Shown here piece after piece: positions 1-64,000 of a stretch of DNA of 64,000 nucleotides; within the stretch, counting starts at the first letter, position 1; each line of letters begins with the position of its first letter. The position numbers were made by a program, and so were the translations under genes. The stretch is from a virus (lineage: Duplodnaviria; Caudoviricetes). Location of the stretch: the IMG/VR virus record IMGVR_UViG_3300021363_000005, positions 1,711 to 65,710 of that record; one strand, written 5' to 3'. Below the pieces are notes generated by a model. The model was not told where the DNA came from. It saw only the letters and a list, made by a program, of their open reading frames with translations, and ran no database searches.

Positions 1-1
1 C

Positions 2-1288
2 AAATATTATTTGTCCTTTACTGGGTATTTCCTCGCGCCGAGCAGCGGCAACGGTTCGGCCAGTGTCGCTTTGCGCAAAAATGGTGCGCGCGTTCCAGAG
101 GCATATATTGCGGGGTCTGCCAGCGCTAATTTTTGGATACCGATCACCTATGGCGCGTACGTCGATGCTAACGGCAGCGATTACTTCGACTGGGTGGTGA
201 ACAACACCACCGGCACCGGCTGGGTCAACGGCTTCTTCTCGGCCTTCCCGCTGACCGGCATCAAGGGTCCGACTGGCGGCGCGCCCGGTGCGGTGGTGGG
301 CGATTTCTTCGCGGCCAACAACACACCGTTCACGATGGCGACGGTCGAGACCGTCGTCGTCCCTCCTACCATCGTGACGGGCAATTCGGGTGGCTACTAC
401 AATAATTCGACGGGTCGGTACACGCCGCCCGCTGGGCGCTATTTGATTTTTGGGACGGCAGTGGTCGGCTACAGCGGCGGCGCGGTCTTGGCGGAAATGC
501 GTTTGCGTAAGAATGGTGCGATGGTCGAGCGTTCGGTCGAGACGCCAGCGAATAGCGCCTACTACAACACTACGAAGGTCGCGGCGATTGTCGACGCTAA
601 TGGCACCGACTACTTCGAATTGTCGCTGTGGGGTAATTCAGTCGGCAATGCGTGCAGCAATCTGTATTTCGGCGCGACGCCGACGCAGGGCATGGTCGGA
701 CCTCAAGGACCGACCGGACTGCCGGGCCAGATTGGCTGGCGGCAGATCAGCGCTCAGACCGTCAGCGGCCAGCCGTTCATCGACGTCACTGCCTTGCCGG
801 TCGACATCAATCATCTGCAGGTCTTCTTCAGCTGCACGCCCGGTACGAATGACTCCAGCTTTGGGGTGCAGCTTTACAATGGCGCAGGCGTGCTCGATGC
901 GGCGAATGGCAACTATTTGTACGGCAACTTCGAGGTCAACAATTCTTTGACGGCTGGCAGTACGGGTGGTGCCACCTCGTCGACATCCAGCGCTTATTCG
1001 TCTGGCATCCTCTTTGATTTCACGCAGACCAACAATCGTGTCGCCAACAATGCGGCTTTTGCCGGTTCGTCGATCTCGGGCGACTTTCGGATCGCCAACA
1101 TCCGCGATACGGCGAAGCAGAAGGTCGTCAATTTCCAAGCCACCTATCCTAACGCTGCGGCTAATCTGCTGCTCAACATGTTTGGTGGCGGCCATCGAAC
1201 CATAGCGGGAGCGATGACCGGCTTCCGTTTGCTCTTTTTAGCGGGTTCGACGATCTCGGGTAGTGTCACGGTGTGGGGTTCTCCCTAG
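2..1288 (+). CDS. tail fibre / receptor-binding protein, 5' truncated; repeated C1q-like modules separated by short collagen-like linkers
   Basis: Frame is open from base 2 (KYYLSFTG). Two similar units (..LRKNG..VDANG(S/T)DYF..), linkers GIKGPTG and GMVGPQGPTGLPG, and a distinct C-terminal domain. Confidence 0.75.
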   Translation, partial: KYYLSFTGYFLAPSSGNGSASVALRKNGARVPEAYIAGSASANFWIPITYGAYVDANGSDYFDWVVNNTTGTGWVNGFFSAFPLTGIKGPTGGAPGAVVGDFFAANNTPFTMATVETVVVPPTIVTGNSGGYYNNSTGRYTPPAGRYLIFGTAVVGYSGGAVLAEMRLRKNGAMVERSVETPANSAYYNTTKVAAIVDANGTDYFELSLWGNSVGNACSNLYFGATPTQGMVGPQGPTGLPGQIGWRQISAQTVSGQPFIDVTALPVDINHLQVFFSCTPGTNDSSFGVQLYNGAGVLDAANGNYLYGNFEVNNSLTAGSTGGATSSTSSAYSSGILFDFTQTNNRVANNAAFAGSSISGDFRIANIRDTAKQKVVNFQATYPNAAANLLLNMFGGGHRTIAGAMTGFRLLFLAGSTISGSVTVWGSP

Positions 1289-1307
1289 GAGGTATGATTG
1301 AAATTGA

Positions 1308-1586
1308 ATGAGCGACAAGCCTCCATTCGACCCGGTCAAGGCGTGCTTTTACTTGATCGCAGGGATCCTCGCGTTCGAGTGCTTCGTTGTCGGCGTGGGC
1401 GTGATGTCGTGTCTTTGGTACATGGAAACGATCATCAAGAACCCCGAGATCATGTGCGATCCCAAGAACCGCCTGTCCGAACTGCTGACTGGCGCGCTCG
1501 CGGCGGCGCTGGCGTTTGCTGGTGGTTTCACTCGCAACCCGCCGCCACCACCGCCACCGCCACCCAAGGGGCCTGATCATGGCTGA
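1308..1586 (+). CDS. small two-TM membrane protein (possible holin-like)
   Basis: GGAGG upstream, two hydrophobic segments, Pro-rich tail. Confidence 0.5.
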   Translation: MSDKPPFDPVKACFYLIAGILAFECFVVGVGVMSCLWYMETIIKNPEIMCDPKNRLSELLTGALAAALAFAGGFTRNPPPPPPPPPKGPDHG

Positions 1587-2055
1587 AATGGACTTTCCCG
1601 CTGATCCGATCATCGGCCAGAAGTTCACCAACTCGGTAGGGGTGGTCTACCAGTGGAATGGTACGGCGTGGCTGATCGGCTTCTATGACAGCAGCACCGA
1701 GACCTTCGTCACGGTCGGTGACCTGCTGGATCAGATCCGCACTTTGCTGATGGACACCGACGTGAGCAGCGGCGAGTACCGCTACTCGAGCGACAGCATC
1801 GTCGCTAACATCAACATGGGCCTGATCGAGATGTACCGCATCCGGCCCGACATCTTCCTCGAAAACAACTTCCACATTCCGTCGTTCAACGATGCCGATC
1901 TCAGTCAGCCGCTGGTGATCGAGCAGCAGTTCATTCCATCGCTGGTCTACTACGCCGTCGGCATGTGCCAGCTGCGCGACGACGAGGAAACACAGGATGC
2001 CCGGGCGTCGAGTTTCCTTGGCAAGTTCTCGTCGATGCTGGTCGCCGTGGCCTGA
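1579..2055 (+). CDS. putative head-tail adaptor protein
   Basis: Starts MAEMDFP at 1579. Pattern LLDQIRTLLMD...RYS...IRPD...LVYY resembles podophage adaptors; position in the virion module. Confidence 0.55.
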   Translation: MAEMDFPADPIIGQKFTNSVGVVYQWNGTAWLIGFYDSSTETFVTVGDLLDQIRTLLMDTDVSSGEYRYSSDSIVANINMGLIEMYRIRPDIFLENNFHIPSFNDADLSQPLVIEQQFIPSLVYYAVGMCQLRDDEETQDARASSFLGKFSSMLVAVA

Positions 2056-2075
2056 CATTATGTCAAGAGGTTATC

Positions 2076-2696
2076 ATGGCATCTGCTTTTGATCGTGTCT
2101 TCGCCGACGTCCGCAAGGACCTGCCGAGCGTGCCGGATGCGGTCGTGCGGCAGGAGATCTTCCGGGTGATGGACGATTTCACGCAGCGCACCAACATCTG
2201 GCAGGAAGGCACGCCGGTCGACATTCAGCCCAACGTGCAGACTTACAATTTGACGGTGAGTTTCGGCCAGCCCAATCGCCTGATGTTCGTCTACGATGCC
2301 AATGCGGTGACCAAGTATTGGCCAATGCGCGGCATCAGCATGCGCATCCCCGGCGTCCTGCAGCTCTATCAGGCACCGACCAATGCAGCGACATGGATCG
2401 CTGTTATTGCCAAGCGCACTGCCGAGCCGGTCGACCCCGGCACGCTCTATCCAGTGATCGATGATTGGATCGTCGACAAATATGCCGACACACTCGGTCG
2501 CGGCATTCTCGCGCGCCTGCAGTTTGAGCCGCAGAAACCCTATTCCAACCCGATGCTCGCGAGCGCCAACCAGCGAGCGTACATCTCGGGCTGCTCGCTG
2601 GCCCGCGCCAACGACAGTCATGCCAACGTCTACGACGCCCAAAACTGGATGTTCCCGCAGGGCTGGGCGACGGTGACGAGAAAGCCATGGACCTGA
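2076..2696 (+). CDS. putative second adaptor / tail connector protein
   Basis: AGAGG RBS then ATG at 2076. Motifs DFTQRTNIW and GILARLQFEPQKPYSNP; synteny. Confidence 0.5.
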   Translation: MASAFDRVFADVRKDLPSVPDAVVRQEIFRVMDDFTQRTNIWQEGTPVDIQPNVQTYNLTVSFGQPNRLMFVYDANAVTKYWPMRGISMRIPGVLQLYQAPTNAATWIAVIAKRTAEPVDPGTLYPVIDDWIVDKYADTLGRGILARLQFEPQKPYSNPMLASANQRAYISGCSLARANDSHANVYDAQNWMFPQGWATVTRKPWT

Positions 2697-2697
2697 C

Positions 2698-3411
2698 ATG
2701 ACCATTTCCGTCAAACATAAATTCCACTCGGCTAAGGGCGACGGTCCTGACTCGACCTTGGTCCGGCCATCGGCGTGGGACGACGATCACGATTTTCAGA
2801 CGACCAGCACGACGCCCATCGTGCTGGGTCGGCAGACGCCCGGAGCTGGTCCCATCGAGGAGCTGCCGCTCAACGTGCTGTTCCCGGCTGGTGGTGTCCT
2901 GCCGTTTGCCGGGTCGGTGCTGCCGGCTGGCTGGCTGTTCTGCTATGGCCAGTCGGTCAACCAAGTCGACTTCCCAGCGCTTTATGCTGCGATTGGCACG
3001 ACCTACGGTGCCGGGCCGGGCCCGGCGACGTTCGTCATTCCTGATCTGCGCGGCACGGTGGTTGGCGGCAAGTCAAACATGGGCGGTGCGGATCGTGGCA
3101 ACCTGCCCGGCGGTGCCACACTCGGTCAGTATCTTGGTGCGCCATCGGCTGGCGTCAATTTTACTTCGCTCGGTGCGCTCCATACTGATTACGGCAACAT
3201 CGGTTTCCAGCAAACTTTCGGTGCGATCACCACCGGGAACGCGTCAGCCGGCGGCAGTGCCGGTGGCAGTACCTACGCCGTCCTGAACGATCAGGTGACG
3301 GTGGGGGGCTTCACCCGTGTCATTGGCGACTTCACGGTCAGCGTGTTCGGTAGTACGACGATCTCCATCGTTCAGCCGACCGTCATACTGAATTGGATCA
3401 TCAAGACCTGA
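2698..3411 (+). CDS. phage tail collar domain protein
   Basis: PAGGVLPFAG..PAGWLFCYGQ..LYAAIGTTYG..PDLRG and C-terminal QPTVILNWIIKT match the tail-collar family pattern. Confidence 0.85.
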   Translation: MTISVKHKFHSAKGDGPDSTLVRPSAWDDDHDFQTTSTTPIVLGRQTPGAGPIEELPLNVLFPAGGVLPFAGSVLPAGWLFCYGQSVNQVDFPALYAAIGTTYGAGPGPATFVIPDLRGTVVGGKSNMGGADRGNLPGGATLGQYLGAPSAGVNFTSLGALHTDYGNIGFQQTFGAITTGNASAGGSAGGSTYAVLNDQVTVGGFTRVIGDFTVSVFGSTTISIVQPTVILNWIIKT

Positions 3412-3420
3412 GGTGACACA

Positions 3421-3693
3421 ATGTCAAAAGGAAAGACAACCGTGGAGGTTGCGCAGGTTCCTCAATATAGCGACCAGACCATGCGCGAGATGGAGGCGGG
3501 CCGTGAGGCGGCTCGTACGAACGCTGCCGCTCAGGAACGCGCCGATACGGCGCGCACGTTGGAGGCAGCTGAGACCGCAGCAAAGGAAGTTGAAACGCAA
3601 CGGCAACAAGCTGAGGAGAAAATGCGCGTTGTAGCGGAGGCAGAAGCGGCGCATGCCGCCAAAACTTCCTCTGATGCAGCGTCAAGTCTATAG
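3421..3693 (+). CDS. hypothetical Ala/Glu-rich coiled-coil protein
   Basis: GAGG RBS, tight packing in the operon. Confidence 0.6.
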   Translation: MSKGKTTVEVAQVPQYSDQTMREMEAGREAARTNAAAQERADTARTLEAAETAAKEVETQRQQAEEKMRVVAEAEAAHAAKTSSDAASSL

Positions 3694-3723
3694 TTTCCAC
3701 GATACCAACCCAAGGAGAACGTA

Positions 3724-4353
3724 ATGGCTGGAAAACTCGCCTACATCATGTTCATCGAAGACGGGCATCCCGATCAGGGCCTGCCGCCCGGCATGCCGGG
3801 TCATCCCGACCAAGGCTTCAATCCTGCCTATCCTGATCAGGGCCTGCCCGGTGTACCCGGCGCACCCGGTCAGCTGCCGTCTGGACCGGGCGGACGTCCC
3901 GGTCACTTGCCGTCGCATGGTGGTGGACGTCCGGTCGATCCGGGCTACGGCATGCCGGAAGGGCTCAAGCCCGGTCAGCTGCCGGGTTACTCACCCCCGC
4001 AGGTGGCTCCCGGCTCGACGCTGATCATGGTCCGTGATCAGTACGGCACGTGGTACTACGCGTCGCTGCCCAACAGCTCGGCACCGCCGCGTCCGTCGCC
4101 GCAGCCGCCGCAGCCGGGTCAGCCTGATCAGGGTCTGCCGGGTCAGCCGGTTTACCCCGATCAGGGCCTGCCGCCGGGTTCGCCCGGTGCACCCGGACAG
4201 GGACTGCCGGTTCAGCCGGGCTTCCCTGAGCGTCCAAGCCATCCAATCGCACCGGGTGGTCCGCCGGTTCATCCCGGTCAGCCGCTTCCGCCGACTGGCC
4301 AGCCGCCGGTTGCCGGTCAGCCGCTGCCGCCGACTGCCCAACCGCGTCGTTAA
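3724..4353 (+). CDS. Pro/Gly/Gln-rich low-complexity protein with PDQGLP repeats
   Basis: AAGGAG RBS; repeated (H/Y)PDQGLP and PGQ(L/P)P units. Confidence 0.7.
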   Translation: MAGKLAYIMFIEDGHPDQGLPPGMPGHPDQGFNPAYPDQGLPGVPGAPGQLPSGPGGRPGHLPSHGGGRPVDPGYGMPEGLKPGQLPGYSPPQVAPGSTLIMVRDQYGTWYYASLPNSSAPPRPSPQPPQPGQPDQGLPGQPVYPDQGLPPGSPGAPGQGLPVQPGFPERPSHPIAPGGPPVHPGQPLPPTGQPPVAGQPLPPTAQPRR

Positions 4354-4368
4354 CCTCGGGAGTTAGCC

Positions 4369-6105
4369 GTGAGCGTGCTCAAGTTCGATAAGTTCGGTGG
4401 AGAAATCCCGGCGCTCGACGAGCGTCTGCTGCCTGATATGAACGCGGTCTACACTGAGAACGCGTTCCTGCAGGCAGGCCGGCTTGAGCCGCTCGCGGCT
4501 GACATTCCGATCCACACTTTGGTCGATCCGACGATGCGCTATGCGTTCCGGATCCCTATCGACAACCCGGGCATCGAGAACATCCTCGACAGCTACTGGC
4601 TAGAGTTTCTTTACGCCGACACTTTCGTCGTGCGCTCGCCAGTCACCGATCAGGCGGATGGCGGTACCTACTACTGGGCCGATGGTAAAAGCCTGCCGGG
4701 CTATACGACCTACAATCGAGTAGCGGCCAGTCAGCCTAATCTTGTGCTGGGCATTCCTCGGCCGGAGCATGCTCCCGGTCTGACGGTGACAGGTGGTGCG
4801 ATCCCGACCGTGACGCGGGCTTACACCTACACATGGGTCTCCGACATCGGTGAGGAGGGTCAGCCCAGCGATCCGACCTTGGCGACCGGCAACGCCAGCG
4901 GCACGTGGCACGTCACGATGACGGCACCAACGCCGGCCGACAAAGCGAACCGGACGCTGACGACGACACGCATCTATCGCACCGAGACCGGCACGGATGG
5001 CAGCGTCGGGTTCTTCTTTGTCGTCGAGCTGCCCATCGCCACGCTCACCTACGATGACATCGTGTCAAGCGACATCGTGGCGAACAGCGAGCAGCTACAG
5101 AGTGAAGATTGGTCGCCGCCACCGACCGACCTTGCGGGCATGGTGTCGATGCCCAACGGCATGGTTGCCGGGTGGCGCGCCAACGAGCTGTGGTTCTGTG
5201 AGCCCTATCGGCCGCATGCGTGGCCGGTCAAGTACATGCTGGGTGTCGAGAGCCCGATCATGGGGTTGGGTACCATCGACCAGAACTGCATGGTCTTGAC
5301 ATCCGGTCAACCCTACGTCGCAACCGGTGTCGATCCTTCGCAGATGGCGCTCAAGAAGGTCCAGCCACTCGAGCCCTGCACGTCGCCGGGATCCATCGTG
5401 CAGACGCCGGGCGGCGTGCTCTATGCTTCGAATAACGGTTTGATCCTGATCGGTCCGAGCGGTGGCACCAACGTCACTCACGATATGATCCGCAAGGACG
5501 AGTGGCTGCGCCTGTTCAACTTGCGCACCTTGCAGGCGTCCTACTTCATGGACGGCTACTACTGCTATTCGAGCGCCATTGACGGTGTGTTCCAGACCGA
5601 CACGTTCCAGATGGACGCGTTTCAACAGGAAAATTACTTCGGCACAATGATCGGTGCGCACATCTCGCAGGATCAGCGCCTCGGCTACATGACGATCACC
5701 TGCGATCAGCCGACCTACAATGTCATGACCGATCTGTGGACCGGCGAGACGTTCGTGCTGCGCAACGGGCAGGTGTTCCACGTCGACCGTCGCCAGTACG
5801 ATCCCAAGCAGAGCTACGTCTGGCGCTCGAAAATCGTGCAGATGCCGTACAAGGACAACTATGCGGCGGCCAAGATTTTCTACGACGTGCCGAATGGTCT
5901 GGCACCGGCTCCGGGCATCGAGCATCTGTTCAAGATGTACGCCGACGGCAATTTGAAATTCACGCGACCGATCCGCAAGTCGGGTGAGCAGTTCCGTCTG
6001 CCGTCCGGCTACAAGGCGGACTTCTTCCAGTTCGAGCTGAGCGGCCAGCTGATGATATTCAACATGCAGATCGCCACGTCGCCGCATGAATTGCGAGGTC
6101 TTTGA
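4369..6105 (+). CDS. tail nozzle / DNA stabilisation protein (P22 gp10-like position)
   Basis: 578 aa, F.GE.P N-terminus, beta-rich (LWFCEPYRPHAWP, YVWRSK, FRLPSGYK); lies just before the ejection proteins. Confidence 0.7.
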   Translation: MSVLKFDKFGGEIPALDERLLPDMNAVYTENAFLQAGRLEPLAADIPIHTLVDPTMRYAFRIPIDNPGIENILDSYWLEFLYADTFVVRSPVTDQADGGTYYWADGKSLPGYTTYNRVAASQPNLVLGIPRPEHAPGLTVTGGAIPTVTRAYTYTWVSDIGEEGQPSDPTLATGNASGTWHVTMTAPTPADKANRTLTTTRIYRTETGTDGSVGFFFVVELPIATLTYDDIVSSDIVANSEQLQSEDWSPPPTDLAGMVSMPNGMVAGWRANELWFCEPYRPHAWPVKYMLGVESPIMGLGTIDQNCMVLTSGQPYVATGVDPSQMALKKVQPLEPCTSPGSIVQTPGGVLYASNNGLILIGPSGGTNVTHDMIRKDEWLRLFNLRTLQASYFMDGYYCYSSAIDGVFQTDTFQMDAFQQENYFGTMIGAHISQDQRLGYMTITCDQPTYNVMTDLWTGETFVLRNGQVFHVDRRQYDPKQSYVWRSKIVQMPYKDNYAAAKIFYDVPNGLAPAPGIEHLFKMYADGNLKFTRPIRKSGEQFRLPSGYKADFFQFELSGQLMIFNMQIATSPHELRGL

Positions 6106-6290
6106 TGGCCGTCCCAACGATCCCGACGCCCGACGCTACGCCTGAAGGTCTCTATCAATCGGTGATGGCGCTCAAGCAAGTCGTCGACATTGCCCATGGC
6201 AACGTGCCGGTGGGGCCGCGCGCGGCCAAGACGGCGGCCAGCATCAAGATCGGGGCAGCGATCTCTGCCGTCATCCGACTGAACTCGTAG
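6105..6290 (+). CDS. small hypothetical virion-module protein
   Basis: TGATG stop/start overlap with the preceding gene. Confidence 0.5.
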   Translation: MAVPTIPTPDATPEGLYQSVMALKQVVDIAHGNVPVGPRAAKTAASIKIGAAISAVIRLNS

Positions 6291-6299
6291 GAGACGACG

Positions 6300-7550
6300 A
6301 TGGCCGTTAATCCCAACACCGTCGGCAACCCGCTCGATCTCTCGATGCCCATCGCTGAGACGACGAACCAAGCCTACAAAGATTGGCAGCAGCAACAGGA
6401 CCAGATGAACTGGGCCAAGGCGGCCTACGCCGGCAACAAGGCGACGGCGGATAAAGTTCAGGCTGGTGATCTCGCCACCCAAGACGAGATGAACCGGGCG
6501 GCGACCGAGGATCGTGCGCTCTACACCGGCACCTACGTGCCGGCGATGAAGCAGCAGATGGACTACGCGCTGAATTACACCACGCCGGAACGCATGGCGG
6601 CGAACCGTGGCGCGTCGATGGCGACGTCCAACATCGCCTTCGATGCCAACGCCAACGCGGCTAAACGGCAGCTTGGGAGCTACGGCGTCAACCCGGCGTC
6701 CGGTGCCTTTGCCGGGCTTGATGCCGGCGTCGCGGCGGCGCGCGCCAAGCAGGCGGCAGGGGCCGGGACGACGTCGGATCGCCAGACCGAGATGTTGGGT
6801 CAGCAGTACCTCGCCAACGCCATCGCGACCGGCGCGGTGCTGCCCGGACAGGCGGTCAATGAGGCGGGTCTGGGTGTCGGCGCGGGTAACGCCGCCGCGA
6901 ACACCGGGCTTGCCACGACGGCGTCGGGGTCATCGACCATGGGCACGCCGCTGCAGTGGAACCAGCAGGGCAACAACATGTTCGCCAACTGGCCAGCATG
7001 GGCGTCGACCGCGACTAATGCTGGTCTGACCCAGAACCGTGACACGGCCGCGCAAAGCGAGGCGCAACAGAAGATCAATGCGTCGAGCTCCAGCGGTATC
7101 GGCGCGTTGGTCGGTGCCGGTGCCGGCATCCTCGGCTCGGTCGTCGGTGGCCCGGTCGGCGGTATGATTGGTTCCTCGCTGGGCAGCATGGTCGGCAACA
7201 GCCTCGGCGGCGGCAGCGGTATGACATTCGCGGAGGGTGGTGCCGTCGATGAAGAAACGGCGGAGGGTGAACCGCCGATGGATGACGCGTCCAACATGGT
7301 GTCGCCCGAGATGTCGCCTAGCGGCGGTGCTCAGACCGACGACGTGCACGCTCTGCTGAACGAGGGTGAGTTCGTCGTGCCCAAGGACGTCACCTCTTGG
7401 CTGGGTGAAAAGTTCCTGCAGAATTTGATCAACAAGGCGCGTACAGAGGCATCTGGTCCCAAGGCCGAGCCCGAGCAGGCTCCGATGCCGCAGGCGATGG
7501 CGCTGTCACCGCCTGCGTTCCAGTCCGAAGGCGCACGCGCGGGGGCATAG
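6300..7550 (+). CDS. internal virion / DNA ejection protein
   Basis: Ala/Gly/Gln-rich, glycine-zipper hydrophobic segment, FAEGG and TDDVHALLNEGEFVVP motifs; GGAG RBS. Confidence 0.65.
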   Translation: MAVNPNTVGNPLDLSMPIAETTNQAYKDWQQQQDQMNWAKAAYAGNKATADKVQAGDLATQDEMNRAATEDRALYTGTYVPAMKQQMDYALNYTTPERMAANRGASMATSNIAFDANANAAKRQLGSYGVNPASGAFAGLDAGVAAARAKQAAGAGTTSDRQTEMLGQQYLANAIATGAVLPGQAVNEAGLGVGAGNAAANTGLATTASGSSTMGTPLQWNQQGNNMFANWPAWASTATNAGLTQNRDTAAQSEAQQKINASSSSGIGALVGAGAGILGSVVGGPVGGMIGSSLGSMVGNSLGGGSGMTFAEGGAVDEETAEGEPPMDDASNMVSPEMSPSGGAQTDDVHALLNEGEFVVPKDVTSWLGEKFLQNLINKARTEASGPKAEPEQAPMPQAMALSPPAFQSEGARAGA

Positions 7551-7551
7551 C

Positions 7552-9666
7552 ATGACACTCAAGAATGAGATCTTTGAGGGCATCGCTGCCTACAAGGCGC
7601 TGACGCCAACGCCGCAGGACGACTACTACAAATACCGTCTAGGACAGCTCAAGAAAAAACAGAAGGACGACGACGCCGTCACTCAAGGCGCGAAGGACGA
7701 GATCGACGAACAGAACCGGCGGCGTGCTGCGGGCGGTCCGCCGGGCACCCCGGTACCGACGGTTGCTTCGACGGCGATGCCCGGGTCGACACAGACCGCG
7801 CTCAATACGTCGACGTGGGATCCGACCCAGCCGATTGGCCAAGCGAACATGCCGACCGACCAACAGGGTGGCATGATCCATGCGTTCAAGGATGGCGGTG
7901 CGGTCGATGACGAAAGCGATGTTGACCGGCTCGTTGCTCAACTGCTGACTGAAGACCGCGCGCGAGGTCAATACGGTGGCCAGACCTACGGTGGCGAGAC
8001 CCACGGTGGTGCGCAATTCGGCGGCAATAAATTTGGCGGCAATAAGTTTGGTGGTGCGCGGTTCGGTGCCAGCAGCCCCCCTGATGAGCCGCCGCCTAGT
8101 ACGCCCGAGCGGCCTACGCCTACGCCCCTGCCTACTCCTCCGGCAGAGCCCAGCACGCCCGAGGAACGCGAGCGTGCGATCTGGGGTCAGGAGTCAGTCG
8201 ACCGAGCGAATGCCGCGCGCGACGCGGCGATGGCTACCGTTCGACGCGGCCAAGCCGTTCGACCGATGCCGGGGGAGGATCGTGCCTTCGCAGCGGATTG
8301 GCCGCCCCGGGATGATCGTGAGCCTCCACCCTCGGATACGGTTCCTTCAGCACCGGGGTTCGAGGGCGCGCAACCTTACGCTCCTATCGGCACCACCACT
8401 CCGGGCGAAGCAGCAATGGCGGCGCGCAGGGCGTTTTTTCCGCCGACCTCGCCGCGAGTAGAGCCGCCCCCTGCGCCGGTCGGTGCCGGGGCGGGTACAG
8501 CAGCGGGTCAGCAGGTTGCCGCCGCCGCTCCGCAGCCAGCTGCGCCAGCGCCGCCAACTCCTCCATGGACGCAGCAGCGGTCGCAGCCTTCGCTGGGCGT
8601 ACCGACGCAAGCATTGAGCACGACGCCCCCGTCGTCTCCTGCACCCGCGCCCGCGCCCGCGCCGGCCCCCGCGAGACCGACTGGCCCCACCGGGACGGCA
8701 AGCACACCGGCACCGCCGCCGACGGCAGGTGCTGCCAACGCGCCAAGCACTGCTCCGAAGGGGAGCCTAGCCGATCAGTCGCGGGTGACGGCGTTCGACC
8801 CAACGGCCGATCTCAACGATCCGCGCAACGCGCACCGCGTCGACCAGAGCGGGGCGACGGTCATGCCCACCCAGCAGGACATGCACGCCGTGCTGAATGC
8901 TGGGCTGCAGGCAGCACCGGGTGGCGGAGCTCAACAGCCGCCGCCGGGTCAAGGAGCGGTGTCACGCCCGGTGTTCAACCAGTGGGTCGACGCGCACAAC
9001 CAAGGTGGGCGGTTGACATCCGGTCAAGCCCTCATGGTCGGCATGGTTGGTAAGTACAAAGTTTTGTTGAGCCAAGGTCGCCAAGCCGAGGCGTCGCAGA
9101 TGGCATGGGGTCTCATTCAGGCGGCCAATCTCGAGGCCGCGTCGTGGGGCGACGTCGCTAAGGACCAAATCCATGCGAACAACCTGCCCGGTGCGGTGGC
9201 CAGCATCGCCAAGGCGGCCGATCTTAGCCCGGACGGAATGCACCATCGTCCGAGCCCCGATGGACGGTCGATTGAGACCTACGATAACAACGGCAAGCTG
9301 ACAGCGACGACGCCGATGGATGGCCGGATGGCGCTGGCGGCGGCGATGGGTCTGCAAGATGGCACGCTGATGTGGGCGGCGCTGCAGAGCACCGTCGCGT
9401 CGACCCAGAAACCCGACAGGAATGCCGAAGGACGGCAGCTCACCAACGACCTGCGTCGCCAGCAGATTGAGGGCGCACGCCTGCGTAATAAGAAGCTGGC
9501 ATCTGCCGGGACCGGTGGCGGCGGCGGCGGGTCCGCTGCCGGTGCGGAGTTGGCGGCGCTGTTCGGGCAGACTAATGCGTCGGCTCATGTTGCCGGTCCA
9601 CCGCAGGGTGGTGGCGAAGACGACAGTTGGATTGACCGAGAGACCACAAACCCACCGGATGAATAG
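7552..9666 (+). CDS. internal virion / ejection protein, Pro-rich
   Basis: 704-aa ORF in the ejection cluster; FKDGGAV motif. Confidence 0.55.
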   Translation: MTLKNEIFEGIAAYKALTPTPQDDYYKYRLGQLKKKQKDDDAVTQGAKDEIDEQNRRRAAGGPPGTPVPTVASTAMPGSTQTALNTSTWDPTQPIGQANMPTDQQGGMIHAFKDGGAVDDESDVDRLVAQLLTEDRARGQYGGQTYGGETHGGAQFGGNKFGGNKFGGARFGASSPPDEPPPSTPERPTPTPLPTPPAEPSTPEERERAIWGQESVDRANAARDAAMATVRRGQAVRPMPGEDRAFAADWPPRDDREPPPSDTVPSAPGFEGAQPYAPIGTTTPGEAAMAARRAFFPPTSPRVEPPPAPVGAGAGTAAGQQVAAAAPQPAAPAPPTPPWTQQRSQPSLGVPTQALSTTPPSSPAPAPAPAPAPARPTGPTGTASTPAPPPTAGAANAPSTAPKGSLADQSRVTAFDPTADLNDPRNAHRVDQSGATVMPTQQDMHAVLNAGLQAAPGGGAQQPPPGQGAVSRPVFNQWVDAHNQGGRLTSGQALMVGMVGKYKVLLSQGRQAEASQMAWGLIQAANLEAASWGDVAKDQIHANNLPGAVASIAKAADLSPDGMHHRPSPDGRSIETYDNNGKLTATTPMDGRMALAAAMGLQDGTLMWAALQSTVASTQKPDRNAEGRQLTNDLRRQQIEGARLRNKKLASAGTGGGGGGSAAGAELAALFGQTNASAHVAGPPQGGGEDDSWIDRETTNPPDE

Positions 9667-9668
9667 TG

Positions 9669-10793
9669 ATGCCTGATCTAGCTTTCAGTCCGGACGCACC
9701 GGAGTACGGGCCCGAAGTCGCGCAAGCTCCTCCGCCCGAGTTGATGCAGTCGCCTTTTCAGAGGCTGCCGGCAGCTGCGCCGTCGCCTGTTCAAGCGCCG
9801 CCCGCGCCGCCCGCGCCGCCGACGGGACAGGGCGATCAGCTTGGCGTGCAAACCGGCACGCCGCCGCCAGCGCCGACACCGGAGCAGGTGAAACAACAGA
9901 CTGCTGCTGAAGCAGCCGACGATATGGAACAGCAAAAGGCTGCCGACCTCGAAGAGGAACAGCAGTACAAGACCTTGCGGTCTCATCACGGCAACTATGA
10001 CATTCTAAAAGACAACGTCACTGCTGATAGTCATCCAGATACCCCTAAGTTGCAGCGGGCATTGGAGCTCTATAGCAAGCTGGGCAAGGGTGACCCTGCG
10101 ATCAAGCAGTACAAACCGCTGATCGACGGTCTGAAAGCGAAAATCAATACCGAGACCAAGGCGCAAAATGACAAGGTGAACGCTGCACGCAAGGTCGAGG
10201 CGGCGCAGGCTGACGCCAAGTATGAAGATGTCAATCAGCGTGAGCGCACCTACGGAACAATCGGCACCATCGTCGACACCGTCGCTGGTGACTATGGCGA
10301 CCGCGCCAAGGATCGCGATCCCAAGGTGGCGCAGGCAAGCGATTTCACCGTCAAGACGTCGCCGCTTACCACCATGTCGATCAAGAAGCGCGACGGGACG
10401 GTATCCTATGAGCCGCTGCGCAACGCTGCGACGTCGATTGCCACGTTGAACGGTCGCATGCCTCCTGACGCTGCGGTGAACCACGTGCTGTCCATGGCGT
10501 CGCCGCTGGGTTTCGACGACAAAGGCAAGCCGCTGACCGGCGTCAACGGCAAGACCGGTGCCGGTGCGACGACCTATCAGGTGATCGGCCGCGACGTGCG
10601 CGACAACTATCTGGTCGTGACCAACGACGGTACGCACTTGCGGGTTGATCCCGATACGATGGCGCAGGTACGACAGGCCCGGCAGATGGGATGGAGGGCG
10701 GCCAAGCAGTGGCAAACTGATCAGAAGAAAGCGGCTGAGCCTGATTGGCTCACTCGTACCTATCGAAGCGTCATTCCCGGGAAGGGCTTCTGA
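9669..10793 (+). CDS. putative internal virion protein
   Basis: Long ORF whose stop overlaps the start of the giant gene (TGATG). Confidence 0.5.
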   Translation: MPDLAFSPDAPEYGPEVAQAPPPELMQSPFQRLPAAAPSPVQAPPAPPAPPTGQGDQLGVQTGTPPPAPTPEQVKQQTAAEAADDMEQQKAADLEEEQQYKTLRSHHGNYDILKDNVTADSHPDTPKLQRALELYSKLGKGDPAIKQYKPLIDGLKAKINTETKAQNDKVNAARKVEAAQADAKYEDVNQRERTYGTIGTIVDTVAGDYGDRAKDRDPKVAQASDFTVKTSPLTTMSIKKRDGTVSYEPLRNAATSIATLNGRMPPDAAVNHVLSMASPLGFDDKGKPLTGVNGKTGAGATTYQVIGRDVRDNYLVVTNDGTHLRVDPDTMAQVRQARQMGWRAAKQWQTDQKKAAEPDWLTRTYRSVIPGKGF

Positions 10794-13700
10794 TGCAGAA
10801 CGAGTTCACCAAGCCGGGATTTCTGTCAGGCATTCGTGATCCGACCGAGGCGGCACCGGAAGACACCAACACGCGGTCGTGGGGGCAGTTCGGTGCCGAT
10901 ACGGCGATTGGTCTGGCCAAGCCGTTGGTCGGCGCAGCGCGCACGGTCACGCAGGGCGCTCGCATGGGTCTCGACGAGCTGCCGCCGGAGGCTCGACCGG
11001 AGTGGTTGGGTGACGCGGCACATGGTCCGGTAGCTGACGTCGACCGTTCGCTGGGCAGCGCCGAGAAGTGGCTCGACGATCAGCGTTCGGCGCGTGACAA
11101 GGCGCTCGACACTGACTCGCCATTTCCCGGTCCTGACCAGCGCAGCTTCTGGCGGGAGCCGATTGCTTCGACCGTTCATCAGATAACGCCGCTCATTCCG
11201 ATGGTGGCGGGTGCGGTCCTGACCGGCGGCACCAGTTTAGCGGCGCAGGCTGGCGTGGCGGCGACGTTCGGTTTGCTGGGTGTCGGCTCGTCGCTCAGCC
11301 AGTTGCGCGATGCTTCCGAGCAAATGCCAATCGATGAACTTAGAAAGTTACCGCAGTACCAAGAGTTCAATGGCGACGAGCAGGCTGCCCGCAACAAGGT
11401 GTTCAAGGACTCGGTCGATTTGAAAACCGAGGCGGCGACGTTCATCGTGAATGGAGCGACGTTCGGTGCCTTCTTGCAGGGCATCGGCAGTCCGGCCAAG
11501 AAGGCGCTGGCGCAACGTCTCAAGAGCATGCTGATCGGCGGTACGGAAGGCGCTGGCATCGGTGCGGCGCAAGGTGCTGTCAGCTCCTACGGCGAAGAGC
11601 TGGGTAAGGTTCGGCGTGGCGAGCAGGAGAGCATTGACCCCGCCAAGGTGGCGGAGAGCACTGAGAGCGGCACGGCGTTTGGTCTGCCGATGGGGCTGCA
11701 CCATTTCGTTTCACCGCACAGACCCGGCCAGAAACCGTCTGAGGAACCACCGGCACCGACGTCGACGCCGCTTGACACCGATGTTAAGAGCGTCGCAACG
11801 CAGGCGCTGCAGACTGACACACCGCCTCCTGAGCCGACGATGTCGCCGTTCGGCGGCGACACGGGCGTACCCGGTCCACAGCAAGCGCCCAGTGCGCCGT
11901 TGCCGCCCGAGTTTCCCAACATCGAGCGGCCCGGTCTCCCGCAGCCCGGCGACTTTCCCCCAAGTAGCTCGCCGGGTCCGCCGCCTCCACCTGCCGGACC
12001 GTCTCCCCCAATTCCCGGTGCCGGTGGTGGAGGTGGCGGTGCTCCTCCTGTTGGCGGTGCGCCGATGTCGACGCGTTCGCGGACGGGCGTGCCCGGACCG
12101 GCACGCGCGCCGACCGAGCCGCTGGCCCCACGTTTTGCTGAGATCGAGCGCCCGGGGTTGCCCAGCCCCGGCGACTTCGGTGCGGAACCAGAACCGGCTG
12201 TGCCGAGTTCTCCTGTCGCGGCACCGCGCCCTGCCCCCGCTGAAGCTGCGGTGGCCGCCCCGGCTCGACCGGCTCCTGTTGTGGCACGGGAGGAGCCGGC
12301 GGCCGGGCCTACTGCGGCTCGAGTTGCCGCGCGTGAAATCCCACAGGGTGGCGGTGAAGGTGTAACTCCCGGTGTAACTCCGGAGGTTAGACAGGAAGCA
12401 CGTGCTGAGCCGCGTCGTGAGACGACGATCACGCCCGGTGCCGAGACGGCCATCGCGCCTGTCACGCAGCGTGCCGAGCATGCGCCGGTCACCTTGGGTG
12501 AGACGCTGTCGGAAGAAGCGCAGGCTCACATGGCGCGGGCACGCGAGCAGGCCGAGACAGCCCAGAACGAACGCAACGCTAAGACGGTTGCCGCGCGCAC
12601 CGGCCGGACGATGGAGCGCACCGGCAAGGTCAAGACCGGCGTCGAGCGGGCGCTCGAAGTCGCGCTCAAGGCGTGGAAGGCGAGCAAGGAGAAAACTGCC
12701 GAGGGCTGGCAGACGCTGCGCCGGCAGGCGATCAACGTCGAAGCAGGGCGGGTCGCGGCCGGGCTCAGGGCCAAGGGGTACCTGAACCAGATCGGCGAGC
12801 GGCCGGTGACACCGGGTGGCGTCGCGCGGGAAGTCGAGCGCATTCGCACCCGTGGTCAGCCGCGCAAGGCACCGGCAGCCGATACCAACGAAGTCCTCAC
12901 GCCCGAGGAAGTGAGTTTTGCCAACCGGCTCGACGAGCTGCATCGGCGGATCACGCCGGACATGCCGCAGCTGCAGTACCGCGCCACCATCCGTCCGATG
13001 CTGGCTGAGGCACGCCGGCTCGACGCGGCTCGCCATGAGAACGGCCAGCCGGCGATTTTCGAACGGGCACTGCCCAAGCCGCCGGGCATCGCGCGCTCGC
13101 TCGAACATCAGTTCAACGATCATGCCCACCGGCTGGAATTGCTGCGTCATCTGTCGCCGGACGAGTTTGCCAATTCCGAAGTCGTGCGCTCGACCCTGCA
13201 GAAGATGGCCGACATCAACGAGAAACGCGTCCCGCAGCGCGCGATCATGCGGCCGACAGAACCTGAGATTGACACGGTGTCAGGCCAGCTTGTGCGCCGC
13301 GAACAGCCGCCCGAGCCCACGGGGTTCCGCCCGCAGCCACACACCGAGTACCGCCCGTTGCCGACGCCCAGCTGGGTATCCGAAAAACTGGCGCAGGCGC
13401 ACACCCAGACCGCACCGTCGATCATCGAGCACCAGCCCTACGCCGAGGCTGTCGCGTCCTTGGCAGGCCGCCAGTACCCCCGCCTGCCGGCGCAGCTGCC
13501 GACGGGCACCGCTGAGGTTAGGCGCATGCGGTCCGAGGCGACGGCGGCCGGGCAGCGGCATGACGTCGGCACGGTCTATCCGCAGGGTGCAGCGACGCCC
13601 GGTAGGGGCAAGGAGCGGCCGCTGACGTCGGCTCAGTTCGAACGGGAGCAGGAGGCGCATCGCGTCAAGACGGCAGCCGGCACGCCGCACGGCGAGGAGC

Positions 13701-16700
13701 TGCGCCGTGAAGCGGGGCATGCTCAGCGTGAGCTGACGCCGACCGAGGCGCGCGAGCTGGCGGCTGCCAAGCTGGCTGAGGAACGCGAGAAAGGAACCGA
13801 GCGGCGTGAACATCTCGGTGAGATACCCAAAGAGGAAGACCTCAACACGCTGGTTGATCAGGCGCTGGGCAAGAAGGAAGGGGCAGCCGCCACGCAGACG
13901 ACGCGCAGCAAGCACACTCAGATGCGCGAGATCATCATCGAGCACAGCATCAACAGCGTACTGAAAAAACATTTCGGCGCGGAACTGGAAAACCTGCGCA
14001 GTATGATGGACCGCTTGCAGATCGGCCTGCCGCCGATCAAGCCTGCCGAGCTCGCAGCGCTCGAAGCGCAAGGCGTCACGGGCGGCCGGAAGTCGCAAGC
14101 CATTCGTGCCGGCAAGCCGGTGGCACCGCGTGAGCTGGTCAGCCGGCCCAAGCGTGGCTCGGCGCTGACCGGCGCTGCCTTGGACCAAGCTGTTGTTAAA
14201 CGGATCATGGAGATTGCCGGCGAACATGTGCCTAAAACGCTTGGCAAGGAGCAGGCGGCGGCGCTCAAGGTCGACCCTGCCCGCTTCGGTCTGCGGCTCG
14301 AGGCTGAGGAAAAGCCGCGTGGCACACGTGAGAGTTTTAAGGCTCTGCGTGAGGAGCATGAGAGCGCGCTGATCGATTGGCAGAACAAGGTGTTCGACCA
14401 GATCACGGCAGGCTACGAACTGAAGCCGGTCCTTGAAGAGATCATCGCGACGGCCAAGAGAATTACCGCTGAACAGCGCCAGCAGCGCGGCATCACCGGT
14501 CAGTCGATCAAGACGTGGATCCCCAACGGGCGTGATGCCCGCACCGCCGATGGTCGCATCTTCAAGAAGTACAATGCCGGCCACGCCGAGGAGAAGGCGA
14601 CGCACTTCAACATGCTGGCCGACATCATGAATGCTGACGAGCAGATCAGGCTGGCGCAGGCGGCGGCACCGACGGTCGATGCCTTCGACCACATGCGAGC
14701 GCCTGACGTGCAGCGTGTCATCGGCCAGCTCATTCCCGAACTCGGCAAGCTGGGCAGCGACTGGCGGCTCTATGAAGGCGGCATGGCCAAGGCGATCAAT
14801 GAGGAGCGTCGGGCCAAGTCGGAAGAAGTCACCGAGCGTATGAAGGGTGTGCGGCCCGCCGAGGGTGGTGACGAGGAAACGCGGGCGGAAATTCCCGAGA
14901 CAGCGCCGTCGGCCGAGGAACAGATGCTGGCGGCCGAGCCCACTTTCGAAACCGAGGGTGACCGACGAGCGCGCGAAAACCGCAACAAGCGCGAATGGCA
15001 GGACATGATCGCCGCGCAGCGGCCCTCGACGCAGGTCAGCGGCGCTCGGGTGGTCGGCACGCGGGCCAAGGGCGCGTTTGAAAAGATACCCAAGACCGAG
15101 GAGTTGCCGCCCGGTGAAGGACGCAAGCTCTCCGGTGCCGAACTCGAGGAAGCCAAGCAGCGTCTGCTGGCCAACCGGCGTAACCGCCCGACTGACGGCC
15201 CGCCGCCCGAGACGGCTGGCGAGTACCGCGCCGAGGTACAGGGCGCACGCGAGGCGCTGGCGACCGACGATCCGCAGCATCCGCTGATCAGCGACCACGA
15301 ACCGGCGGCTGCCTCGCTCGACCGGGCCAAGGACATCATCAAGCGCGGCGAGGCGGGTGACGTTTCTTCCTTCATCACGCCCGAGTTCATTGACAAATTG
15401 TCAACGGTCAATGCGGGCGTGCGTGTCCTGCATGCGCCGGTCGAGGTGGTGGCCGGTGAGCGCGGCGAGGGTCAGGCATTCTACCAGCCCGACAAGGACC
15501 GTATCGTCCTCAGCAACAACGTGAGCAGCGGCGACTACGTCAAGAACGTGGTGCACGAGCATGTCCACGCCGCGACCGAGCACCTGCTGGACAGCGACGC
15601 CGCCTTCCGCAGTGAGGTCGAGGACCTGCGGCAGCGCGCCGAGGCGCATGCCAAGCAGGCGGGCGTCACCAACCAGCGCCTGCTCTATGGCCTGCGCGAC
15701 CCGCACGAGTTTCTGTCGGAGAGCCAGTCCAACCCTGAGTTCCGCGCCATGCTGGGCCGTGCGTCGGCTCCCAGCCGGGGTGTCATTCAGGGGGCCAAGA
15801 ACGTCATCAACGCGCTCTACCGCAGCATTCGTGACGCATGGCGCAGGGTGGTCGGCGAGAAGGATGGCGACACCGCGCTCGACGTGCTGTTCCGCGATAC
15901 CTCCTCGGTGCTGGGCCGCACCGACAAGCTGGTCGCCAAGACACTTGACCGGCTGGCCATGGAAGGGCGGCAGCCCGGTGGCACGGCGGAGGGCCGGCGT
16001 TATAGCCCGCTGACCGACAAGGTTGCTGCGACGGCGTCACGGGTCGGCAAGGACGCGTGGTCGGCCGTCGCGCAGTCGCCCAAGTTCGACATCGGCATGT
16101 CGCTGCACTCGACGATGGATCTTGCCCGGCGTGGCGTGAAGGATTTTCAGGGCCATGCGCTCAAGGTGGCGCAGGTCATGGCGCGCAAGGCGACCGAGCG
16201 CGGCCGCATCATTAAGGAACAGGATCAGCCCAAGCTGCTGCGCACTGCGAAGTGGCTGAACGGCCTGAACAAGGACATGCGGATCAAGGTCGAAAAGTTC
16301 TTGACCGACGAGACGATGCATGGCGCGCACGCCGATGTGGCGTTGAACGATCCGAAGAACAAGCACATCAGCCTGTTCGAGCCGTTCAACGAGGCAGGGC
16401 CCAAGCCGTGGGCGCTGCGCGACGCGCAGGTCCATCGCATGCATGAGGGCATGCGCGAGCGCTACAACGAGCTGACGCAGGTGCCGGGCTTCGTCGAGAA
16501 CCGCGCTGCGCTGCATAAGTTCTTTGCCGACCGTGAGACCGAAATTCGGCACGAGGTGACCAAGGCGCTGACCGAGCATCTCGGCATCCTACCGGCGTCT
16601 GCCGACACGCCCCGACTGAAGGCTGCCGCCATCGAGGTCATCCAGAAGCACATCTTGAACGAGAAGATGGACGTCGGGGAGAAGCAGCGACTGGAAGCGA

Positions 16701-19423
16701 TCAAGAGTGAGGCCGGTCGCAGCAACTTCCGCGATGTCGTGGCCCGGATCCGCCGCACGCCTGAGCTCAATCGGCTGGCCGGTCCCTACATCCCGCTCAC
16801 CCGGCGCGGCAACTGGGCGACATTTGGCCGGTTCAAGCTGGGTGAGGGCGGCGACAATGGCGAGCGTCCGCTGGCGGAGCGCGACACGCACGGTCGCGAC
16901 GTCGACGAAGGCGTACGCATGTTCGACACCCGCGAGGCGGCCGAGGCGTTTGAGCAGCGCATGCAGGATAAGTTCGGCATCAGCCAGCTCGATGGCGGCG
17001 AGTGGTTCATCGATAAGGCGACCGGCAAGCGGGCGCGCGAGTACACCGAGGAGGAACTGCGCCAGCTGCAGGACAAGACCCCCGATCTCAACAACCGGTT
17101 GCTCAGGGCCAAGGAGGTCGAGCCCGGCATCGTCGAGGAAGGGCCCAACCGCTACGAGAAAAAATTCTGGGTCAAGATGCAGCCTAAGCTGCTGGAATTT
17201 CACGACAGCCGTGGCGAGGCCGATGCCAGTGCAGCGGCGTGGCGCGCCAAGCACGGTGCCGACATCGAGGTCAGCAACGCCGAACAGGTTCATCGCGGCA
17301 GCGGCAAGGAGAACGAGAAGTACGCCAGCTCGCAGATGCAGAAGCTGATCGACCGCGTCGAGACCACCGACACCTACCGGGGGCTCAGCACCGACCAGCA
17401 GGCGGCGCTCAAGAGCGCGCTCACCTTGCAGGCGGCCAAGCTCAGTCTGCGGCGCGGCGTGCGTCAGTCGTTCAAGCCGCGCGACTACGTGGCCGGTGTC
17501 GACCCTGAAAACTTGATGCACAACTTCATGGACTACTCCGGGCAGACGGCGGGTTATCTCGCCAACACCCGGCACTATGTCGAGATGGCCGAGGCGAAGG
17601 CGTCGCTCGATAAGTTCATGGCCGACAGCCGCTACGAAAAAGACCCGGTCAGCACGCTGCACCAGCGGACCCGCGACGAGCTCTACCGGCGGTCCGACAC
17701 GCCGGCCGAGAGCAACGTCAACACGCCGTTCGACAAGGTGGTCGACGGCGTCTTGAAGATGTCGATGTTCAGCCGGCTGGCTGGCTTCTCCTATTACGTC
17801 ATCAACTCGACCGAGCCGGTGGCGCTGGGCGCGCCGATCATGATGGATCGCCACGGCCCCGGCCGGGTGGCGGCCGAGATGGCGAAATCCTACCGCATGA
17901 TCGGTCCGCTCAAGATGGCGGCGGCTGCCGGGCGCGATGCCTACCGGGCGTTCCGGGGTCGCACTGAGGAGTTCGACGCCAACGGCAACCCAACCGTCTT
18001 CACCGACTACAAGAAAGTTTTCGAGAAGTCGGTGGCTCAGCAGGCTGATCGTGCCGGTCTAGAAGATTTCATCAATCAGGTGCAGAAGGCCGGGCTGTTC
18101 GAGTCGTCGGCCAGCATCGAGTACCAGCGCATGATCAAGGGCCCGGCGGTGCCGTCGGGTACTTTCGACAAAGCCCAGAACTGGGCAAGCAACGTCTTCC
18201 AAGGGGCCAACACCGCCGTCGAAAACCTTAACCGGTTCGTCACGGGCGTGACCGCTTACCGGCTGGAACGGCAGCGGCTGGGCAACGCTGAGGATGCCCA
18301 TCAGAAGGCGGTCGATTACGCGACCGACGTGATGTACCGCACCAATGGCGACTATCGCGATTGGAACTCACCCTCGCTGCTGACCAAGGGGCCGATTGGC
18401 AGGTTGGCCGGGCAGTACAAGAAGTACCCGCAGCGCGTGCTGGCGAGCTACATCGAGGGTGCCGCTGCCTCGCTGAAACTGCTGACCAAGGAGGGCAGGA
18501 CCGAAGAGAACATGCAGAAGGCGAAGCGTCTGGTCGCCATGACGGTGGTGCAGATTGGTGCCGCTGGCGTGCTCGGCCTGCCGACCGACATTCTCAAGAT
18601 CCCGATGAACACGCTTTACCTCAGCGGTGCGACCAGCGTCACGGGCGACGACGCTGAGAACTGGTTCCGGGGCAAGATGTTGAGCCAGTTCGGCCCGATG
18701 GGGCAGGTCATCACTGATGGTCTATCGCGTCTGACGCCGGTCGATGTTGCCAGCCGCATGGGCCTGTCCGGCTCAATCATCTATGGCTCGCCGTCGTCGC
18801 GTAAACCGGCCGACGTGATGGGCGCGGCCGTGGGGGTGATGCTCGGCTCGGGCGGCACCATGGCGCGCGACATGTTGAAGGGCGTCCAGCTGCTCAGTCA
18901 GTCGGCCAAGGCCAAATTGGATGGTGCTGACGCCGAGAGTTACAAACTTCTGATGCAGGGGCTGCGCTACACCATCCCGGTGCGCGCGCTGGCCGATCTG
19001 CTCGCGGCTACCGAGGCTGACGTCACGACGTCGACGTCGGGTCGCCCGCTGCGCGCGCCGTTGACCGATAGCCAGAGTGCCATCCGGGCGCTGGGTTTCC
19101 GGCCGACCGACGTGACACTGGCTGGCGAGGCGAAGGCGCGGGTCAAAGGCGCGGCCGACCGCTACACCGCCGAGCGCAATCGCCTGATCCAAGAGTGGGT
19201 GACGTCACCGCCGGCTGACCGGCGCTCGGTGCAGAAGGAGATCGACGACTTTAATCGGGTCTACACCAAGGGATCACAGCGCATTACGCGCGACGATCAG
19301 GTGAAGGCGATTGAAACGCGTCGCAAGGCCGAGAAGGCACCGTCCGGCGAGATGGGTCTGCCGCTCAATGCACGCACGCGCGCGTTCCTGCAGGATGAAC
19401 CGACCTATGGGAGAGCACGATGA
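10793..19423 (+). CDS. giant internal virion 'large polyvalent protein' with zincin metallopeptidase-like and PLxRFG-like domains
   Basis: ~2,876 aa from ATG 10793. Zincin motif AFYQP..RIVL..VVHEHVHAAT..HEFLSE; GPYIPLTRRG resembles PLxRFG; helical C-terminal half. Confidence 0.75.
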   Translation: MQNEFTKPGFLSGIRDPTEAAPEDTNTRSWGQFGADTAIGLAKPLVGAARTVTQGARMGLDELPPEARPEWLGDAAHGPVADVDRSLGSAEKWLDDQRSARDKALDTDSPFPGPDQRSFWREPIASTVHQITPLIPMVAGAVLTGGTSLAAQAGVAATFGLLGVGSSLSQLRDASEQMPIDELRKLPQYQEFNGDEQAARNKVFKDSVDLKTEAATFIVNGATFGAFLQGIGSPAKKALAQRLKSMLIGGTEGAGIGAAQGAVSSYGEELGKVRRGEQESIDPAKVAESTESGTAFGLPMGLHHFVSPHRPGQKPSEEPPAPTSTPLDTDVKSVATQALQTDTPPPEPTMSPFGGDTGVPGPQQAPSAPLPPEFPNIERPGLPQPGDFPPSSSPGPPPPPAGPSPPIPGAGGGGGGAPPVGGAPMSTRSRTGVPGPARAPTEPLAPRFAEIERPGLPSPGDFGAEPEPAVPSSPVAAPRPAPAEAAVAAPARPAPVVAREEPAAGPTAARVAAREIPQGGGEGVTPGVTPEVRQEARAEPRRETTITPGAETAIAPVTQRAEHAPVTLGETLSEEAQAHMARAREQAETAQNERNAKTVAARTGRTMERTGKVKTGVERALEVALKAWKASKEKTAEGWQTLRRQAINVEAGRVAAGLRAKGYLNQIGERPVTPGGVAREVERIRTRGQPRKAPAADTNEVLTPEEVSFANRLDELHRRITPDMPQLQYRATIRPMLAEARRLDAARHENGQPAIFERALPKPPGIARSLEHQFNDHAHRLELLRHLSPDEFANSEVVRSTLQKMADINEKRVPQRAIMRPTEPEIDTVSGQLVRREQPPEPTGFRPQPHTEYRPLPTPSWVSEKLAQAHTQTAPSIIEHQPYAEAVASLAGRQYPRLPAQLPTGTAEVRRMRSEATAAGQRHDVGTVYPQGAATPGRGKERPLTSAQFEREQEAHRVKTAAGTPHGEELRREAGHAQRELTPTEARELAAAKLAEEREKGTERREHLGEIPKEEDLNTLVDQALGKKEGAAATQTTRSKHTQMREIIIEHSINSVLKKHFGAELENLRSMMDRLQIGLPPIKPAELAALEAQGVTGGRKSQAIRAGKPVAPRELVSRPKRGSALTGAALDQAVVKRIMEIAGEHVPKTLGKEQAAALKVDPARFGLRLEAEEKPRGTRESFKALREEHESALIDWQNKVFDQITAGYELKPVLEEIIATAKRITAEQRQQRGITGQSIKTWIPNGRDARTADGRIFKKYNAGHAEEKATHFNMLADIMNADEQIRLAQAAAPTVDAFDHMRAPDVQRVIGQLIPELGKLGSDWRLYEGGMAKAINEERRAKSEEVTERMKGVRPAEGGDEETRAEIPETAPSAEEQMLAAEPTFETEGDRRARENRNKREWQDMIAAQRPSTQVSGARVVGTRAKGAFEKIPKTEELPPGEGRKLSGAELEEAKQRLLANRRNRPTDGPPPETAGEYRAEVQGAREALATDDPQHPLISDHEPAAASLDRAKDIIKRGEAGDVSSFITPEFIDKLSTVNAGVRVLHAPVEVVAGERGEGQAFYQPDKDRIVLSNNVSSGDYVKNVVHEHVHAATEHLLDSDAAFRSEVEDLRQRAEAHAKQAGVTNQRLLYGLRDPHEFLSESQSNPEFRAMLGRASAPSRGVIQGAKNVINALYRSIRDAWRRVVGEKDGDTALDVLFRDTSSVLGRTDKLVAKTLDRLAMEGRQPGGTAEGRRYSPLTDKVAATASRVGKDAWSAVAQSPKFDIGMSLHSTMDLARRGVKDFQGHALKVAQVMARKATERGRIIKEQDQPKLLRTAKWLNGLNKDMRIKVEKFLTDETMHGAHADVALNDPKNKHISLFEPFNEAGPKPWALRDAQVHRMHEGMRERYNELTQVPGFVENRAALHKFFADRETEIRHEVTKALTEHLGILPASADTPRLKAAAIEVIQKHILNEKMDVGEKQRLEAIKSEAGRSNFRDVVARIRRTPELNRLAGPYIPLTRRGNWATFGRFKLGEGGDNGERPLAERDTHGRDVDEGVRMFDTREAAEAFEQRMQDKFGISQLDGGEWFIDKATGKRAREYTEEELRQLQDKTPDLNNRLLRAKEVEPGIVEEGPNRYEKKFWVKMQPKLLEFHDSRGEADASAAAWRAKHGADIEVSNAEQVHRGSGKENEKYASSQMQKLIDRVETTDTYRGLSTDQQAALKSALTLQAAKLSLRRGVRQSFKPRDYVAGVDPENLMHNFMDYSGQTAGYLANTRHYVEMAEAKASLDKFMADSRYEKDPVSTLHQRTRDELYRRSDTPAESNVNTPFDKVVDGVLKMSMFSRLAGFSYYVINSTEPVALGAPIMMDRHGPGRVAAEMAKSYRMIGPLKMAAAAGRDAYRAFRGRTEEFDANGNPTVFTDYKKVFEKSVAQQADRAGLEDFINQVQKAGLFESSASIEYQRMIKGPAVPSGTFDKAQNWASNVFQGANTAVENLNRFVTGVTAYRLERQRLGNAEDAHQKAVDYATDVMYRTNGDYRDWNSPSLLTKGPIGRLAGQYKKYPQRVLASYIEGAAASLKLLTKEGRTEENMQKAKRLVAMTVVQIGAAGVLGLPTDILKIPMNTLYLSGATSVTGDDAENWFRGKMLSQFGPMGQVITDGLSRLTPVDVASRMGLSGSIIYGSPSSRKPADVMGAAVGVMLGSGGTMARDMLKGVQLLSQSAKAKLDGADAESYKLLMQGLRYTIPVRALADLLAATEADVTTSTSGRPLRAPLTDSQSAIRALGFRPTDVTLAGEAKARVKGAADRYTAERNRLIQEWVTSPPADRRSVQKEIDDFNRVYTKGSQRITRDDQVKAIETRRKAEKAPSGEMGLPLNARTRAFLQDEPTYGRAR

Positions 19424-20280
19424 CTGATCCTGTTCCCATCGCTCCCCCTCACCAACTGCCCGGGCAGAGCATGGATATGTTCCATGGCGACGAACAGCCG
19501 CTGCAGACCTTTCAGCAAGGTGGTGCGGTCGGAAACTTCGACGAGGCAAAGCGTAAGCTGTTCCTGTCACCGCAGGAGCAGAACGCTTACAAGTTGCACC
19601 TGCACAATCTGTGGTCCGACGATGGCTATAGTCACCCTGATGGTGGCCGGTCGTCGTATTACATGACACCGCACGAAGAGAACGGCAGGCACTATGCGTT
19701 GCCGGGTGTCGCTGAGGGCCGTCTGCTTTCCAGACCTGAGTCGGTTGACCGGGCTCGAACACAGGGTCTCGACAACTTTCCCTCTTATGGATCGTACGAC
19801 GAACTCAGCAAACGCTATGGCGATCTGCACGGCTACATGGAGAAAGACACCAACGACTGGGAGCGCGTGCGCTCCGGTCCGCTGCAGGCAGGCGAGACCG
19901 AGATCACCGAAGGCTACGCACAGGGTGGTCGGGTGCAGGGTGAGGGCGAGGACGACCGGGTTGAACCGACTGACGAGGAACGGGCGCGCAACAGCAAGAC
20001 GATGGACGACATCGGTGCCGGGCGTCTCAAGGTGCCGGAGTATCAGGGTCGCGACTTCGCCCCGCGTCCGGTCGGCCCACAGAGTGATCAGGATTTCGAG
20101 CCGCGCCGCACGAAAATCCAGCAGCAGATGGACGACCCCGAACACGGTGCGTGGCACGACGACAGTAAGTATCAGATCTACACCCCGCACCCGTCATTCT
20201 TTGCCGAGGTCGATCCGCGCGATCTCGTGGCGCACTTCGACAAACATCATCCCGAGGATCATAAACTCAACTTGCCATAG
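19420..20280 (+). CDS. hypothetical late protein
   Basis: ATGA overlap and GGAG RBS; carries FQQGGAV and YAQGGRV. Confidence 0.6.
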   Translation: MTDPVPIAPPHQLPGQSMDMFHGDEQPLQTFQQGGAVGNFDEAKRKLFLSPQEQNAYKLHLHNLWSDDGYSHPDGGRSSYYMTPHEENGRHYALPGVAEGRLLSRPESVDRARTQGLDNFPSYGSYDELSKRYGDLHGYMEKDTNDWERVRSGPLQAGETEITEGYAQGGRVQGEGEDDRVEPTDEERARNSKTMDDIGAGRLKVPEYQGRDFAPRPVGPQSDQDFEPRRTKIQQQMDDPEHGAWHDDSKYQIYTPHPSFFAEVDPRDLVAHFDKHHPEDHKLNLP

Positions 20281-20291
20281 GAGGGCTTGAC

Positions 20292-20450
20292 ATGAAGTCA
20301 ACGACGAAGACGACCAGCAAGCTGGTGTCGAGCAAGCCCCTGCCGAGCATGTTCTCCGGCCAAGTCGCCGTGGGCGGCGGTGCGATGAACATTGTCGGCC
20401 CCGGCTCGACGCCGCCGCTCAAGGACTACAAAAAGGAAGGAGCCACCTGA
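20292..20450 (+). CDS. small hypothetical protein (52 aa, not in ORF track)
   Basis: AGGAGG RBS; MKSTTK...DYKKEGAT; stop overlaps the next ATG. Confidence 0.55.
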   Translation: MKSTTKTTSKLVSSKPLPSMFSGQVAVGGGAMNIVGPGSTPPLKDYKKEGAT

Positions 20451-20659
20451 TGGCGACCTATCGCGGCGGCGAGGTGCCGGTGCCCGACCGGCTCGACGAA
20501 GATCTAAAACTGGTCGGCCAGAAGCTGGGCGGCATGGAGAATGTCGAGGAGGAACTTAATCTGCCTCCTTCGGCTGAACCGGACTACGAACCGAAGCCCG
20601 GTCAGAAGGGTTACGGTTCTTCAACCCACGTCACTTTCAAATACAAACACGGAGGCTAA
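20450..20659 (+). CDS. small hypothetical late protein
   Basis: AAGGAG RBS, coupled to the upstream gene. Confidence 0.6.
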   Translation: MATYRGGEVPVPDRLDEDLKLVGQKLGGMENVEEELNLPPSAEPDYEPKPGQKGYGSSTHVTFKYKHGG

Positions 20660-20660
20660 C

Positions 20661-20900
20661 ATGGCCAAAGGCGCTCCCCCTCCCTTCCTGCGCGGCAAGG
20701 GTGCTGCCGCTGCACCGCCGGCACGTGGCAGCATGGGCCGTCCACCGCCTGCGCCGCCGCGTCGCGCACCGCCGCCGATGGCCCCGCCAGCTGGACCGCC
20801 GCCGATGGATCCTACGATGGCCGGGGCACCGGCTTTCAACAAAGGTGGCAAGGTCGGCGGGTCGTTCCCCAAAGGCAAGCAGGCAAAGATGCCTCGCTAA
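20661..20900 (+). CDS. small Pro-rich basic protein
   Basis: GGAGG RBS; MAKGAPPP...FNKGGKV. Confidence 0.6.
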   Translation: MAKGAPPPFLRGKGAAAAPPARGSMGRPPPAPPRRAPPPMAPPAGPPPMDPTMAGAPAFNKGGKVGGSFPKGKQAKMPR

Positions 20901-20914
20901 CTCCGGAGGTTGCC

Positions 20915-21085
20915 ATGACACGCGGTCTGATCTTCTGGGTGCTGATGCTGATCTGGTTGGTGTTCGGCGTCGTCTGGCACTTTGGCATGATCGGTACGTT
21001 CGGCCCGCTCGGCGGCATATTCCTGATCTTCGTCCTGTTCTTCTGTCTGGGTTGGCAGGTGTTCGGTCCGCCGATCAGAGGGTAG
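20915..21085 (+). CDS. 56-aa two-TM membrane protein (possible holin; not in ORF track)
   Basis: GGAGG RBS; MTRGLIFWVLMLIWLVFG...FLIFVLFFCLGWQVFGPPIRG. Confidence 0.6.
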   Translation: MTRGLIFWVLMLIWLVFGVVWHFGMIGTFGPLGGIFLIFVLFFCLGWQVFGPPIRG

Positions 21086-21130
21086 CCATGCCCAAAACAC
21101 ACGGACAAAGCTAAAGGAGGAGAATACCTC

Positions 21131-21271
21131 ATGCCCCGAGTGCTTGAAGACCTGCGCAAGAAAATCGCCGAGGGCAATCCCAAACTCAGCAAGTCCAGCA
21201 CCTATGCGATTGCCACTAGCCAGCTGCAGAAGCAAGGCAAGCTGCCTAGGGCGAAAGACAAGAAGAAATGA
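21131..21271 (+). CDS. 46-aa basic protein (not in ORF track)
   Basis: AAGGAGG RBS; MPRVLEDLRKK...KDKKK; ATGA overlap with the HNH gene. Confidence 0.55.
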   Translation: MPRVLEDLRKKIAEGNPKLSKSSTYAIATSQLQKQGKLPRAKDKKK

Positions 21272-21513
21272 CGGCACCCTCGGGGCGTGTCTACTCGGCC
21301 TACGACCGCGCCTATCAGAAGCGGCCGGAAATTATGAAAGAACATGCCGAACGGTTGAAGGCGCGACGGCACATGGTTGCGCGCTACGGCAAGGAAGCGT
21401 TAAAAGGAAAGGATGTTGATCACGTCGTCGCGCTCAAGGGCGGCGGATCGAACGAGCCCAGCAACTGGCGGCTGCGCCCGATCAGCGAGAACCGTGCTGA
21501 TAAAACCTACTAG
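21268..21513 (+). CDS. small HNH endonuclease
   Basis: DVDHVVALKGGGSN..SNWRL...ENR HNH motif. Confidence 0.8.
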   Translation: MTAPSGRVYSAYDRAYQKRPEIMKEHAERLKARRHMVARYGKEALKGKDVDHVVALKGGGSNEPSNWRLRPISENRADKTY

Positions 21514-21521
21514 GAGAGCCG

Positions 21522-22694
21522 ATGACCCCCCCATATCGGATGATCGATCAGGCGACGGGCGAAGTTGCCACCGGACCAAACGGCGAAAAGTGGGAGAACA
21601 TGGATGTGCCGCCCGGCAACATCATGGAGCTCTACAACACCACCGATAACACTACCTACTGGCCGCGCGTCTCGCCCAGCCAGATCGTGCGTCCCGGCGG
21701 CGATCCGCCGCCCGACCCGACGCCACCCGATCCTCCAACCCCACCTTCAGGAGCCGGCATGGACAAGCCCACCAACGAGCAACAGCTGCGCGACGCGCTC
21801 AACACCTATAAAAACGAAAACTATGTTGGCATGCTTGACCCGACGACGCAGGTCGAGATCAGCGCGCCGATCCAGATCGACTGCGGCGGCAACGCTGGCT
21901 ACCCGTGGGGCGTCAACGGCAACTACGCCAAGTTCATTTACAAGGGTCACGGCGGCGACGTGCTGCTGTTCAACGGGGTTGCTGGTTCAGGCAATGTCGG
22001 CCTCACGGTTAAAAACCTGCTGATCGAGGGCGGCGACAGCGGCAACATGGGCGGCGGCGGCGCGGCCTCGTGCCTGCGCGTCTCGGCCCCGCTCGGCGAC
22101 AACGGCTCGATCTACCGCTTCCACATCGAGAACTTGTTCGCCTTGGGTGCAGTCAACGGCCTGATCCTCGAAGGCGGCGTGTTCGAGGGCGAGGTGCGCG
22201 GTGCTTACATCGAGAAGTGCACGGGCGACGGCTTCCTGATGCGCCACCTACCCAACATCTCTGGTGCCAAGAACCCCATTGTCTCCAACATCCTGATCTG
22301 GCACCTCAACTCGAGCCGCAATTTCGGCGCAGGACTGCGCACCGTCTACTCGGTCAACCTGATCGGCGGCAGCTTCATCCTCAATGGCGGTGGTGGCTGC
22401 GTCGCGCCCGACGGCATCCGCTATGCGGCGGCCTGCAATGGCGAGAACACGGGCGGCCAGAACCAGTGCGTGTTCGACGTGCCGTCGAACGGCTACGGCT
22501 CGGTCATCTCGGGTGGCGGCGAGGCGTCGTCGGACGGCCAGACTCGCTGCCGCAAGTGGACGGGCAGCGAGTGGGTCGACGTCGGCAAGCCGCTGCTCTA
22601 CTTCGCGGCTGTTGGGCCGGGCGTGATCGTCAACGAGGCCCACGTGAGCTACTACGGCGGTGGCGCTAATCCGATGTCGGTGTTGAAGCCGTAG
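21522..22694 (+). CDS. right-handed beta-helix protein (tailspike/depolymerase-like)
   Basis: Gly/Asn-rich repeating beta strands (VKNLLIEG, IENL, IEKCTGDG) after a Pro linker. Confidence 0.55.
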   Translation: MTPPYRMIDQATGEVATGPNGEKWENMDVPPGNIMELYNTTDNTTYWPRVSPSQIVRPGGDPPPDPTPPDPPTPPSGAGMDKPTNEQQLRDALNTYKNENYVGMLDPTTQVEISAPIQIDCGGNAGYPWGVNGNYAKFIYKGHGGDVLLFNGVAGSGNVGLTVKNLLIEGGDSGNMGGGGAASCLRVSAPLGDNGSIYRFHIENLFALGAVNGLILEGGVFEGEVRGAYIEKCTGDGFLMRHLPNISGAKNPIVSNILIWHLNSSRNFGAGLRTVYSVNLIGGSFILNGGGGCVAPDGIRYAAACNGENTGGQNQCVFDVPSNGYGSVISGGGEASSDGQTRCRKWTGSEWVDVGKPLLYFAAVGPGVIVNEAHVSYYGGGANPMSVLKP

Positions 22695-22848
22695 CCTCTA
22701 GGTTTAAGAGCTCGACGATCCGGTGCATCAGCACCGGATCGTCACCGTGCACCAGTTCACCGTCGCCCGACCGATAGATGGCGTAGTCGGTGGTGTAGCC
22801 ACCGTTCGACTGACGGACGGTTCGTTCGACACGATAGTGTGCACTCAT
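22666..22848 (-). CDS. small hypothetical protein
   Basis: AACAGGAGAG RBS; last gene of the - strand operon. Confidence 0.5.
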   Translation of the reverse strand: MSAHYRVERTVRQSNGGYTTDYAIYRSGDGELVHGDDPVLMHRIVELLNLEATASTPTSD

Positions 22849-22862
22849 GGGTCTCTCCTGTT

Positions 22863-25829
22863 TTACTCGACGTTGAGGAACCTTGCGTTCTCCGGCTTCG
22901 ACAGGTCGAACTCCCAGACATACTCACGGGCGGGCGGATTTTTCAGTTCAGTGCCGGCACCAAGTGAGCGTTGATTTTTCGGTCGCGTGCAGAAGCCTGC
23001 TTTGAGCAGCACGCGCCTCATGTGATGGAAGTCTTGGTCACTCTTGCGGCACGCACTTTCTATCTGCGGCTCGCTTAGCAGCATTATTTTTTCGCTGGTG
23101 GCGATGCGCCCAACATAGGGCGGTTTCAAATCATACAGCTGATTTTTGATCTGTTCCTTGGTGTGCGGGTTCGTACCCTGCCTTGCGATGCCGTTCGTCA
23201 CGATCATGTTGCTGATCCGCTCGTTGACGAAAGTGCTGATGCGGTTCAGGGCAACTTGTGGATCGTCGGCATCAACAGCTGCTTCGCTCAACGTCATGCG
23301 TTGGTGACGGAATTGATCGAACAGGAACTTCTTCATTGACATGATGTCAAAGTCGAGCAGGTTGAGGTGCTTGGCTATGGTCGCGCCAAGATAGATCGCG
23401 ACGATGGTGGCCAGCCAGAAGCGCTCGCTCTCGACAGCATTAAGCTCCTTTTGAAACTCTTGTGTGCACAGCACGACCGCTTGATCGACGTTGCCGTAGT
23501 GCTGGTTGAGATAGTCGGCATAGACTGTTCCGGCGGTGCCATGGTTACTTTCCAGCAGGCGTTTGATGATCACTACTCGATCCAGTGTCAGGCCGAGTTT
23601 GGTGATGGCGTTGGACAGCTCGATCTCGACAACGCGCAACGCCTGCGCCGTCGTCTCTCGACTAGTCTTTTGCACCAGTGAGAAATTTCCTGCCGTGGTC
23701 AGCAGTAATTGGGAATAGCGCTGCGGCTTGCGGGTAGCGTTGCGGGTAAGCCGACGGTGATCCTTAGCCCCCGTGATGTTGAGCACCATCTCGCCGACCT
23801 TGCTGAAATTACTGCGTGCGTCGACCACGAACTCATCGGCATAGACCGGCAGGTTGTGTATCATCGCGATGTATTCTCTGGTATCGGCCGGAGTGCCGCT
23901 GCCCAGTACGGCGCGCATCGACGCCCACACGCTGCAGGCAATTTCCAGCGACGCTGTTTTTCCCCTGCCACTCGGTGCCCGGGCGTGGACGATGCCACCG
24001 TCGACACCAGTAAACCGCATCAGGGGCGAGGCGAACGCCGTGGCGATCAACACTTCCATTTCGATGCAGCCCTTGTCGACGAAGAAGCTGGCACCCTTTT
24101 TCCACTCGCTGAGTTCACCGCACGACTGATACTCCGGTGCTGAGTTGCGGCCGCCATAGGCGAAGCCTTGAATGTTGCCGTCCTTCTCAAGCCAACCCAT
24201 GCGACTGACCGACAGGCCATCACGCCGCTGTTGGACCAACGTGACCCATGCCGTCATGTACGGTTTCACCTGTTTGAAGTTCGAGTACATCAGACCGTTG
24301 CCGAAGCAGTGCTCGGCAAAGCTCTGATCTGATTTAAGCGAGCCTAGCGGTACGAAAAATGTTTTCTTGTCATCGAAGCCCTGAGTACCGCGAGCGATGC
24401 AAAACTCTATTCTAACCGGAAGCTCAGCCGTGCCGTCGAGATAGGTCATGCTGTAGACCGGCGTCAGAAAGACCGGGTTGTTTTCGCCATCGGTAATGAG
24501 ATGGTCCGGCGTGTGGATGAAGCCGGGCGGCAGAAAGATCGGCTCGTCTGCCAGCGGCAGGAGGTGGGTCATTACCGGCCCCGCATGACCGTTCACGCTG
24601 CCGTTCATGTGGGTGCGGGTCGGCGTGCCGCTGCCCGACAGACCGCGCGTGGCGTAGTTGATCGGCGACTGACCCTGACCGTTGAACTGGCAGGTCCGGC
24701 AGATCGCCGCCGCTGCTGTGCTGGCGCGGGCGATGGTGGCGCATGCCGGCCAGCCCTGCGGCTGGGCTATGTCGAACTTGGCGTCGGTCTGCTCGGGGTC
24801 GTAGCGCCCATCGTCGCTCGACAGATCGTGGAAATAATCTCGACCGTCCTGCACGTAGTGGCAGAGCTTGGCGAGCTCGAACCACAGCGGCTCGAGGTCT
24901 CCACTGCCGCCACGTCGTTCGCTATCTGCAACAACTGGGCAAGCTCCTCGAAGCAGCTCGATGGAGGTGACGATACGAGAATGGTCAAGACTGGCGAGCG
25001 CACGATTAGCCTCCGCTCCCCGAATTGGCGGGCGTGGTGGCAGGACGGCAGGGTCGATCACGGCGGCGCGCGGCGGGTGGCTAACTCCGGAGGTTAGCGG
25101 GAACCCGCTCAGCGCCGTCGTGACCTCGGCCAAGGTCATCGTCTCGCCAAGGCTTAAAACCTTACATTCCTTGGGGTTATTTGGGTCCTTGCGATTGAAG
25201 CTGCCCGGCAGGCGCAGCAGGGTGACCGAGTTGCGCGTGACGCCATGATCGAATTTCAGCCCGTGCTGGGTAGCCGCCTCGATCAGCCGGTCAGCCAGCG
25301 GCTGCCAGACGGCGCGCGTGATCGGCTGATCGAGCACGATGTAGGCGTGGATGCCGTGCCCGGTGCTGACGATGGGCCCCGGTCGGATCCCGATCTTGTC
25401 AAAAAACGGTAGCAGGGCGGCCAGCGCGGCCCCCTGAGAGGCGTAACCTTTGTCCTTAACGTCTAGGTCCAGCACCAACGAACGCAACCAGCGGGCATTT
25501 GTGGCCTTCCTGTCGCCCTTGCTGAGCTTGCGGTTGCCACGCCCGTCAGTCTGGCCGGTGTAACCCTGCCCGGAGAGACAGAAAAATACCTGCGCTTGAA
25601 TGTGGTTTAGGAAGCCGGTGAAGTTCTGCAGCTGGCCGTACTCGTCCATGCCGCCGAAGGCGCGGCCGCCGCCCCGGTACGGCATCGCCAGATTGCCGCC
25701 GAAGGCGTGGATATTCACAAAACTGTCAGGTGGATTTGCGACACTCCACGGCACCACCCGGCCCAGAAACTGGGCCAGCGGGTCGGGAATGTATGTGCCG
25801 TTGCCGAACGGCGTCTCGTTGCCCCCCAC
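22863..25829 (-). CDS. primase-helicase (AEP/RepB-like primase plus DUF927-type P-loop domain)
   Basis: LVLDLDVK, STGHGIHAY, LLRLPGSFN primase motifs; Cys cluster; APSGRGKT Walker A and YADE Walker B. Confidence 0.85.
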   Translation of the reverse strand: MGGNETPFGNGTYIPDPLAQFLGRVVPWSVANPPDSFVNIHAFGGNLAMPYRGGGRAFGGMDEYGQLQNFTGFLNHIQAQVFFCLSGQGYTGQTDGRGNRKLSKGDRKATNARWLRSLVLDLDVKDKGYASQGAALAALLPFFDKIGIRPGPIVSTGHGIHAYIVLDQPITRAVWQPLADRLIEAATQHGLKFDHGVTRNSVTLLRLPGSFNRKDPNNPKECKVLSLGETMTLAEVTTALSGFPLTSGVSHPPRAAVIDPAVLPPRPPIRGAEANRALASLDHSRIVTSIELLRGACPVVADSERRGGSGDLEPLWFELAKLCHYVQDGRDYFHDLSSDDGRYDPEQTDAKFDIAQPQGWPACATIARASTAAAAICRTCQFNGQGQSPINYATRGLSGSGTPTRTHMNGSVNGHAGPVMTHLLPLADEPIFLPPGFIHTPDHLITDGENNPVFLTPVYSMTYLDGTAELPVRIEFCIARGTQGFDDKKTFFVPLGSLKSDQSFAEHCFGNGLMYSNFKQVKPYMTAWVTLVQQRRDGLSVSRMGWLEKDGNIQGFAYGGRNSAPEYQSCGELSEWKKGASFFVDKGCIEMEVLIATAFASPLMRFTGVDGGIVHARAPSGRGKTASLEIACSVWASMRAVLGSGTPADTREYIAMIHNLPVYADEFVVDARSNFSKVGEMVLNITGAKDHRRLTRNATRKPQRYSQLLLTTAGNFSLVQKTSRETTAQALRVVEIELSNAITKLGLTLDRVVIIKRLLESNHGTAGTVYADYLNQHYGNVDQAVVLCTQEFQKELNAVESERFWLATIVAIYLGATIAKHLNLLDFDIMSMKKFLFDQFRHQRMTLSEAAVDADDPQVALNRISTFVNERISNMIVTNGIARQGTNPHTKEQIKNQLYDLKPPYVGRIATSEKIMLLSEPQIESACRKSDQDFHHMRRVLLKAGFCTRPKNQRSLGAGTELKNPPAREYVWEFDLSKPENARFLNVE

Positions 25830-25846
25830 GAGGTGCCTCCATGGTG

Positions 25847-27172
25847 CTAGGTGGCAGCGCTCCCGGGCTTCAGCAGCGCGTCGATCCGGCTCTGCAGGTC
25901 GGCCGGCTCGTCGCCATCCTCTTCGTCTGTTTCGGGCGACGCCCCGTTCGCCCCCTCGGCATGCGCGGTGAAGGGCAGGGGCTGGTCACCGGGCAGGGCG
26001 TGAGGCGGCGGCTGGACGATCACCTGCGCTTGACCGGCCGGCGTCACCGGGGCGGTACGGCGCTTGCGCGGCGGCTTCTGGGCCGCTGCCAGCTCGGCCT
26101 TGAGACGGGCGATCTCCTGTTCGGGCGTCTCGGTTACCGGCGGTGCCTTGGTCTCCCCCTGCGGCACATTGGTTACCGAAGGTGACTGGATCGGCTGGGT
26201 GACGAACCCGGCGGCTGACGCCATGGGTTGCGGCGTCTGCACGGCGGCGGGCGGCGGCGGGGTGGGGTTGAAAGCAGTCGCCGGCATGGTGGCACCCATA
26301 GGCTGACCGGTCGGGAGACCACTGGTGACGGGCTGCGGGTCCGGCCGCTGCAGCGGCACGACGTTGCTCTCGGCGGTGGCCTGTCCGGGGTCGCCTGAAA
26401 CCTCGACCAGCTCCTCGGACAAGATGCGCTCGACCGTCTCGTTGTCCTGCAGCGCCACGATCTCCTGCGCTTGATGGTCGTTCAGCACGCCGATGGGCGT
26501 GAAGATGATCTTGGGGAACGCCGCCTCGTAGTCGAACGACAGGCGGATGATCAGGCCATCGTAGCGATAGCCCTGCATGTGCAGCTGGGCTTCGAGCTCG
26601 CTCAATCCGGCGAACGACGACGGCGGCAGTTTCAGCAGCATCGGTCCGCCGAAGGCTTCGTTCTTGAGATCGGCGGCGGGCACCACGGCGATCCGCTTGT
26701 TGTCACTGCACGCCTTGCCCTTGCGCCCGTCATCCATGGTGCGCGAGCCGAAGGCATCCCAGCGGCAGCCCCGGCAGGTCTCGTTCTGTTTCTTGGGCGC
26801 GGCGATGTCGGGCTTCACCCCGTTGGTCGACCAGCAGTCGGGTGCCGCGAAGTCACCTTCCTTGTACTTCTCAAGGTAGAACGTCTTGCTGATCGCCATG
26901 GCCGATTTGATGATTACGACGTCGATGGTCGGGATCGAGCCCAGCACCTGCCCGCTCTGGTCACGCGCCAGCAGCTGTTGGGTGACGCCACGGTAACGGA
27001 GGCCCCATGTCTTTCCTTTGAACGTGATCGAGGCGAAGCTGGGTTTGATACCCGCCGCTAGAGATCGCGGATCGACCTTCGACGTCTCGAGAATTTTCGA
27101 TTGCGGACCGAGGTTGGCGATCAGTTGTGCAAGGTTGCGACTGCCCTGCTGGGGCACAAGTGGTTGGTTCAT
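25847..27172 (-). CDS. putative ssDNA-binding/annealing protein
   Basis: PDCWSTNG..P, CRGC..GS..GKAC..KRIAV motif typical of this replication module; low-complexity acidic tail. Confidence 0.55.
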   Translation of the reverse strand: MNQPLVPQQGSRNLAQLIANLGPQSKILETSKVDPRSLAAGIKPSFASITFKGKTWGLRYRGVTQQLLARDQSGQVLGSIPTIDVVIIKSAMAISKTFYLEKYKEGDFAAPDCWSTNGVKPDIAAPKKQNETCRGCRWDAFGSRTMDDGRKGKACSDNKRIAVVPAADLKNEAFGGPMLLKLPPSSFAGLSELEAQLHMQGYRYDGLIIRLSFDYEAAFPKIIFTPIGVLNDHQAQEIVALQDNETVERILSEELVEVSGDPGQATAESNVVPLQRPDPQPVTSGLPTGQPMGATMPATAFNPTPPPPAAVQTPQPMASAAGFVTQPIQSPSVTNVPQGETKAPPVTETPEQEIARLKAELAAAQKPPRKRRTAPVTPAGQAQVIVQPPPHALPGDQPLPFTAHAEGANGASPETDEEDGDEPADLQSRIDALLKPGSAAT

Positions 27173-27174
27173 GG

Positions 27175-27624
27175 CTACTCCTTCTCGTTGGGGCGGCGCA
27201 CGCCCACGCTGGTGAACGTCGAGGCGTTGACGCCGGGCGGCAGCTGCCCGTCATTCTCGGCAATGAAGTCGAACACGGCAGCGGCGTTGGCGCGCCAGTC
27301 GACCAGATCAAAATGGTCACCCTCGATCACGAAGGCACGGAAGGTCGCACCGTCGCGGATGGTGGCGCTCTGTTTGGTGATTTGGTAGGCGGTGCCGCTC
27401 GGCGTCGGCGTGGCGTCGAGGCCAGACTGCTGCATGTAGGCGAGCAGCTTGTTGCCGATCTCGTCCATCAGTTTGGTGAACGGTTTCAGCTGTTCCTTGT
27501 GCAGCTTTTCAAGCTCGCGTTTTCTGTCGCGCAGCTGCACGTAGTGGTCGACCAACTTGTTGAGATCCAACGGCACTGCCGGGCTGGCCGGGTTCCCGGC
27601 AGCCTGCGTCTCACTCCTATTCAT
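27175..27624 (-). CDS. conserved replication-module coiled-coil protein
   Basis: YVQLRD..TPSGTAY..LPPGV pattern; AACAGGAGAG RBS. Confidence 0.6.
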   Translation of the reverse strand: MNRSETQAAGNPASPAVPLDLNKLVDHYVQLRDRKRELEKLHKEQLKPFTKLMDEIGNKLLAYMQQSGLDATPTPSGTAYQITKQSATIRDGATFRAFVIEGDHFDLVDWRANAAAVFDFIAENDGQLPPGVNASTFTSVGVRRPNEKE

Positions 27625-27647
27625 TTTATCTCTCCTGTTCTACGACA

Positions 27648-29171
27648 CTAGTCCCACGATGCGTCTTCGAGCAAGTGAAGGAAGCTGTCCTGCTGAAGAA
27701 GTCGGTTGGTGAGCAGGTTATAGACCTGCTTCTCCATGGGCGTGCTCGACAGGTGCGCGAACAGTTGCTTGCGCGTCTGACCCACACGCCGGATGCGGGC
27801 ATTGCCCTGATCGTATTGTTCGGCGCTGAGGGGTGGGCCGAACCATACGACGGTGTCAGCCGCCGTCAGCGTGATGCCGTGGCTGATGCACTTGGGGAAC
27901 GCCAGTAATGGTGATCGATCCTCGCTGTTCTGGAACATATTGAAAATTTTGTTGCGATCACGCGGATGAACCTGACCGTGGATCACGTGCGCGGTGCGGC
28001 CGCTCCGCAGCAGATGCTCATGGACTCCGTGCAGGGCATGGAGATAATTGATGAACACGATGACCTTGCCAGCTGCGGCGTCGATGATGTCGGTCAGCGT
28101 CTGCAGGCGTGCGTCGCCGTCGAGCTTGTAGATATTTCTTTTGCTGTCATAGAGCCAGCCGCACGAAACCTGCAGCAGCTTGCTCATGAGGACGCCGGCA
28201 TTCATGGCGTTGATCTCGCCCGCCTTGATCAGCACCGTGGCATGCCTGCGCAGGCTGTCGTAGATGCGGCGCTGCTCCTTGCCCAGCTCGGTCATGATGG
28301 GCGGCGGCACGTAGGCCGGCGGCAGCTCGGTGATGTCGTCGAGGGTGTAGCGCACGCTCGGCTGGAAGTAGTTGAACGCCTTATCGATGGCCCCCGGCTT
28401 GTTCACCCATTTGAAGGCGGTGACCTTGAACATCAGCTCGTCGCGCAGGTGCGAGAAGTATTTCGGCACGCGCCATGGTGTGATGACCCTGATCTGGTTC
28501 CAGATGTCGGTCACGTAGTTGGGCATCGGGCTGCCGGTCATGCCCCAGACGATTGACATTTTGTCAGCGATCTTCTGGCAGACCTTGGTGCGGTTGGTCT
28601 TGTTGCGGTAGACGGCCAGCTCGTCGAGCAGCAGCACGTCGATGTCGCGGCGCTCCATGATCTCTTTCTGGATCACGGCGAGGCCGTCGTGGTTGACGAT
28701 GTAGATGTCGATGCTGTCGTCGGCTAAAAGTTTCTTGCGCTTGTCGGCGGTGCCGTAGAGTACCGACCAGCGCAGGTGTGGTGTCGCTTTGAGAATTTCA
28801 GCGCCCCACGTGAAATGCATGGTGCTGATCGGGCAGACCACCAGCATCTTTTTGGCGATGCCGAGTTTTTTCAGGTAGTCAAAAGCCCACAAGGCACATC
28901 GCGTCTTGCCGGTACCCATGCTGTTCAGCACGTAGCTCCGGGGGTTCTCCGTCATGCTCTCGACGGTGCGCACCTGAATGTCGAAGGGGCGTCCGCCGCA
29001 CCAATCGTAGTTCAGTGCGACGGACGCGGGGGCATCGAAACCCATGGCACGGAGCGGTATGGTTATGCGCGGGGTATGCTCCAACGTCAGCTTGCCCGCT
29101 ACGGGCACGACATCGGGGAACAGGGCCACGATCCCCGGTGTCGCCTCAACGTGCAAAGAGCCGATGCGCAT
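27648..29171 (-). CDS. SNF2-like (SF2) helicase
   Basis: SMGTGKT, LLDE, MTGSP, HGITLTAA, QGNARIRRVGQ motifs. Confidence 0.9.
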   Translation of the reverse strand: MRIGSLHVEATPGIVALFPDVVPVAGKLTLEHTPRITIPLRAMGFDAPASVALNYDWCGGRPFDIQVRTVESMTENPRSYVLNSMGTGKTRCALWAFDYLKKLGIAKKMLVVCPISTMHFTWGAEILKATPHLRWSVLYGTADKRKKLLADDSIDIYIVNHDGLAVIQKEIMERRDIDVLLLDELAVYRNKTNRTKVCQKIADKMSIVWGMTGSPMPNYVTDIWNQIRVITPWRVPKYFSHLRDELMFKVTAFKWVNKPGAIDKAFNYFQPSVRYTLDDITELPPAYVPPPIMTELGKEQRRIYDSLRRHATVLIKAGEINAMNAGVLMSKLLQVSCGWLYDSKRNIYKLDGDARLQTLTDIIDAAAGKVIVFINYLHALHGVHEHLLRSGRTAHVIHGQVHPRDRNKIFNMFQNSEDRSPLLAFPKCISHGITLTAADTVVWFGPPLSAEQYDQGNARIRRVGQTRKQLFAHLSSTPMEKQVYNLLTNRLLQQDSFLHLLEDASWD

Positions 29172-29586
29172 GCCGTTCTACCCAACGCTTGAGTGCGGCC
29201 AGTCCTTCTGGCCCACTGATGATGAAGACGGTGCCGCCCGAACGATAGATGGCGCGGCACGTCTGTCGCTGCAGTCCGGTCAGCCACTCACCCGGTGCCT
29301 TGGTCTCGATGGCAACGTAGTGACCGGCGAAGCACAAGGTGTAGTCGAGAGAGTTTCGCTTGCCGTAGCCAACGGGAACGAACATTGAAACGTACAACTC
29401 GAGCCCTTTAGCGTCAAGCTCTTTCGCCACATCAGTGAGGTAAAGAGAAACACTTTTCTTAACACGGGCTTCGGGCGTCACCGGGGCCTCCATCGGAACA
29501 GGCAGTATCGGCACGACCGGGCGCTGGCGTACCTCCTCGAAAATCAGGTCAAGAAACGCCTCTTTCAAAATTTTGGCGGTTCCCAT
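29146..29586 (-). CDS. VRR-NUC family nuclease
   Basis: TPEARVK..GYG..LDY..AIETKAPG..LTGLQ..GG.VF pattern; start uncertain. Confidence 0.8.
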   Translation of the reverse strand: MGTAKILKEAFLDLIFEEVRQRPVVPILPVPMEAPVTPEARVKKSVSLYLTDVAKELDAKGLELYVSMFVPVGYGKRNSLDYTLCFAGHYVAIETKAPGEWLTGLQRQTCRAIYRSGGTVFIISGPEGLAALKRWVERHAHRLFAR

Positions 29587-29614
29587 TTTTAAGTTCTTTC
29601 CTCTTGACATCATG

Positions 29615-29803
29615 TCAAAGAAAGCTTGCCTGCCACTCCCTGATGTAATCCTGCAGATCGACCTTTTCGTCTTCCCGCAGGTTTTCGAAGTCGGCGTTGC
29701 AATGGAGCAGATCGGCGGCGATCATCGCCTCGTCGCCGTCCATGTCGTAGCCATTTTCAGTCGCCGTGTTCAGAGCCACAAAGACCCGCTCTCTTAAATT
29801 CAT
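29615..29803 (-). CDS. small hypothetical protein
   Basis: GGAGG RBS supplied by motif B; stop lies inside motif A. Confidence 0.55.
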   Translation of the reverse strand: MNLRERVFVALNTATENGYDMDGDEAMIAADLLHCNADFENLREDEKVDLQDYIREWQASFL

Positions 29804-29981
29804 GACTAACCTCCGAGGTTATGACCGGCGGCACCATGTCTTCCATCTGCTTGAACGTCATGCCGTGGTTGATCCAGAACCACAGCATCTGAGCCTGATC
29901 GAGGTCCCACTTGGCCCCTTTCAGGATTTCGTAGCGGCGCGTCGTGTCGCGTTCGCTGTGGTCGATACGGATGTCCATCAT
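29757..29981 (-). CDS. small hypothetical protein
   Basis: ATGA overlap with the nuclease stop (MMDIRIDH...). Confidence 0.45.
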   Translation of the reverse strand: MMDIRIDHSERDTTRRYEILKGAKWDLDQAQMLWFWINHGMTFKQMEDMVPPVITSEVSHEFKRAGLCGSEHGD

Positions 29982-30718
29982 AGGTGACCCTTTCCCCAAT
30001 ACTCGCAGCTGGTCACACCGCAGTGCTTTTTGCACAGACCGGACGGGCGCGGCGGAAAGTCGTTGTTGCGCACCGCCTTCTGCAGGCCGCCGGCGAGGTC
30101 GTAAATCTGCGGCAGGAACTCCGCCATTTCGCGTCGCGTCACTATAAAATCTGTAGCAACACCTTCGTTCAGGTAGATGTATTTGTTGTTCAGCGTGTGG
30201 ATGGTGGGGAAGTGCAGGAAGACCAGCAGGGCGGTGAGCTTGAGCTGGAAGTTGGGCGGCAGCAGTTCGTAGCGTGGGTCCTTCTCGGCTCCGGTCTTCC
30301 AGTCGATGCTGCGCCCGAGCGGTGCATCGAGCACCAGCACGTCGGCTTGCGCTCGCAGCCATACCTTTTCTTTGCGCGAAAAATACTCGCAGGGTTTCAG
30401 CTCGTAAGTGCAGGCGAGGCGGTGCTCGACGAAAACCTGCTGGGTGGGCGGACCTTGCTTCATCGTCGTCGCCCAGTCGGCGTAGCGGGCGTACTCGGGG
30501 GGCAGCGGGGTGCCCTTGGCGATGAAGTCGGCCATCGCCTTGTGGACCCTAAACCCCTCTTTCATCTGCGGGCTCTCGGGTTCCTTGATCGTCTTGGCAA
30601 TATCGTAGTGATAGAACTTGCGGGCGCAGTTGGTGAACTTGTCGAGGGCGGAGAAGCTCCAATGACGACGCTCGACGACCGGGTTGCCGTGAACGTCAGT
30701 GCGGTTGAGGCTGTCCAT
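29978..30718 (-). CDS. PD-(D/E)XK (Cas4/RecB-like) exonuclease
   Basis: WSFSALDKFTNC, G..VH, E..L, ADVL..IDWKTG, QL, C-terminal C..C..C cluster. Confidence 0.85.
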   Translation of the reverse strand: MDSLNRTDVHGNPVVERRHWSFSALDKFTNCARKFYHYDIAKTIKEPESPQMKEGFRVHKAMADFIAKGTPLPPEYARYADWATTMKQGPPTQQVFVEHRLACTYELKPCEYFSRKEKVWLRAQADVLVLDAPLGRSIDWKTGAEKDPRYELLPPNFQLKLTALLVFLHFPTIHTLNNKYIYLNEGVATDFIVTRREMAEFLPQIYDLAGGLQKAVRNNDFPPRPSGLCKKHCGVTSCEYWGKGHL

Positions 30719-30935
30719 CCTGCTCTCCTATAAAGCGGCGAATGCAATGCTTGATGTCGCGCCGCTGATTGTCGAGCACCCGGCCCCGTAGACCTGACAC
30801 GGTGACGATGATCCTGCCACTAGGTCGATGTCGAAACCGCAGGTGGCTCTTCGATGTCATGCCGAGATATTCCAGATTGAACTCGGTAGCGAGCTCTTGG
30901 ATCTCGCGTTGCGATTTCAAACCATGTTTAGCCAT
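30696..30935 (-). CDS. HicA-like small protein
   Basis: TSKSHLRFRH..GRIIVTVS resembles the HicA dsRBD-like pattern. Confidence 0.4.
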   Translation of the reverse strand: MAKHGLKSQREIQELATEFNLEYLGMTSKSHLRFRHRPSGRIIVTVSGLRGRVLDNQRRDIKHCIRRFIGEQDGQPQPH

Positions 30936-31596
30936 GCTTTGCTCCTAGTTCTCGCAGCGCCGCTTCGCGCGCGAGATTGAGATCGAGCAGACGATACTCG
31001 TTGCTCGGGTCTTTCTTGGCCAAGGTTCGGTAGTTGAGGTTGACGTCTTCAACGGTGACGCGGCTGTCGGGCCGGAAGCCCAGCGTGGCCCGCCATGCCG
31101 GGCGGTTGTCGTCGCTCGGTGGTGGCAGCGCGTCGTAGCCGGCGAACGCCTGTTCCATGGTGCCGACGCCGTAGCGGTCGACCCGGCGGATGGCGTCGAT
31201 ATGAGCGGCAAGGGCTGCGATGTTCTCGGCCACGCTGAGCCAGCGGTCGCAGGCCAGCACGCGATCCTTGCCCTGCAGCTTGAAGTAGACGGCGGCCCCG
31301 GGGTCGCTCGGCTCGGCGCGGCCGCCCTTGGGCAGCCCGTAGATGGTGGGCTCGACATTGGTCGAGAGGATGGGGTCGCTGCCGCCCAGCCGCTCGATCT
31401 GGTCGAGCAGGCGCGTGCAGGCGGTCGGCACGGTGACGCGCTTGGTGCCTTTGCCGGTGATGATCTTCTGGCCTTCGCCGGTCCACTGCTTGCGCTCGAC
31501 CATGGTGGCCTCGCTGAACGCCGAACGCGAACGGTCATCGGCTGGCGTGCGCCGCCAGCCGAATGGCCACGAGAGGGGGTAGTGATTGGGGTCCAT
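30928..31596 (-). CDS. phage protein with degenerate C-terminal J-domain-like region
   Basis: YPLSWP.GW.RT..ILSTN..DPGAAVYF..ACDRW family pattern; C-terminus W..LG..YRTLAKK..LNLAREAA. Confidence 0.65.
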   Translation of the reverse strand: MDPNHYPLSWPFGWRRTPADDRSRSAFSEATMVERKQWTGEGQKIITGKGTKRVTVPTACTRLLDQIERLGGSDPILSTNVEPTIYGLPKGGRAEPSDPGAAVYFKLQGKDRVLACDRWLSVAENIAALAAHIDAIRRVDRYGVGTMEQAFAGYDALPPPSDDNRPAWRATLGFRPDSRVTVEDVNLNYRTLAKKDPSNEYRLLDLNLAREAALRELGAKHG

Positions 31597-31640
31597 ACCA
31601 TCATAATACCATTCTCTTGACATATGTCAAGAGGGAACTA

Positions 31641-31925
31641 CTACATGTAGCCCATTTCATCGAGGATCATCTGCTTGGCGCATTCTAACAGCGCAAGAAT
31701 TTCCGATCCCTTCACGCCGGCTGCGTTGTAGCCGACGTCGAAACAGTCTCTACCGTCGACATCTGTCGTCTTGAGGCGCAGTACGAGCAGCTTCTCGCAC
31801 GGCGTGCGCCCCGCCTCGATGTCGCTGATGCAGTCGCGCAGGCACTCGACGGGTGTCCATAGCCGATTGTCACGCGTCTTGAGCGCCCGCACGGCACCGA
31901 GGGACGTGACTTGGTCGTCAGTCAT
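31641..31925 (-). CDS. hypothetical protein
   Basis: AAGGGGG RBS, ATGA overlap. Confidence 0.55.
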   Translation of the reverse strand: MTDDQVTSLGAVRALKTRDNRLWTPVECLRDCISDIEAGRTPCEKLLVLRLKTTDVDGRDCFDVGYNAAGVKGSEILALLECAKQMILDEMGYM

Positions 31926-32320
31926 GCCGGTGTCCCCCTTCGTACGTTCTTCGACGCGTACATCACCGCCGTCGCTGCCTTCACGGCATGCATGCAGGCG
32001 GTCTCGCTTTCGCTGATGGCGATGGCGGCGTTGCGTGCCCCGTCGTCGATGGCGTGCCACATCGTCGACGCCGGCACATCTTCGGGCAGGCCGTCCTGCG
32101 GTAAAAACGGCTTAGGCCGGTCTCGCATTTTCTCGCAAGCGGTGATGAACGCCGCTGCCATCAGGTGCAGGTGGCCGACCTCGCTCAGATGGTCGGGATT
32201 GAACCCGGCGCGCACGCGGCGCAGCGCCGTCTCACTCACTTCCACCATCAGGTGGACGGTACGCGATTGCACTGCCTTCTGATACTCGTTGGGTTCCTCG
32301 TACTGCAGCATCGTCGACAT
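31922..32320 (-). CDS. Acb2/Tad1-like helical-hairpin protein (candidate cyclic-nucleotide sponge)
   Basis: GAGGAGG RBS; RVRAGFNP..EV..AAAFI..RNAAIAISESETACMHAVKAAT resembles the Acb2/Tad1 hairpin family. Confidence 0.5.
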   Translation of the reverse strand: MSTMLQYEEPNEYQKAVQSRTVHLMVEVSETALRRVRAGFNPDHLSEVGHLHLMAAAFITACEKMRDRPKPFLPQDGLPEDVPASTMWHAIDDGARNAAIAISESETACMHAVKAATAVMYASKNVRRGTPA

Positions 32321-32522
32321 TTTTAGCCTCCTCATAAAGTAGTTGCATTCTAAGTAGTAGTCCCGGGTGCAAAAGCAACTTGCCCCGCATGATCTTGTTG
32401 ATCGTATCGCGCCGTACGTGCAGGCGCTTGGCCGCCGCCATGATCCAGTGGTCGCCGAACAGCCGGCGACCCAGCGAGGCGAACACTGCAACCTCCACCG
32501 TCAGGCGGGCAGGCTCCCGCAT
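32232..32522 (-). CDS. Cro/XRE-like HTH protein
   Basis: GRRLFGDHWIMAAAKRLHVRRDTINKIMRG HTH-like segment; coupled to the endolysin stop. Confidence 0.5.
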   Translation of the reverse strand: MREPARLTVEVAVFASLGRRLFGDHWIMAAAKRLHVRRDTINKIMRGKLLLHPGLLLRMQLLYEEAKNVDDAAVRGTQRVSEGSAIAYRPPDGGSE

Positions 32523-33091
32523 CAGGCGATGCCGGTCGTCGTCGAACTCCCGTTGATGGTCAGACACTGCATGCGCGGCGCGGTACTGGGCGGAATGGCA
32601 CGACCGACATGGACCCAGCTGTTGTTCTCGTAGATCAGCTGGTCGATGCCCAGCTCGGCCATGTGCGGCTCGATGGCTTTGCAAACCGCCTTGACGTTGC
32701 CGAAACCGGGGACGGTGAAATCGGCGGCGCAACCATAGAGGTGCGCCGAATTGCTGGCACCGCCGATGGCCGTGTTGAGTTGCTTGCAGCGGAAGCCTGA
32801 CGAGATGATGACGGGTTGGTTCTTGCAGATCGAGCGGATGCCTTCGAGTGTGTCGTTGGCGAGATTGCTGAGTTGCTCGGTCGCGTTGGCATCTGGTGTG
32901 TTGTCGATGCCCTGCATCGCTGCAGTGTCGCTGGCCGTCAGTTCGGCCAAGGTAAAGTGGGGAGAGATATTGCCGGGTGGTAGGATTTCGATGGGTTTGT
33001 CGATCAGGTTAATGGCGGACTGCGCCATCTCGGCGTTGGTGGCTTTCAGCGAGTTCAACCAGCTGAGAACCTGTTCTTGCGTCTGTGCCAT
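32522..33091 (-). CDS. endolysin, peptidase M15A family
   Basis: SPHFTLAEL, IISSGFRC..N..IGGASNSAH..G.AADF, DQLIYE..WVHV. Confidence 0.9.
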   Translation of the reverse strand: MAQTQEQVLSWLNSLKATNAEMAQSAINLIDKPIEILPPGNISPHFTLAELTASDTAAMQGIDNTPDANATEQLSNLANDTLEGIRSICKNQPVIISSGFRCKQLNTAIGGASNSAHLYGCAADFTVPGFGNVKAVCKAIEPHMAELGIDQLIYENNSWVHVGRAIPPSTAPRMQCLTINGSSTTTGIA

Positions 33092-33138
33092 GGAAGCCCC
33101 CTTTAGAGGAGCTGCTACCTTGACATCATGTCAAAGAC

Positions 33139-33232
33139 AAAAAAAGGGCTACCCGGCAGGGTAAGCACACCGGGTAGCCCTCGTAGCGGTTGGTCTCAAA
33201 CAGGAGAGTGAAAGACCAAACCCCCTCTAGCA
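33139..33232 (-). ncRNA. candidate two-hairpin sRNA with anti-Shine-Dalgarno loop, ending in an intrinsic terminator
   Basis: Stems 33188-33222 and 33145-33181 followed by U7; putative promoter TTGCCA-17-TATGTA at 33267-33239. Confidence 0.45.
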
Positions 33233-33269
33233 CCGTGGTACATAGGGAAGCTCTGCGCGATTGGCAACC

Positions 33270-35192
33270 TCACTTGGTCTCGCCGTAGCGGACGCCGACG
33301 CCGATGTCACACGCCAGCGGGATCGTCGGCATCCATGTCGGGGGCCGGTTCATCTCCAATTCGGCCCAAATCTTTGCTGTTTCAATGTGCTGGATGGGCA
33401 CCCGGTAGACCAGCTCGTCATGGGCCGAGTGGACCAGCCGTGCGCCCAGCCCGGCCATCGGGTTGCGCAGCCGGACCGCCGCCGACATGACGATGCAGCG
33501 GCAGCAGTGCTGGGCGATGGTCTCGAGCAGCGAGGCTCCGTAGGTGCGCCGCTGCTTGCGCCCGTCGCGGAACCACCAGTTGCCCATGCCGTCTTCCTCT
33601 TGGACGTAGCGCAGCTCGGGGAAGTGGATCGGCAGGCCGGTCGGCCCGACCATCAGGTTCTTGTAGAAGGTCACGCACTTCTTCACCAAGCCTTCGCCCT
33701 GACCAAACTCGGGCAGCGAGTGCATGATCTGCAAAATGTGGTCGAGCTCGCGCCACGTGAAGACGATACGACGGAAACGTCCCCGGTATTTTTGCACGAC
33801 GTCGATGGACTGCTCGTCGGTCAACTGGATCGGAGTATCGGTCTTGGCGCTCAGGATAAAAACGGTGTGCTGGAATTTCAGCCAGCCGCAGGCATAGCCC
33901 AATTGTAGAATGCCGGTCTTGCCGACGAACCGTTCCAGCTTGTCGAGGCTGGTGATCAGGCGGGCGAATACAGTGCTCGCGAAGTCGGCGTAGACGTCAC
34001 GTCCCTCGCGGAATGCCTGCACGAGATCTTCCTGCCCGCAGAACTCAGCCGTGAAGCGGGCCTCGATCTGCTTGGCATCAACGGTCAACAGCAAGTAGCC
34101 GTCGTCGCAGTAAATGGCGTCACGCAGCACGCTGTCACGTCCAAGGTTCTGCACGTTCATTTCCCACGCACCGCCGAAGCGATGGGTGTGCGCAGCACCG
34201 ATGACCACCGGCATGGGCATGATGCAGGTGCCGAGTTTGGGGAACTCTAGGTCGGCGATCTTGAGGAAGCGCGTCGTGCGCGTTTCCTCTTGGGTTGACT
34301 TGGTTTCGAGCCGCGCCTCGACCACCGTACGCACCATGACGTTGGGATGTTCCTGCAAGGCAAGGAAATCCTCGTCGCTCTTGGCGAAGGCGTAGGTCTC
34401 CTGCTGGGTGCGGCCGGATATTTTGGTGGGCGGCGTCACTCCCAGCATGCGCAGCACGTCGGCCAGCTTGGGGTTGCTCATGAGGTCGGCCTTGGTGACA
34501 CCCATCGCCTCGACCTGCGCCAGTGCCAGCGCCTTCTGCTGCTGGACCGTAACCAGATGGTTGGCCAGCATCTGCTTGTCGACGCGCAGTAGGGGCTCGG
34601 TGGTGCAGCGGGTGACGATGTCGTGCAGGATGAACTCGTCGGGTGGCATCTTGTCGAACAGGCGCAGGTAGATCTCGCGACAGAGCCACGTGTCGTGCAG
34701 GCAGTATTCGACCTCGCGATCCCACAGCCCAGCGGCGATGATGTCGGCCCGGGTCATACCCTTCACTTCCTTGATCAGCGATCCCTTGGCCGGCAGGCCG
34801 AAGTAAGCAGCGACGCTGTCGAGAGAGTGTGACGCCAGCTTTGAACCCAGCATGGTGCGCGTCATGGCGATGGTGTCGACGATCAGGTCCGGGCTGAAGT
34901 CGTAGACCCACGACAGGATCGACATGTCGAACTGAGCGTTGTGGCTGACCATGACGATGGGCTGCTGGGTCTCGATGCGATGGCGTTTTATTTTGTGGAT
35001 GAAGTGGGGGATCTCTGGTCCATCGATCAGGATGGGATCGCCCGTGATGCCCGCTACCCCTAGGCAGATCGACTCATAACGGGGGTCCAGAATGTATTCG
35101 GCGGGCGACATGCGGCGCAGGGAATACTCTGTGGAATAGTGACTTTCAAAATCGCAAAATAGCCCGATAACCTCCGGAGTTATCATGGTCAT
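33270..35192 (-). CDS. polA: DNA polymerase family A with N-terminal 3'-5' exonuclease
   Basis: CDFES/HNAQFD/YCLHD exonuclease motifs; DAKQIEAR (A), RFVGKTGILQLGY (B), HDE (C). Confidence 0.92.
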   Translation of the reverse strand: MTMITPEVIGLFCDFESHYSTEYSLRRMSPAEYILDPRYESICLGVAGITGDPILIDGPEIPHFIHKIKRHRIETQQPIVMVSHNAQFDMSILSWVYDFSPDLIVDTIAMTRTMLGSKLASHSLDSVAAYFGLPAKGSLIKEVKGMTRADIIAAGLWDREVEYCLHDTWLCREIYLRLFDKMPPDEFILHDIVTRCTTEPLLRVDKQMLANHLVTVQQQKALALAQVEAMGVTKADLMSNPKLADVLRMLGVTPPTKISGRTQQETYAFAKSDEDFLALQEHPNVMVRTVVEARLETKSTQEETRTTRFLKIADLEFPKLGTCIMPMPVVIGAAHTHRFGGAWEMNVQNLGRDSVLRDAIYCDDGYLLLTVDAKQIEARFTAEFCGQEDLVQAFREGRDVYADFASTVFARLITSLDKLERFVGKTGILQLGYACGWLKFQHTVFILSAKTDTPIQLTDEQSIDVVQKYRGRFRRIVFTWRELDHILQIMHSLPEFGQGEGLVKKCVTFYKNLMVGPTGLPIHFPELRYVQEEDGMGNWWFRDGRKQRRTYGASLLETIAQHCCRCIVMSAAVRLRNPMAGLGARLVHSAHDELVYRVPIQHIETAKIWAELEMNRPPTWMPTIPLACDIGVGVRYGETK

Positions 35193-35599
35193 CGCCTTGG
35201 AATTAGTAGTTGGCCTTCGGACCACCCATTGTAGCGGCGAGTGGCTACGGTGAAATAAGACAGACCAGCTTTATCGGCAGCTTCTGCCAGCGGCAGCCGT
35301 CCCCATTTCGTGTTTATAAATACGTTGGTGCGCATGTTGTTTGCTTGCTGTTTAGGGGTCACCCACCGGCAGTTGCTCGGTTCATAGTTACCGTAAGTAT
35401 CAATGCGGTCGATGGTCAACCCATTCTTCCAAGTCGATCCCATGTCTTCCCAGACTAAATTAAATACTTTCCATTTGTCGCAAACATGAATACCTCTCGC
35501 TCCGTATTTACGCCAGCCATCAACATTGGGGTTGTTGCATCGGCTTCTCATACAACGCCACGAAATATAAGCAGGGTGATGTTGCATTTTATGTGGCAT
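35189..35599 (-). CDS. HNH homing-endonuclease-like protein
   Basis: SW..M..RC.NPN..YGARGI.VC..W..TIDRID..GNYEPSNCRW..QANN; locally AT-rich. Confidence 0.85.
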   Translation of the reverse strand: MPHKMQHHPAYISWRCMRSRCNNPNVDGWRKYGARGIHVCDKWKVFNLVWEDMGSTWKNGLTIDRIDTYGNYEPSNCRWVTPKQQANNMRTNVFINTKWGRLPLAEAADKAGLSYFTVATRRYNGWSEGQLLIPRR

Positions 35600-35622
35600 A
35601 TGAAACTTCCGTAGCTAGAGAC

Positions 35623-35650
35623 AAAAAAAAGGCGACCCCGAAGGGCCGCC
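35623..35650 (-). terminator. intrinsic terminator
   Basis: GGCGGCCC-TTCG-GGGTCGCC followed by T8 on the - strand. Confidence 0.85.
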
Positions 35651-35655
35651 CGATA

Positions 35656-35967
35656 CTAGTCCATCCTGCAGATTTCCCAATCGCCATCCTCGTCCATGAC
35701 CATCACCCATGCATGGGGGAACAGCAGAATGCGTTCGTCGCGGAACATCAGCGCGCTCAGCGGTTCGAGTGGTGGGTCCGAGCCCGTCTCGTCGCCGTAG
35801 GTGAGCTGTCGTTTCTCTGGATCCCACGTGAAGCCATCGAATTTCCGCCAGCCGTAATGGGCGTCGAGTTGTTCGATGGCCGAGCGCGGGTCGTCGGTGT
35901 CGAGGAATGAAATGATCAGTCCCCAGTCATCGAGGTTCCCCCCGATGACGACTAAAGGTAAGGTCAT
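35656..35967 (-). CDS. hypothetical protein
   Basis: AAGGAG RBS abutting motif A. Confidence 0.65.
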   Translation of the reverse strand: MTLPLVVIGGNLDDWGLIISFLDTDDPRSAIEQLDAHYGWRKFDGFTWDPEKRQLTYGDETGSDPPLEPLSALMFRDERILLFPHAWVMVMDEDGDWEICRMD

Positions 35968-36079
35968 TGCTTTCTCCTTGACATGATGTCAGTGCGTGGC
36001 TCCGTTCGATGAAGGCAGTTTAAGCAGACTTCTACTGCACCACGCGGCTGTCCATACGGCCTCCCTAATTAGACCCTAA

Positions 36080-36616
36080 TTAGGACCTCACCCGACGACG
36101 CGCTGCGGGTGCGTCGCTGGCCGGAGCGGGCTCACGCTCCGGTTCGGCCGGGGCGGCCGGCTGCGCCGGCTCGTCTTCCGGCTTGGGATCGGGCGGCAAA
36201 GCCAGTGCCTCGCGCACTGCACCCTCAACCGCCAGCATGCCCTTGCTCTTGGGCTTGATCACCCGCTTCTTCACCGGCACCCCGATGTCGATGCGCGTGC
36301 CGTCCTTGAGGCTCGCCAGCAGGATCACAAAGCCATCTGAGAAGATCACGCAGTCGGCGTAGGGACGGTGCTTCAACGTCACCTTCACGTTGCACTTGCC
36401 TTCCCATGCCCCGGCGGAATGCGCGGGTAGGCCCTTCTCGAAGCGGACCTGCTTGATAACCGCCTCGATGGTGCCACGGCAGCAGACGAGCTTGGCGTCT
36501 CTTACTGTGGCGGGGTAGTACCCCTTCATGTTTCCCATGTCGGGAATTTTCTGGACGACCAGACGTTCGGTCTTAGTTGCCAGTCGGTGTGGTACGTGGA
36601 TGCTACCTTCACACAT
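36080..36616 (-). CDS. hypothetical protein
   Basis: GAGGT RBS, 178-aa ORF. Confidence 0.6.
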   Translation of the reverse strand: MCEGSIHVPHRLATKTERLVVQKIPDMGNMKGYYPATVRDAKLVCCRGTIEAVIKQVRFEKGLPAHSAGAWEGKCNVKVTLKHRPYADCVIFSDGFVILLASLKDGTRIDIGVPVKKRVIKPKSKGMLAVEGAVREALALPPDPKPEDEPAQPAAPAEPEREPAPASDAPAARRRVRS

Positions 36617-36771
36617 TTGCTTACCTCTTGACGTTAGAGTTAACGCTTTACGCTACGCTACACGGTGCCGGTCGCGTGAGGGATGGGGTCATCACCACCG
36701 GCGCTCGGGTTGCTCCCCATGGCAGCTCTTTGCACGGTAAACCGCCGTGCCAGTGCCCGAGGTCGTTTCGA

Positions 36772-38307
36772 TCAGTCCATAAGATGCGAGCGAATGCGCT
36801 CGACGACGTTCTCAATATCATCGACCGTGCTCTCGATATCACGCACGCGCTTGACCATCGAATGGTTGTCGGGGTGGCTCGCCACCACGTCACCCAGTGC
36901 ACTGGCCAGCCGCTCGGCCGGGGTCGTCTCCTCGGGCTGCTCACCGTCGAGCAGTTTGAGGTGATGTTCCATGCCCTTGGCCGACCGCACGATGTCGCTG
37001 TCGGTCAGAAAGAACGCCGCTCCCGGCGCACGACCGATGGCGTAGAGTTTGGACCTCTCCACCACCTCGCGGATCACCGCCGGGATGCGCCCCGCCAACG
37101 CTTCCCCCGCACCCGACAGATCCTCGTCGGGCTTGATCAGCTTGCGGCCATAAACCCGCAAGAGCTTCTGCACAGCGCCGGCATCGGGTGCCCCGATATG
37201 CAGCACGGCGTCGAGCCGACCGGGCCGCAGCATGGCCTGATTGATCTCACCCGCCTTGTTCGAGGTCAGCACGACCATGATCTCCGAACCCTTGGAGATG
37301 ATACCGTCGACCTTGTTCAGGATGTCGTCCATCTGCGGCGTCCGCTCGCCTGCCATCTCGCGGTCGATGTCCTCGACGAACACGACGCAAGGTTGGTAGT
37401 TGGTCGCGAACTGCAGGGCCGACTCCAATGCCGAGACCCGACCGACCGTGATGAAGGTCCAGCCGTTGTCCTCGCATTTCTTGGCCGTCACCGTGGCCGC
37501 CAGCGTCTTGCCGGTACCGTAGGGACCTTCGAGCAGGACGCCGCGCTTGAGCGGAACGTCATGCTCGCGGCACCATGCGGTCTGCTCAATCGGTGTCCAC
37601 AGGTTGGTGACCACCTGATCCATCAGATCCTCGGAGAACACCAGCTCGTGCTCCCTGACTTTCTTCAGGTTCATGAAGGTCGGCGGCTCCATCAGGTTGA
37701 TGGTGCCCTTGTCGAGCGACAGCTTGAGCGCGTGGCCTTTGTAGATCGACCGCTCGCGCACGATCTGGCGGGTCAGCTCGGCCAGCCCGTGGATCATCTC
37801 GATGTGCTTGCGCTTGGTCTGGCCTTGAATGCAGAACCTGACCTGCCCTTTCTTCTCCTCGGTGCCGGTCATCAGTTGACCGTCGACACCGGGCAAACGG
37901 AAGCCACCCCAGAAGATCGAGGCAGTCTCGTTGATCCCGGTCTCGATGCTCATCATGGTCGGCGCGTTCCTGCGCCACCATGGTCCGGTTGGTGTCGGAC
38001 TGGCCCAACCGTAGGTCTCCCGCATCGCCTGCATGAAGGCGACGCAGCCATCCCATGGGTGAGCGTCGATCACCTCGTGAACATTGATGACTTCCTCCTC
38101 GGCCTGCTCCAGCCGAGCCAGCCACTCGCGGGCCTCCAGCAGGGTCATGTTGCGCGGATCGGCCGGCAGGATGATCTTGCTGCCGCTGTATTCGATGGAT
38201 GCATCGATGTTGGCGAACGCCTTGTCGGTCGGTTTCTTCTCACCCGCACGGTTGACCAAGTCCTGCAGAAAAGCGACCAATGCGCTGCGTTCCATTTCGA
38301 AAGCCAT
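36772..38307 (-). CDS. AAA+ ATPase (classic AAA clade)
   Basis: RGVLLEGPYGTGKT, VFVEDID, LTSN, AMLRPGRLD; start may be at 38295. Confidence 0.9.
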   Translation of the reverse strand: MAFEMERSALVAFLQDLVNRAGEKKPTDKAFANIDASIEYSGSKIILPADPRNMTLLEAREWLARLEQAEEEVINVHEVIDAHPWDGCVAFMQAMRETYGWASPTPTGPWWRRNAPTMMSIETGINETASIFWGGFRLPGVDGQLMTGTEEKKGQVRFCIQGQTKRKHIEMIHGLAELTRQIVRERSIYKGHALKLSLDKGTINLMEPPTFMNLKKVREHELVFSEDLMDQVVTNLWTPIEQTAWCREHDVPLKRGVLLEGPYGTGKTLAATVTAKKCEDNGWTFITVGRVSALESALQFATNYQPCVVFVEDIDREMAGERTPQMDDILNKVDGIISKGSEIMVVLTSNKAGEINQAMLRPGRLDAVLHIGAPDAGAVQKLLRVYGRKLIKPDEDLSGAGEALAGRIPAVIREVVERSKLYAIGRAPGAAFFLTDSDIVRSAKGMEHHLKLLDGEQPEETTPAERLASALGDVVASHPDNHSMVKRVRDIESTVDDIENVVERIRSHLMD

Positions 38308-38372
38308 TGCCTTTACCTCTGAGTTTGAGTTGTACTATACGCACTTCCCACTTGACATGATGTCAAGTGGTC

Positions 38373-38642
38373 TCATGCCCGCCGGGCTGTAACCGCCGGG
38401 TGTTGAGCTCCTTCGAAGTCGACGTTGCAGACGTTGCAGTCGTGGCGATTGCACCACACCTGCAAGCCACGTGGTGTCCAGCCCACGCTGTATCGTGAGT
38501 AGGTGAGCGGGCTGTCATAGGGTGCGCGTCCCTCTTGAATGTCGGTAACGCACATCGCGCAATGAACGTAGGTGCTGATCTGGTTGTCGGTGCTGATGGG
38601 GGGTTTGTCGCTGCCATTGTCGTTTTGTTTTCTTCTAGCCAT
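38373..38642 (-). CDS. small Cys/His-rich (Zn-binding) protein
   Basis: HCAMC, GWT..GLQVWCNRHDCN. Confidence 0.65.
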   Translation of the reverse strand: MARRKQNDNGSDKPPISTDNQISTYVHCAMCVTDIQEGRAPYDSPLTYSRYSVGWTPRGLQVWCNRHDCNVCNVDFEGAQHPAVTARRA

Positions 38643-38649
38643 GGCTACC

Positions 38650-39103
38650 TCACTTGATGTTCAACACATGTTGGATGCAGACGTTGATCACGGCGCGGTC
38701 GTAGGGCGACAGGTAGACACCGCGCTTGTCGAGTTTGCGGACGACGAACAGCAGGGCACCGAGACAGGCGCAGGCCCAGCGATGCTTGGCGTAAAAGCTA
38801 CCGGCCAACCATCCAGCGACGGCCGACGTGGCGACCGGGATCCATGGTGCAATGTCGGACCATTCAAACATCGGGATAATCCATCGCTATGACGTAGCGT
38901 CTGAGCCAAACACGCTGGCCAGTCGTCCTGCCATGCGCAGCGGCAATCGGCTCGAGACTGCGGATGTGCTTCTCGCTGCGACCGATCAGTGGTGTGATGC
39001 CGATGCCCAGCGCACCACTGGCCACCATGCCGATAGAACCGTCCGGGTATTTCGACACCCACGCCCAAAGTTCGTCGCCTAAAGTCAGTGTTCCCATGTT
39101 CAT
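38650..39103 (-). CDS. two small hypothetical genes (38650-38871, membrane; 38864-39103)
   Basis: Coupled ORFs; GAGGAG RBS next to motif A. Confidence 0.5.
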
Positions 39104-39120
39104 CTCCTCTTGACATTGTG

Positions 39121-39384
39121 TCAGACGTCATGATCGTCGCCATCGTCGACGTAACCGCAGCGTGGGCACGGCAGGGCAATCGCTGCACGCAAGCAAACCG
39201 ATACCGCTTGCGTGCGGCTGCGCACGCCCAGTTTGCGCAGGATTGCCTTGACGTGCACCTTGACGGTGTCGTCGGTACTTCCAAGGTCTTGAGCGATTTT
39301 CTTATTGGCATGGCCCAGCAGCATCCCCGCCAGAACGTCGGCCTCGCGACGCGTCAACGGGTAGTTCATGCTTTTCAGGGCCAT
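39121..39384 (-). CDS. stand-alone LuxR/GerE-type HTH protein
   Basis: LTRREADVL..G.ANKKIA.DLG....TVKVHVKAILRKLGVRSRTQA; C-terminal CPRCG. Confidence 0.9.
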   Translation of the reverse strand: MALKSMNYPLTRREADVLAGMLLGHANKKIAQDLGSTDDTVKVHVKAILRKLGVRSRTQAVSVCLRAAIALPCPRCGYVDDGDDHDV

Positions 39385-39387
39385 GCA

Positions 39388-39789
39388 TTACTCCGAAGCG
39401 AATTGTTGCATCAGCCGGTCGAGCTGCTCGCGGGTCAGCACGTAGACGTCCATGTCTTGGCTGCGCAAAAGCCTCAGCATGCCAATGACGTCTTTGTCGT
39501 TGGCCGTGGTTGCATCGTCGAACATCAGGCTGGGGTACTTGGCCATCAGCATCTTGCCCAAGGTGACGACCTGACGGGCGGTCTGCTGGGCGACGGCATA
39601 CAGCGGTCCACCCAACTGGTCTTCTTCGACCGGCAGCTTGAGACGCACTGCGATAGAAGGCAGGCCGCTTGCCATGCCGCTGTCCAGCACGTTCACATCC
39701 TCAAGCACGCCGCAGTCGAGGAAGTTGCCGCGCCATGGCGGCGGATCGTCCTTGCCGATAAAGCGAACTTTCATTGGAACCATGTTCAC
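39388..39789 (-). CDS. hypothetical protein
   Basis: AAACAGGAG RBS. Confidence 0.6.
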   Translation of the reverse strand: MNMVPMKVRFIGKDDPPPWRGNFLDCGVLEDVNVLDSGMASGLPSIAVRLKLPVEEDQLGGPLYAVAQQTARQVVTLGKMLMAKYPSLMFDDATTANDKDVIGMLRLLRSQDMDVYVLTREQLDRLMQQFASE

Positions 39790-41228
39790 TCCTGTTTGCT
39801 AGGTTTGACGACGTAGTCCTTACGCACCCAGCCGAGGCTGGGATCGCCCCGAATGTGCTCGGGGATCAGGCGACTATAGGCCATGCACTTGCCGCACAGC
39901 CGATAGCCCTCGTCGTAGTCGTAAGTCCATTCGTGCTCGTCGCGCCTACACTGCACATCGTGGTGCAGGTAATTACGCCAGTGCTGCATCACTTCATGAG
40001 CGCGCCGCCGCGTAGCCGTGCGGAACTGCCGCTCGATGTACTGCACCGGCTTTTCTTTGGGCACCCGCAGGACAAGGCGATGGTAGTCCATCTTCGCCCG
40101 CCGCCCGGTCAGCCCGGTGCGGATCGTCCCGGCGGGCTGCACGTGGTGGCTATCGATGGGCACTTCGTTCAGGCAGGCAAGAACGGTGACGATCCAGCGC
40201 ATCATGCCGGTGAACTCGGTGGTCTCTTGCACCATCAGGCTGGCGATGGTGTCGAACACCACCTTGTCTCCCGCCGATGCGACGAACGTCTCCATGACTT
40301 GCCGCATGCGCCCGGTGCCCAACACGCCATGGCGCATCAGGAACTCGGGCAGACGCAGCTCTTTCATCTGCGTCATCTTCTCGATCATCGTGCTGCGGCC
40401 GCCCGCCGAGTAGCCCCACAACGATGCCGGCCCCAACTGCTGCAGCATGTATATTTCATTCTCGGACATTTCCAGAATACGGGCGGCGGCATCGGGTTGG
40501 TCGAGTGCCACGAACGGACGGCAGCCGGTGCCTTTGCCATCCTGTCCGGAAAACGCATACTCGCGCACGCTGAAGAAATAGCAGATCGTCGTGCCGATCA
40601 GGCCGTGCGCACCGAACGTCTCGCACACCATCTCGACCACCGCCTCGGTGTTGCTGAGACGGCGGATGATCAGGCCGAGGCGGTCGGCAACCTCGTCCCA
40701 GTTGAACTTGCTGTTGTCCGCGTTGTGCAGCTCGCGCATGACCTCGACCTTGGTCTTAAGGTCGAACTCGATCCACGTGATGTCGTATGGCAAGGTGGCG
40801 TATTGCAGACGGGTCAGCAGCTTCTCGGGTTTGGTGGTCGTCGACACTTCCGTGGCGTAGCGCACGAAGTCGTTGTCGAGCACGAAGCGGTGGGCCTTCA
40901 GCATGTCCTGCCGGTACGACCGCAGGATCGGCTCGATCTCCTTGGCTTGATGCCGGTTGAGACTGAGCCGCTTGGGCAGGGTGTAGGTCTCGGCGACGAA
41001 GAGGTCGGCAAGGCTTGCTTCATCCTTGTCGCGCATGACCTTGTCGACCGCTTTGACGGCGGCCGGATGGCCCGCCATCAGGGCTTCGCTGAAGTCGACG
41101 GCCGACGAGCGGCCGCCGCTTGGTGATGGTATCGTACCCGCCGGCAGCTTGATGGTGCCAGACTTCAGGATCCGTCTGATTTCGGGATGCCGTCTTTGCG
41201 CGGCTTGCCGTCCTTTGTATTTCGCCAT
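39786..41228 (-). CDS. 480-aa hypothetical protein with C-terminal R.H.V..HWR motif
   Basis: RRAHEVMQHWR...IPEHIRGDPSLG; RBS adjacent to motif B. Confidence 0.65.
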   Translation of the reverse strand: MAKYKGRQAAQRRHPEIRRILKSGTIKLPAGTIPSPSGGRSSAVDFSEALMAGHPAAVKAVDKVMRDKDEASLADLFVAETYTLPKRLSLNRHQAKEIEPILRSYRQDMLKAHRFVLDNDFVRYATEVSTTTKPEKLLTRLQYATLPYDITWIEFDLKTKVEVMRELHNADNSKFNWDEVADRLGLIIRRLSNTEAVVEMVCETFGAHGLIGTTICYFFSVREYAFSGQDGKGTGCRPFVALDQPDAAARILEMSENEIYMLQQLGPASLWGYSAGGRSTMIEKMTQMKELRLPEFLMRHGVLGTGRMRQVMETFVASAGDKVVFDTIASLMVQETTEFTGMMRWIVTVLACLNEVPIDSHHVQPAGTIRTGLTGRRAKMDYHRLVLRVPKEKPVQYIERQFRTATRRRAHEVMQHWRNYLHHDVQCRRDEHEWTYDYDEGYRLCGKCMAYSRLIPEHIRGDPSLGWVRKDYVVKPSKQE

Positions 41229-41347
41229 CCTTTAACTCCGGGGGTTGAAGTATTGCTCGTAGGTCACGCGGGGTTCCGGCCACAGCGCCAGAACTCCCAT
41301 CAGCACACCGCCCAGCACGAACGCAGCGATCAACCAGTCGACGTATC

Positions 41348-41545
41348 TCATCGCGGGTTGAGCATGCGGTGCAGATCGAACGCCAGACGCCCCTCCCTGA
41401 CCAGCTCACGCAGCCGCTCGATGTCGTTCATGCTGCCGACGTAGCAGTAGTGATCGTGACATTCCTTCATGTTGCCGAGCACCGTCTCGCTATAGGTGAG
41501 AAGCAGATCGAAGTTCTTGAACTCCATAGGTTTCTCTTTGACCAT
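41348..41545 (-). CDS. small hypothetical protein
   Basis: AACAGGAGAG RBS; could instead start at MEFKN. Confidence 0.5.
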   Translation of the reverse strand: MVKEKPMEFKNFDLLLTYSETVLGNMKECHDHYCYVGSMNDIERLRELVREGRLAFDLHRMLNPR

Positions 41546-41572
41546 GATACTCTCCTGTTAACATAATGTCAA
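41544..41572 (-). promoter_or_regulatory. sigma70-like promoter whose -35 is an arm of motif A
   Basis: TTGACA (41572-41567) - 17 bp - TATCAT (41549-41544). Confidence 0.5.
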
Positions 41573-41745
41573 GTGGATAACTTTAGTTGTCGGCGGCTGC
41601 GACCAAGGAAGCAGCAGCCGCCGCTCTGGGATCTTTTAGGGGGGTTATCGCTTTTTCTTTCCGAGGAACTTAACGGTCAGCCATGCGACCAGCACCGGAA
41701 AGCACATCCCGATGATGATCATCAGGACTTGCAGCGCCTGCTCTA

Positions 41746-42036
41746 TCATTTGTTTTTGCCGTTCTTGATCCACGCCCGGTGATAACCGAGCGCGCGCCCC
41801 GCTGCTTCCAACGTGGCGTTCTGGGGTCGTCGGGTCTTGCCCTCGAACCATGCCTTGACGCAGCCGGCGGTTGGTCCGCCTTCTTCTTGGACTTCCTTGT
41901 AGTCTGCCTTCGTCAAGTTGCGCCTGCCGAAGTGGTCCTGCATGACGGTGCGGATTTCGTCGATGGCCGGATCCTTTGTCCGGAACATGTAAGCCGAGTA
42001 GAGCCGCATCGTTCCCTTGTTTGGTGGTCTCGCCAT
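41746..42036 (-). CDS. XRE/Cro-like HTH protein
   Basis: GGPTAGCVKAWFEGKTRRPQNATLEAAGRALG. Confidence 0.6.
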   Translation of the reverse strand: MARPPNKGTMRLYSAYMFRTKDPAIDEIRTVMQDHFGRRNLTKADYKEVQEEGGPTAGCVKAWFEGKTRRPQNATLEAAGRALGYHRAWIKNGKNK

Positions 42037-42039
42037 GAA

Positions 42040-42405
42040 CTACTTCTCCGCCTTCGGCGGCTTCAGGGCATAGACCATGGCAACGCTGCCGGGATGATGA
42101 TGGCGCTTGGTCATCAGCCCTTTCGTCACTGCCTGATTGAGGACGTGGCTGTATGACGTCGGCGACATGCCCATACTGACCACGATCTCGCGCGCTTGCT
42201 TTGCTTCTACCTCGGTGAGCTTGCGCTTCTTCATCTCCTTGACCAGCAGTTCCATGCTGTCCTGCGCGGTCAGGCGCAGCTTGCCGTTAGCCTTGGGCTC
42301 GACGTTGGGCACGTAGTTGTGCTGCACGTTGCGGGCTATCCCCGAGAGGCGTTTCAATGCCTCGCCGAGCAGCTTGTCTTCTACGAATATTTCCAGCCTA
42401 AACAT
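42040..42405 (-). CDS. possible winged-helix protein
   Basis: C-terminal AREIVVSMGMSPTSYSHVL..AV.KGL...Y.L pattern. Confidence 0.45.
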   Translation of the reverse strand: MFRLEIFVEDKLLGEALKRLSGIARNVQHNYVPNVEPKANGKLRLTAQDSMELLVKEMKKRKLTEVEAKQAREIVVSMGMSPTSYSHVLNQAVTKGLMTKRHHHPGSVAMVYALKPPKAEK

Positions 42406-42448
42406 CTATTTTCTCCGTCGTTAAGTTGAAAGGTTTACGCACTCCTAC

Positions 42449-42658
42449 TCACCAGCCCGGGTCGTATGTCAGTAGCGGGCCGATCACGATCTCGCTGTCC
42501 ACCTTGTGGCAACGAGCAAAGAACTTCTCGCCGTGCTTCTCGAACATCTCGATCATCTTCTCCTCGATGGGTCCTTCGAAATGTATCTTGCGGTCACGGC
42601 TATAGATCAGCACCCGGCCACGATGCGGGTGCTGGCTGCGCTGGATCTTGCAGATCAT
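42449..42658 (-). CDS. small hypothetical protein
   Basis: GGAGG RBS, coupled. Confidence 0.55.
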   Translation of the reverse strand: MICKIQRSQHPHRGRVLIYSRDRKIHFEGPIEEKMIEMFEKHGEKFFARCHKVDSEIVIGPLLTYDPGW

Positions 42659-43126
42659 TTAATCCTCCAGCTTTTTGGCATGCTCGAGGATCGTCTCGGC
42701 AAACAGGATGGCGTTCTGTTTGGGCATGCCGACCCATGCAATGCTCTTGCCGAAGTCGATGACGACCGTCTTGCCGCTCGGATGGATGCCGATGCCGATG
42801 CGCAGCGCACCCTCGTCATTCGCACCCAACTTGCCTTCGGGAAACTCGCCGGTCGGTCCGAGCTTGGCTGACATGGTGTCAAGCCCGCACTTGATCTTGA
42901 GCGAGCGCGGATCGTCCGGCCGTCCCGCCGTGGTGACGGCGACGCGCTGTTTGCAGACGCTACACGTCACAAGGAAATGTCCGCAGCGTTTGGCCGGATA
43001 GGGCAATAGGGTGGTGCAGGTCGGCGTCGCTCCCTCGGTCGCATCGACGTCGATACCCTCGGGATAGTCCGGATCGGGCGGGTTCTGCGGCTCGCGATTG
43101 CCATCAATCCACTCGACATTCAACAT
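42659..43126 (-). CDS. hypothetical protein, apparent fusion of two small domains
   Basis: GGAGG RBS inside motif B; Cys-rich N-half, then motif A encoding LDTMS, then GPTGEFPEG..DEG domain. Confidence 0.55.
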   Translation of the reverse strand: MLNVEWIDGNREPQNPPDPDYPEGIDVDATEGATPTCTTLLPYPAKRCGHFLVTCSVCKQRVAVTTAGRPDDPRSLKIKCGLDTMSAKLGPTGEFPEGKLGANDEGALRIGIGIHPSGKTVVIDFGKSIAWVGMPKQNAILFAETILEHAKKLED

Positions 43127-43127
43127 G

Positions 43128-43769
43128 TTAACCTCCGGAGTTAGAGAGAAGTTTCGTCTCGAATAGTTGTACGACCAGTCGGTTGGTCTCGTCGAACACC
43201 CACTGAAAGTTCTTGTAGGTTTCCTCATATCCCGCAATCGGTGGCAGACGGCGCAGGCCAGCCTCCCGACGCATTGCCTCCATGCCGGGCACGATGTCCC
43301 ATGCATGCGCGGTGTCGTAGCCCAACCACCACAGGCCGTGCGGGCAGTCGTCGTGGCACAGCTGCCATAGACGGATCCATTCCTGCCAGCCGATCAGCGT
43401 CGAGGTGTCGCCTTTGCGATCCTCGCGCAGATGACGCGCCGCGTCGCCCTGCGGGTAGAGCAGACTCTCGGTCACCCACGCCTCGCGATGCAGGCGGTAG
43501 CGGATCCACTCGTCAGCCTCCAGCGGATGGCAGTAAGCCGCATAGGTGAGCCCGCCGTGAACCTCGGCGTCGATGTCGTTGTAATCCTTGCCAGCCAGCG
43601 GATGGTTAGGTCCGAGGCCGACATAGCCGCACCACGAGCCGAGCGCGCCGCGTCGCATGGTGCAGCGCGCGCCGGTCTCCTCGTGCACCCAGATCGCCCG
43701 GTCGGGCTCGTCGTCCCATTCACCGTAAGGCCAGCCGGTGCGGTCGTTGATGTTGTCGAAGGTGTCCAT
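43128..43769 (-). CDS. hypothetical protein (WCGYV / VHGGLTY / WWLGYD family pattern)
   Basis: GEWDDEPD, WCGYVG..HP, VHGGLTY, WWLGYDTAH; GGAGGAG RBS. Confidence 0.7.
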   Translation of the reverse strand: MDTFDNINDRTGWPYGEWDDEPDRAIWVHEETGARCTMRRGALGSWCGYVGLGPNHPLAGKDYNDIDAEVHGGLTYAAYCHPLEADEWIRYRLHREAWVTESLLYPQGDAARHLREDRKGDTSTLIGWQEWIRLWQLCHDDCPHGLWWLGYDTAHAWDIVPGMEAMRREAGLRRLPPIAGYEETYKNFQWVFDETNRLVVQLFETKLLSNSGG

Positions 43770-43779
43770 AGCTCCTCCG

Positions 43780-44574
43780 TCATACCCAGCTCTCGACAAT
43801 GCAAGGATCGTCGTCGAGTTGACGATTGACGCAGGTCAGCCCCATCTCGACCAGACTTTGGCGTAACGCCGCCAGCGCCTTATCGCTGATCGGCGTGGCG
43901 ATAGCCTCAGCCGAGTGGATCGTCCTGCCTGCCTCGATGTCCCAACCGCGCACCACGTAGTGACCGGGTGCATCCTTGGGGTCCTTGAAGATCGTGTAGC
44001 CGAAGCATCGTTCCATCACTTCCTCCGTAGCAAAAAATCCCATGTGAACAGCCAGAGCAACCACATGCCTCGGCGTTTCTTTGGTTTGCGGATCATTTGT
44101 CCTTCCGTCGCTTTTGCATTTCACGGACTGCCCATTGCACGGCCGAGGCTTTTCTCTTCCATTCGAGAGGCAGACTGATCAGTTCGTTGTCGGTGATCGG
44201 TCGCCATGCCGGTCCGTCTTTGCCGAGGTCCAGCACGTAAAGCTCGGCACAATTCATGCACACCGAGACATCGCCAATCTCCGGCAAGGCATCGCCGAAA
44301 GCCGACGACGCGCTGTCCATCTGGTAGTCGCACTTGGCGCAGCGCCATGGTTTGAAGCGGGCAACTTTCATGGGTTTTCCTTCAGGATCTCGCCCGGTCG
44401 ACCTTGCTTGCGCCATACATCGAGTATGTGCAGCGCGCGGTAGATGCGGCCGTTGATGTTGCGTGGACGGTCGTGTCCCGCATCGGAAATCTGCCTGATC
44501 ACGAGCGGTGTGCCATCCTCGTTGTCGACGATGGAGCAAACGACGCCGCTCAGTTCGTAGCGATAAAATTTCAT
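43780..44574 (-). CDS. three small hypothetical genes (43780-~44124, 44093-44371 Zn-finger-like, 44368-44574)
   Basis: Coupled ORFs; CAKC..CMNC in the middle gene; starts uncertain. Confidence 0.5.
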
Positions 44575-44687
44575 GGTCGATCTCCTACACGTCTCAAAGC
44601 GACAGCAGGGGCGGGGCAAACGTCATTGCGGACGTCACCCCGTTGGACGGCTATGTCCCCGCCCCCACCGCACCCGGCCCTTGGTCA

Positions 44688-47600
44688 CTACCGGGTGCTA
44701 TTTCTTTTTGACATTTTGTCAATACGCGCTTGTCGCGCCACGACAATCTCGTAGGCTTGGTGCGAACCCAAGCGATGGCACATCTTGACCCACCGCTTAC
44801 GTTCGCTCTCGTCGTCCGGCGCACCGGTCAGTGCGCGCCAGCGGGCGAAGTCGTATTCGAGTTCCAGCGCCCACATCATCAACGTCTCCTCACGCGCACC
44901 TGCTTGGTCCGCTCGCGACCATGCAGGGTGTAGCGCAGGATGGCAGTGAAGATGTAGATGCCGTGGTGCCAGCGCATGACGACGAAGTTCATGCGTGTTG
45001 GCCACGGTCTGCCCGTCAGGGTCATGGTGGTGGCCCCCTTACTTTGCGCCGCCATGCCTCACGACGAGCGAACTTGATGCGTTGCTTCTCGCGGAACTCG
45101 TCGAGCGACAGCATCTCCTGCCGCCACCACGCAATCAGTCGTTTGATCAGGAACATGATCAACCTCCCGTCTTGATGAACGGCGCGTCGTGGTTCTTCTG
45201 GGTGTACTCCTGCCCGCGTCCCTCGCCCAAGCCAGCACCGCTGCGCTCGAAGCACGGCTTGCACAAGGTGGCCCATGAGCCACCGCGTGAGACGCGCGCA
45301 TCGTAGAGTTTATGGGTGATCTTCTTCAGGCAGACGTTGCACATCCTGTCGCCCGTCCACGTCTTTGGTATCCGTGCCATCTTCATTGTCCCTTCGTTGC
45401 TTTCATCTGAACGTCCCCATGCGCGCTCGCTCGGAACGCTGCGCCATCGCCTTGACCTGATCGAGCTCGCGTTGCAAGTGGATAACTTCATCGCACAACG
45501 CGATAACGGTTTGCCGCAGAACGTCGCCGGTCGGCCCATCCTTGCGGATGGTAGCGAGCAGCATCTGCAGTCGTCGATTGTCTTTCATGGTTGCCTCTCC
45601 CGAAGGGCGCGCGCTACCGCACTTGAAACCCAAGCGTTCATCGACGTGCCGTCGGCTTCAGCGGCAGCTTTGAGAAGTTTCATGAGGCGCTTGGACAATC
45701 TAATGTGGAGCTGTGGTCTTGACATGGTGTCAGTCATTCGTGAAACCCCCCGAGGAACTTGCGCAGTTCCTCGCGCTGCTGGGGATCTTCTATGCCGCGC
45801 AGCCACTGACACTCGGCGCAGATGTCCTGATCGTTGGCGGCTGGGTGCAACGCCCAGCTCACGACATGTATGCCGCAGTCGCGGCAGTCGAACTCGCGGG
45901 GTTCGCTCATCGCTTGATCCACCATGCTGATGGTCCCTGCTCCTCGACAAAGGCCGAGCAGGCGTAGAAGAAAATCAGGATGCACAGCACGAGCCCGATC
46001 AGCTTGGCTGCGGACCACAGGAAATCAGTGAACTCTTCCATGTCAGGGCTCCTCCTTGGGATGTGGCCTGCCGTAGAGCGGCAGCTCGACGATGGGGTAC
46101 CAGAAGCCATTGTCAGGCAGGGGATGGTCATCGAGCCGGCGCTTCTCGATGTCCTTGAAAATGGTGGCGCGCGCCGGATTTCTGGTCCAGCGATGGGCCA
46201 CCATGGTGGTGCCGAGCATGTCGAGCTCGCATTCGAGATACATCGGCATGTGCGCAATGTCGTTAAGAGTTTCCCCTTTAACGATCATATACATCGGCTG
46301 GTCGTAGCCCGTGAGGTGCTGCAACCAGCGGCGAACCGACAACAGGATTTTGTTGAATGGCATGTCTTCTCCCCTCATTCGATGAACACCCGATAGGCTT
46401 CGACATTGAGGCGCAGGCGCGCCGCGATGATGGTGTGTTGCAGCTCCATGGCGTGGACGATGACTTCGAAATCATCGTGACTGAGATTGGCGCGGATCAA
46501 CACCTGCGCCATCGCCGGTACGTCGGCGATGGCGTTACGCAACTCACACAACTTGAAGAAGTCCATGGTGATGCGCAGCGCCAAGCCTTTGCTGATTTCC
46601 CATTCATCCTTTGGTGGTTCTTCGGTCATGGATCCCTCGTGCATTGGTAGTATTGAAAGAGCAGCAAGCAGCCCACCCAGAACGACACGCCGACGCCGTA
46701 GAAGACAGCGACGTCGTGCAGCAGTGCGCCATAGAGTTCTTCGTTCATCATGGCTTATGACCTATTCTTGGGTGGATGGGCCTCGGCCTGAAGCACAGCA
46801 TTCCAGAAGGAAGCCCACTTGGAGTGTCCGAAGCCCCGGAAGATGTGATAGCTCATGACGATCCATCTCATTACAGGGCTCAAAAAACCGGCAGGCGGGG
46901 TCGCATCGCCGAGACGATGCTGTCCCACTGGTCACGGGTCAGCCAGATCCCGGCAGAGATATGGCCGTCCTTGTCGCTCACGGTGAGGGCGACGCCGTCG
47001 TAGAGTACCCAGACGTCGACGTCGCAATCCTTGTTGGCGATCAGCGGTAGGGGTTGGGCACGCAGGTTCATTGGTCATTCCTCCTGAAAGACATGCCGGG
47101 GGGTTTGAGGTTGGGCTCGCACTTGCAACGGAACTGCTTCTCGCCGCGACTGCAGTAGTGCGCGGCCTCGAGCTGGCACAGCATCTCGGTCTCGAAGCCG
47201 TACTGGATGAAGCCTTGCGGCGGCAGCAGCCCGGTCATCAGCACGATCAGTGCCCATGTTGGTTCTGACATGATGTCAATTCTCCTCGGGGTTCTCCGGA
47301 TCACCGAAGACGAAGCGGCCCGTCATCGATCCGTCGATGGGGTCGGTCGTCTGCACATCGTCGCTCAGCTTGGTGTGCCGCCACGTCTCGCGTGAGCGGT
47401 TGGCACCCAGCACTTTTAGGATCTCGATCATGGTCGACTGCTGCATCATGGTGTTGGTCTCGCGGTCGTAGTGCAGCATCTGGAACATCATCACCTCGTC
47501 GCGGTCGGGGTGGTCGCCGAGGTTGGGATACTTCTCGACGTTGCGATCAAGCACGCCCTTGTTTTTAGTGCGCAGCGCCCACGCCTCGGAGCAGAACACC

Positions 47601-48220
47601 GAAGCGTAGGTGCCGGGCACCAAGGCAGCGATCTTGTGGATGAACGCCGTGGCATCCTTGCTCTGGGTGCTGCCCCAGTTGCCGCCGGTCGCCTTGGATA
47701 CGTCGACGACGCCCATGTCGCCGCCCTTCATAAAGCCAACGATGCGGGGCGCGAACTCGTCGTTGCGGTGCAGCTCGGACAAGGCTTGCGAGCGCAGCGT
47801 TGGCAGCGCCTTGGTGTTCCACCAATCGCGCACTTCGGGCGAGCAGGCGACGGCTGTGGGCTTGATCGTGCGCAGTATGTCGAGCAGGGGATCGAGGTTT
47901 ACTTTGCGTGTGTTCATGACTTTCTCCTTCATGAGGTTGGTTTAGCCCGCCCGTTGAGGCGGATGCGCTGCACCGCCTTGCCGTCGGCATAGTCGGGCAA
48001 CGGCACAAGCGGTGGTCGTTTGCTGCGCTGCGCCTTGGCCTTGAGGACGGGCGCTTGCGGCTGCAGGGCTCGCAGGATCAGCGAGAGCAGCCAGATCTCG
48101 TGACTGACGGCGAGCGTCGGCAGGCCGACCACGGTAATGTTGTGGGGCTGGCTCGCTACAGTGATCTCGATCAGGCCGTCGTCGATGAAGTCGACGACAA
48201 CACGATGGGTTCTTTTCATG
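44688..48220 (-). other. dense array of very small early genes (30-220 aa), mostly hypothetical
   Basis: Overlapping start/stop codons and GGAG-type RBSs on the - strand, e.g. 45403-45588, 46043-46363, 46375-46629, 46880-47071, 47068-47271, 47276-47932. Confidence 0.55.
45585..45737 (-). CDS. ribbon-helix-helix (Arc/HicB-like) DNA-binding protein
   Basis: PQLHIRLSKRLMKLLKAAAEADGTSMNAWV; motif A overlaps its first codons. Confidence 0.7.
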   Translation of the reverse strand: MTDTMSRPQLHIRLSKRLMKLLKAAAEADGTSMNAWVSSAVARALRERQP

Positions 48221-48325
48221 GCTGGTTTTGCGCCTCCTTGTCGAGCGCCGGGCAGCGCGTGCGTAGCAGCAGGGGCATACTCTACTCTGTCGCTACGCAC
48301 GGGTGCCGCCCGGGTACTCGGTTGA

Positions 48326-49075
48326 TTAACCTCCGGAGTTAGCAATCGGAGGCGTGATCTTGACCTTGGCGAGTTTCTCTTTCTTGTTGTCAGCCTTGGC
48401 CTGTTTGGCCTTATCTTTGGCCTCGGCCTTCTGCTTCTTGGTGCCGCCGAGTTCCTTGACCATTTTCTCGAGGATGTCGCAGCACTTGTAGATCTCGGGG
48501 TAGTCGTAGCCTTCGTTGAGTTTGAGGATGCGCTCGCGCTCTGCCCAGAACTTCTCGGCAAGGTCTTTCTTCTTAACCTTGGTCGAGTGGTCGGCCATGG
48601 TGCCGTCGATGTCCTTGTCGGCAAGGGCATGCTTGGGCTTGTTGTTCTGGGCACGGGCAAAGCCGAGCAGCAGCTCCCAGATGCGGCCTGACTTGACGGT
48701 GCCGTTCGAGCGCAGGTGCTTCATGCGCTCGACGGCGCGATGCAGCACGGCAGGTCCGTCGTAGTTGGGATTACGGCCGAGGATGATGAAATGCTTGATG
48801 TCGGAGGCACGCTGCTTGAATTGCTGGGTTTCCCTGATGTCGTTGCCGCCGACGTCTAAAAGCTCCTCGCCGGCACCCTCGATGATCTCGGACCATGCCC
48901 GTTTGTTGTCGTCCTCGTCGAACAGGCCCTCCTTGGCTTTGCGGGCGATCAGCTCGGCGGCGCGCAGGCGTGCCGTCTTGCCTTTGCCCTCGGAGCGGCC
49001 GATCTCGCGCAGTTCAGCAAACGCTGCCGCTTTGGCAGCGTCGATGTTGGACGCAGTTGGTGTATTGTCGGTCAT
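48326..49075 (-). CDS. 249-aa helical hypothetical protein (paralog of 52250-53002)
   Basis: AAACAGGAGAG RBS; motif A upstream and motif B at the stop. Confidence 0.7.
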   Translation of the reverse strand: MTDNTPTASNIDAAKAAAFAELREIGRSEGKGKTARLRAAELIARKAKEGLFDEDDNKRAWSEIIEGAGEELLDVGGNDIRETQQFKQRASDIKHFIILGRNPNYDGPAVLHRAVERMKHLRSNGTVKSGRIWELLLGFARAQNNKPKHALADKDIDGTMADHSTKVKKKDLAEKFWAERERILKLNEGYDYPEIYKCCDILEKMVKELGGTKKQKAEAKDKAKQAKADNKKEKLAKVKITPPIANSGG

Positions 49076-49215
49076 TCAGCTCTCCTGTTTACTTGACATG
49101 ATGTCAGATGGAGTGGTGCAAAGTCCATGGCGTCAAAAGCAATACACGGCACATCGACGTGCGCCACTACGGGGGAGTGGGAGCGCACGTCGATGGCCAT
49201 TGGCATCACCTCCTT

Positions 49216-49497
49216 TCAACGGTAGCGACGATTGTCATCGTCGGTGTCATCCATTTTCGGCGGACTGGTGTCGGTCGGGCAGTGCTCAACCGGAATGCCG
49301 TACTTGCCGACGTCGACGGTGTAGCAGCCGTCGCCGGAAGCGATCACCGACGGTGCGCGCTGTGGTGTCGAGCAGTCGACCTGCGTGCACGGCGGGTTGC
49401 CGAGGTAGTGACCGGGCTTGGTGAAGTCGTTCTGTTGAGCGAGCGATAGCTCGTATGACGACAGCAGGATAACGATAGTGACTAAGGAAGTTCTCAC
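49216..49497 (-). CDS. small secreted Cys-containing protein
   Basis: AGGAG RBS, GTG start, signal-peptide-like N-terminus. Confidence 0.55.
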   Translation of the reverse strand: MRTSLVTIVILLSSYELSLAQQNDFTKPGHYLGNPPCTQVDCSTPQRAPSVIASGDGCYTVDVGKYGIPVEHCPTDTSPPKMDDTDDDNRRYR

Positions 49498-49509
49498 TTT
49501 ATTTCTCCT

Positions 49510-49857
49510 TTACTTGTTGGATTTTGCCGCGACGACTTCGAGGAGTTCGCGGTGTTGACGATCACGCTTGGCGATCTGTTCGTTGGTCTCGCCGGTGCAT
49601 GCCCAAATGAACGAGCCAAGCCAGCCGACAAGCGTCCAGCCGAAAAACAGATTGACGAAGAACACGCCACCGGTTCCGGTCGCCTTGCCGCGAGACATCG
49701 CGATGATGGTCGGGATGAAGTAGATCAGAAGGCAGATGCCGATCAGCAGTAAACCCGCACCCGCACTGGCGGGGTCGGAACTAGAAGCGGCGAGCGATGG
49801 CTCGCACGATGCCAGCAATGAGCCGGCGATAATGGTAGTGACCAAGGAAGTTCTCAC
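49510..49857 (-). CDS. superinfection immunity protein (T4 Imm family)
   Basis: IYFIPTIIA..R....VFFVNLFFGWTLVGWLGSFIWA signature; GTG start at 49857. Confidence 0.85.
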   Translation of the reverse strand: MRTSLVTTIIAGSLLASCEPSLAASSSDPASAGAGLLLIGICLLIYFIPTIIAMSRGKATGTGGVFFVNLFFGWTLVGWLGSFIWACTGETNEQIAKRDRQHRELLEVVAAKSNK

Positions 49858-49993
49858 TTTACTTATCCTTCTTGTTGTGTCCGAACAGCGTTCGGATGGC
49901 GACCACGGCAATGATGGTGCCGCAGATCATTGAAAGGGCAATCAGCCCGCTGATACTCATAATTTCCTCCTTGACATAATGTCAGGAGAGAAA

Positions 49994-50240
49994 CCCCTGC
50001 CTGCCCGCAGAGCCCGCAAAGACAACTGCGAGCAGGCAAGGGAACCCGGCTGCCGTGACGCTCCCAGACCAGCAGCCGGTAGATCCCCGGTGTTCGGGTG
50101 CGAGTGTCACCGAGGGAACTGGGACACTCCTATGCACCGGGGCTCATTAGAATAAAAAGGACCGCCGACGACGACGGGGGAGTTGTGCCGTCGGCGGCCA
50201 AGTTAACGCCCGCCTCCCACGGAGATGAGGTGCAGGCGTT
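49994..50240 (-). ncRNA. candidate structured RNA: five consecutive stem-loops
   Basis: Stems 49994-50042, 50046-50079, 50085-50142, 50162-50197, 50205-50240; strand inferred from flanking genes and U-tract. Confidence 0.45.
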
Positions 50241-50256
50241 TCACGATTTACACGGA

Positions 50257-51371
50257 TCATTTGTTACGCACGAAGCGCAGCACGGCGACCGCGACGCAGC
50301 AGACCAGCACGAAGATCAGGAACTGCCTGACCTCGGGACTGGCCAGCAACTCGGCCATCAATGCACCCTATCGGCATCGTCGGGAAACATCCGACCATGC
50401 ATCTGCTGCTCGACCAGCAGCAGACCCTGATCGCTGTCGATCAACTTGTAACCCCGGTTGGTGACGAACAGGCGCGCCGTCTCGGCGAACATCCACGAGC
50501 CGGCAAGCAGCATGAAGTGGCCCGATGGTGATTGCGCCCAGACGCAGGTACGGTCGCCGTGCGGTGCCAAGAACGCACTGGGAAAAGCTGGGAAGGGAAT
50601 GACCTTTGACATGATGTCAACTCCTTTCCTGCTCGATCAGAATGTAGGCGATGTTGAAGGCCGGCACCGAATAGAGTTCGGCTTGGATACGGAGGTCTTC
50701 GGGGATGGCCTCGATGACTTCGAGAACAGCCCGCAGTGCCTGCACGAGCTGGCGATTGCGCGTGACTAATAGATCTTCGTCATGCTTGCTCATGGGTCAC
50801 CGTGGTGTGGTGTTGCTGCGATTGATCGTGGCGACGGGCGGTGCCTTAGGCGGATCGATGCGCTTCAGGCCATAGCGCACGATGGCCGCCTCGGCACCCT
50901 CGCGGGTGAGATAGGCGCTGACCAGTCGCGCGACGACACCGGACGGCGTGGTGATGAAGACCCAGAACTTACCGTCGTACTTGTCGGCATAGGCCGATGG
51001 TGTGAACGTCATTGAAGCCTCCTGTTTCATGGTGTCGTGGAACTGATGACAATTACCGCAGTACATAAACCGGATGTCCTGCGGGTGGTAGCTGGTGCGC
51101 CCACATTGTGGGCACGTGATGGATGGTTGTTTCGTCATTATTCCTCGCCAAACGGTGGTGGATCATGACGATGTTCAATAAGAAATTCCCATATGTCGTC
51201 GATGGGCACGGCGCAGCGGTTGGCAACAGCATACACCAAACCCATGATCAAAGCGCTGTAACCAACTGCGTCGTTGATGCCCTCCAAGGCTTCAGGCAGC
51301 GGCCGCACGCGCGCAAAAAACTTTTCGTCATGCATCGTAACCGCCAGCACAATGCGCTCAGGTTCGGCCAT
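50257..51371 (-). other. first early genes downstream of the main leftward promoter (e.g. 50257-50358 TM peptide, 50358-50612, 50797-51012, 51138-51371)
   Basis: Coupled small ORFs with RBSs. Confidence 0.5.
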
Positions 51372-51413
51372 TCGGTGTCCTTTCGTGGTTTGAAAGCATT
51401 GACACGATGTCAA

Positions 51414-51442
51414 ATCATAACTCCGGGGGTTAATGATGTCAA
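51414..51442 (-). promoter_or_regulatory. near-consensus sigma70 early promoter; motif B in the spacer and motif A over the start site
   Basis: TTGACA (51442-51437) - 17 bp - TATGAT (51419-51414). Confidence 0.8.
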
Positions 51443-51449
51443 GTGGAAA

Positions 51450-52120
51450 ACGTACATTAGAATGTTTCTAATGTACATTCGTGTTGTGCGGCAAGCTCGA
51501 TTGCCCCTGACCGGCACGATTTACACGGCACATGCGGTCGGCAAATAGTTTTCATTTGATGATAAGCGAGCGGCCAAGTGATGAGCAGCTCATGTTAAAT
51601 AGAAAAATCGCTTATCATGAACCCTTTAATATCAACGGGTTAGGGGATGATAAGGATGATAAGGAGGGTTTTGGTGCACATAGCCCCAACTATTCTTCAA
51701 CGGGGAGTTTAAGTGACTACTATTAGTTACTTAAACTCCCCGTGAGATCACATGTCGGCTGTATACGTCGTTTATCCTCCTTATCTTCCTTATCATTACA
51801 TTGGTAAGTTCCGGAGGAACTTCCCATTAACCCAAGCTATCCCGTAAGTGCCGGATAATATGAGACTATTAGACACAATCATATATCGGAACACACAGTT
51901 TTCCTTATCATGATGATAAGGAGGATGATAAGGATACAATGGAAAGTTTGGCTTATCTGCCGCCCTTGCTGGCCCTAACCATGTCAAGTAGAAACTTACT
52001 ATTAAACAAATTCCTACTTACCATGTCAAGTAGAAACTTACTATTAAACAAATTCCTACTTACCATGTCAAGTAGAAACTTTCCACTTGACATTGTGTTA
52101 AGTGGTAACTCCCGGAGTTA
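51450..52120. other. putative replication origin / non-coding control region
   Basis: AT-rich and gene-free; GATAAG repeats in both orientations; 20-bp stem at 51700-51743; 11-bp inverted repeat at 51452-51476. Confidence 0.55.
51978..52081. repeat. 42-bp tandem repeat, about 2.5 copies
   Basis: ACCATGTCAAGTAGAAACTTACTATTAAACAAATTCCTACTT at 51978 and 52020, partial copy at 52062. Confidence 0.95.
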
Positions 52121-52207
52121 ACATCGCGCCGCGCAGCCCGCGCCTGCCGTGCCCTTGACGCGCATTACACGGCACATGTGCCGCGCGGCGCGGACCCCGG
52201 ACGTGCG

Positions 52208-52237
52208 AAAACCCGCGACCCTTGCGGGTCGCGGGTT
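52208..52237 (-). terminator. intrinsic terminator of 52250-53002
   Basis: CCCGCGACCC-GCAA-GGGTCGCGGG followed by TTTT on the - strand. Confidence 0.75.
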
Positions 52238-52249
52238 CGCGGTAAGTTT

Positions 52250-53002
52250 TCAGTTCACGCTCTGAGACTGGGCGCTGCCTTCGAGCTGCGCCTTAAGCTG
52301 CGCCATCTCGTCGGCCGCAGACAGGCCGGTCTCGCCGTCGGCGACTTCGCACGCCTTGACGAACGCCTCGCACGCCTGAACAACGGCGAGCATTGCGATA
52401 CGCTGGCGCGGCTTCGCCTTGATGGCTTCGAGCGCCACCTTGTCCGACTTGGCGACGCGTTCGTCCGACGTTGTCGAAAGCCACCGCTTGGCTAGCGTCA
52501 AGGCAGGGTTCTCGTCTGCCTTGGAAACCGGATTGAGGATGGCGTCAAGCTCGACGTCGTTCGGCTTCGTGGTCGGATGCTTGTCCATCACCTTGCGGAC
52601 CTTGGCCCCGCGAACGGTATAGGACTGCTTGTCCAACTTGGTCGCCTTCTCGACGATGTCGCTCATATCGTAGGCAGCGAACCGCCCCGCGTCTGCGAAC
52701 GCACCGAAAGCGGATGCCCAAGTCTTAACCGAATTTTCGGAAAGCTCCTTGCGCATGCTGCCTTCGCCCGACCGGAAAGGCGTATTGAACGCGTCGAAAA
52801 TCTTCGCCGTATCAATGTCGCCGTTCACCTTGTTCTGCCGATGGGCAACGCCAACGGCGAACATGAAAGCGGCGAACCGCTCGAATACGGACAGGTCCGT
52901 AAGATTGCCCGTGCCGATCTCGGCCGCTGCCTTGATGATGGCCGCCTCTGATTTCAGGCTTTTGGCGTCGTACTTGCTGATATCCAACATTTTCGTCTCC
53001 AC
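52250..53002 (-). CDS. ~250-aa helical hypothetical protein, monocistronic (paralog of 48326-49075)
   Basis: GGAG RBS favours ATG at 52990; two motif A copies upstream; own terminator. Confidence 0.7.
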   Translation of the reverse strand: METKMLDISKYDAKSLKSEAAIIKAAAEIGTGNLTDLSVFERFAAFMFAVGVAHRQNKVNGDIDTAKIFDAFNTPFRSGEGSMRKELSENSVKTWASAFGAFADAGRFAAYDMSDIVEKATKLDKQSYTVRGAKVRKVMDKHPTTKPNDVELDAILNPVSKADENPALTLAKRWLSTTSDERVAKSDKVALEAIKAKPRQRIAMLAVVQACEAFVKACEVADGETGLSAADEMAQLKAQLEGSAQSQSVN

Positions 53003-53181
53003 ATGTTATTGACTTGATGTCAATGGGAGCGGCGCTCCCTACCCTACGTCAAGTGTAATCAAAAGTATTGACTTGATGTCAACGGCGAGCCGCCACCCCG
53101 GAGATGGACACGGCCGGGGTGGGGTAGTGTCGGCTTAGGGGCTTCACAAATCTGGGTACGTGTTTTTTCGGTTCTTTCCTC

Positions 53182-53210
53182 TTGACATCGCTAACCGCCG
53201 GGGTTAAGCT
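53182..53210 (+). promoter_or_regulatory. sigma70-like rightward promoter with motif B in the spacer
   Basis: TTGACA (53182-53187) - 17 bp - TAAGCT (53205-53210). Confidence 0.7.
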
Positions 53211-53292
53211 TCTCCCACCCGCGAAAAAGCGCCATTGACATTATGTCAAGAGGTACTTATCTGCTTCACGTGGCATATGGAGATGTTTGTAA

Positions 53293-53772
53293 ATGGCATA
53301 CGATACCCAGCTCAAGATGGATCCCACGCCGATGCCGATAAAGCCTGCGGTGCTGCTCCTGCTGCATCGTCGTCGCAAGATGGCGTTCGTCAGCTACACC
53401 TCGAACGCACGCGGTCGCGCGGCTGTCTTGGCTTCCGCTATCCGCCACCGCGACACCGTCGAGCGCGCCCATCTGCGCGACCTGCCCGAGGGCGACATCA
53501 GGGACTTCGCCTTGCTGGCGACCAGCGTCGGCTTGGAGCCGCGCAAGGCCAACAAGACGGTCGAACGCCTGCAGGCCAAAATGGTGCGCGACGGTTACAA
53601 GCTGTTCGGCAGCCCCCGCTCTGCCATCCCGCTGGTGACGCTCAACGGCAAGCGCATGTCGTTGGTCGAGGCGATGCTGGAAGCCAAGTGCAAGACCAAC
53701 TATCAGACCTGCTATCGCCGGGTGCAGCGCGGCTGGCCAGTCAAGGCTGCTCTCGACTTGGAGCCGAGATAG
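53293..53772 (+). CDS. homing-endonuclease-related protein with C-terminal DNA-binding motif
   Basis: C-terminal TLNGKRMSLVEA..NYQTCYRRVQRGW resembles the C-terminus of the HNH at 35189; N-terminus may be a degenerate GIY-YIG. Confidence 0.5.
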   Translation: MAYDTQLKMDPTPMPIKPAVLLLLHRRRKMAFVSYTSNARGRAAVLASAIRHRDTVERAHLRDLPEGDIRDFALLATSVGLEPRKANKTVERLQAKMVRDGYKLFGSPRSAIPLVTLNGKRMSLVEAMLEAKCKTNYQTCYRRVQRGWPVKAALDLEPR

Positions 53773-53829
53773 CGATACGCCGAAGCGTGTCGCTTTCGCT
53801 CGATCTCGAACCCAAATAGGAGCCATACA

Positions 53830-54066
53830 ATGGGAACTAAACTTTTACCCGCCGAGTTCGACTGCTATCAGGCTGCCGAGCCCGATGAGCCGATGTTCGT
53901 CCTGCTGGCCCGCGACCAGACCGCGCCTGCGCTGGTCCGCGCGTGGGCCTACCAGCGTTCGACTGCCATCGACAACGGCATGCGTCCGCCCGAGGATCGC
54001 GCGCAGGTCACCGAGGCGTTGCAGTGCGCCGACGCCATGGTGAAGTGGCGCGAGGAAAACCGATGA
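53830..54066 (+). CDS. small conserved phage protein (DEPMFVLLARD motif)
   Basis: AGGAG RBS; AEPDEPMFVLLARD..APALVRAWA..EA..CADAM..WR. Confidence 0.65.
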   Translation: MGTKLLPAEFDCYQAAEPDEPMFVLLARDQTAPALVRAWAYQRSTAIDNGMRPPEDRAQVTEALQCADAMVKWREENR

Positions 54067-54106
54067 CGCGCGTAAATGCGCGCGTCATCCAGCGCCCGGT
54101 GCTGGG

Positions 54107-55560
54107 ATGATCCGCATCACCGCCCCCCACTTCGTTGCCGGTGTCGTCATCACCTGCGGTCGGGTCGGCCGGCGTGCCCGCATCCTCGACTACATGATCG
54201 GCTGGACCGCCCAGCAGGTCATCGATTATGTCGAGAAGAAACACTGGCGTTACGAGCTGCTGCCATGACCGCCCCCAGCCCCCCTACGCGCGACGAAACC
54301 CTCGCTCTCCTGCTGCGCGCCCGTGACCTGCTCGATGCGGCCGAGGTTCCGAGCGACGGCCGATTGATCTGGCCGTTCGACTATGAAATGCTCTCTGTTC
54401 CGCACGAACAGGAGAGTGCCATGACAGACCCCGCGCCCGGCTATCCCGTCGCTGCCAACCCGGTCCCCGCCGTTCCCGCCGTGCAGGCCGTCCCGCTCAC
54501 CCCGGCCGAGCAGGAGCAGGTCGACATGCTCTACGACGAACTCAAGCCGGCGGCCACCGAGAGTGCGCGCGCCTACGTGCTGGCGCGCACCCCGGCCAGC
54601 CTGCAGGTCGCCATGAACGAGAAGATCGACGCCGACTGGCCGGCACCCGAGCCGCCCACCGAGGATGTGCTGGCCGCCCGACGCGAGGACGCCATGTCGG
54701 GTTTCCGCACCGCTTCGGTGACGCTGTCGCAAACTGCACCGGTCGCCGACCCGCCGGTCGGCCAGACCTACCCGGCGCAGTTCCAGCCGCTGCGCTGAAA
54801 CCATGACGACGCCGGCCCAAGAGACCACCGAGCTGTTCGCCACCTTGCAGCCGTTGGCGCTTGCCGACTACGTGACCTACATCATGTCGCGCACCCGCGC
54901 CGACTTGCAGGCCCTGATGGCTCCACTGGCGGCTGGCGACCCAATGCCTGCCCCGCCGCTGCCGGCCAATCAGGTGATCGTCAGTTCCGGTGATGCCATC
55001 CCGGTCAAGGACGGCAGCAAGACGGTCAACGCGCCCGCCACCGTGGCGGGCGGCGTGCTCACCGGCGCTCAATTGGGTTCGACCACGACCATGGTGGCCA
55101 ACGCGGCTGCCGTGGTCGTCCACAATCTCGCGGATGCCAATCAGGCGGGCTCGCCCGGCACCGCCACGGTGGCGGCCGGTGTGCTCAGCAAGGTCAATCT
55201 TACCGTGTGATCCCGCAGATGCAGACTCTACTTTGTAGGATCACACTGGTATGAACTACGCGCTCGTGCTCTCGGCGCTCGAGAAGCACGCGCGCATGGC
55301 CCAAGCTGCTGTGAACTTTGCGCGGGAAAAGGGTAGAGGAAAGCTTTTCAGCGAGGCGATGATGGTGCTGACGGAGGCCGAGCTGGCGCTACTCCATGTC
55401 CAGAAAGAACAACAAGCTGCGCAGCGTGATGCACTTCACCGCTGACTTCCTGACCGTGCTCGCCTGTTTCAGCCTGCTCTTGCTGGCGCTTTGTCTCGAC
55501 ATCATAATCACGGTCGTGCGTCGTCGACGCGGCCGTAGCATCAAGGTGACGCCCCTTTAA
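54107..55560 (+). other. cluster of small hypothetical genes (54107-54268, 54265/54421-54798, 54803-55210, 55251-55445, 55429-55560)
   Basis: Consecutive coupled ORFs on the + strand. Confidence 0.5.
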
Positions 55561-55616
55561 CGCCTTGTAGCTTGAGGGGCGGGCAAGACGCGCCAGCTTT
55601 GCTGGAGGTTGCTGGT

Positions 55617-57068
55617 TCAAGTCCAGCCGGCTGCGGACGCGGGCACCTTGCGCACCCGTCCTTCCATCATCCTCGCCCGCGTAACCTTTTTAGCAATGGC
55701 GACCGCTGTCCCGCCCGACGCCCCCATGCAGAGATACTGGTGGGCGTCGCCGATGTGCGAGTAGCGGTTCTTCTCGGGGGCCGGCTGAGCTTCGTTGAGC
55801 TGGTTGTACTTGAAACGGTAACCGCCGTTTAACGCAGTGACGAGCGTTGGACACTTGCCGCGATCCACCAACATCGCTGCCGTGCCGCCGCGACTCTCGG
55901 TTAAAAAGCGCTCGACCGAGTTCAGGCGAGGTGCCAAGCGATTGCTGGGAGCAGCCATGCACATGAACCCAAAGCTGCTGATGACATCATAAGACGTGAA
56001 CTCATCGTGGTTGCTTTTAGCCATGCCGGCCGGGTCAAAGATAATACATACTGGGCAGCCCACATACCGTCGACCGCTGACCACTTGGCGGATCCGGGGC
56101 AGCTGCAGTTTCAGGCCGATGTCGTCGGCGGCAATTTCTTCATGCACCAGCAACCGAGACATCGAGTCAATTTGACCGAGTAGGGCCCATGGATCCCGTC
56201 CAAGATCCAGACCGATGAGAAGCGGCGCGCCGGGGATGACCAAAAGTTCGTCACGGCAATGGAAGCTAGTGAAGAACATCCCGGCGTAGACGGCCGCCCC
56301 CGAAGGGTCCGGGCCGAACTCCGCCATCACATACCTTTTCACCCACGCTGGATTGGTCGACGTCGACAATCTCGCGTAATACTCGCGTCCCTTCGCCAGC
56401 CGTGCCGGATGATCAATCGGAAACTTTAGCGTCTCCGGCGTCTGCAGCAGCCAGTTGAGATTTTCCGCATCGGGCGAAAGTCCGCCGGGCTGGACGAACA
56501 CCTGCCATTGCGGCGGCGGTGTCGCCACCGTCTGCTGCCACGTCGTGCCGTCGGTCGGCATGTTGCTATCAAGCACCACGCCGTACCACGAGGCCCCGCC
56601 GTCGATGGCCGACGGGAAGCGGCCGCAGCGGCCAGCGATGGCGACCATCAGGTCGAAATCGATTTCGATGGCTTCCGACACGAACGCGCCGGTCAGGTTC
56701 ATCGACAGGATGCGCTTCTGATCCTCCGGCGTTTCCAGCGGCAGGAGGATCCACTCCGACACCACGTCGCCGAAACGAAACCACACCGTGCTCTCCGATA
56801 CCCGCCAGTCGGCAATCGGACCGAACCACTGGATGATATCTTTCAGGACGGTGTTTTTTAACTGACTTAACGTCTGGCGCAGGAGCGCAAAGCGGGTGTG
56901 CCGCACGCCATCCAACCCCGGTCGCTGCTCGCACGCCCGGCGCACCAGCTCGAACAGGACGGTCGTCGTCTTGCCCGAGCCGAGCGGTCCCAGAATGAAC
57001 CGGTAGAACGCGTTTGACATCATGAACTGCGACCCCGTGGGGGGCGGCGTAAAAGTGATTTCAATCAT
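55617..57068 (-). CDS. terL: terminase large subunit
   Basis: GPLGSGKTT Walker A, GAFVSEAIE Walker B, IGLDLG nuclease motif, KNRYSHIGDAHQY. Confidence 0.9.
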   Translation of the reverse strand: MIEITFTPPPTGSQFMMSNAFYRFILGPLGSGKTTTVLFELVRRACEQRPGLDGVRHTRFALLRQTLSQLKNTVLKDIIQWFGPIADWRVSESTVWFRFGDVVSEWILLPLETPEDQKRILSMNLTGAFVSEAIEIDFDLMVAIAGRCGRFPSAIDGGASWYGVVLDSNMPTDGTTWQQTVATPPPQWQVFVQPGGLSPDAENLNWLLQTPETLKFPIDHPARLAKGREYYARLSTSTNPAWVKRYVMAEFGPDPSGAAVYAGMFFTSFHCRDELLVIPGAPLLIGLDLGRDPWALLGQIDSMSRLLVHEEIAADDIGLKLQLPRIRQVVSGRRYVGCPVCIIFDPAGMAKSNHDEFTSYDVISSFGFMCMAAPSNRLAPRLNSVERFLTESRGGTAAMLVDRGKCPTLVTALNGGYRFKYNQLNEAQPAPEKNRYSHIGDAHQYLCMGASGGTAVAIAKKVTRARMMEGRVRKVPASAAGWT

Positions 57069-57080
57069 GACTTCATGATC

Positions 57081-57584
57081 TCATGTCTCAGTAACTCCCG
57101 GGGTTAGGATCGCCTCACCTTCGATGGTCTTGGGCTCGCTCGACTCCTTGTCAAACGATAACTTATGACCGCCCAGCATGATGTTGATCTGCACCCGCCC
57201 GCTGCCGTCGTCCTTGGTCAATGGACCCTCACCAAGATGACCTAGCTTGGCAAGGAATTGCAGGGCTTGTACGCGCGCGGCACCCGGTATGTCCGCGTCG
57301 CGAATGATGTCGACGGTGTCCAACAGCAGCTCCTCGATCATCGACGCTGCCTTGACCGACACGCGCTCGCGCAAATTCTGCTTGGTGCTGGCCGACCAGA
57401 TCTGTGCTTCCTCGAGCAGATGGGTCTGGAAGATCGGGTGTTCCTTGATCCGGTCGTAGGCGTCGCTGTCGATGCCGGCGCGTTGCAGCAGGATTTCGAG
57501 CGGCTGGATCTCGCGCGCGATCTCGCGGGCGATACGGGCCATGTCGAGTTCGGTGAGCTCGCGTTGACCGACCATCAGGGTCAT
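57081..57584 (-). CDS. terS: probable terminase small subunit
   Basis: Directly upstream of terL, helical, GSGRVQINI C-terminal strand; AAGGAG RBS. Confidence 0.65.
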   Translation of the reverse strand: MTLMVGQRELTELDMARIAREIAREIQPLEILLQRAGIDSDAYDRIKEHPIFQTHLLEEAQIWSASTKQNLRERVSVKAASMIEELLLDTVDIIRDADIPGAARVQALQFLAKLGHLGEGPLTKDDGSGRVQINIMLGGHKLSFDKESSEPKTIEGEAILTPGVTET

Positions 57585-57658
57585 CTGGCGCTCCTTGTAG
57601 GATTGTTTCAGTAAGGCTACTATACCCAGTATCTATTGGTAAGTTCTCGCGGGGGACC

Positions 57659-59875
57659 ATGGCCGACCCGTTCGTGGCAGCACCTGCGCCGACCTCTGTG
57701 CCGATGGCACAGCGCTACCCGACATCGTTGCGGGTGGTCTCCAACGCCGAGCTCGATCAGCAGCAGCAGGAGCAGGACCAGCTTCAGCAGGACGCGCAGA
57801 ACCTCGCGGCTGCGCACCCCTATCAGGGGCTTGTAGGCTTCATCCGTTCGCAATGGGACATCATGCGCCGCCATCGCGACACGGTGGCTGGCTGGTCCGA
57901 GCGGCTGCTATCAGCGATGCGCGCCTTCAACGGCGTCTATGACCCACAGAAACTCCAAGAGATCAGGAAGTTCGGCGGCTCCGAGGTTTACGCGCGTCTG
58001 ATCGCAGCCAAGTGTCGAGGGGCCTCGTCACTGCTGCGTGATGTTTACCTCGGGGCCGACCGGGCATGGGGGCTCGATCCCGAGGCTGACCCCCCGGTGC
58101 CGGGGTCGATCCAGCAGGCCATCCAGTCGCTGATCCAGAGCGAGCTGCAGCAGGCCCAGCAGATCGGCATGCCGATCACGCCTGATCAGATCCGCGAGCG
58201 GCTGTGGGGCATGATGGCTCAAGCCCGCACGGCGGCTAAGAAAATGGCCGAGGATCAGACCCTGCTGGCCGAGGACAAGCTCGACGAAATCCTGACCGAG
58301 GGAAATTACTACGGCGCACTGGCCGACATCCTCGTCGACATCCCGCTATTCCCGTATGCGGTCCTCAAAGGTCCAACTGTCCGCATGGTGTTCGAGGTCG
58401 ATTGGTCGACCGGGCGTCCCGTCATGCGGCGAAAGCCAAAGTTGTGGTGGGAGCGGATCTCGCCATTCGATGTTTATTGGACGCCGGGCGCATCTGACAT
58501 CGAGGACGCGTCCATCGTGGAGCGGACACGGCTTACGCGAACGGATCTCAATGACCTTCTCGACGTCGAAGGCTATGATGTAGCAGCCATCCGCGCTGTG
58601 CTCGATAATTACGGCCGTGGTGGGCTCAGCGACCAGTGGGACATGGCCGAGTCGCCGCGTGCCATGTTGGAAAGTCGCGAGGATCCGTGGTTTAACCAGT
58701 CGCATATGATCTCCTGCCTGCAGTTCACCGGTAACGTGCAGGGCAGGATGTTGATCGATTACGGCTTCACCACCAACGACATTCCCGATCCGATCCGCGA
58801 CTACGCCGTCGAGGCGTGGATGATCGGGCCCTACCTGATCAAGGTCCAGCTCGGCGTCTCACCGCGCCGCCGCCACAAGTATTACATCTCGTCTTGGGAG
58901 AAGGTGCCGGGCACACCGGTCGGCAACGCCATCCCTGATCAGATTTCTGATCTGCAGGAGGTTTGCAATGCGTCCCTCCGCTCACTCGTCAACAACCTCA
59001 GCATCTCGTCGGGTCCACAGGTTGTGGTCAATGATGATCGTCTCGCAGGTCTGGAAACAGGCGAGGACCTCTACCCATGGAAACGCTGGCACGTTAACAA
59101 TCCACTGCTTGCCAGCAGCACCGAGAAACCGGTCGACTTTTTCCAGCCGCAGTCTAACGCCAACGAACTTTTAGGTGTCTTCAAAGCGATCTACGATCTT
59201 AGCGACGACGTCTCGGCGATCCCTAAGTACCTTTCGGGTAACTCGCCGGGTGGAGGTGCTGGTCGCACGGCGTCGGGTCTTGCGATGCTCATGGGCAACG
59301 CGTCGAAAATTCTCCAGACGGTTTGCGCTAACATTGATCGCGACATGATGTACCCCGCGCTGACCAACCTCATGGACCTCGTCCTGCTGACCGACACGTC
59401 GGGTCTGCTGCAGGGCACCGAGACCGTGACGCCCAAGGGCGTCGTTGTTGCAATGCAGCGGGAAACGATGAGGGCGCGCCAGCTCGAGTTCCTGCAGCTC
59501 ACCGGCAACCCCATCGACATGGCGATCATGGGACCGAAGGGACGCGCCGCTGTGCTCCGCTCAGTCAGCACCACCATCGGCCTGCCCGGCGAGGAGATCG
59601 TGCCGACCGACGACGAGATCCAGCAGCAGCAGGCGCAGGCACAGGCCAACGCTGCGGCTGCGGGGGCCGCTGGACACGCGCAAGGTCCGCCGGTACCTCC
59701 GGGTGGCCCGGGCGGCGGTGGCCCTTCAGCGGGCCCGGGACGGCCTCCACCGCCCGGCAATACGGCTAACCTCGCTGCACCGACACCGCAGCAGACGCCG
59801 GCCCCGGGCGACGACAGCACCAAGGCGCAGGCACCGCGCGCCGCGACGTTCCTGCAACGACCCCGTGGGCAGTAA
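57659..59875 (+). CDS. portal protein
   Basis: 738 aa; KCRGA, AVLKGP, SPFDVYW.P, GRTASGLAMLMGNA; Gln/Pro-rich tail; precedes scaffold and capsid. Confidence 0.85.
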   Translation: MADPFVAAPAPTSVPMAQRYPTSLRVVSNAELDQQQQEQDQLQQDAQNLAAAHPYQGLVGFIRSQWDIMRRHRDTVAGWSERLLSAMRAFNGVYDPQKLQEIRKFGGSEVYARLIAAKCRGASSLLRDVYLGADRAWGLDPEADPPVPGSIQQAIQSLIQSELQQAQQIGMPITPDQIRERLWGMMAQARTAAKKMAEDQTLLAEDKLDEILTEGNYYGALADILVDIPLFPYAVLKGPTVRMVFEVDWSTGRPVMRRKPKLWWERISPFDVYWTPGASDIEDASIVERTRLTRTDLNDLLDVEGYDVAAIRAVLDNYGRGGLSDQWDMAESPRAMLESREDPWFNQSHMISCLQFTGNVQGRMLIDYGFTTNDIPDPIRDYAVEAWMIGPYLIKVQLGVSPRRRHKYYISSWEKVPGTPVGNAIPDQISDLQEVCNASLRSLVNNLSISSGPQVVVNDDRLAGLETGEDLYPWKRWHVNNPLLASSTEKPVDFFQPQSNANELLGVFKAIYDLSDDVSAIPKYLSGNSPGGGAGRTASGLAMLMGNASKILQTVCANIDRDMMYPALTNLMDLVLLTDTSGLLQGTETVTPKGVVVAMQRETMRARQLEFLQLTGNPIDMAIMGPKGRAAVLRSVSTTIGLPGEEIVPTDDEIQQQQAQAQANAAAAGAAGHAQGPPVPPGGPGGGGPSAGPGRPPPPGNTANLAAPTPQQTPAPGDDSTKAQAPRAATFLQRPRGQ

Positions 59876-59890
59876 CCAAAGGAGAACATC

Positions 59891-60993
59891 ATGGCACGAG
59901 AGAATGGCGACGCAGATGGTGGCGACCGCGCTCCCTTCCTGAAGGGTGGCACTACGCCGATGCACAGCCCGCAAGGCACCGGCACGCAGACGCCGGGCAA
60001 GAGTTCGCAGGAGGGGTCGAGCGCCATCGGTTCCAGTCAGGACGCGCAGGCAGGACCGCCCGGCGTTGCCGGGTTCAGTGACGCGGCGACCAACAAGGAC
60101 CATGCCGGCACGCAGGTGCCCGGTCAGTCGGCGCAGAAAAAGTCGAGCAACAACCAGTTTGCCGAGGGCGGTAAAACGCCGATGTTCGGCAATCGCGGCT
60201 CGTTGCCGGCGCGCGGCGGCTACACCACGCCGGGTTAAGCCATGGCGCTTAACAAATCGGGACTGCCACCGATGAAACGTCCGGTCGTCGCCGCTGAGCG
60301 ACCGGGCGGTTTCGGCACGGTGAAACCGGGTAAGCCGGCACTCGACATGGGTTCCAACATCGCTCAGCCACCGGGTAAGTTGAAAGGCATCCCGGCGCTG
60401 GCGCGCGGCGGCAAGCTCGGACCGAGCCTGCCCAAGATCGCCAAGATCCCGACCATCAAACCTCCGAAGTTTTAATGAAACCGGCACCCAATTACGGCCC
60501 GCCCAAACTTAATCCGCTGACTGACCGTTTGACATTAAGTCAAGGCGACGTGCAGCTGCCTAATCGCGCGGCGGTGAACCAGCTGACCAAGGGCAACCCG
60601 GCGCAGCGGTCGTATCAGAACTACGCCAAGCTCGCGTCCAGTGGGGCGAACGCGCCGATGACTTACCAGAGCATCATCGACATGGCTTCAATGGGGGCTT
60701 CGGTGCTACCGAAATGAATGGCTACCAACCCTTTGTCCGAGATCGTCATGGCGGCGGCCCAGCTCAAGGCGGCTGCGCCGTCGTTTTATCAAGCGTTGTG
60801 CGATGCCATGCGCGCCTACGAGGTGCAGGCCATCGCTGAAATTCTGGCCAGCGACGTGCCGCACGAGATGTTCCGCGCGCAGGGTAAAATCAAAACTGTC
60901 CAGCAGCTCAGGAAACACCTGAACGAGTGCACCGAGCTGCGCGAGACCTACACCCGGAGAGACGCCAATGCCCGACCCAACCCCGCTGGTTAG
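59891..60993 (+). CDS. four small head-module genes (59891-60238, 60242-60475, 60475-60717, 60718-60993)
   Basis: Coupled ORFs; the last has the FRAQGKI..QL pattern common between portal and scaffold. Confidence 0.55.
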
Positions 60994-62089
60994 CACGCCG
61001 TCGCCACCTGACGGGGTCGATCCCAACGTCAAGCTGCCGCCCAGCGTCATGGCATCGAGCCGGCTGGCGATGGAGGCGCACCAGCGCATGTATCCTAACG
61101 GGCAGAATGCGCCGTCGCCTGAGCAGACCCCCGCGCCCAACGGTGAGCCGCCAGCGATCACGCAGGAACCGCCCGCCGAGTTGCCGGATGTCAACGCCGA
61201 CGGCACGCCCAACTGGGAGAACCGCTTTAAGGCGCTCAAGGGCCGCTACGATGCCGACAGCCGGCGCTGGGGCGAGACGCAGCAGCAGTACGACCAGCGC
61301 ATGCGCGACCTCTCGCAGGAGAACAATCAGCTCAAGCAACCGCCGCTGCCCGGCGCGGGCGAGATGCCCAAGCTGGTCACCGCCAAGGAGGTCGAGGATT
61401 ACGGCGCGGACCTGATCGACGTCATCAAGCGCGCGGCGCAGGAGGCGGTGATGCCGCTGCTGACGCCGCTGGCGACATCGATGGGACAGGTGCAGGCGCG
61501 TGTCGAGACGACAGAAAAAGAAACCAGTCGGCAGTTCCTGCAGCGCATGCACGGCAACATGGACAACGCCGTGCCGGGGTGGAACGAACTCAACAAGGAT
61601 GCGAATTTCATTGCGTGGACCAAACGCAACGACATATATTCCGGCCTTAACCGGCAAGAGATGCTCCAGAGGGCGTGGTACGCAGGCGATAGCAACCGTG
61701 TCGCAGCCTTCTTTCAGGGGTTCCTTGCAGAGGAGGCTGCCACTGACCCGGCAGCGGCCGAGGCCCGCCAGCAGGCAATGGGAGCTGCGTACGGGGGACA
61801 CCCGCAACCTAACGGTTCGGCTGCTCCTACCGCGCAACAACCCGCCCCTCGCGTGACCCTCGAGTCGCTGGCGGCTCCCGGCAGGGCCCGAGCGGCTGCA
61901 ATGCCACCCGCAGGCAAACCCGTTTGGACGGCTGCCGGCATTTCGCAATTTTACATGGACATCGCTGCCGGCAAATTCCGTGGACGGGATGCAGAGCGCA
62001 TCGCGACCGAGGCCGATCTCATGGCGGCCCAGCGCGAAGGACGCATCCAGATTAACCCTCGCACGGCGACCCAGCTCGGCGGCAGTTGA
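60968..62089 (+). CDS. capsid scaffolding protein
   Basis: WENRFKALKGRYD coiled coil, VPGWNELNKDANFIAW, C-terminal AAQREGRI; directly before the capsid gene. Confidence 0.75.
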   Translation: MPDPTPLVSTPSPPDGVDPNVKLPPSVMASSRLAMEAHQRMYPNGQNAPSPEQTPAPNGEPPAITQEPPAELPDVNADGTPNWENRFKALKGRYDADSRRWGETQQQYDQRMRDLSQENNQLKQPPLPGAGEMPKLVTAKEVEDYGADLIDVIKRAAQEAVMPLLTPLATSMGQVQARVETTEKETSRQFLQRMHGNMDNAVPGWNELNKDANFIAWTKRNDIYSGLNRQEMLQRAWYAGDSNRVAAFFQGFLAEEAATDPAAAEARQQAMGAAYGGHPQPNGSAAPTAQQPAPRVTLESLAAPGRARAAAMPPAGKPVWTAAGISQFYMDIAAGKFRGRDAERIATEADLMAAQREGRIQINPRTATQLGGS

Positions 62090-62132
62090 CGTATAGGTCA
62101 ACAGGCTCCGGCGGTTGCCGCAGGAGCCTGCC

Positions 62133-63146
62133 ATGGCCGTTTATCCTCTCGCTGGTTCGGGCACCGTCCCGCCGATTTTCCCCACCGGTTCGCTTACCCC
62201 CGCTCCCGCTTACTCGCATACCGTCATCCCAGAGATCTGGTCAGGCAAGCTGATCGAGAAGTTTTACGCCTCGACCGTGCTGGCTGCGATCTCCAACACC
62301 GCCTACGAAGGCGAGATCAAAAATCAGGGCGACACGGTGCATATCCGCACCAAGCCCACCATCACCATCAATGACTATCTGGCCGACGGCGGCATCGTGG
62401 TGGAGCGCCCGAGCTCCAACATCGTCGACCTGCTGATCAACAAGGGCAAATACTTCGCCACCATCCTCGACGACGTTATGGAGACGCAGTCCGATCTCAA
62501 CCTGCTCGGCATGTGGAGCGACGACGCCGCTCAGCAGATGAAGATCAAGATCGACGCTGACGTCCTGCTCGGTCTGCTGGGCGGAGCCGACGCGGCCAAC
62601 CGGGGCGCGACCGCCGGCAAGATTTCCGCCAGCCTCAACCTCGGTATCACCGGTACCCCGGTTGCCATTTCCCGCACCACCGGCACCCCGGCTTCCTCGG
62701 TGTCGATCCTCGACATGCTGCTGCGCATGGGACAGGCGCTCGACGAGCAGAACGTCCCCGAGGAGGGACGCTGGTGCGTCATCCCGTCGTGGGCATCGAC
62801 CAAGATCAAGCAGTCCGAATTGCGGCAGGCGTATCTGTCGGGCGACAGCGTCTCGATGCTGCGCAACGGCCGGCTCGGTCAAGTCGACCGCTTCACCATC
62901 TACGTGTCCAACCTTCTGCCCAAGGGTCCAGTGACCGGTCCTCCGGTGCTGGCAGCGGGCGAGTGGGTGTTCTACGCAGGCCACGCGCACGGCCTCACCT
63001 TCGCCAGCCAAGTCTCCAAGGTCGAGACGCTGCGTTCTGAGTTCACCTTCGGCCAGATCCTGCGCGGCTTGCAGGTCTACGGCTACAAGGTGGTCGATCC
63101 GATTGCGATCTCGCAGGCGATTGTCACCCCGGCAGTGGGCGACTAA
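62133..63146 (+). CDS. major capsid protein
   Basis: IPEIWSGKL..FY..TV...ISNT.YEGEIK..GDTVHI, GR.G.VDRF.IYVSN, RGLQVYG.KV; AGGAG RBS. Confidence 0.9.
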   Translation: MAVYPLAGSGTVPPIFPTGSLTPAPAYSHTVIPEIWSGKLIEKFYASTVLAAISNTAYEGEIKNQGDTVHIRTKPTITINDYLADGGIVVERPSSNIVDLLINKGKYFATILDDVMETQSDLNLLGMWSDDAAQQMKIKIDADVLLGLLGGADAANRGATAGKISASLNLGITGTPVAISRTTGTPASSVSILDMLLRMGQALDEQNVPEEGRWCVIPSWASTKIKQSELRQAYLSGDSVSMLRNGRLGQVDRFTIYVSNLLPKGPVTGPPVLAAGEWVFYAGHAHGLTFASQVSKVETLRSEFTFGQILRGLQVYGYKVVDPIAISQAIVTPAVGD

Positions 63147-63209
63147 CCCCCGGAGTTAGACCGCTTGACATAATGTCAAGCGGTCAACTTCCTCTTAACG
63201 GGGGGCGCG

Positions 63210-64000
63210 ATGTCTGAGTTCGTCAACCCGACGCCGCCACTGTCGCCCGTTGCGGGCGACAAATGGTTCGACACGTCGACCGGTCGTCACTTCATGTGGA
63301 CGGTCGGTTCGACGGGTGCGGGCGTGTGGGTGCAGATCCCGCCGGCCGGCACGGTCGTGCACCAAGCGCCTATGGTGGTGGCGGTGCCGACGCCGACCAC
63401 GATCACCGGCAAGATCCCCTATCTTACCGCCTCGGCTTATCCGCCGGGCGACGCGGTGCCCAACGACCTCTGGTACGACGCGACCAGCGGGTTCTTTTTC
63501 ATCTACTACTTCGACGGCAACACCACGCAGTGGGTGGTGACCAACCCCGGCCGAGGCGGCCAGCAAGGCCCGCCGGGCATCCCCGGTCCACCGGGTGCCG
63601 ACAGCACGGTGCCCGGTCCTCCCGGTATTCAGGGCGATCAGGGCATTCAGGGTCCGCCGGGACCGACTAGTCCGCCTAGTGGTGCGGCCGGTGGTGCGCT
63701 CGCAGGGACTTACCCCAACCCCAGCCTCGCGATCCCCTATCCGACGGTGCTGCCAACACGCGCGACGACCAACGGTTGGGCGCAGCGGCCGGTTGGTCCG
63801 TCTTTCGCTTTCGGCGTGGGACTGACCAGTCCCGTTCCCGGCGCTTACGTCGGCATGATCCTGCTGGTCGATGTCGCCGGGTTTATGCGCATCGAAGCGA
63901 TGAACACGCCGGACAACGCCGTCTACAGCCTGACCAACATCGGCGATCCCTTCAATGCACCGCCAACCACGGCGATCCCGGTGGTCGCGTCAGCCACACA
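63210..64000 (+). CDS. collagen-repeat fibre protein, 3' truncated (not in ORF track)
   Basis: MSEFVNPTPP..GDKWFDTSTG..DLWYDATSG..GPPGIPGPPGADSTVPGPPG; open to the window end. Confidence 0.75.
   Translation, partial: MSEFVNPTPPLSPVAGDKWFDTSTGRHFMWTVGSTGAGVWVQIPPAGTVVHQAPMVVAVPTPTTITGKIPYLTASAYPPGDAVPNDLWYDATSGFFFIYYFDGNTTQWVVTNPGRGGQQGPPGIPGPPGADSTVPGPPGIQGDQGIQGPPGPTSPPSGAAGGALAGTYPNPSLAIPYPTVLPTRATTNGWAQRPVGPSFAFGVGLTSPVPGAYVGMILLVDVAGFMRIEAMNTPDNAVYSLTNIGDPFNAPPTTAIPVVASAT

Follow-up and report, generated by a model that had tools for sequence, protein, structure and literature searches.

A dispersed 15-base palindrome in an uncultured soil podophage and its counterparts in related phages

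Results

The analysed window of 64,000 nucleotides covers nearly the whole 65.7-kb (65,710-bp) genome of an uncultured soil podophage, whose closest named relatives are the Rhizobium phages RHph_TM27A/B. Genes were called with a heuristic of our own, which predicts 93 of them, and the placement figures given below depend on these calls. A 15-base palindrome of the form TTGACA-N3-TGTCAA is dispersed along this sequence in 10 perfect copies, compared to a mean of 0.01 and a maximum of 1 in 100 dinucleotide shuffles, and in 30 copies if up to one mismatch is permitted (shuffled mean 0.07, maximum 1). A scan of the full genome with up to two mismatches adds just one site, to a total of 31, and finds none in the 1,710 bases beyond the window. 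There is also one variant with a two-base spacer, TTGACATATGTCAA. The dispersed palindrome is thus confirmed, in the numbers (about 31 copies, 10 of them perfect and about 20 with one mismatch) and in the excess above chance that a preliminary description had claimed. Its fuller consensus has the 7-N1-7 form TTGACAT-N-ATGTCAA, and the fall-off with mismatches is steep, with 28 perfect, 43 one-mismatch and 3 two-mismatch sites when three genomes of this type are pooled.

The placement of the sites (Table 1) departs strongly from random. At least half of the site is non-coding in 18 of the 30 copies (random mean 2.7, maximum 9 in 10,000 draws), and equally 18 sites are centred within –10 to +60 nt relative to a predicted start (random mean 3.1, maximum 10), with the start codon located 17–25 nt from the palindrome centre in many cases. 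In agreement with the context described previously, the motif contains the start ATG at 3413, 20287, 47265 and 50606 and abuts a ribosome-binding site at 2052, 35978, 39110, 41558 and 49971. Nine sites are fully contained within predicted genes, whereas 60 synonymous-codon shuffles averaged 0.9 and never exceeded 3, and the copies reported for the primase-like gene, the helicase, the giant ORF and 4369–6105 were all recovered, the last of these genes being labelled 'internal virion protein' in PHROGs and not nozzle as proposed. The early and replication half holds 22 of the 30 sites, as it does 21 of 29 in the relative G007 and all 15 in G001, and sites cluster at a divergent control region.

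Table 1. Palindrome sites and associated features in window coordinates.
Feature	Coordinates	Strand	Description
Site	2052..2066		1 mismatch (C at position 1); intergenic; motif-GAGG-ATG, gene start 2076
Site	3413..3427		1 mismatch; contains ATG 3421 of ORF 3421-3693; syntenic G007 site
Site	5054..5068		1 mismatch; within gene 4369-6105
Site	5296..5310		1 mismatch; within gene 4369-6105; same orthologous codons in G007 (47806)
Site	9013..9027		1 mismatch; within gene 7552-9666
Site	13269..13283		1 mismatch; within giant ORF 10793-19423
Site	15390..15404		perfect; within giant ORF; identical 15-mer at G007 ortholog position (59110)
Site	20287..20301		1 mismatch; contains ATG 20292; identical 15-mer syntenic in G007 (2861)
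Site	23336..23350		perfect; within primase-like gene 22863-25829; retained in G007 (7738)
Site	28553..28567		1 mismatch; within helicase gene 27648-29129
Site	29604..29618		perfect; intergenic; 5' of minus-strand gene with start 29586
N2 variant TTGACATATGTCAA	31617..31630		arm is -35 of promoter-like TTGACA-16-TATTAT, minus strand
Site	33120..33134		perfect; after terminator-like hairpin (33164-33149, minus), before endolysin-like gene 32522-33091
Site	35978..35992		1 mismatch; motif-GGAG-ATG, minus-strand gene start 35967
Site	38352..38366		perfect; extended arms CCAC/GTGG; 5' of gene 36772-38307
Site	39110..39124		1 mismatch; motif-GAGGAG-ATG, minus-strand gene start 39097
Site	41558..41572		1 mismatch; arm is -35 of promoter-like TTGACA-17-TATCAT (minus strand)
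Site	42868..42882		1 mismatch; within predicted gene 42659-43126
Site	44708..44722		perfect; within predicted gene 44688-44879
Site	45719..45733		1 mismatch; intergenic
Site	47265..47279		1 mismatch; contains ATG 47271 (minus strand) of gene 47068-47271
P1 (second candidate binder)	48326..49075	-	249 aa; helical; lysine-rich tail
Site	49093..49107		1 mismatch; immediately 5' of 249-aa gene 48326-49075
Site	49971..49985		1 mismatch; motif-GGAGG-ATG, minus-strand gene start 49960
Site	50606..50620		perfect; contains ATG 50612 (minus strand)
Site	51399..51413		perfect; abuts -10 of best sigma70-like promoter; identical 15-mer in G007 (30401)
Promoter-like TTGACA-17-TATGAT	51414..51442	-	11/12 matches; palindrome B in spacer
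Three tandem 42-bp repeats	51982..52071	-	each TTGACA-17 nt-TTTAAT; sigma70-like promoter by eye, not among matches of sigma70-like promoter scan
Site	52087..52101		1 mismatch; extended arms CCAC/GTGG; shortly upstream of tandem repeats
P2 (candidate binder)	52250..52990	-	first leftward early gene; 246 aa; all-helical
Site 'pal1'	53009..53023		1 mismatch; between ribosome site of 52250-52990 and conserved element of control region
Site 'pal2'	53068..53082		1 mismatch; other side of conserved element, adjoining conserved GCCAC..GGAGATGGACA block
Promoter-like TTGACA-17-TAAGCT	53182..53210	+	rightward; by eye; palindrome B in spacer
Site	53235..53249		perfect; ~25 nt past -10 of 53182..53210; 5' of gene 53293-53772
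Site	60529..60543		1 mismatch; intergenic; 5' of gene starting 60550
Site	63165..63179		perfect; tip of stem GACCGC/GCGGTC past capsid gene

In a comparison with relatives whose portal proteins are 75–91% identical to that of the window phage, we find at least eight palindrome types, each relative carrying its own dispersed palindrome. The TTGACAT-N-ATGTCAA type is shared by the window phage, G003, G007 and L154. G001 contains TTAACAG-N-CTGTTAA (15 sites, all at 20.3–40.3 kb), G002 CCTTATAT-NN-ATATAAGG, G004 and L153 GCGAACTTTAAAGTTCGC, L170 and L160 TTAACATCGATGTTAA, L161 and L168 TGAGTTTTAAAACTCA, L166 GGAGTTTCGAAACTCC and L157 a palindrome with the centre CCTTTAAAGG. These motifs occupy equivalent places, with a pair bracketing the conserved element of the divergent control region and others located just 5' of the ribosome sites of early genes. 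In the divergent control region, the flanking blocks are kept in all 13 loci compared and the palindromes alone are swapped, two copies being present in nine loci and one in the remaining four. Likewise, homologues of the gene at 48326–49075 in G003, G004, G001 and G007 are each preceded by the palindrome of the respective phage, and the site at 63165 has syntenic counterparts in G007, G004 and G002, the latter in its own motif. The occurrence of a different palindrome per relative at the same kinds of places points to binding sites of what would be a fast-evolving phage protein.

Within the same type, sites are retained at orthologous positions in G007 and G003, including within genes. Ten site pairs between the window and G007 keep 12 of 12 specified bases in six cases and 11 of 12 in the other four, despite diverged flanks, whose ungapped identity amounts to 18–35 of 90 positions in seven intergenic and 54–71 of 90 in three in-gene pairs. 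Three of six mappable in-gene sites reside at the same codons in G007, while G001 and G002 show 3–7 mismatches there. The genomes share about 70% nucleotide identity and the early region is strongly mosaic, with 46 of the 93 predicted genes lacking a match in G007 and far fewer matching other relatives. Gene blocks of the window phage and G007 are arranged in different order, with sites often found at cassette borders. One metagenome variant carries a 22-nt insertion immediately adjoining site 49093.

The promoter-like sites of this family use (CCAC)TTGACA as –35 element. In the window, a well-spaced –10 in gene direction follows 2 of 30 sites and the N2 variant, compared to 4 of 29 in G007, one of them a 12/12 match, and 1 of 12 in G003. 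Among the three sites previously proposed to have such a –10, it was found at 31630 and 41572, where sites 31617 and 41558 provide the –35 of promoters matching the consensus at 11 of 12 positions each, whereas the site at 53235 remained below the threshold of the scan. Site 51399 lies directly next to the –10 of TTGACA-17-TATGAT and would thus cover the expected transcription start. In G004, a promoter of the same type, TTGACA-17-CATACT, lies 4 nt ahead of the different palindrome that this phage carries. The overlap of several sites with sigma70-like promoters suggests that they act as operators or roadblocks, but about 25 of the 31 are found away from any recognisable promoter, and a repressor does not directly account for these.

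Most of the candidate binders named earlier do not withstand the comparison. The LuxR/GerE protein at 39121 has a homologue in no relative, not even in G003 that shares the motif, and the HTH protein at 41746 is almost unchanged across phages with very different palindromes. The look-alike proteins P1 and P2, named along with them as paralogs, are still the best candidates. P2 has a hypervariable positional homologue in every relative. In all 14 loci with enough upstream sequence, a gene of 230–290 residues is found divergent from a conserved 159-aa gene, at a spacing of 230–330 bp, or of about 730–770 bp in G002 and L168. Among 12 positional homologues, the ten most similar pairs all belong to phages with the same or a similar motif, and the neighbouring 159-aa protein is 58–81% identical in these cases. 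As the P2 gene adjoins sites used for typing, this association could reflect plain linkage. P2 proteins of the TTGACAT type are 27–47% identical between subgroups, which is no higher than to G001 or L170, whose motifs are related but different.

The predicted P2 homodimer reaches an ipSAE of 0.71 (best control 0.00), with at least 73% of contacts common to the runs and a partner pLDDT of at least 75. The calibration mark was attained by 20 of 30 proteins solved as same-chain pairs and 1 of 23 solved as single chains, counts that apply only roughly here since P2 was modelled with an alignment of our own. P2 has no match in Pfam or PHROGs, and a Foldseek search returned nothing at E ≤ 0.001. Its best VIA Z of 6.9 equals helical-bundle background, with no recognisable DNA-binding fold. 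P1, a distant look-alike of P2, has homologues in all five large relatives (G001–G004, G007), and members of its family possess tails rich in lysine and alanine, as non-specific DNA binders do. P2 is the best candidate for the putative binder, perhaps acting together with P1.

Discussion

Our results suggest that the palindromes act in cis as double-stranded DNA sites for a phage-encoded homodimer with phage-specific preference that would serve as repressor and roadblock, an account that we consider about as likely to be right as wrong. The homodimer would read the palindromes as duplex, and its sequence preference would differ from one close relative to the next. For transcription, the phage apparently relies on host sigma70-type promoters with (CCAC)TTGACA as –35, and at some of these the bound dimer may cover the –35 and spacer or the start site. 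By also occupying the short gaps preceding most early gene cassettes and a few in-gene places, it could switch off or pace transcription in both directions. The earlier proposal of a dimeric protein binding across the genome receives indirect support from the swapped palindromes, their kept positions, their symmetry, the lack of strand bias, the near absence of compensatory change and the weak hairpins. Binding by protein is deduced from sequence patterns, and a repressive effect of occupancy as well as the specific role in silencing, roadblock or DNA organisation are further steps of inference.

Protein-bound sites could instead serve genome organisation, condensation, replication, partition or DNA protection, in the manner of dispersed centromeres or operators such as the KorB sites of IncP plasmids or the SopB sites of phage N15. 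Such a non-transcriptional role would accommodate the majority of sites off recognisable promoters, the nine in-gene sites, some of them kept at the same codons, and the tails of P1-family proteins, and it corresponds to the view that the authors of the Cluster O study express on their own palindrome (PMC4351075). We nevertheless regard it as unlikely in light of the concentration of sites in the early and replication half, their clustering at the divergent control region, a promoter overlap that is commoner than an even scaffold requires and the lack of any ParB-, KorB- or SMC-like gene among 31 of the 93 proteins scanned with Pfam or PHROGs. A hairpin in RNA preceding the ribosome-binding site, read in a sequence-specific manner by an RNA-binding protein or endoribonuclease of the phage, would cause the mRNA of each cassette to be cut, stabilised or translationally controlled. 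For comparison, Cas6 or Csy4 reads the hairpin of CRISPR repeats and T7 uses RNase III sites. The prevalent order motif-SD-ATG near starts fits this assumption, as does the possibility of a 6–7 bp stem with a 3–4 nt loop in all eight types and the identity of the palindrome RNA from either strand, which suits both transcription directions. Extra flanking complementarity is found at 38352, 52087 and 63165, and with longer flanks the folds at 38352, 63165 and 49971 reach –15.1, –22.2 and –10.5 kcal/mol, the flank of the latter pairing with the SD. The location of 63165 on a terminator-like stem together with its flank complementarity hints at some structural role. However, bare hairpins (–3.4 to –5.9 kcal/mol at three sites) do not exceed shuffled sequence in stability (z –0.35 to –1.6), and symmetry extends through the centre (UUAA, UCGA, T.A, G.C) in six of eight types, at loop positions where a hairpin does not need it. 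Among 71 sites, 43 deviate from the consensus arms, of which 12 could retain G-U wobble pairing, while one of three two-mismatch sites is compensated. Deviations are distributed without strand asymmetry relative to transcription (20 in the 5' against 23 in the 3' arm, p = 0.76). Moreover, conserved in-gene sites would cut or block essential mRNAs, and pal2, upstream of a conserved promoter-like element, may be untranscribed. On the basis of the central symmetry, the few compensatory changes, the absence of strand bias and the weak bare hairpins, we favour duplex DNA that would be bound by a phage-encoded homodimer, and give the RNA element only a small chance.

Lower still is the probability we assign to a spread or homogenisation of the palindromes by recombination, as cassette-boundary linkers or small selfish elements comparable to REP elements or the promoter-stem-loop cassettes of T4-type phages, where a dedicated binder is unnecessary. 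The mosaic early region, the reordered gene blocks frequently bounded by sites, the complete site sets that differ by lineage as under concerted evolution and the insertion adjoining site 49093 would agree with such an origin. Unlike in random decay, 22 of the 43 deviations fall on the outermost base pair and none on the core, a profile characteristic of binding sites, and core-gene sites are kept at the same codons across genomes, two copies hold fixed places around the conserved element in nine of 13 loci and no transposase-like gene was noticed among the genes scanned. The nucleotide identity of about 70% is too low to resolve homology breaks at the sites. Since each arm equals the TTGACA of the family promoters, with CCAC context on both sides at 38352, 52087 and G003 20463, the sites might also be host sigma70 –35 boxes, constituting promoters (possibly bidirectional) or decoys or sinks for RNA polymerase in the absence of a phage-specific binder, and a few sites do have a well-spaced –10. 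This we find very improbable, as about 25 of 31 sites lack a –10, the downstream information remains at or below 0.6 bit over 40 nt with a small peak that corresponds to the SD and nothing else conserved, and start codons are frequently too near for a transcript initiated from such a –35. In addition, the GCGAACTTTAAAGTTCGC, CCTTATAT..ATATAAGG and GGAGTTTCGAAACTCC motifs of relatives do not resemble –35 boxes, whereas neighbouring TTGACA boxes are unchanged.

For the dispersed palindrome, the closest precedent is the symmetric 17-bp palindrome of Cluster O mycobacteriophages, compared to 15 bases in the window phage. Since symmetric dispersed repeats of this kind are already in print for Cluster O (PMC4351075), the novelty previously claimed for such sites was too strong. 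What is new is the comparative result, that each relative carries its own dispersed palindrome at equivalent places.

A palindrome dispersed across the genome

In the 64-kb window, the palindrome TTGACA-N3-TGTCAA is found in 10 perfect copies, compared to 0.01 in dinucleotide shuffles, and in 30 copies with up to one mismatch (10 perfect and 20 carrying a single mismatch), compared to 0.07, an excess that was claimed in the preliminary description and that is far beyond chance. The coordinates and contexts described there for the sites could all be confirmed. Allowing for two mismatches over the whole 65,710-bp contig adds only one extra site, and a copy with a two-base center (TTGACATATGTCAA, the N2 variant) is located at 31617. 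Since the inner bases are also conserved, we define the element as TTGACAT-N-ATGTCAA (TTGACATGATGTCAA as duplex), with near-invariant inverted arms and a free central base.

The sites, here named by their start coordinate, show a distinct placement with respect to genes, which was quantified using heuristic gene calls (93 predicted genes). At least half of the sequence is non-coding in 18 of the 30 sites (random mean 2.7, maximum 9 in 10,000 draws) and the center is located between –10 and +60 nt from a predicted start in 18 of 30 (random mean 3.1), with three sites straddling a start and four holding an ATG within the palindrome. Nine sites reside wholly within genes, compared to a mean of 0.9 and a maximum of 3 in 60 synonymous-codon shuffles. 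The majority (22/30) is found between 23.3 and 53.3 kb, in a leftward region where a stop codon is usually followed by the palindrome, a Shine-Dalgarno sequence and the ATG, and three sites are contained in the 300-bp divergent region separating the first leftward from the first rightward gene.

In metagenome contigs covering 33300-53290, the 40 base differences listed, to which 314 further ones add, all fall outside the sites. Two structural variants were observed in these data, a 22-nt insertion directly beside site 49093 (window 49090) in the soil-metagenome run X5 and the replacement of 41638-41748 by 10 other letters in variant X4. An exact-motif scan of IMG/VR with TTGACATNATGTCAA returned, among the matches listed, only single and scattered ones. 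Scans of the window for Rfam families and tRNAs gave no match, and no RNA runs were listed as holding the stretch.

The phage and its relatives

The phage is represented by a single contig, of which the window comprises bases 1711-65710. Its first and last approximately 180 bases (window 1-200 and contig ends) are near-identical, which reflects a terminal repeat or the overlap of a circular assembly; G007, a relative, is classed as carrying direct terminal repeats. Gene content is podovirus-like, the morphotype being read from the genes. According to heuristic gene calls, the structural genes form a rightward block that begins at about 53.3 kb, passes the contig end and reaches 22.7 kb, whereas the leftward block between 53.0 and 22.7 kb consists of about 55 genes, most of them small. 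The giant ORF shares 25–47% identity with its counterparts in relatives, has no sequence match in Pfam or the PDB and may encode an ejected protein or a virion RNA polymerase. No match was obtained in a 12-kb megablast search of a phage collection. Among named phages, the closest relatives are the Rhizobium phages RHph_TM27A/B, TM29 and TM3_14A with a portal identity of 57%, contigs holding DNA of the window originate from soil metagenomes, and the host is probably a soil alphaproteobacterium. Since a portal search detected no relative inside any of 185,579 species genomes of bacteria and archaea and no integrase was found among the 31 proteins scanned against Pfam or PHROGs, the phage looks virulent.

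Features of the window discussed in the text
Feature	Coordinates	Assignment
Portal	57659-59875	PHROGs
Large terminase	55617-57068	PHROGs
Family-A DNA polymerase	33270-35225	PHROGs
Helicase	27648-29171	PHROGs
Primase-like protein, 988 aa		PHROGs
Internal virion protein		PHROGs
Giant ORF, 2,876 aa	10793-19423	
Conserved 159-aa protein	53293-53772	
P1, 249 aa	48326-49075	
P2, 246 aa, first leftward early gene	52250-52990	
GerE/LuxR protein	39121-39384	Pfam (2.1e-17)
XRE-like protein, 96 aa	41746-42036	
HicB/Arc-like protein	45585-45950	
Second palindrome, copies of 15 bp each	29807, 51418, 52106, 53192, 57092, 63144	
Stretch without predicted gene, 880 bp	51372-52249	
Element between control-region palindromes (minus strand)	53024-53067	
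Conserved non-coding block	53083-53180	

Close relatives carry different palindromes

Relatives were gathered via the portal protein and by alignment of the conserved 159-aa protein, the latter because a search of IMG/VR with this protein alone gave no match. Every lineage contains its own over-represented palindrome, with steep mismatch histograms in each genome. Relatives with 75–91% portal identity carry different palindromes at equivalent positions. Following the capsid gene, the window palindrome sits on a GACCGC/GCGGTC stem, and the related genome G002 displays its own palindrome on a GACCCG/CGGGTC stem. In G004, whose capsid is 92% identical to that of the window, a TTGAC-type palindrome is found at this position despite the different dispersed motif of this genome, a sign of mosaic exchange.

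Over-represented palindromes in the window and in related genomes and loci
Genome or locus	Palindrome	Copies
Window	TTGACAT-N-ATGTCAA	30
G007 (61.6 kb, complete)	TTGACAT-N-ATGTCAA	29
G003	TTGACAT-N-ATGTCAA	12
L154, L155, L122	TTGACAT-N-ATGTCAA	
L159	GTTGACA-N3-TGTCAAC (related form)	
G001	TTAACAG-N-CTGTTAA	15, all in 20.3-40.3 kb
G002	CCTTATAT-NN-ATATAAGG	15
G004, L153	GCGAACTTTAAAGTTCGC	13 in 26 kb
L170, L160	TTAACATCGATGTTAA	
L161, L168	TGAGTTTTAAAACTCA	
L166	GGAGTTTCGAAACTCC	
L157	Center CCTTTAAAGG	
RHph_TM27A	GTTACCT-N4-AGGTAAC	44 (at most 3 mismatches)

Within one motif type, sites are retained. Between G007 and the window, which are collinear, 47 of the 93 predicted proteins of the window match. 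In protein alignments, three of six mappable in-gene sites (5296, 15390 and 23336) are found at exactly orthologous codons in G007, and the equivalent positions in G001 and G002 contain 3–7 mismatches. A rough synteny map places a G007 site within 120 bp of 15 of the 29 testable sites; in the early region, where sites are dense, some of these pairs could result from chance, which does not hold for those at 3413, 5296, 20287, 23336 and 63165, and the pair at 15390 was confirmed by protein alignment. In ten pairs between the window and G007, all 12 specified bases are kept in six and 11 of 12 in four, and the identity of the ungapped flanks amounts to 18–35 of 90 positions at seven intergenic and 54–71 of 90 at three in-gene pairs. 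With about 70% nucleotide identity between the window and both G007 and G003, the sequences are too diverged to decide on recombination break-points at the sites.

Palindromes are swapped within a conserved control region

The exchange can be seen in the divergent control region, which we have compared side by side in 13 loci. Starting from the leftward gene, all 13 share the same order, in which gene start, ribosome site and palindrome copy 1 are followed by a conserved block (TTACACTTGACATAGGGTAGGG and variants), palindrome copy 2, a second conserved block (GCCACGGGGGAGATGGACA) with about 60 more conserved bases and a sigma70-like promoter (CCACTTGACA-17 nt-TATAAT-like) preceding the 159-aa gene. 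The blocks are conserved across the 13 loci and the palindromes alone are swapped, in place, with at least eight palindrome types found on this one scaffold. Both copies are present in nine loci and a single copy in four, their number varying in G001, G003, L154 and close relatives of G007.

A non-coding block of this region (GCCAC..GGAGATGGACA, a GC-rich stretch and TTAGGGGCTTCA.AAATCTGGG) is conserved in 13 of 13 loci though the flanking palindromes differ; it has no Rfam match and could constitute an origin, a packaging signal or a small RNA. A further conserved element, TTACACTTGAC(A/G)TAGGGTAGGG, separates the two palindromes a short way upstream of the first early gene and contains a –35-like TTGAC with no –10 at 16–18 bp. 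We take its core (...GAC.TAGGG) to be loosely reminiscent of promoters of single-subunit phage RNA polymerases, and no gene for such a polymerase was recognized. In G002 (L139 ~8330-8900) and L168 (~1560-2030), an extra ORF of about 150–190 residues separates the rightward promoter from the 159-aa gene and looks, by eye, like an insertion of the homing-endonuclease type.

Probable recognition as DNA duplex

A palindrome could act as a DNA site or as a hairpin in the transcript, and we have thus analyzed the deviations from the consensus in 71 sites of three genomes oriented by local gene direction. The 43 arm deviations are distributed evenly over the 5' (20) and the 3' arm (23; p = 0.76), with 22 affecting the outermost pair and none positions 4, 12 and 14. 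Only three sites in the three genomes carry two mismatches, one of which is compensated, which is the single compensated pair among 74 sites. In six of eight palindrome types, the dyad symmetry continues through bases that would form the loop of a hairpin. As RNA, the plain sites 29604, 35978 and 23336 are not more stable than shuffled sequences (–3.4 to –5.9 kcal/mol, z –0.35 to –1.6), and stable folds are only obtained with extra complementary flanks, as at 38352 (–15.1 kcal/mol), 63165 (–22.2 kcal/mol) and 49971 (–10.5 kcal/mol). Apart from these three sites with longer flanks, the folded sites have stems no more stable than chance, pairing is not maintained by compensatory changes, and the RNA of the sites matches no Rfam family. 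Some structural use is possible at a few extended copies, but the profile of deviations, symmetry and folding points to a two-fold symmetric protein that reads two half-sites on duplex DNA.

Since each arm equals TTGACA, the –35 hexamer of the host sigma70 promoter, the sites might themselves be promoters. The two top matches in 24.6-44.5 kb (11/12 each) indeed have their –35 in an arm of 41558 in one case and of the N2 variant in the other, G007 contains four such cases, including a 12/12 match at 21052, and G003 contains one. When searching for a –10 hexamer 16–18 bp past the TTGACA arm, only 41558 and the N2 variant pass, and about 6 of the 31 palindromes are in contact with a promoter-like sequence. 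No base except for the ribosome site is conserved downstream of the motif, and most copies are therefore not promoters themselves. Other sites adjoin transcription signals. The best sigma70-like match of the early region (TTGACA-17-TATGAT, 51442-51414) is directly followed by site 51399, which begins at the base next to the –10, the same conserved promoter type in G004 (TTGACA-17-CATACT) is followed after 4 nt by the palindrome of that genome, and site 33120 succeeds a terminator-like hairpin. The TTGA...TCAA letters are also common to boxes of the FNR/FixK type (TTGAT-N4-ATCAA), whose spacing, as had been pointed out in the preliminary description, differs (TTGA-N6-TCAA compared to TTGA-N7-TCAA). 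A site for a host factor is unlike what is found here, because relatives hold unrelated sequences at the same places.

A stretch of 880 bp (51372-52249) has no predicted gene, tRNA or Rfam family and displays a long inverted repeat at 51452-51476 and three 42-bp tandem repeats (51982-52071), each of which contains, by eye, TTGACA-17-TTTAAT; site 52087 is located shortly upstream of these repeats. The genomes also contain a second dispersed palindrome, TAACyyC-N3-GrrGTTA, with 6 (window), 16 (G003) and about 25 (G001) copies, which is far more conserved between relatives than the first. It either occupies the spacer of sigma70-like promoters, its end then being part of the –10, or lies 2–6 nt before an ATG, where its GGAG/GGGG is able to serve as ribosome site, and four of its six copies in the window lie within 45 bp of a site of the first palindrome. 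RHph_TM27A carries its abundant palindrome at positions of these kinds, and by placement this palindrome thus looks closer to the second element.

Candidate binding proteins

A binder that determines specificity should change with the motif, and most of the candidates named in the preliminary description do not stand up to the comparison. The GerE/LuxR protein was found in the window genome only, with no homologue in G001-G004 or L147-L170, including G003, whose early region is wholly covered and whose motif is common with the window, and it was rejected. The XRE-like protein contains a helix-turn-helix that is near-identical across phages with TTGACAT, TTAACATC and GCGAACTTT motifs, and the protein is missing in G001, a complete genome, and in G002, a nearly complete one, which disqualifies it as specificity determinant. 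The HicB/Arc-like ribbon-helix-helix protein is a possible but not universal candidate, its short form having matches of 54–56% in G003 and G001 and none in G002. The 159-aa protein, with 64–66% identity in all types and a near-invariant C-terminal helix region, cannot set specificity because it is conserved across all palindrome types. No ParB-family gene was found among the 31 scanned of the 93 predicted proteins.

The families of P1 and P2 are contained in all large relatives as helical proteins of about 250 residues with no family match. A gene encoding 230–290 residues occupies the first leftward position in 14 of 14 loci with enough sequence, and these positional homologues of P2 share 14–46% identity with the protein of the window, grouping into clusters plus singletons in BLAST. 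The ten closest P2 pairs all have the same or a similar palindrome, with their 159-aa neighbors being 58–81% identical. A model of the P2 homodimer reaches an ipSAE of 0.71, compared to 0.00 for the best control, and passes a mark that was attained by 20 of 30 proteins solved as same-chain pairs and 1 of 23 solved as single chains; these counts are a rough calibration for P2, because an alignment of our own was used. Homodimer runs have at least 73% of contacts in common at a partner pLDDT of at least 75, and the predicted symmetric interface comprises residues 159–216, leaving the N-terminal domain free. Foldseek searches with P1 and P2 returned nothing at E ≤ 0.001. For the candidates of about 250 residues, a wide VIA search gave a best Z of 6.9, which is within background, a search of the ESM Atlas only unnamed viral clusters and a profile search of 5.8 billion proteins 12 hypothetical proteins. 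Because there is no fold match, relatives are only hypothetical proteins and the identity within one motif type is as low as 27–34%, we regard P2 as a candidate binder.

Relation to known systems

In the Streptomyces phage phiC31, which is temperate, a known repressor binds conserved inverted repeats (CIR), palindromic operators with many copies throughout the genome, some of them at promoters and some elsewhere. The palindrome described here resembles CIR in having many copies throughout the genome and in the location of some copies at promoters, whereas our phage looks virulent and its binder is only a candidate.

The closest precedent is the 17-bp palindrome 5'-TGTTCGG-NNN-CCGAACA of Cluster O mycobacteriophages, for which 34 sites are described in Corndog, comprising 14 intergenic ones, 10 close to the 5' ends of genes and 10 within genes (PMC4351075). 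There, the repeat is denser in the leftward arm of phages that are not obviously temperate, and the authors predicted a dimeric DNA-binding protein with no function being named, considering a role in transcription initiation unlikely (PMC4351075). We use this type of repeat as a descriptive class and not as a homologous family. Shared with our case are an N3 (or N1) center, more than 30 copies per genome, a mixture of intergenic, 5'-end and in-gene sites that are denser in the leftward non-structural region, a location of most sites away from predicted promoters and no sign of lysogeny (PMC4351075). Conversely, the sequences are unrelated, the hosts are Actinobacteria instead of a probable soil alphaproteobacterium, the phages are siphoviruses whereas the genes here are podovirus-like, and one repeat is common to the five Cluster O phages whereas the palindromes of our relatives differ (PMC4351075).

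The stoperators of Cluster A phages such as L5 and Bxb1 are similar in comprising tens of near-identical sites throughout the genome, mostly in short intergenic gaps, with a consensus that differs between sub-lineages together with the repressor (PMC4351075, in part, and general background). On the same basis, stoperators are asymmetric sequences of 13–14 bp that are oriented with transcription and bound by the immunity repressor of temperate phages, whereas the sites here are a 7-N1-7 palindrome with no orientation bias (20 compared to 23, p = 0.76), and no relative was detected inside the bacterial and archaeal genomes searched.

Implications

Taken together, the sites are probably recognized by a phage DNA-binding dimer. 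That they are operators of a phage-encoded homodimer, which would act on transcription by the host polymerase and whose specificity would be re-coded between relatives, is the most likely of the more detailed readings, and one for which we see even chances. Dispersed palindromes of this kind are already known, having been in print for non-temperate phages since at least 2015 with no function assigned (PMC4351075). In the literature searched, in which papers on Cluster O and on Cluster K were the only relevant ones among the listings read, we found no description of a lineage-specific replacement of such palindromes and nothing in print on RHph_TM27A; within this reach, the re-coding of an entire family on one fixed scaffold is new.

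A further-reaching and rather unlikely scenario is that these apparently virulent soil podophages carry 'immunity groups', consisting of P2 as homodimeric DNA binder and its matching operators, which would be replaced wholesale between relatives as a result of conflict. P2 would in this case be a hypervariable, first-expressed early protein with a fold not yet seen, whose specificity would be matched by 15–45 operators throughout the genome, both being swapped between close relatives. The exchange might be driven by co-infecting relatives, if a resident binder silences an incoming genome of the same code, or by host defences directed against the binder or its site. If true, this would constitute a repressor-operator identity system that operates in lytic infection and not in lysogeny.

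The many close relatives with different palindromes on one scaffold offer a natural experiment with no counterpart in Cluster O, and the binder should therefore be findable as a protein that co-varies with the motif, and an exchange of binder and sites among the types would make it possible to test the function. Should the sites serve as operators for an early regulator that evolves fast, they would show how a whole genome-wide regulon is re-coded, and would provide a new DNA-binding fold and orthogonal repressor-operator pairs for engineering. If they instead serve another process, they would point to an unknown step of phage development.

Follow-up and report, generated by a model that had tools for sequence, protein, structure and literature searches.

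The window (the whole 64,000-nucleotide stretch analyzed) carries genes for an internal virion protein, a giant protein, a DUF927 protein, PolA, the terminase subunits, and a major-capsid-like protein, together with two divergent early promoter-like sites. Dispersed among these features is a short palindrome, TAAC-N7-GTTA, here called motif B (Table 1). The original prediction of 14 dispersed copies was reproduced as 12 exact copies and 2 further copies with one outer mismatch (GTTG) and a typical core; 8 other one-mismatch matches with atypical cores were left out. Gene models were derived from our own heuristic gene caller. PolA was identified by Pfam matches, while the label primase derives solely from a Pfam match to DUF927 and terS was assigned solely by position.

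Table 1. Copies of motif B and associated features in the window
Position	Strand	Feature	Details
4351..4365		Motif B, exact	TAA is the stop of gene 3724-4353; GGGAG 3 nt before GTG 4369
4369..6105		Internal virion protein gene	Starts at GTG 4369; phrog_511 match
12363..12389		Motif B, exact (12375-12389), overlapped by degenerate copy (12363-12377)	Deep within giant gene 10793-19423; encodes GVTPGVTPEV
20898..20912		Motif B, one mismatch (GTTG)	TAA stops gene ending 20900; GGAGG 2 nt before ATG 20915
25082..25096		Motif B, exact	Deep within 988-aa DUF927 (primase-like) gene 22863-25829, minus; encodes LTSGVS
29615..29803	minus	Small gene	Start ATG 29803, downstream of motif B copy 29807
29807..29821		Motif B, exact; perfect 7+1+7 palindrome	3 nt upstream of ATG 29803
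35168..35182		Motif B, exact	First PolA codons (M-T-M-I-T-P-E-V-I), PolA N terminus aligned with G010 and G001; 6 nt past TGA stop of ORF 35189-35599
41233..41247		Motif B, one mismatch	4 nt upstream of ATG 41228 of 480-aa gene 39786-41228, minus
43129..43143		Motif B, exact	NSGG* end and TAA stop of 43128-43769, minus; GGAGG 2 nt before ATG 43126 of gene 42659-43126, minus
48327..48341		Motif B, exact	NSGG* end and TAA stop of 48326-49075, minus; no start codon after
51414..51442	minus	Promoter-like site, leftward early	Sigma-70-like TTGACA-17-TATGAT, 11/12 match; motif B 51418 in spacer
51418..51432		Motif B, exact	Fills spacer of leftward early promoter-like site; no adjacent stop or start codon
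52106..52120		Motif B, exact; perfect 7+1+7 palindrome	Intergenic, downstream of 246-aa gene
52250..52990	minus	246-aa gene	All-alpha ORFan between two divergent early promoters, motif B copies on flanks
53182..53210	plus	Promoter-like site, rightward early	TTGACA-17-TAAGCT; motif B 53192 in spacer
53192..53206		Motif B, exact	Spacer of rightward early promoter-like site upstream of conserved 159-aa early gene
53293..53772	plus	159-aa gene	Conserved; first in rightward early operon; C terminus of putative helix-turn-helix appearance
57092..57106		Motif B, exact	Last codons of terS-position gene 57081-57584 (LTPGVT); 23 nt upstream of terL start at 57068
63144..63158		Motif B, exact	TAA is the stop of major-capsid-like gene 62133-63146

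The motif enrichment test proposed with the original prediction gave 12 exact copies, whereas 100 dinucleotide shuffles contained 0.12 on average and never more than 1. When the spacing of TAAC-Nk-GTTA was varied from k=3 to k=12, k=7 alone was present (12 copies) and the nine other spacings gave none; a search for the inverted arrangement GTTA-N7-TAAC likewise returned no occurrences. TTA followed TAACYYCSGRRG in 11 of 13 cases. A base-frequency profile of 76 exact copies from five genomes defined the full motif as the odd 15-bp palindrome S-TAAC-YYC-S-GRR-GTTA-S. Its invariant half-sites, TAAC and GTTA, lie 11 bp apart from center to center, i.e., one helical turn, and the core YYC-S-GRR is also constrained, with C at position 7 and G at position 9 in 74/76 copies each. 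Positions 5/6 are pyrimidines and positions 10/11 purines at mirror-image frequencies, which amounts to strict two-fold symmetry. The motif has no consistent orientation, and its flanks are unconserved beyond the first base on either side. Most window copies (12/14) were intergenic or no more than 30 nt from a gene end, against a background of 19.7% (P=2e-7). A degenerate palindrome A adjoins the copy at 52106, and a palindrome-A hairpin comes after the copy at 63144. A mobile palindrome of the REP or MITE type was rejected, as the unit measures only 15 bp and the flanks beyond ±1 are unconserved.

The CtrA box has the consensus TTAA-N7-TTAA, and the alphaproteobacterial LexA box is a direct repeat, GTTC-N7-GTTC. 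By sequence, motif B is neither, in agreement with the original prediction: its half-sites are TAAC and GTTA with a preceding T in only 7 of 76 copies, and it is an inverted TAAC repeat, not a direct GTTC repeat. TAAC-N7-TAAC and its complement together occur once in the genome.

Motif B had also been proposed to serve as stop codon and ribosome-binding site (RBS) and to dictate peptides, and each of these uses was borne out. Its first TAA is an in-frame stop at 4351, 20898, and 63144, and a start codon lies 2 to 4 nt past the motif at 4351, 20898, 29807, and 43129; the same RBS-type placement was found at a fifth window copy, 41233 (ATG 41228, minus strand). Upstream of the latter lies a 39-aa open reading frame, a weak gene call, whose stop would be supplied by the motif if it is real. 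The two genes said to share an NSGG* tail do so (LLSNSGG* for 43128-43769 and PIANSGG* for 48326-49075). The predicted peptides were likewise found in the giant protein (PGVTPEV, which a near-copy at 12363 extends to the repeat GVTPGVTPEV), the 988-aa DUF927 protein (FPLTSGVS), the terS-position protein (AILTPGVTET*), and PolA (MTMITPEVIGLF, with the start set at ATG 35192/35186 by comparison with relatives). Such sequences impose short tags (NSGG*, TPEV, TPGV, and TSGV) on unrelated proteins, which is relevant to gene calling and to the interpretation of selection in phage genomes.

Across the five genomes, the first TAA is an in-frame stop in 35/76 copies, and motif B holds 19 of the 29 TAA stops in relative G001. 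A start codon lies within 12 nt in 31/76 copies, mostly 2 to 5 nt past the motif, with GGAG, GGGG, or GAGG as the Shine-Dalgarno (SD) core. For the other 45 copies, no start is present over that distance: 16 are linked to a stop alone, 15 to neither a stop nor a start, and 14 are intragenic. G occupies the center of the motif on the mRNA strand in 26/31 start-linked copies and in about half of the remaining copies. As this bias is confined to start-linked copies, RBS use is an overlay on a symmetric site. Stop and RBS use are real but do not explain motif B.

It is nevertheless conceivable, if quite unlikely, that motif B is a translation-level cassette for gene junctions, in which a ribosome terminating at UAA would melt a small hairpin, free the SD sequence, and couple neighboring genes. 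The 3' half, GGAGGTTA, would act as an extended SD sequence, and the anti-SD-like 5' half, TAACCTCC, which we take to resemble the 3' end of 16S rRNA, would pair with it. The frequent stop and start linkage (35/76 and 31/76), the share of G001 TAA stops, and the central-base G bias at start-linked copies all fit this reading. However, the 45 copies without a nearby start, several of them in promoter spacers, do not, and the hairpin is weak: 21-mers had a mean minimum free energy (MFE) of -3.8 kcal/mol (z -1.1), with 6/76 near zero. C-A mismatches occurred at pair 5-11 in 21/76 copies and at pair 6-10 in 25/76, with no covariation. What is conserved is the letters of TAAC and GTTA rather than their pairing, which is not what a hairpin needs, and relative G002 handles the same junctions without the motif. 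The same MFE values and lack of covariation led us to reject an intrinsic terminator or other structured RNA hairpin.

Motif B is a trait of one lineage of uncultured soil podophages. Relatives of the window carry 38, 19, 4, 4, and 3 copies, one carries a variant, TAAC-N8-GTTA, and one complete relative carries none. The latter, G002 (96% complete, with the same GC content and stop and RBS usage as the window), has 0 copies of motif B versus 17 TAA..RBS words; motif B is therefore no by-product of combining a stop with an RBS. Conservation in relatives, which the original prediction implied, was observed at several sites. Motif B lies at the capsid stop in five genomes and upstream of the internal virion protein gene family in four. 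At the 3' end of terS, the exact motif occupies the same place in G001, G003, and G006, with one-mismatch variants in G005 and G010. In the DUF927 gene, it is retained at the orthologous place in three relatives, within a poorly conserved stretch (the same position in G010, about 3 codons off in G001), and is absent in G002.

The variable distribution of the motif (0 to 38 copies among relatives) could also point to a recombination linker, with the 15-mer providing short homology for cassette swaps between co-infecting relatives while keeping stop, RBS, and start intact. Synteny breakpoints were found at 34/48 informative motif B junctions versus 109/200 others (odds ratio, 2.0; P=0.05), an extra gene directly follows the terS copy in G001 and G003, and an exonuclease-family gene is present at 29978-30718. 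However, the breakpoint excess is borderline and not separable from the mosaicism of the early region, and the gene after terS was inserted without a second flanking copy. Furthermore, a linker needs neither a palindrome nor exact spacing, nor placement in promoter spacers or coding regions, and the flanks beyond ±1 are not conserved. We therefore regard this explanation as rather improbable.

Two copies lie in early promoters, which are defined here as consensus matches alone. A sigma-70-like scan of positions 49000-57800 returned 9 sites, compared to a mean of 3.3 in shuffles, and the leftward site at 51414..51442 scored highest; there, motif B ends in the TA with which the -10 element begins. 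The rightward site has a weak -10 element (53205-53210) and falls under the scan threshold, and it is orthologous to consensus promoters bearing B or B' in relatives. The same geometry, TTGACA-N4-B with GTTA split as GT/TA so that its last TA opens the -10 element, is seen at 53192 and at 38369 in G001. Motif B also occupies the spacer of the orthologous early promoter in L187 and L190, and in G003 and L185/L186 it lies directly past the -10 element. The N8 variant occupies the spacer of perfect TTGACA-17-TATAAT promoters in G004/L184 and L188, where an offset of N3 replaces N4 and the 17-nt spacer is kept. No motif B was found at the orthologous promoter of L182, the closest relative of the early gene (82% identity).

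The original prediction held that motif B is selected at the DNA level and recognized by a second factor. Several independent lines support such DNA-level selection, namely the exact 7-base spacing and strict two-fold symmetry, the absence from the close relative G002, the promoter-core copies without a nearby stop or start, and the DUF927 copy retained in three relatives and not in G002. Recognition by a trans-acting factor best explains these features. On balance, and by analogy with stoperators and start-associated sequences, the copies probably constitute an array of operators to which a dimeric protein binds. Such a two-fold symmetric, sequence-specific protein, most probably phage encoded, would take motif B as its operator. 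Bound in or abutting both divergent early promoter cores, it could shut off or time early transcription. The many other copies sit at cistron boundaries, where their letters double as upstream TAA stop and downstream GGAG/GGAGG SD sequence, so that a 15-bp protein site would cost no space in a gene-dense genome. Protein bound there may, like stoperator-bound repressor, form a roadblock or simply add to occupancy. We infer the binding, the repression, the roadblocking, and the phage origin of the factor alike. The natural comparisons (38, 19, 12, 4, and 0 copies and a one-base-longer sister motif in the same promoter) make the question testable.

Among about 60 window proteins scanned against Pfam or PHROGs, PolA was the only one with a DNA-binding domain, and none of the gene families compared with motif B presence among relatives tracked it cleanly. 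A 63-aa zinc-ribbon protein, the first phyletic candidate, was rejected, as homologues occur on three motif-less contigs and it is missing from G010. The 246-aa ORFan is a weak candidate. The gene in this repressor position shows 11 to 60% identity among relatives sharing the same motif B, which is difficult to reconcile with a constant binding specificity. A bolder version of the operator reading, possible but unlikely, assigns motif B and its N8 sister to a private repressor that evolves fast and has a fold lacking a solved relative. From these operators, it would silence or time the whole genome via roadblocks exactly at stop/SD junctions; this repressor might be the all-alpha protein of 230 to 290 aa between the divergent early promoters.

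The lack of a phage candidate in the scans and the phyletic comparison would also be consistent with an operator bound by a regulator or nucleoid protein of the host, and presence or absence of the motif among relatives could mirror different hosts. We consider this very unlikely. Strict motif B had 0 matches in 5 Bradyrhizobium/Xanthobacteraceae-type genomes and single matches in 2 of 401 genomes of that order; this near absence is indirect evidence, as the 406 sampled genomes represent the clade with the nearest prophage-like relatives, which may not be the host's clade. Sites of a host regulon should have appeared in these genomes. Furthermore, the N8 variant with its changed half-site resembles a co-evolving private protein-site pair.

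Least probable of all is a target for a phage nuclease, nickase, or DNA-modifying enzyme (e.g., of GIY-YIG or HNH type) that marks or opens its own DNA: dimeric nucleases suit palindromic sites, 29146-29586 matches an endonuclease PHROG, ORF 35189-35599 is in our reading a candidate DNA binder of the homing endonuclease type, and the 159-aa early protein has an N-terminal GIY-YIG-like fold, but the fold match is weak and below significance (best Foldseek E value, 0.14; probability, 0.66 to 0.72), D63 is its sole invariant acidic catalytic residue, the protein is equally conserved in motif-less G002, cleavage of both strands at as many as 38 sites would break the genome into pieces, and the promoter-core placement would go unexplained.

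To our knowledge, nearly all phages described with short repeats scattered over gene boundaries are actinobacteriophages, and the functions of these repeats are mostly putative. The operator/stoperator array of mycobacteriophage L5 was reportedly described in 1997. Cluster A mycobacteriophages (L5, TipsytheTRex) carry tens of copies of one short site across the genome; one is placed at the early promoter, and most others occupy short intergenic gaps, where bound repressor blocks initiation and elongation (PMC9283540). Motif B is similarly dispersed in gaps or at gene ends (12/14) and present in early promoter spacers. In contrast, stoperators as described there are asymmetric 13-bp sites, oriented with transcription and bound by the immunity repressor, which acts as a monomer and has two DNA-binding domains, an HTH and a stoperator domain (PMC9283540), whereas motif B is a 15-bp palindrome without orientation that overlaps stop codon and SD sequence, in a phage whose host is presumably a proteobacterium and in which no homologous repressor was seen.

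The start-associated sequences (SAS/ESAS) of Cluster K mycobacteriophages are 13-bp repeats with an SD core, 3 to 7 bp before start codons, which sometimes include the upstream stop, are absent from host genomes, number 0 to about 19 among subclusters, and have a putative function (PMC3203893; PMC12699233). Motif B likewise lies a few bases before starts (31/76) and has an SD core. However, SAS are described there as asymmetric, in one orientation, and at nonstructural genes only (PMC3203893; PMC12699233), while motif B is palindromic, supplies a stop with its first TAA in 35/76 copies, and also occurs in promoter cores, coding regions, and structural operons, with copies at capsid, internal virion protein, and terS genes. 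The 17-bp dyad of Cluster O mycobacteriophages, TGTTCGG-N3-CCGAACA, is reported as invariant, present in more than 30 copies per genome, located mostly between genes or at gene ends, and without meaningful orientation (PMC4351075). It shares with motif B the form of a repeated, unoriented inverted repeat at gene boundaries and differs in sequence and host; no stop or SD role is described for the dyad, and promoter-core placement is seen here for motif B. Overall, motif B provides a clear example from soil phages, the nearest prophage-like relatives of which reside in Bradyrhizobium/Xanthobacteraceae-type genomes, with one short sequence readable at three levels: as a putative protein-binding site, a stop codon, and an SD sequence. 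If the bolder reading with its genome-wide roadblocks is correct, stoperators would have a palindromic equivalent in Gram-negative hosts, with a single 15-mer combining the roles of operator, stop codon, and ribosome-binding site.

Motif B, the 15-base palindrome TAAC-N7-GTTA, occurs in 12 exact copies in the window versus 0.12 expected, and the 14 copies counted in the original prediction comprise these and two with one mismatch (20898, 41233). When spacings of 3 to 12 were scanned, N7 alone occurred, and the reversed arrangement GTTA-N7-TAAC was absent from the window. Of 13 occurrences of the left 12 bases, 11 continue with TTA. Exact copies pooled from five related genomes (76 copies; one-mismatch copies and related genome G010 left out) gave the consensus S-TAAC-Y-Y-C-S-G-R-R-GTTA-S, with C at position 7 and G at position 9 in 74 copies each, and the base frequencies of the two halves are mirror images. 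Copy numbers in individual relatives are listed in the table. Related contig G004 carries six copies of TAAC-N8-GTTA with the half-site TAACCAC, which also serve as stop codon and RBS at gene junctions.

The IMG/VR virus record of which the window forms bases 1711-65710 is 65,710 bp long and rated complete, and soil metagenome runs contain DNA of this virus. Family matches include a T4-type large terminase, portal, major head protein, internal virion protein and tail fibre, together with a family-A DNA polymerase, helicase, exonuclease, 988-aa DUF927 protein and endolysin. Nucleotide similarity to cultured phages is confined to a stretch of ~100 bp common to Bcep22-like, Ralstonia and Rhizobium podophages. 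Gene models are approximate and come from a codon-usage caller written for this analysis; searches with portal, terminase and early genes yielded the related records. The most similar prophage-like capsid genes (67-69% identity) are in Bradyrhizobium, Xanthobacteraceae and Pseudolabrys assemblies, where the 21-kb loci contain no motif B and the conserved 159-aa early gene was not found with the query used. Among these capsid relatives (loci L090, L093 and L091/L092), two Bradyrhizobium assemblies have contigs of ~60-61 kb, as long as an entire phage genome, and a Pseudolabrys MAG has two capsid-relative copies ~62 kb apart on a single 465-kb contig, a hint of temperate or episomal members in the wider phage group.

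Motif B is concentrated at gene ends. Twelve of the 14 window copies are intergenic or at most 30 nt from a gene end, compared with 19.7% of positions (P=2e-7). The predicted use of its TAA as a stop codon (4351, 20898, 63144) and of its GGAG(G) as an RBS (4351, 20898, 29807, 43129) was borne out throughout, as were the NSGG* protein tails that it produces and the peptides that it embeds within proteins. Among the 76 pooled copies, the first TAA is an in-frame stop in 35 and the last TA plus A in 2; a start codon lies within 12 nt in 31, mostly 2-5 nt past the motif, while 14 copies are purely intragenic and 15 have no nearby stop or start. In the related genome G001, motif B supplies 19 of 29 TAA stops. 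The related genome G002 lacks the motif even though it matches in GC content, uses stop codons in similar proportions and contains 17 TAA..RBS words, so stop-plus-RBS composition, the alternative source named in the original prediction, does not make it.

These junctions could also be read as translational coupling cassettes acting in the mRNA, which we consider unlikely. Predicted folds of the surrounding 21-mers are weak (mean -3.8 kcal/mol, z -1.1; close to zero in 6 of 76), C-A mismatches occur at pair 5-11 in 21 copies and at pair 6-10 in 25, and neither pair shows covariation across the 76 copies. Among the 31 start-linked copies, 26 have G as the central base when read on the mRNA strand, versus roughly half of the others. 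As this bias is confined to start-linked copies, RBS use is an overlay on a symmetric DNA site.

Several places of the motif are conserved (see table) across genomes whose proteins are 50-85% identical. Inside the DUF927 gene, motif B lies at an identical spot in the window and G010 and about three codons off in G001, in a stretch where the proteins hardly align; the G002 gene has no copy at the corresponding spot. A role as a recombination linker would accord with a borderline breakpoint enrichment at motif B (OR 2.0, P=0.05), but we hold this, too, to be improbable. A pac-site reading of the copy in the terS-position gene was dropped because many other copies exist, and an integron attC-like reading, suggested by the AAC...GTT ends, was dropped because a 15-base unit is much too small and an integrase was not observed.

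The placement of motif B in early promoters, here predicted as consensus matches, is the most telling evidence on its nature. The top sigma-70-like match within 49000-57800, TTGACA-17-TATGAT (11/12), has its spacer filled by motif B, which also gives the first TA of the -10. The same TTGACA-N4-B geometry recurs ahead of the 159-aa early gene (53192) and in G001 (38369). Alignment of the region upstream of this gene in relatives and metagenome loci placed motif B within the early-promoter spacer of L187 (-10 TACAAT) and L190 (-10 TATACT). Perfect TTGACA-17-TATAAT promoters in G004/L184 and L188 have the N8 variant in their spacer; it starts 3 nt after the -35, versus 4 nt for motif B, so that the spacer remains 17 nt. 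Furthermore, G003 and L185/L186 have motif B immediately past the -10, a one-mismatch copy overlaps the -35 in G010, and a GTTG form lies ~30 nt downstream in L191 and L201. No motif B was found at the early promoter of L182, L197 or G002 in this alignment.

A host factor could likewise bind the motif, a reading to which we give a low probability. The strict motif TAACYYCSGRRGTTA had no match in the five genomes with the nearest prophage-like relatives and, in a sample of 401 genomes of the same order (around G013), single matches in two, whereas the reversed control pattern matched in 49 of the 401 (counted from the table of matches). That the strict motif is rarer than its own reverse in these bacterial genomes could be due to rare codons (xTA, TTA) or palindrome avoidance. 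Absence from the sampled clade, which may not be that of the host, is only indirect evidence against a host regulon. That motif B is a nuclease or modification target is very unlikely.

Taken together, the symmetry, one-turn half-site spacing and promoter-core placement, along with the private N8 variant, retention in coding DNA and absence from sampled host-clade genomes, favour motif B as a putative operator of a dimeric, probably phage-encoded protein. Most copies are fitted in between cistrons, and there their letters double as stop and Shine-Dalgarno (SD) sequence.

No DNA-binding family was detected by Pfam or PHROG among the window proteins scanned, and a candidate binder was sought by phyletic profiling against motif presence. 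The sole family common to the window, G001 and G003 but absent from both G002 and G004 was a 63-aa CxxC..CxxC zinc-ribbon protein; it was rejected because motif-free contigs G007, G008 and G009 carry homologues and G010 lacks it. Beyond the window, conservation of the protein extends to G001, G003 and three further viral contigs. A 246-aa gene lies between the divergent early promoters, the classical repressor position, with motif B copies on either flank. Its product has BLAST-detectable relatives in motif-bearing genomes only, 5 homologues in a search of 5.8 billion proteins and, in the Atlas, unnamed viral clusters only. Modelled by AF2 (pLDDT 83), this ORFan product is all-helical and had no Foldseek PDB match at E<=0.001. 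The syntenic family is just 11-60% identical, and its identity matrix, which did not include L186 (the same as L185) or loci lacking the upstream gene, shows slight grouping by motif type and no more. The 159-aa early protein, encoded by the opening gene of the rightward early operon, is conserved everywhere, including motif-free G002. In its AF2 model (pLDDT 75), the first 100 residues have a weak resemblance to the GIY-YIG nuclease domains of UvrC and I-TevI (Foldseek E 0.14-0.8, probability <=0.72), and D63 is the sole invariant acidic residue among 6 orthologues. Judged by sequence, a 136-aa ORF looks like a homing-endonuclease-type or AP2-like DNA-binding protein with a C-terminal helix-turn-helix.

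The second palindrome family is a different one in each relative. In the window, palindrome A (TTGACA-N3-TGTCAA) has 16-28 copies, depending on the arm counted, and often forms part of an extended, GC-rich hairpin; the one behind the capsid gene folds at -19.6 kcal/mol. Orthologous sites hold, in its stead, TTAACA-N3-TGTTAA in G001 and G005, a sequence that fits the CtrA consensus TTAA-N7-TTAA, and CTTATA-N4-TATAAG in G002; gaps between genes in G004 also contain GCGAACTTTAAAGTTCGC 13 times. A 511-aa NTPase common only to the window and G003 (77% identity) resembles defence or counter-defence cargo.

Features of the window and motif B content of related genomes
Feature	Coordinates, place or size	Strand	Details
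Early promoter match	51442-51414	minus	
246-aa gene	52250-52990		
159-aa early protein	53293-53772	plus	
63-aa zinc-ribbon protein	45734-45925	minus	
136-aa ORF	35189-35599	minus	directly upstream of PolA, overlaps PolA start (ATGA)
111-aa early protein	49510-49845	minus	superinfection-immunity domain PF14373, E 1e-14
511-aa AAA/STAND-type NTPase	36772-38307	minus	PF00004, nSTAND3
Palindrome A copies	51399-51413, 53235-53249, 63165-63179 and others		
Conserved motif B place	stop of capsid gene		5 genomes
Conserved motif B place	start of internal virion protein gene		4 genomes
Conserved motif B place	3' end of terS-position gene		
Conserved motif B place	stop of 115-aa head-module gene		
G001	61.5 kb, complete		38 exact copies
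G003	38.5 kb		19 exact copies
G006	13 kb		4 exact copies
G005	19 kb		3 exact copies
G010	61.6 kb, complete		4 exact copies (3 typical), 6 one-mismatch
G002	58 kb, 96% complete		0 exact copies
G004	26 kb		1 atypical exact copy

Spelled as TAAC-N7-GTTA, TAACN7GTTA, TAACNNNNNNNGTTA or two common 15-mers, motif B did not occur in the literature searched, and the phiCbK paper contained nothing that bears on it. The closest known systems are the Cluster A stoperators (PMC9283540), the start-associated sequences (SAS) of Cluster K mycobacteriophages (PMC3203893), described as functionally untested as of 2025 (PMC12699233), and the 17-bp palindrome of Cluster O (PMC4351075). The look of motif B is a blend of the Cluster K and Cluster O elements, and the stoperators would be nearest in proposed working. 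Motif B belongs to none of these systems, from which it is set apart by its palindrome, its occurrence in proteobacterial-type phages and its merging of putative operator, stop and SD.

Follow-up and report, generated by a model that had tools for sequence, protein, structure and literature searches.

Genomic context

The stretch of DNA analysed here (the window) comprises 64,000 nucleotides, corresponding to bases 1711-65710 of a 65.7-kb virus record with a completeness rating of 100%. On its minus strand, a predicted RNA unit lies between a family A DNA polymerase gene (polA), which ends with a TGA stop codon at 33270-33272, and a gene for an endolysin-like M15 peptidase (Table 1). Past the peptidase gene, the same strand continues with an exonuclease, an endonuclease-like ORF, a helicase, a phrog_13900 gene, an unidentified ORF and a primase/helicase. 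Since replication genes surround the unit, it sits inside the replication block and not at a border between early and late genes. In a PHROGs scan covering 28 ORFs of the window, we noticed no integrase, no immunity context and no lysogeny gene. No tRNA genes were found.

Nine runs were listed as containing positions 30500-36500 of the window, all of them soil-metagenome DNA and none on record as RNA. Four of the DNA runs yielded only fragmentary contigs, of which one from X5 (33150-33397) and one from X6 (32959-33254) overlap the element with two differences each, all outside it; so few differences are uninformative on constraint.

Table 1. Features of the predicted RNA unit (33139-33267), its genomic neighbours and its predicted target sites, in window positions.
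Feature	Position	Strand	Remarks
Predicted -35 hexamer, TTGCCA	33262-33267	-	Sequence and positional conservation
Spacer between -35 and -10, 16 nt	33246-33261	-	
Predicted -10 hexamer, CTATGT, within conserved block CCTATGTAC	33240-33245	-	Sequence and positional conservation
Conserved 5' motif UAGAGGGGG	33221-33229	-	At or just past the predicted RNA start
Hairpin 1, arms GGUUUGGUCUU / GAGACCAACC	33188-33222	-	5' arm 33212-33222, 3' arm 33188-33197; single bulged U
Hairpin 1 loop, UCACUCUCCUGUUU, 14 nt	33198-33211	-	16 nt with the closing U.G pair open
Anti-Shine-Dalgarno core CUCUCCUGUU in hairpin 1 loop	33199-33208	-	Complement of AACAGGAGAG
Linker from hairpin 1 to terminator, 7 nt	33181-33187	-	
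Intrinsic terminator, 11-bp stem GGGCUACCCGG / CCGGGUAGCCC	33170-33180 / 33146-33156	-	Positions are those of the stem arms; 13-nt loop UGUGCUUACCCUG
U-run closing the terminator, U7	33139-33145	-	
Palindrome TTGACATGATGTCAA	33120-33134	.	Directly past the terminator; among ~26 such sites in the window
polA, family A DNA polymerase, 638 aa	33270-35186	-	Pfam DNA_pol_A and 3'-5' exonuclease domains; upstream of the predicted sRNA
Peptidase_M15_3 / endolysin-like gene	32522-33091	-	ATG at 33091; downstream of the predicted sRNA
Internal virion and structural proteins	4-8 kb	+	
Large terminase	55617-57068	-	
Head-tail adaptor	57659-59875	+	
Predicted target AACAGGAGAG(TG)	54407-54416	+	125-aa gene, start 54421; duplex -23.5 kcal/mol; G001 orthologue keeps AACAGGAGA
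Predicted target (A)AACAGGAGAG	49080-49089	-	249-aa gene, start 49075; duplex -21.0 kcal/mol; G001 and G002 orthologues keep AACAGGAG
Predicted target AACAGGAGAG(T)	41550-41559	-	65-aa gene, start 41545; duplex -18.0 kcal/mol
Predicted target AACAGGAGAG	27630-27639	-	149-aa phrog_13900 gene, start 27624; duplex -17.9 kcal/mol; motif kept in G001 and G002 orthologues
Predicted target (A)AACAGGAGAG	22853-22862	-	60-aa gene, start 22848; duplex -18.1 kcal/mol; G001 orthologue keeps AAACAGGAGA
Weaker predicted target CAAACAGGAG(TGAAC)	39789-39798	-	131-aa gene, start 39783; duplex -16.4 kcal/mol

Anatomy of the predicted RNA

An earlier note on this DNA had proposed a small RNA (sRNA) at this locus, with a promoter, a hairpin and a terminator on the minus strand. 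Its promoter, written as TTGCCA-17-TATGTA, is present where it was placed, and equals TTGCCA-16-CTATGT in the notation used here. The hairpin loop that it put at 33197-33212 is also found; the two extra nucleotides relative to Table 1 are those of the closing U.G pair. As for the terminator, described as a 12-bp stem followed by U7, the terminator itself and the U-run are there, but the stem consists of 11 canonical pairs.

The 141-nt stretch that we folded has an energy of -54.3 kcal/mol (z = -3.09), equalled by 1/200 shuffles. The loop motif is predicted to be accessible: in thermodynamic ensembles of nine copies, from the window and related phages (described below), the mean probability of being unpaired was 0.73-0.83 for CUCCUG (8 copies) or its counterpart GACCUG (the copy L018). 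We also considered whether the region is coding. By-eye reading found that neither a 35-aa ORF on the minus strand (33126-33233) nor a 32-aa ORF on the plus strand (33190-33288) is kept in relatives, and the same holds for a 7-codon ORF past the GAGGGGG of the 5' motif.

Just past the terminator, the palindrome TTGACATGATGTCAA probably lies outside the sRNA proper. It also occurs 3' of the terminator in two other sequences (L016 and L028/L030), and is missing from G002 despite the presence of the sRNA there.

Distribution among related phages

A search with polA revealed many uncultured relatives on contigs of ~60-65 kb; closer relatives by polA include P0002, P0004 and P0005 (82-86% identity, 38-64 kb). 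Our polA alignment (A1) held 41 relatives, for which 13 viral and 27 metagenome loci were fetched. The RNA unit was present at all ten loci where polA identity is at least 61% and the sequence extends past the polA stop; one locus (L017) ends at that stop. As L028 and L030 are identical here, these loci, the window among them, amount to nine distinct sequences. The carriers cover a considerable range of polA identity to the window: 84% (L016), 69% (L003), 66% (L027), 65% (L025), 64% (L019 and L028/L030), 62% (L004/G002) and 61% (L018). In 8/9 copies, the unit directly follows the polA stop. The exception is L004/G002, where an extra gene of ~900 nt separates polA from an intact unit. Downstream, the copies are followed by three kinds of gene: the M15 peptidase (window and L016), a small ORF of the type MDY..LVL (6/9) or another ORF (L003).

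A covariance model trained on eight copies, with the G002/L004 copy left out, recovered that copy at 46.8 bits (E ~1e-7). With this model, no genome showed a second copy, and no hit in relatives with 46-50% polA identity or in the whole genomes G003, G004 and G005 was better than E = 0.3. A regular-expression scan of six complete genomes agreed with this result. The nearest cultured phages are Rhizobium phages, whose polA is 38% identical; they have only 55 nt past polA, with the element absent, and Rhizobium phage RHph_TM3_14A likewise ends polA without it. Across the relatives fetched, the element was seen solely in phage and metagenome contigs. The sRNA gene may be what is left of a small gene, its 3' end and terminator; in remoter relatives, such a gene is still located 3' of polA.

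Searches beyond the polA relatives added little. Viral contigs gave no match to an exact 26-mer of the hairpin, nor to polA as a single-protein query, and a blastn search of 32400-34400 against cultured phages gave none either. The loose pattern CTATGTA-gap-AGAGGGGG matched at least 119 stretches; among the matches listed, only the G001 record passed the regular expression for the full element. A strict three-part pattern gave three viral matches, two of which were unrelated coding sequence, and five matches in bacterial genomes (Bacteroidales, Pseudomonas putida, Anaerolineae and Eubacterium), judged to be chance by taxon alone. Rfam 15, whose models may include those for AbcR/alpha-r15, cuckoo-type and C4 antisense RNAs, gave no match in the whole window at gathering thresholds; in E-value mode over 33050-33350, the best match was ftsZ-DE with 21.7 bits (threshold 72.2), and the remainder scored at most 15 bits.

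Conservation of the promoter, stems and loop

The predicted promoter is conserved in both sequence and position. In 8/9 copies, TTGnnn lies exactly 16 nt before CTAYRT. The -35 hexamer is TTGCCA in two of these, TTGCAA in three, and TTGTAA, TTGAAA or TTGCAC in one each, while L018 has TATGGC; the -10 hexamer is CTATGT in seven copies, CTATAT in L018 and CTACAT in L004/G002. In the window, L016 and L027, polA has already ended when the -35 is reached; in L003, L019, L025 and L028, this hexamer forms part of the final polA codons. Retention of the 16-nt spacing, whether or not the surrounding sequence is coding, would be difficult to account for if the promoter were idle.

The 5' motif begins 8-13 nt past the -10 hexamer, which is about the expected RNA start. 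Its GAGGGGG is invariant in the eight aligned copies, and G002 has UAUAGGGGG. The complement of UAGAGGGGG occurs three times in the window with at most one mismatch, against 7.4 expected, and so yields no targets. A role as a trans-acting repressor leaves the conservation of this motif unaccounted for.

Hairpin 1 forms in all nine copies, from five quite different stem sequences. Across the nine sequences, 84% of its alignment cells pair, and 4/10 pairs have changes on both sides; the terminator stem is variable too, with 97% of cells pairing and both-side changes in 7/11 pairs. For both helices together (alignment A5), 91.2% of cells pair compared with 80.8% in shuffles, and 11 pairs show both-side changes compared with 4.7; neither value was reached by any of 500 shuffles. 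Controls in which the partner strand was slid gave 34-55% pairing. These covariation counts lean towards structure, as A5 was fitted to the model and has only nine rows. The frequent exchanges of G-C for G.U are compatible with the minus strand only.

While the stems differ, the loop core CUCCUG is kept in 8/9 copies. The earlier note had named a loop not conserved in relatives as grounds for refutation; this outcome favours the note, and the stem covaries. The loop reads CUCUCCUG in five sequences (window, L016, L003, G002 and L027) and CACUCCUG in three (L019, L025 and L028). The ninth, in L018, is GGACCUGUUCACC and lacks CUCC, yet the 5' motif and hairpin are retained there.

The loop of the terminator, on the other hand, differs in every relative. 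It had been suggested to pair with GGTAAGCA, which does precede the gene start at 36616, but this pairing is unsupported. The match is only 8 nt long, and a back-of-envelope estimate puts the likelihood of such an 8-mer arising by chance at ~15%. In G001, the region upstream of the orthologous gene, read by eye, holds no complement to that genome's own terminator loop.

Complementary ribosome-binding sites

The complement of the loop core, AACAGGAGAG, occurs six times in the window against 0.08 expected, a count reached by 0/100 shuffles. Apart from the copy in the sRNA gene itself, the five copies each lie 4-5 nt before the ATG of an ORF of 60-249 codons. The earlier note listed six ribosome-binding sites matching the loop: these five stand, whereas the sixth, which is weaker, belongs to a gene starting at 39783 and not at 39789. 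Five window ribosome-binding sites show perfect complementarity to the loop over 10-12 nt, and such sites occur in G002 too. Co-folding the sRNA with three of the targets gave a gain of -11.5 to -16.3 kcal/mol. The predicted targets are scattered over 22-54 kb on both strands.

We compared three complete carrier genomes (window, G001 and G002) with three relatives that lack it and have 46-48% polA identity (G003, G004 and G005), taking gene starts from a crude, purpose-made ORF caller. The motif AACAGGAGA occurs 7, 6 and 8 times in the carriers (one copy in each being the sRNA gene itself) but once in each of the non-carriers, and dinucleotide shuffles contain it 0.2-0.3 times (maximum 2-3). 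AAC precedes the ATG-linked AGGAG at 7/35, 6/27 and 7/18 sites in the carriers, compared with 0/19, 2/31 and 1/23 in G003, G004 and G005. Pooled, this is 20/80 in carriers and 3/73 in non-carriers (Fisher p = 2.4e-4, uncorrected for shared ancestry). As the carriers form one clade, the co-occurrence of the sRNA and the extended sites counts as a single evolutionary event and not as three. Sites of the ACAGGAG type are also found 4-6 times in relatives without the element. In the non-carriers, ACAGGAG itself is again the most frequent form, at 3-5 sites in each, and AGGAG is preceded by AC more often than by any other dinucleotide; the motif must in part be older than the sRNA.

Any loop containing CUCC might pair with Shine-Dalgarno (SD) sequences, and the earlier note had named pairing no better than random as a result that would speak against it. 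We generated 500 mock loops in which CUCC was kept and the flanks shuffled. By the mean of the five best energies, none of the 500 beat the loop of the window, and none beat that of G002. For G001 the outcome was marginal (0.04-0.08), with the fraction of mock loops as good or better being 0.076 by the mean of the five best and 0.036 by the fifth-best energy. The window and G002 loops also pair best with their own genomes, while for the G001 loop its own genome offers no better pairing than the window does. In G001, the 9-mer ACAGGAGAG is found only in the sRNA gene, and the sites instead read AACAGGAGAA (...GAGAA), giving 9 pairs instead of at least 10. No covariation between loop and sites was seen.

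The motif is partly conserved between orthologous genes. Nine reciprocal-best orthologue pairs have ACAGGAG in one partner or in both; six of these nine share it, with diverged flanks. Other types of ribosome-binding site are also often kept between orthologues, and several motif-bearing genes are confined to one genome.

Function and alternative explanations

We are confident that the conserved structured RNA unit is real. On the sequence evidence, we see about an even chance that it is an independently transcribed RNA of ~90 nt whose loop pairs with extended SD sites and represses translation. The analysis establishes its sequence and anatomy, conservation, covariation, predicted loop accessibility and excess of extended complementarity, whereas we infer the firing of the promoter, the exact RNA ends, the pairing in the cell and its repressive direction. 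Host RNA polymerase would start at the sigma-70-type promoter TTGCCA-16-CTATGT and stop at the intrinsic terminator, giving a predicted RNA from ~33233 to 33139 on the minus strand. This RNA would fold into two hairpins, the first of which would display CUCUCCUGUU in its 14-16-nt loop. Pairing of the loop with the extended SD AACAGGAGAG of at least five phage mRNAs, over 10-12 contiguous bases, would block 30S binding, and translation of the targets would fall as the RNA accumulates. The sRNA would then play the part that a translational repressor protein plays in other phages, but as an RNA. Points against such a trans-acting repressor are the marginal loop of G001, the copy in L018 without CUCC and the partly greater age of the motif.

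Could the unit instead act in cis? The main rival reading is a terminated leader or antitermination site, of nut-like or pR'/6S-like logic, in which the 5' motif and loop are binding sites governing read-through into the genes downstream. A constitutive promoter would yield a short RNA ending at the terminator, unless the polymerase were made termination-resistant by a phage factor or by the RNA itself. This would fit the unit's position inside a co-directional gene block. The next ribosome-binding site lies 9-45 nt past the U-run in the copies compared, with no sigma-70 promoter between, and the same MDY..LVL ORF follows in most of them. Known antitermination sites are also arranged in this way, with a conserved linear motif ahead of a hairpin whose loop is conserved. 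However, three kinds of gene follow the unit across all copies, and in the window the genes downstream are replication genes (exonuclease, helicase and primase) and not a late block; these genes could be transcribed from a strong promoter-like site at 31630-31603. A search of the 65.7-kb record with two Pfam families of Q antiterminators (PF03589 and PF06530) found nothing at E <= 0.1, which is weak evidence as divergent or unrelated antiterminators could escape such a search. A leader would also give no reason for the loop's complementarity to an over-represented 10-mer from ribosome-binding sites, and we rate this reading as unlikely. Another view takes the unit for nothing more than the 3' UTR of the polA operon with its terminator, lacking a promoter or function of its own. 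The location directly past the polA stop in nearly all copies and the strong terminator are what this would predict. Yet the -35 and -10 keep their fixed spacing in coding and non-coding contexts alike, the stems vary around a conserved loop and 5' motif, the unit is intact in G002 although another gene separates it from polA, and no such unit follows polA in the 46-50% relatives or in Rhizobium phage RHph_TM3_14A. We give this view almost no credence.

Two other readings accept a functional RNA but not phage genes as its main targets. The sRNA could be aimed chiefly at host mRNAs, as a phage version of the anti-SD strategy of host sRNAs, the match to phage sites being secondary. Any CUCC loop is able to pair with SD sequences. 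The nearest cultured relatives infect Rhizobium, and AbcR1 of alphaproteobacteria addresses many mRNAs through single-stranded anti-SD modules (PMC4152367). The G001 loop, moreover, shows no clear adjustment to the genome that carries it. But it is phage sites that the loop matches over 10-12 nt, only carriers show enrichment of the AAC extension, and the bacterial-genome matches of the strict pattern all fall outside Rhizobiales, where taxon led us to judge them chance; a host-directed role thus seems decidedly unlikely. The loop might otherwise be kept for internal pairing with the AGGGG of the 5' motif, as a pseudoknot or alternative fold with some other function, its anti-SD likeness being a by-product. 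RNAalifold on a MAFFT alignment does pair AGGGG with CUCCU, with five pairs each present in 7-8/8 sequences, and both motifs are conserved. This pairing, however, takes in nucleotides from the base of hairpin 1, so that a pseudoknot would have no linker, and the near-invariance of both sides means that there is no covariation for it. L018 has the 5' motif without CUCCU, the loop motif is unpaired in the thermodynamic ensembles, and conservation of the GUU flank and the enrichment at ribosome-binding sites go unexplained, all of which makes internal pairing very improbable.

If the RNA is indeed a trans-acting repressor of phage genes, it could serve as a translational timer. We propose this only tentatively: transcribed early by the host polymerase, the ~90-nt sRNA would silence a changing set of 5-7 phage genes tagged with AAC-AGGAG-AG, with single genes acquiring or losing this address tag from one related phage to the next. 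Such a system would be a compact, RNA-only means of timing phage gene expression, and a new RNA family recognisable in metagenomes by its covariance model. It would also be a natural case of an extended-SD "address" by which regulated genes are told apart from the rest, and as such open to direct testing with reporter fusions. Should the trans-acting model fail, the locus would still hold a conserved structured RNA with no Rfam family in a clade of uncultured phages.

Comparison with known systems

Phage sRNAs acting in trans are mostly known from enteric prophages, where they act on host genes. The unit described here has the generic features of bacterial trans-acting sRNAs: a predicted promoter of its own, a Rho-independent terminator and a conserved seed that is predicted to be single-stranded. 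A literature search of limited scope brought up no phage sRNA with an anti-SD loop directed against a set of the phage's own ribosome-binding sites. The logic of one phage factor acting at many sites is familiar from T4 RegA, a protein that lowers the translation of a set of phage mRNAs by binding at their ribosome-binding regions. Unlike RegA, the factor proposed here is an RNA that recognises its sites by base pairing.

In lambda, the promoter pR' and terminator tR' delimit the 6S leader, which is subject to Q antitermination, and antitermination also acts at nut sites. The window resembles pR'/6S in having a promoter, a short structured RNA and a terminator before a peptidoglycan hydrolase gene. 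It differs in that no conserved late block lies downstream and in that the loop is complementary to phage ribosome-binding sites.

The C4 antisense RNA of the temperate phages P1 and P7 pairs with a ribosome-binding site through its loops; it is processed by RNase P from the leader of the operon that it controls, and functions in immunity. C4 blocks icd/ant expression (PMC8198154). Both are small phage RNAs whose loops are complementary to sites in the phage's own mRNAs, including the ribosome-binding region, although the pairing is predicted in our case. There are also differences: our RNA has a conserved, separate predicted promoter, whereas C4 is cut from the operon transcript that it controls and acts in lysogenic immunity. 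There are also 5-7 dispersed predicted targets here, no integrase or immunity context in the scanned ORFs and no match to Rfam.

The closest parallel in mechanism is found in bacteria. The 'cuckoo' or alpha-r14-type RNAs are anti-SD sRNAs of alphaproteobacteria, and the earlier note had compared the locus with these and with AbcR. The likeness is one of proposed mechanism; membership of these families is unsupported, and no Rfam model reached its threshold. AbcR1 addresses many mRNAs through two single-stranded anti-SD modules, M1 and M2 (PMC4152367). AbcR-type genes lie on Rhizobiales chromosomes, and their targets are host mRNAs for ABC transporters. Such sRNAs and the present one share a small size, an own promoter, an intrinsic terminator, and a C/U-rich anti-SD motif that pairs with several initiation regions, promoter and pairing being predicted in our case. 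In contrast to AbcR1, the present RNA is encoded by a phage and has a different loop sequence, with a single anti-SD loop instead of two or more modules; by inspection, no second module is evident in the aligned copies. Its predicted targets, unlike those described for AbcR1, are the phage's own genes, marked by the extended site AAC...AG and not by the SD core alone. The likeness to AbcR-type sRNAs is thus one of mechanism and not of homology. The predicted sRNA family, carried by a clade of uncultured soil phages, is new, and its putative mechanism is of a known type.

Other signals and genes in the window

Besides the candidate sRNA gene, the window contains other recurrent or regulatory-looking sequences; they are collected with further genes in the table below. 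The strongest sigma-70-type promoter match in this region agrees at 11/12 positions and has a TG extension; this predicted promoter lies downstream of the sRNA, at a distance of 1.5 kb, and precedes the exonuclease, helicase and primase genes. The leader of the adjacent M15 peptidase gene (GCUCCUCUAAAGGGGGC) has the potential, as read from the sequence, to form a 6-bp hairpin, and such a hairpin would mask the gene's own G-rich Shine-Dalgarno sequence (SD). A second class of ribosome-binding site, (AACT)CCGGAGGTTA, also recurs in the window, and the phage therefore uses at least two stereotyped extended ribosome-binding sites. Among the virion genes is a giant ORF of 2892 aa, whose sole match, phrog_37402 (unknown function), covers its final ~700 residues.

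Positions of features in the window and in related polA loci (L-numbers; other positions refer to the window)
Feature	Position	Strand	Remark
Giant ORF	10745-19423	+	
Predicted promoter TTGACA-16-TATTAT	31603-31630	-	sequence match
M15 peptidase leader hairpin	33095-33113	-	also L016 ~2990-3010
HNH endonuclease gene	35189-35599	-	immediately adjoins polA start
Strong terminator-like hairpin	35630-35651		just upstream of HNH endonuclease gene
(AACT)CCGGAGGTTA sites, by start codon	43126, 20915, 29803, 41228, 51413		
(AACT)CCGGAGGTTA site	~35165-35180		within polA 5' end
TTGACATNATGTCAA palindrome	33120-33134, 29604-29618, 35978-35992, 38352-38366, 49093-49107, 50606-50620, 23336-23350		examples from ~26 sites
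Post-polA Cys-rich ORF and hairpin	L006 ~6010-6100; L007 ~6010-6095; L020 ~2230-2290		
CUUUCCUGUUAACAGG	L004 ~5915-5985		

Possible origin and remnants of the sRNA

In the 46-48% polA relatives (L006, L007 and L020), polA is followed by a small Cys-rich ORF, which terminates in (C/T/A)A(G/A)AGGGGG and is succeeded by a hairpin with loop sequences that differ from those of the sRNA. A terminator follows this hairpin in L006 and L007, while the L020 sequence stops too early to show one; L020 scores 17 bits (E 0.5) against the sRNA covariance model. As a weak lead, the sRNA may derive from the 3' end of this Cys-rich gene. Directly 3' of polA in G002 (locus L004), the place occupied by the sRNA in other copies, lies CUUUCCUGUUAACAGG, a short palindrome holding the loop-like CCUGUU and its complement AACAGG, which may be a remnant or a chance occurrence.

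A recurrent 15-bp palindrome

A further signal is the 15-bp palindrome TTGACATNATGTCAA, with 59 strand-wise matches in the window against 0.9 expected (allowing up to three mismatches). Its stricter form, TGAC[AT]NNN[AT]GTCA, has 26 copies in the window and 19 in G001, a complete relative genome carrying the sRNA element, and has no matches in G002, which also carries the element, or in the element-less G003, G004 and G005. In the window, 18 of the 26 strict sites fall outside called genes, as delimited by a crude ORF caller. Many palindromes lie at a distance of 1-50 nt from the start codon that follows, and the SD comes immediately after the palindrome. A sigma-70 promoter for the adjoining gene is ruled out, because the distance to the ATG is too short; the palindrome could instead act as an RNA hairpin, or as an operator or site resembling a 'stoperator'.
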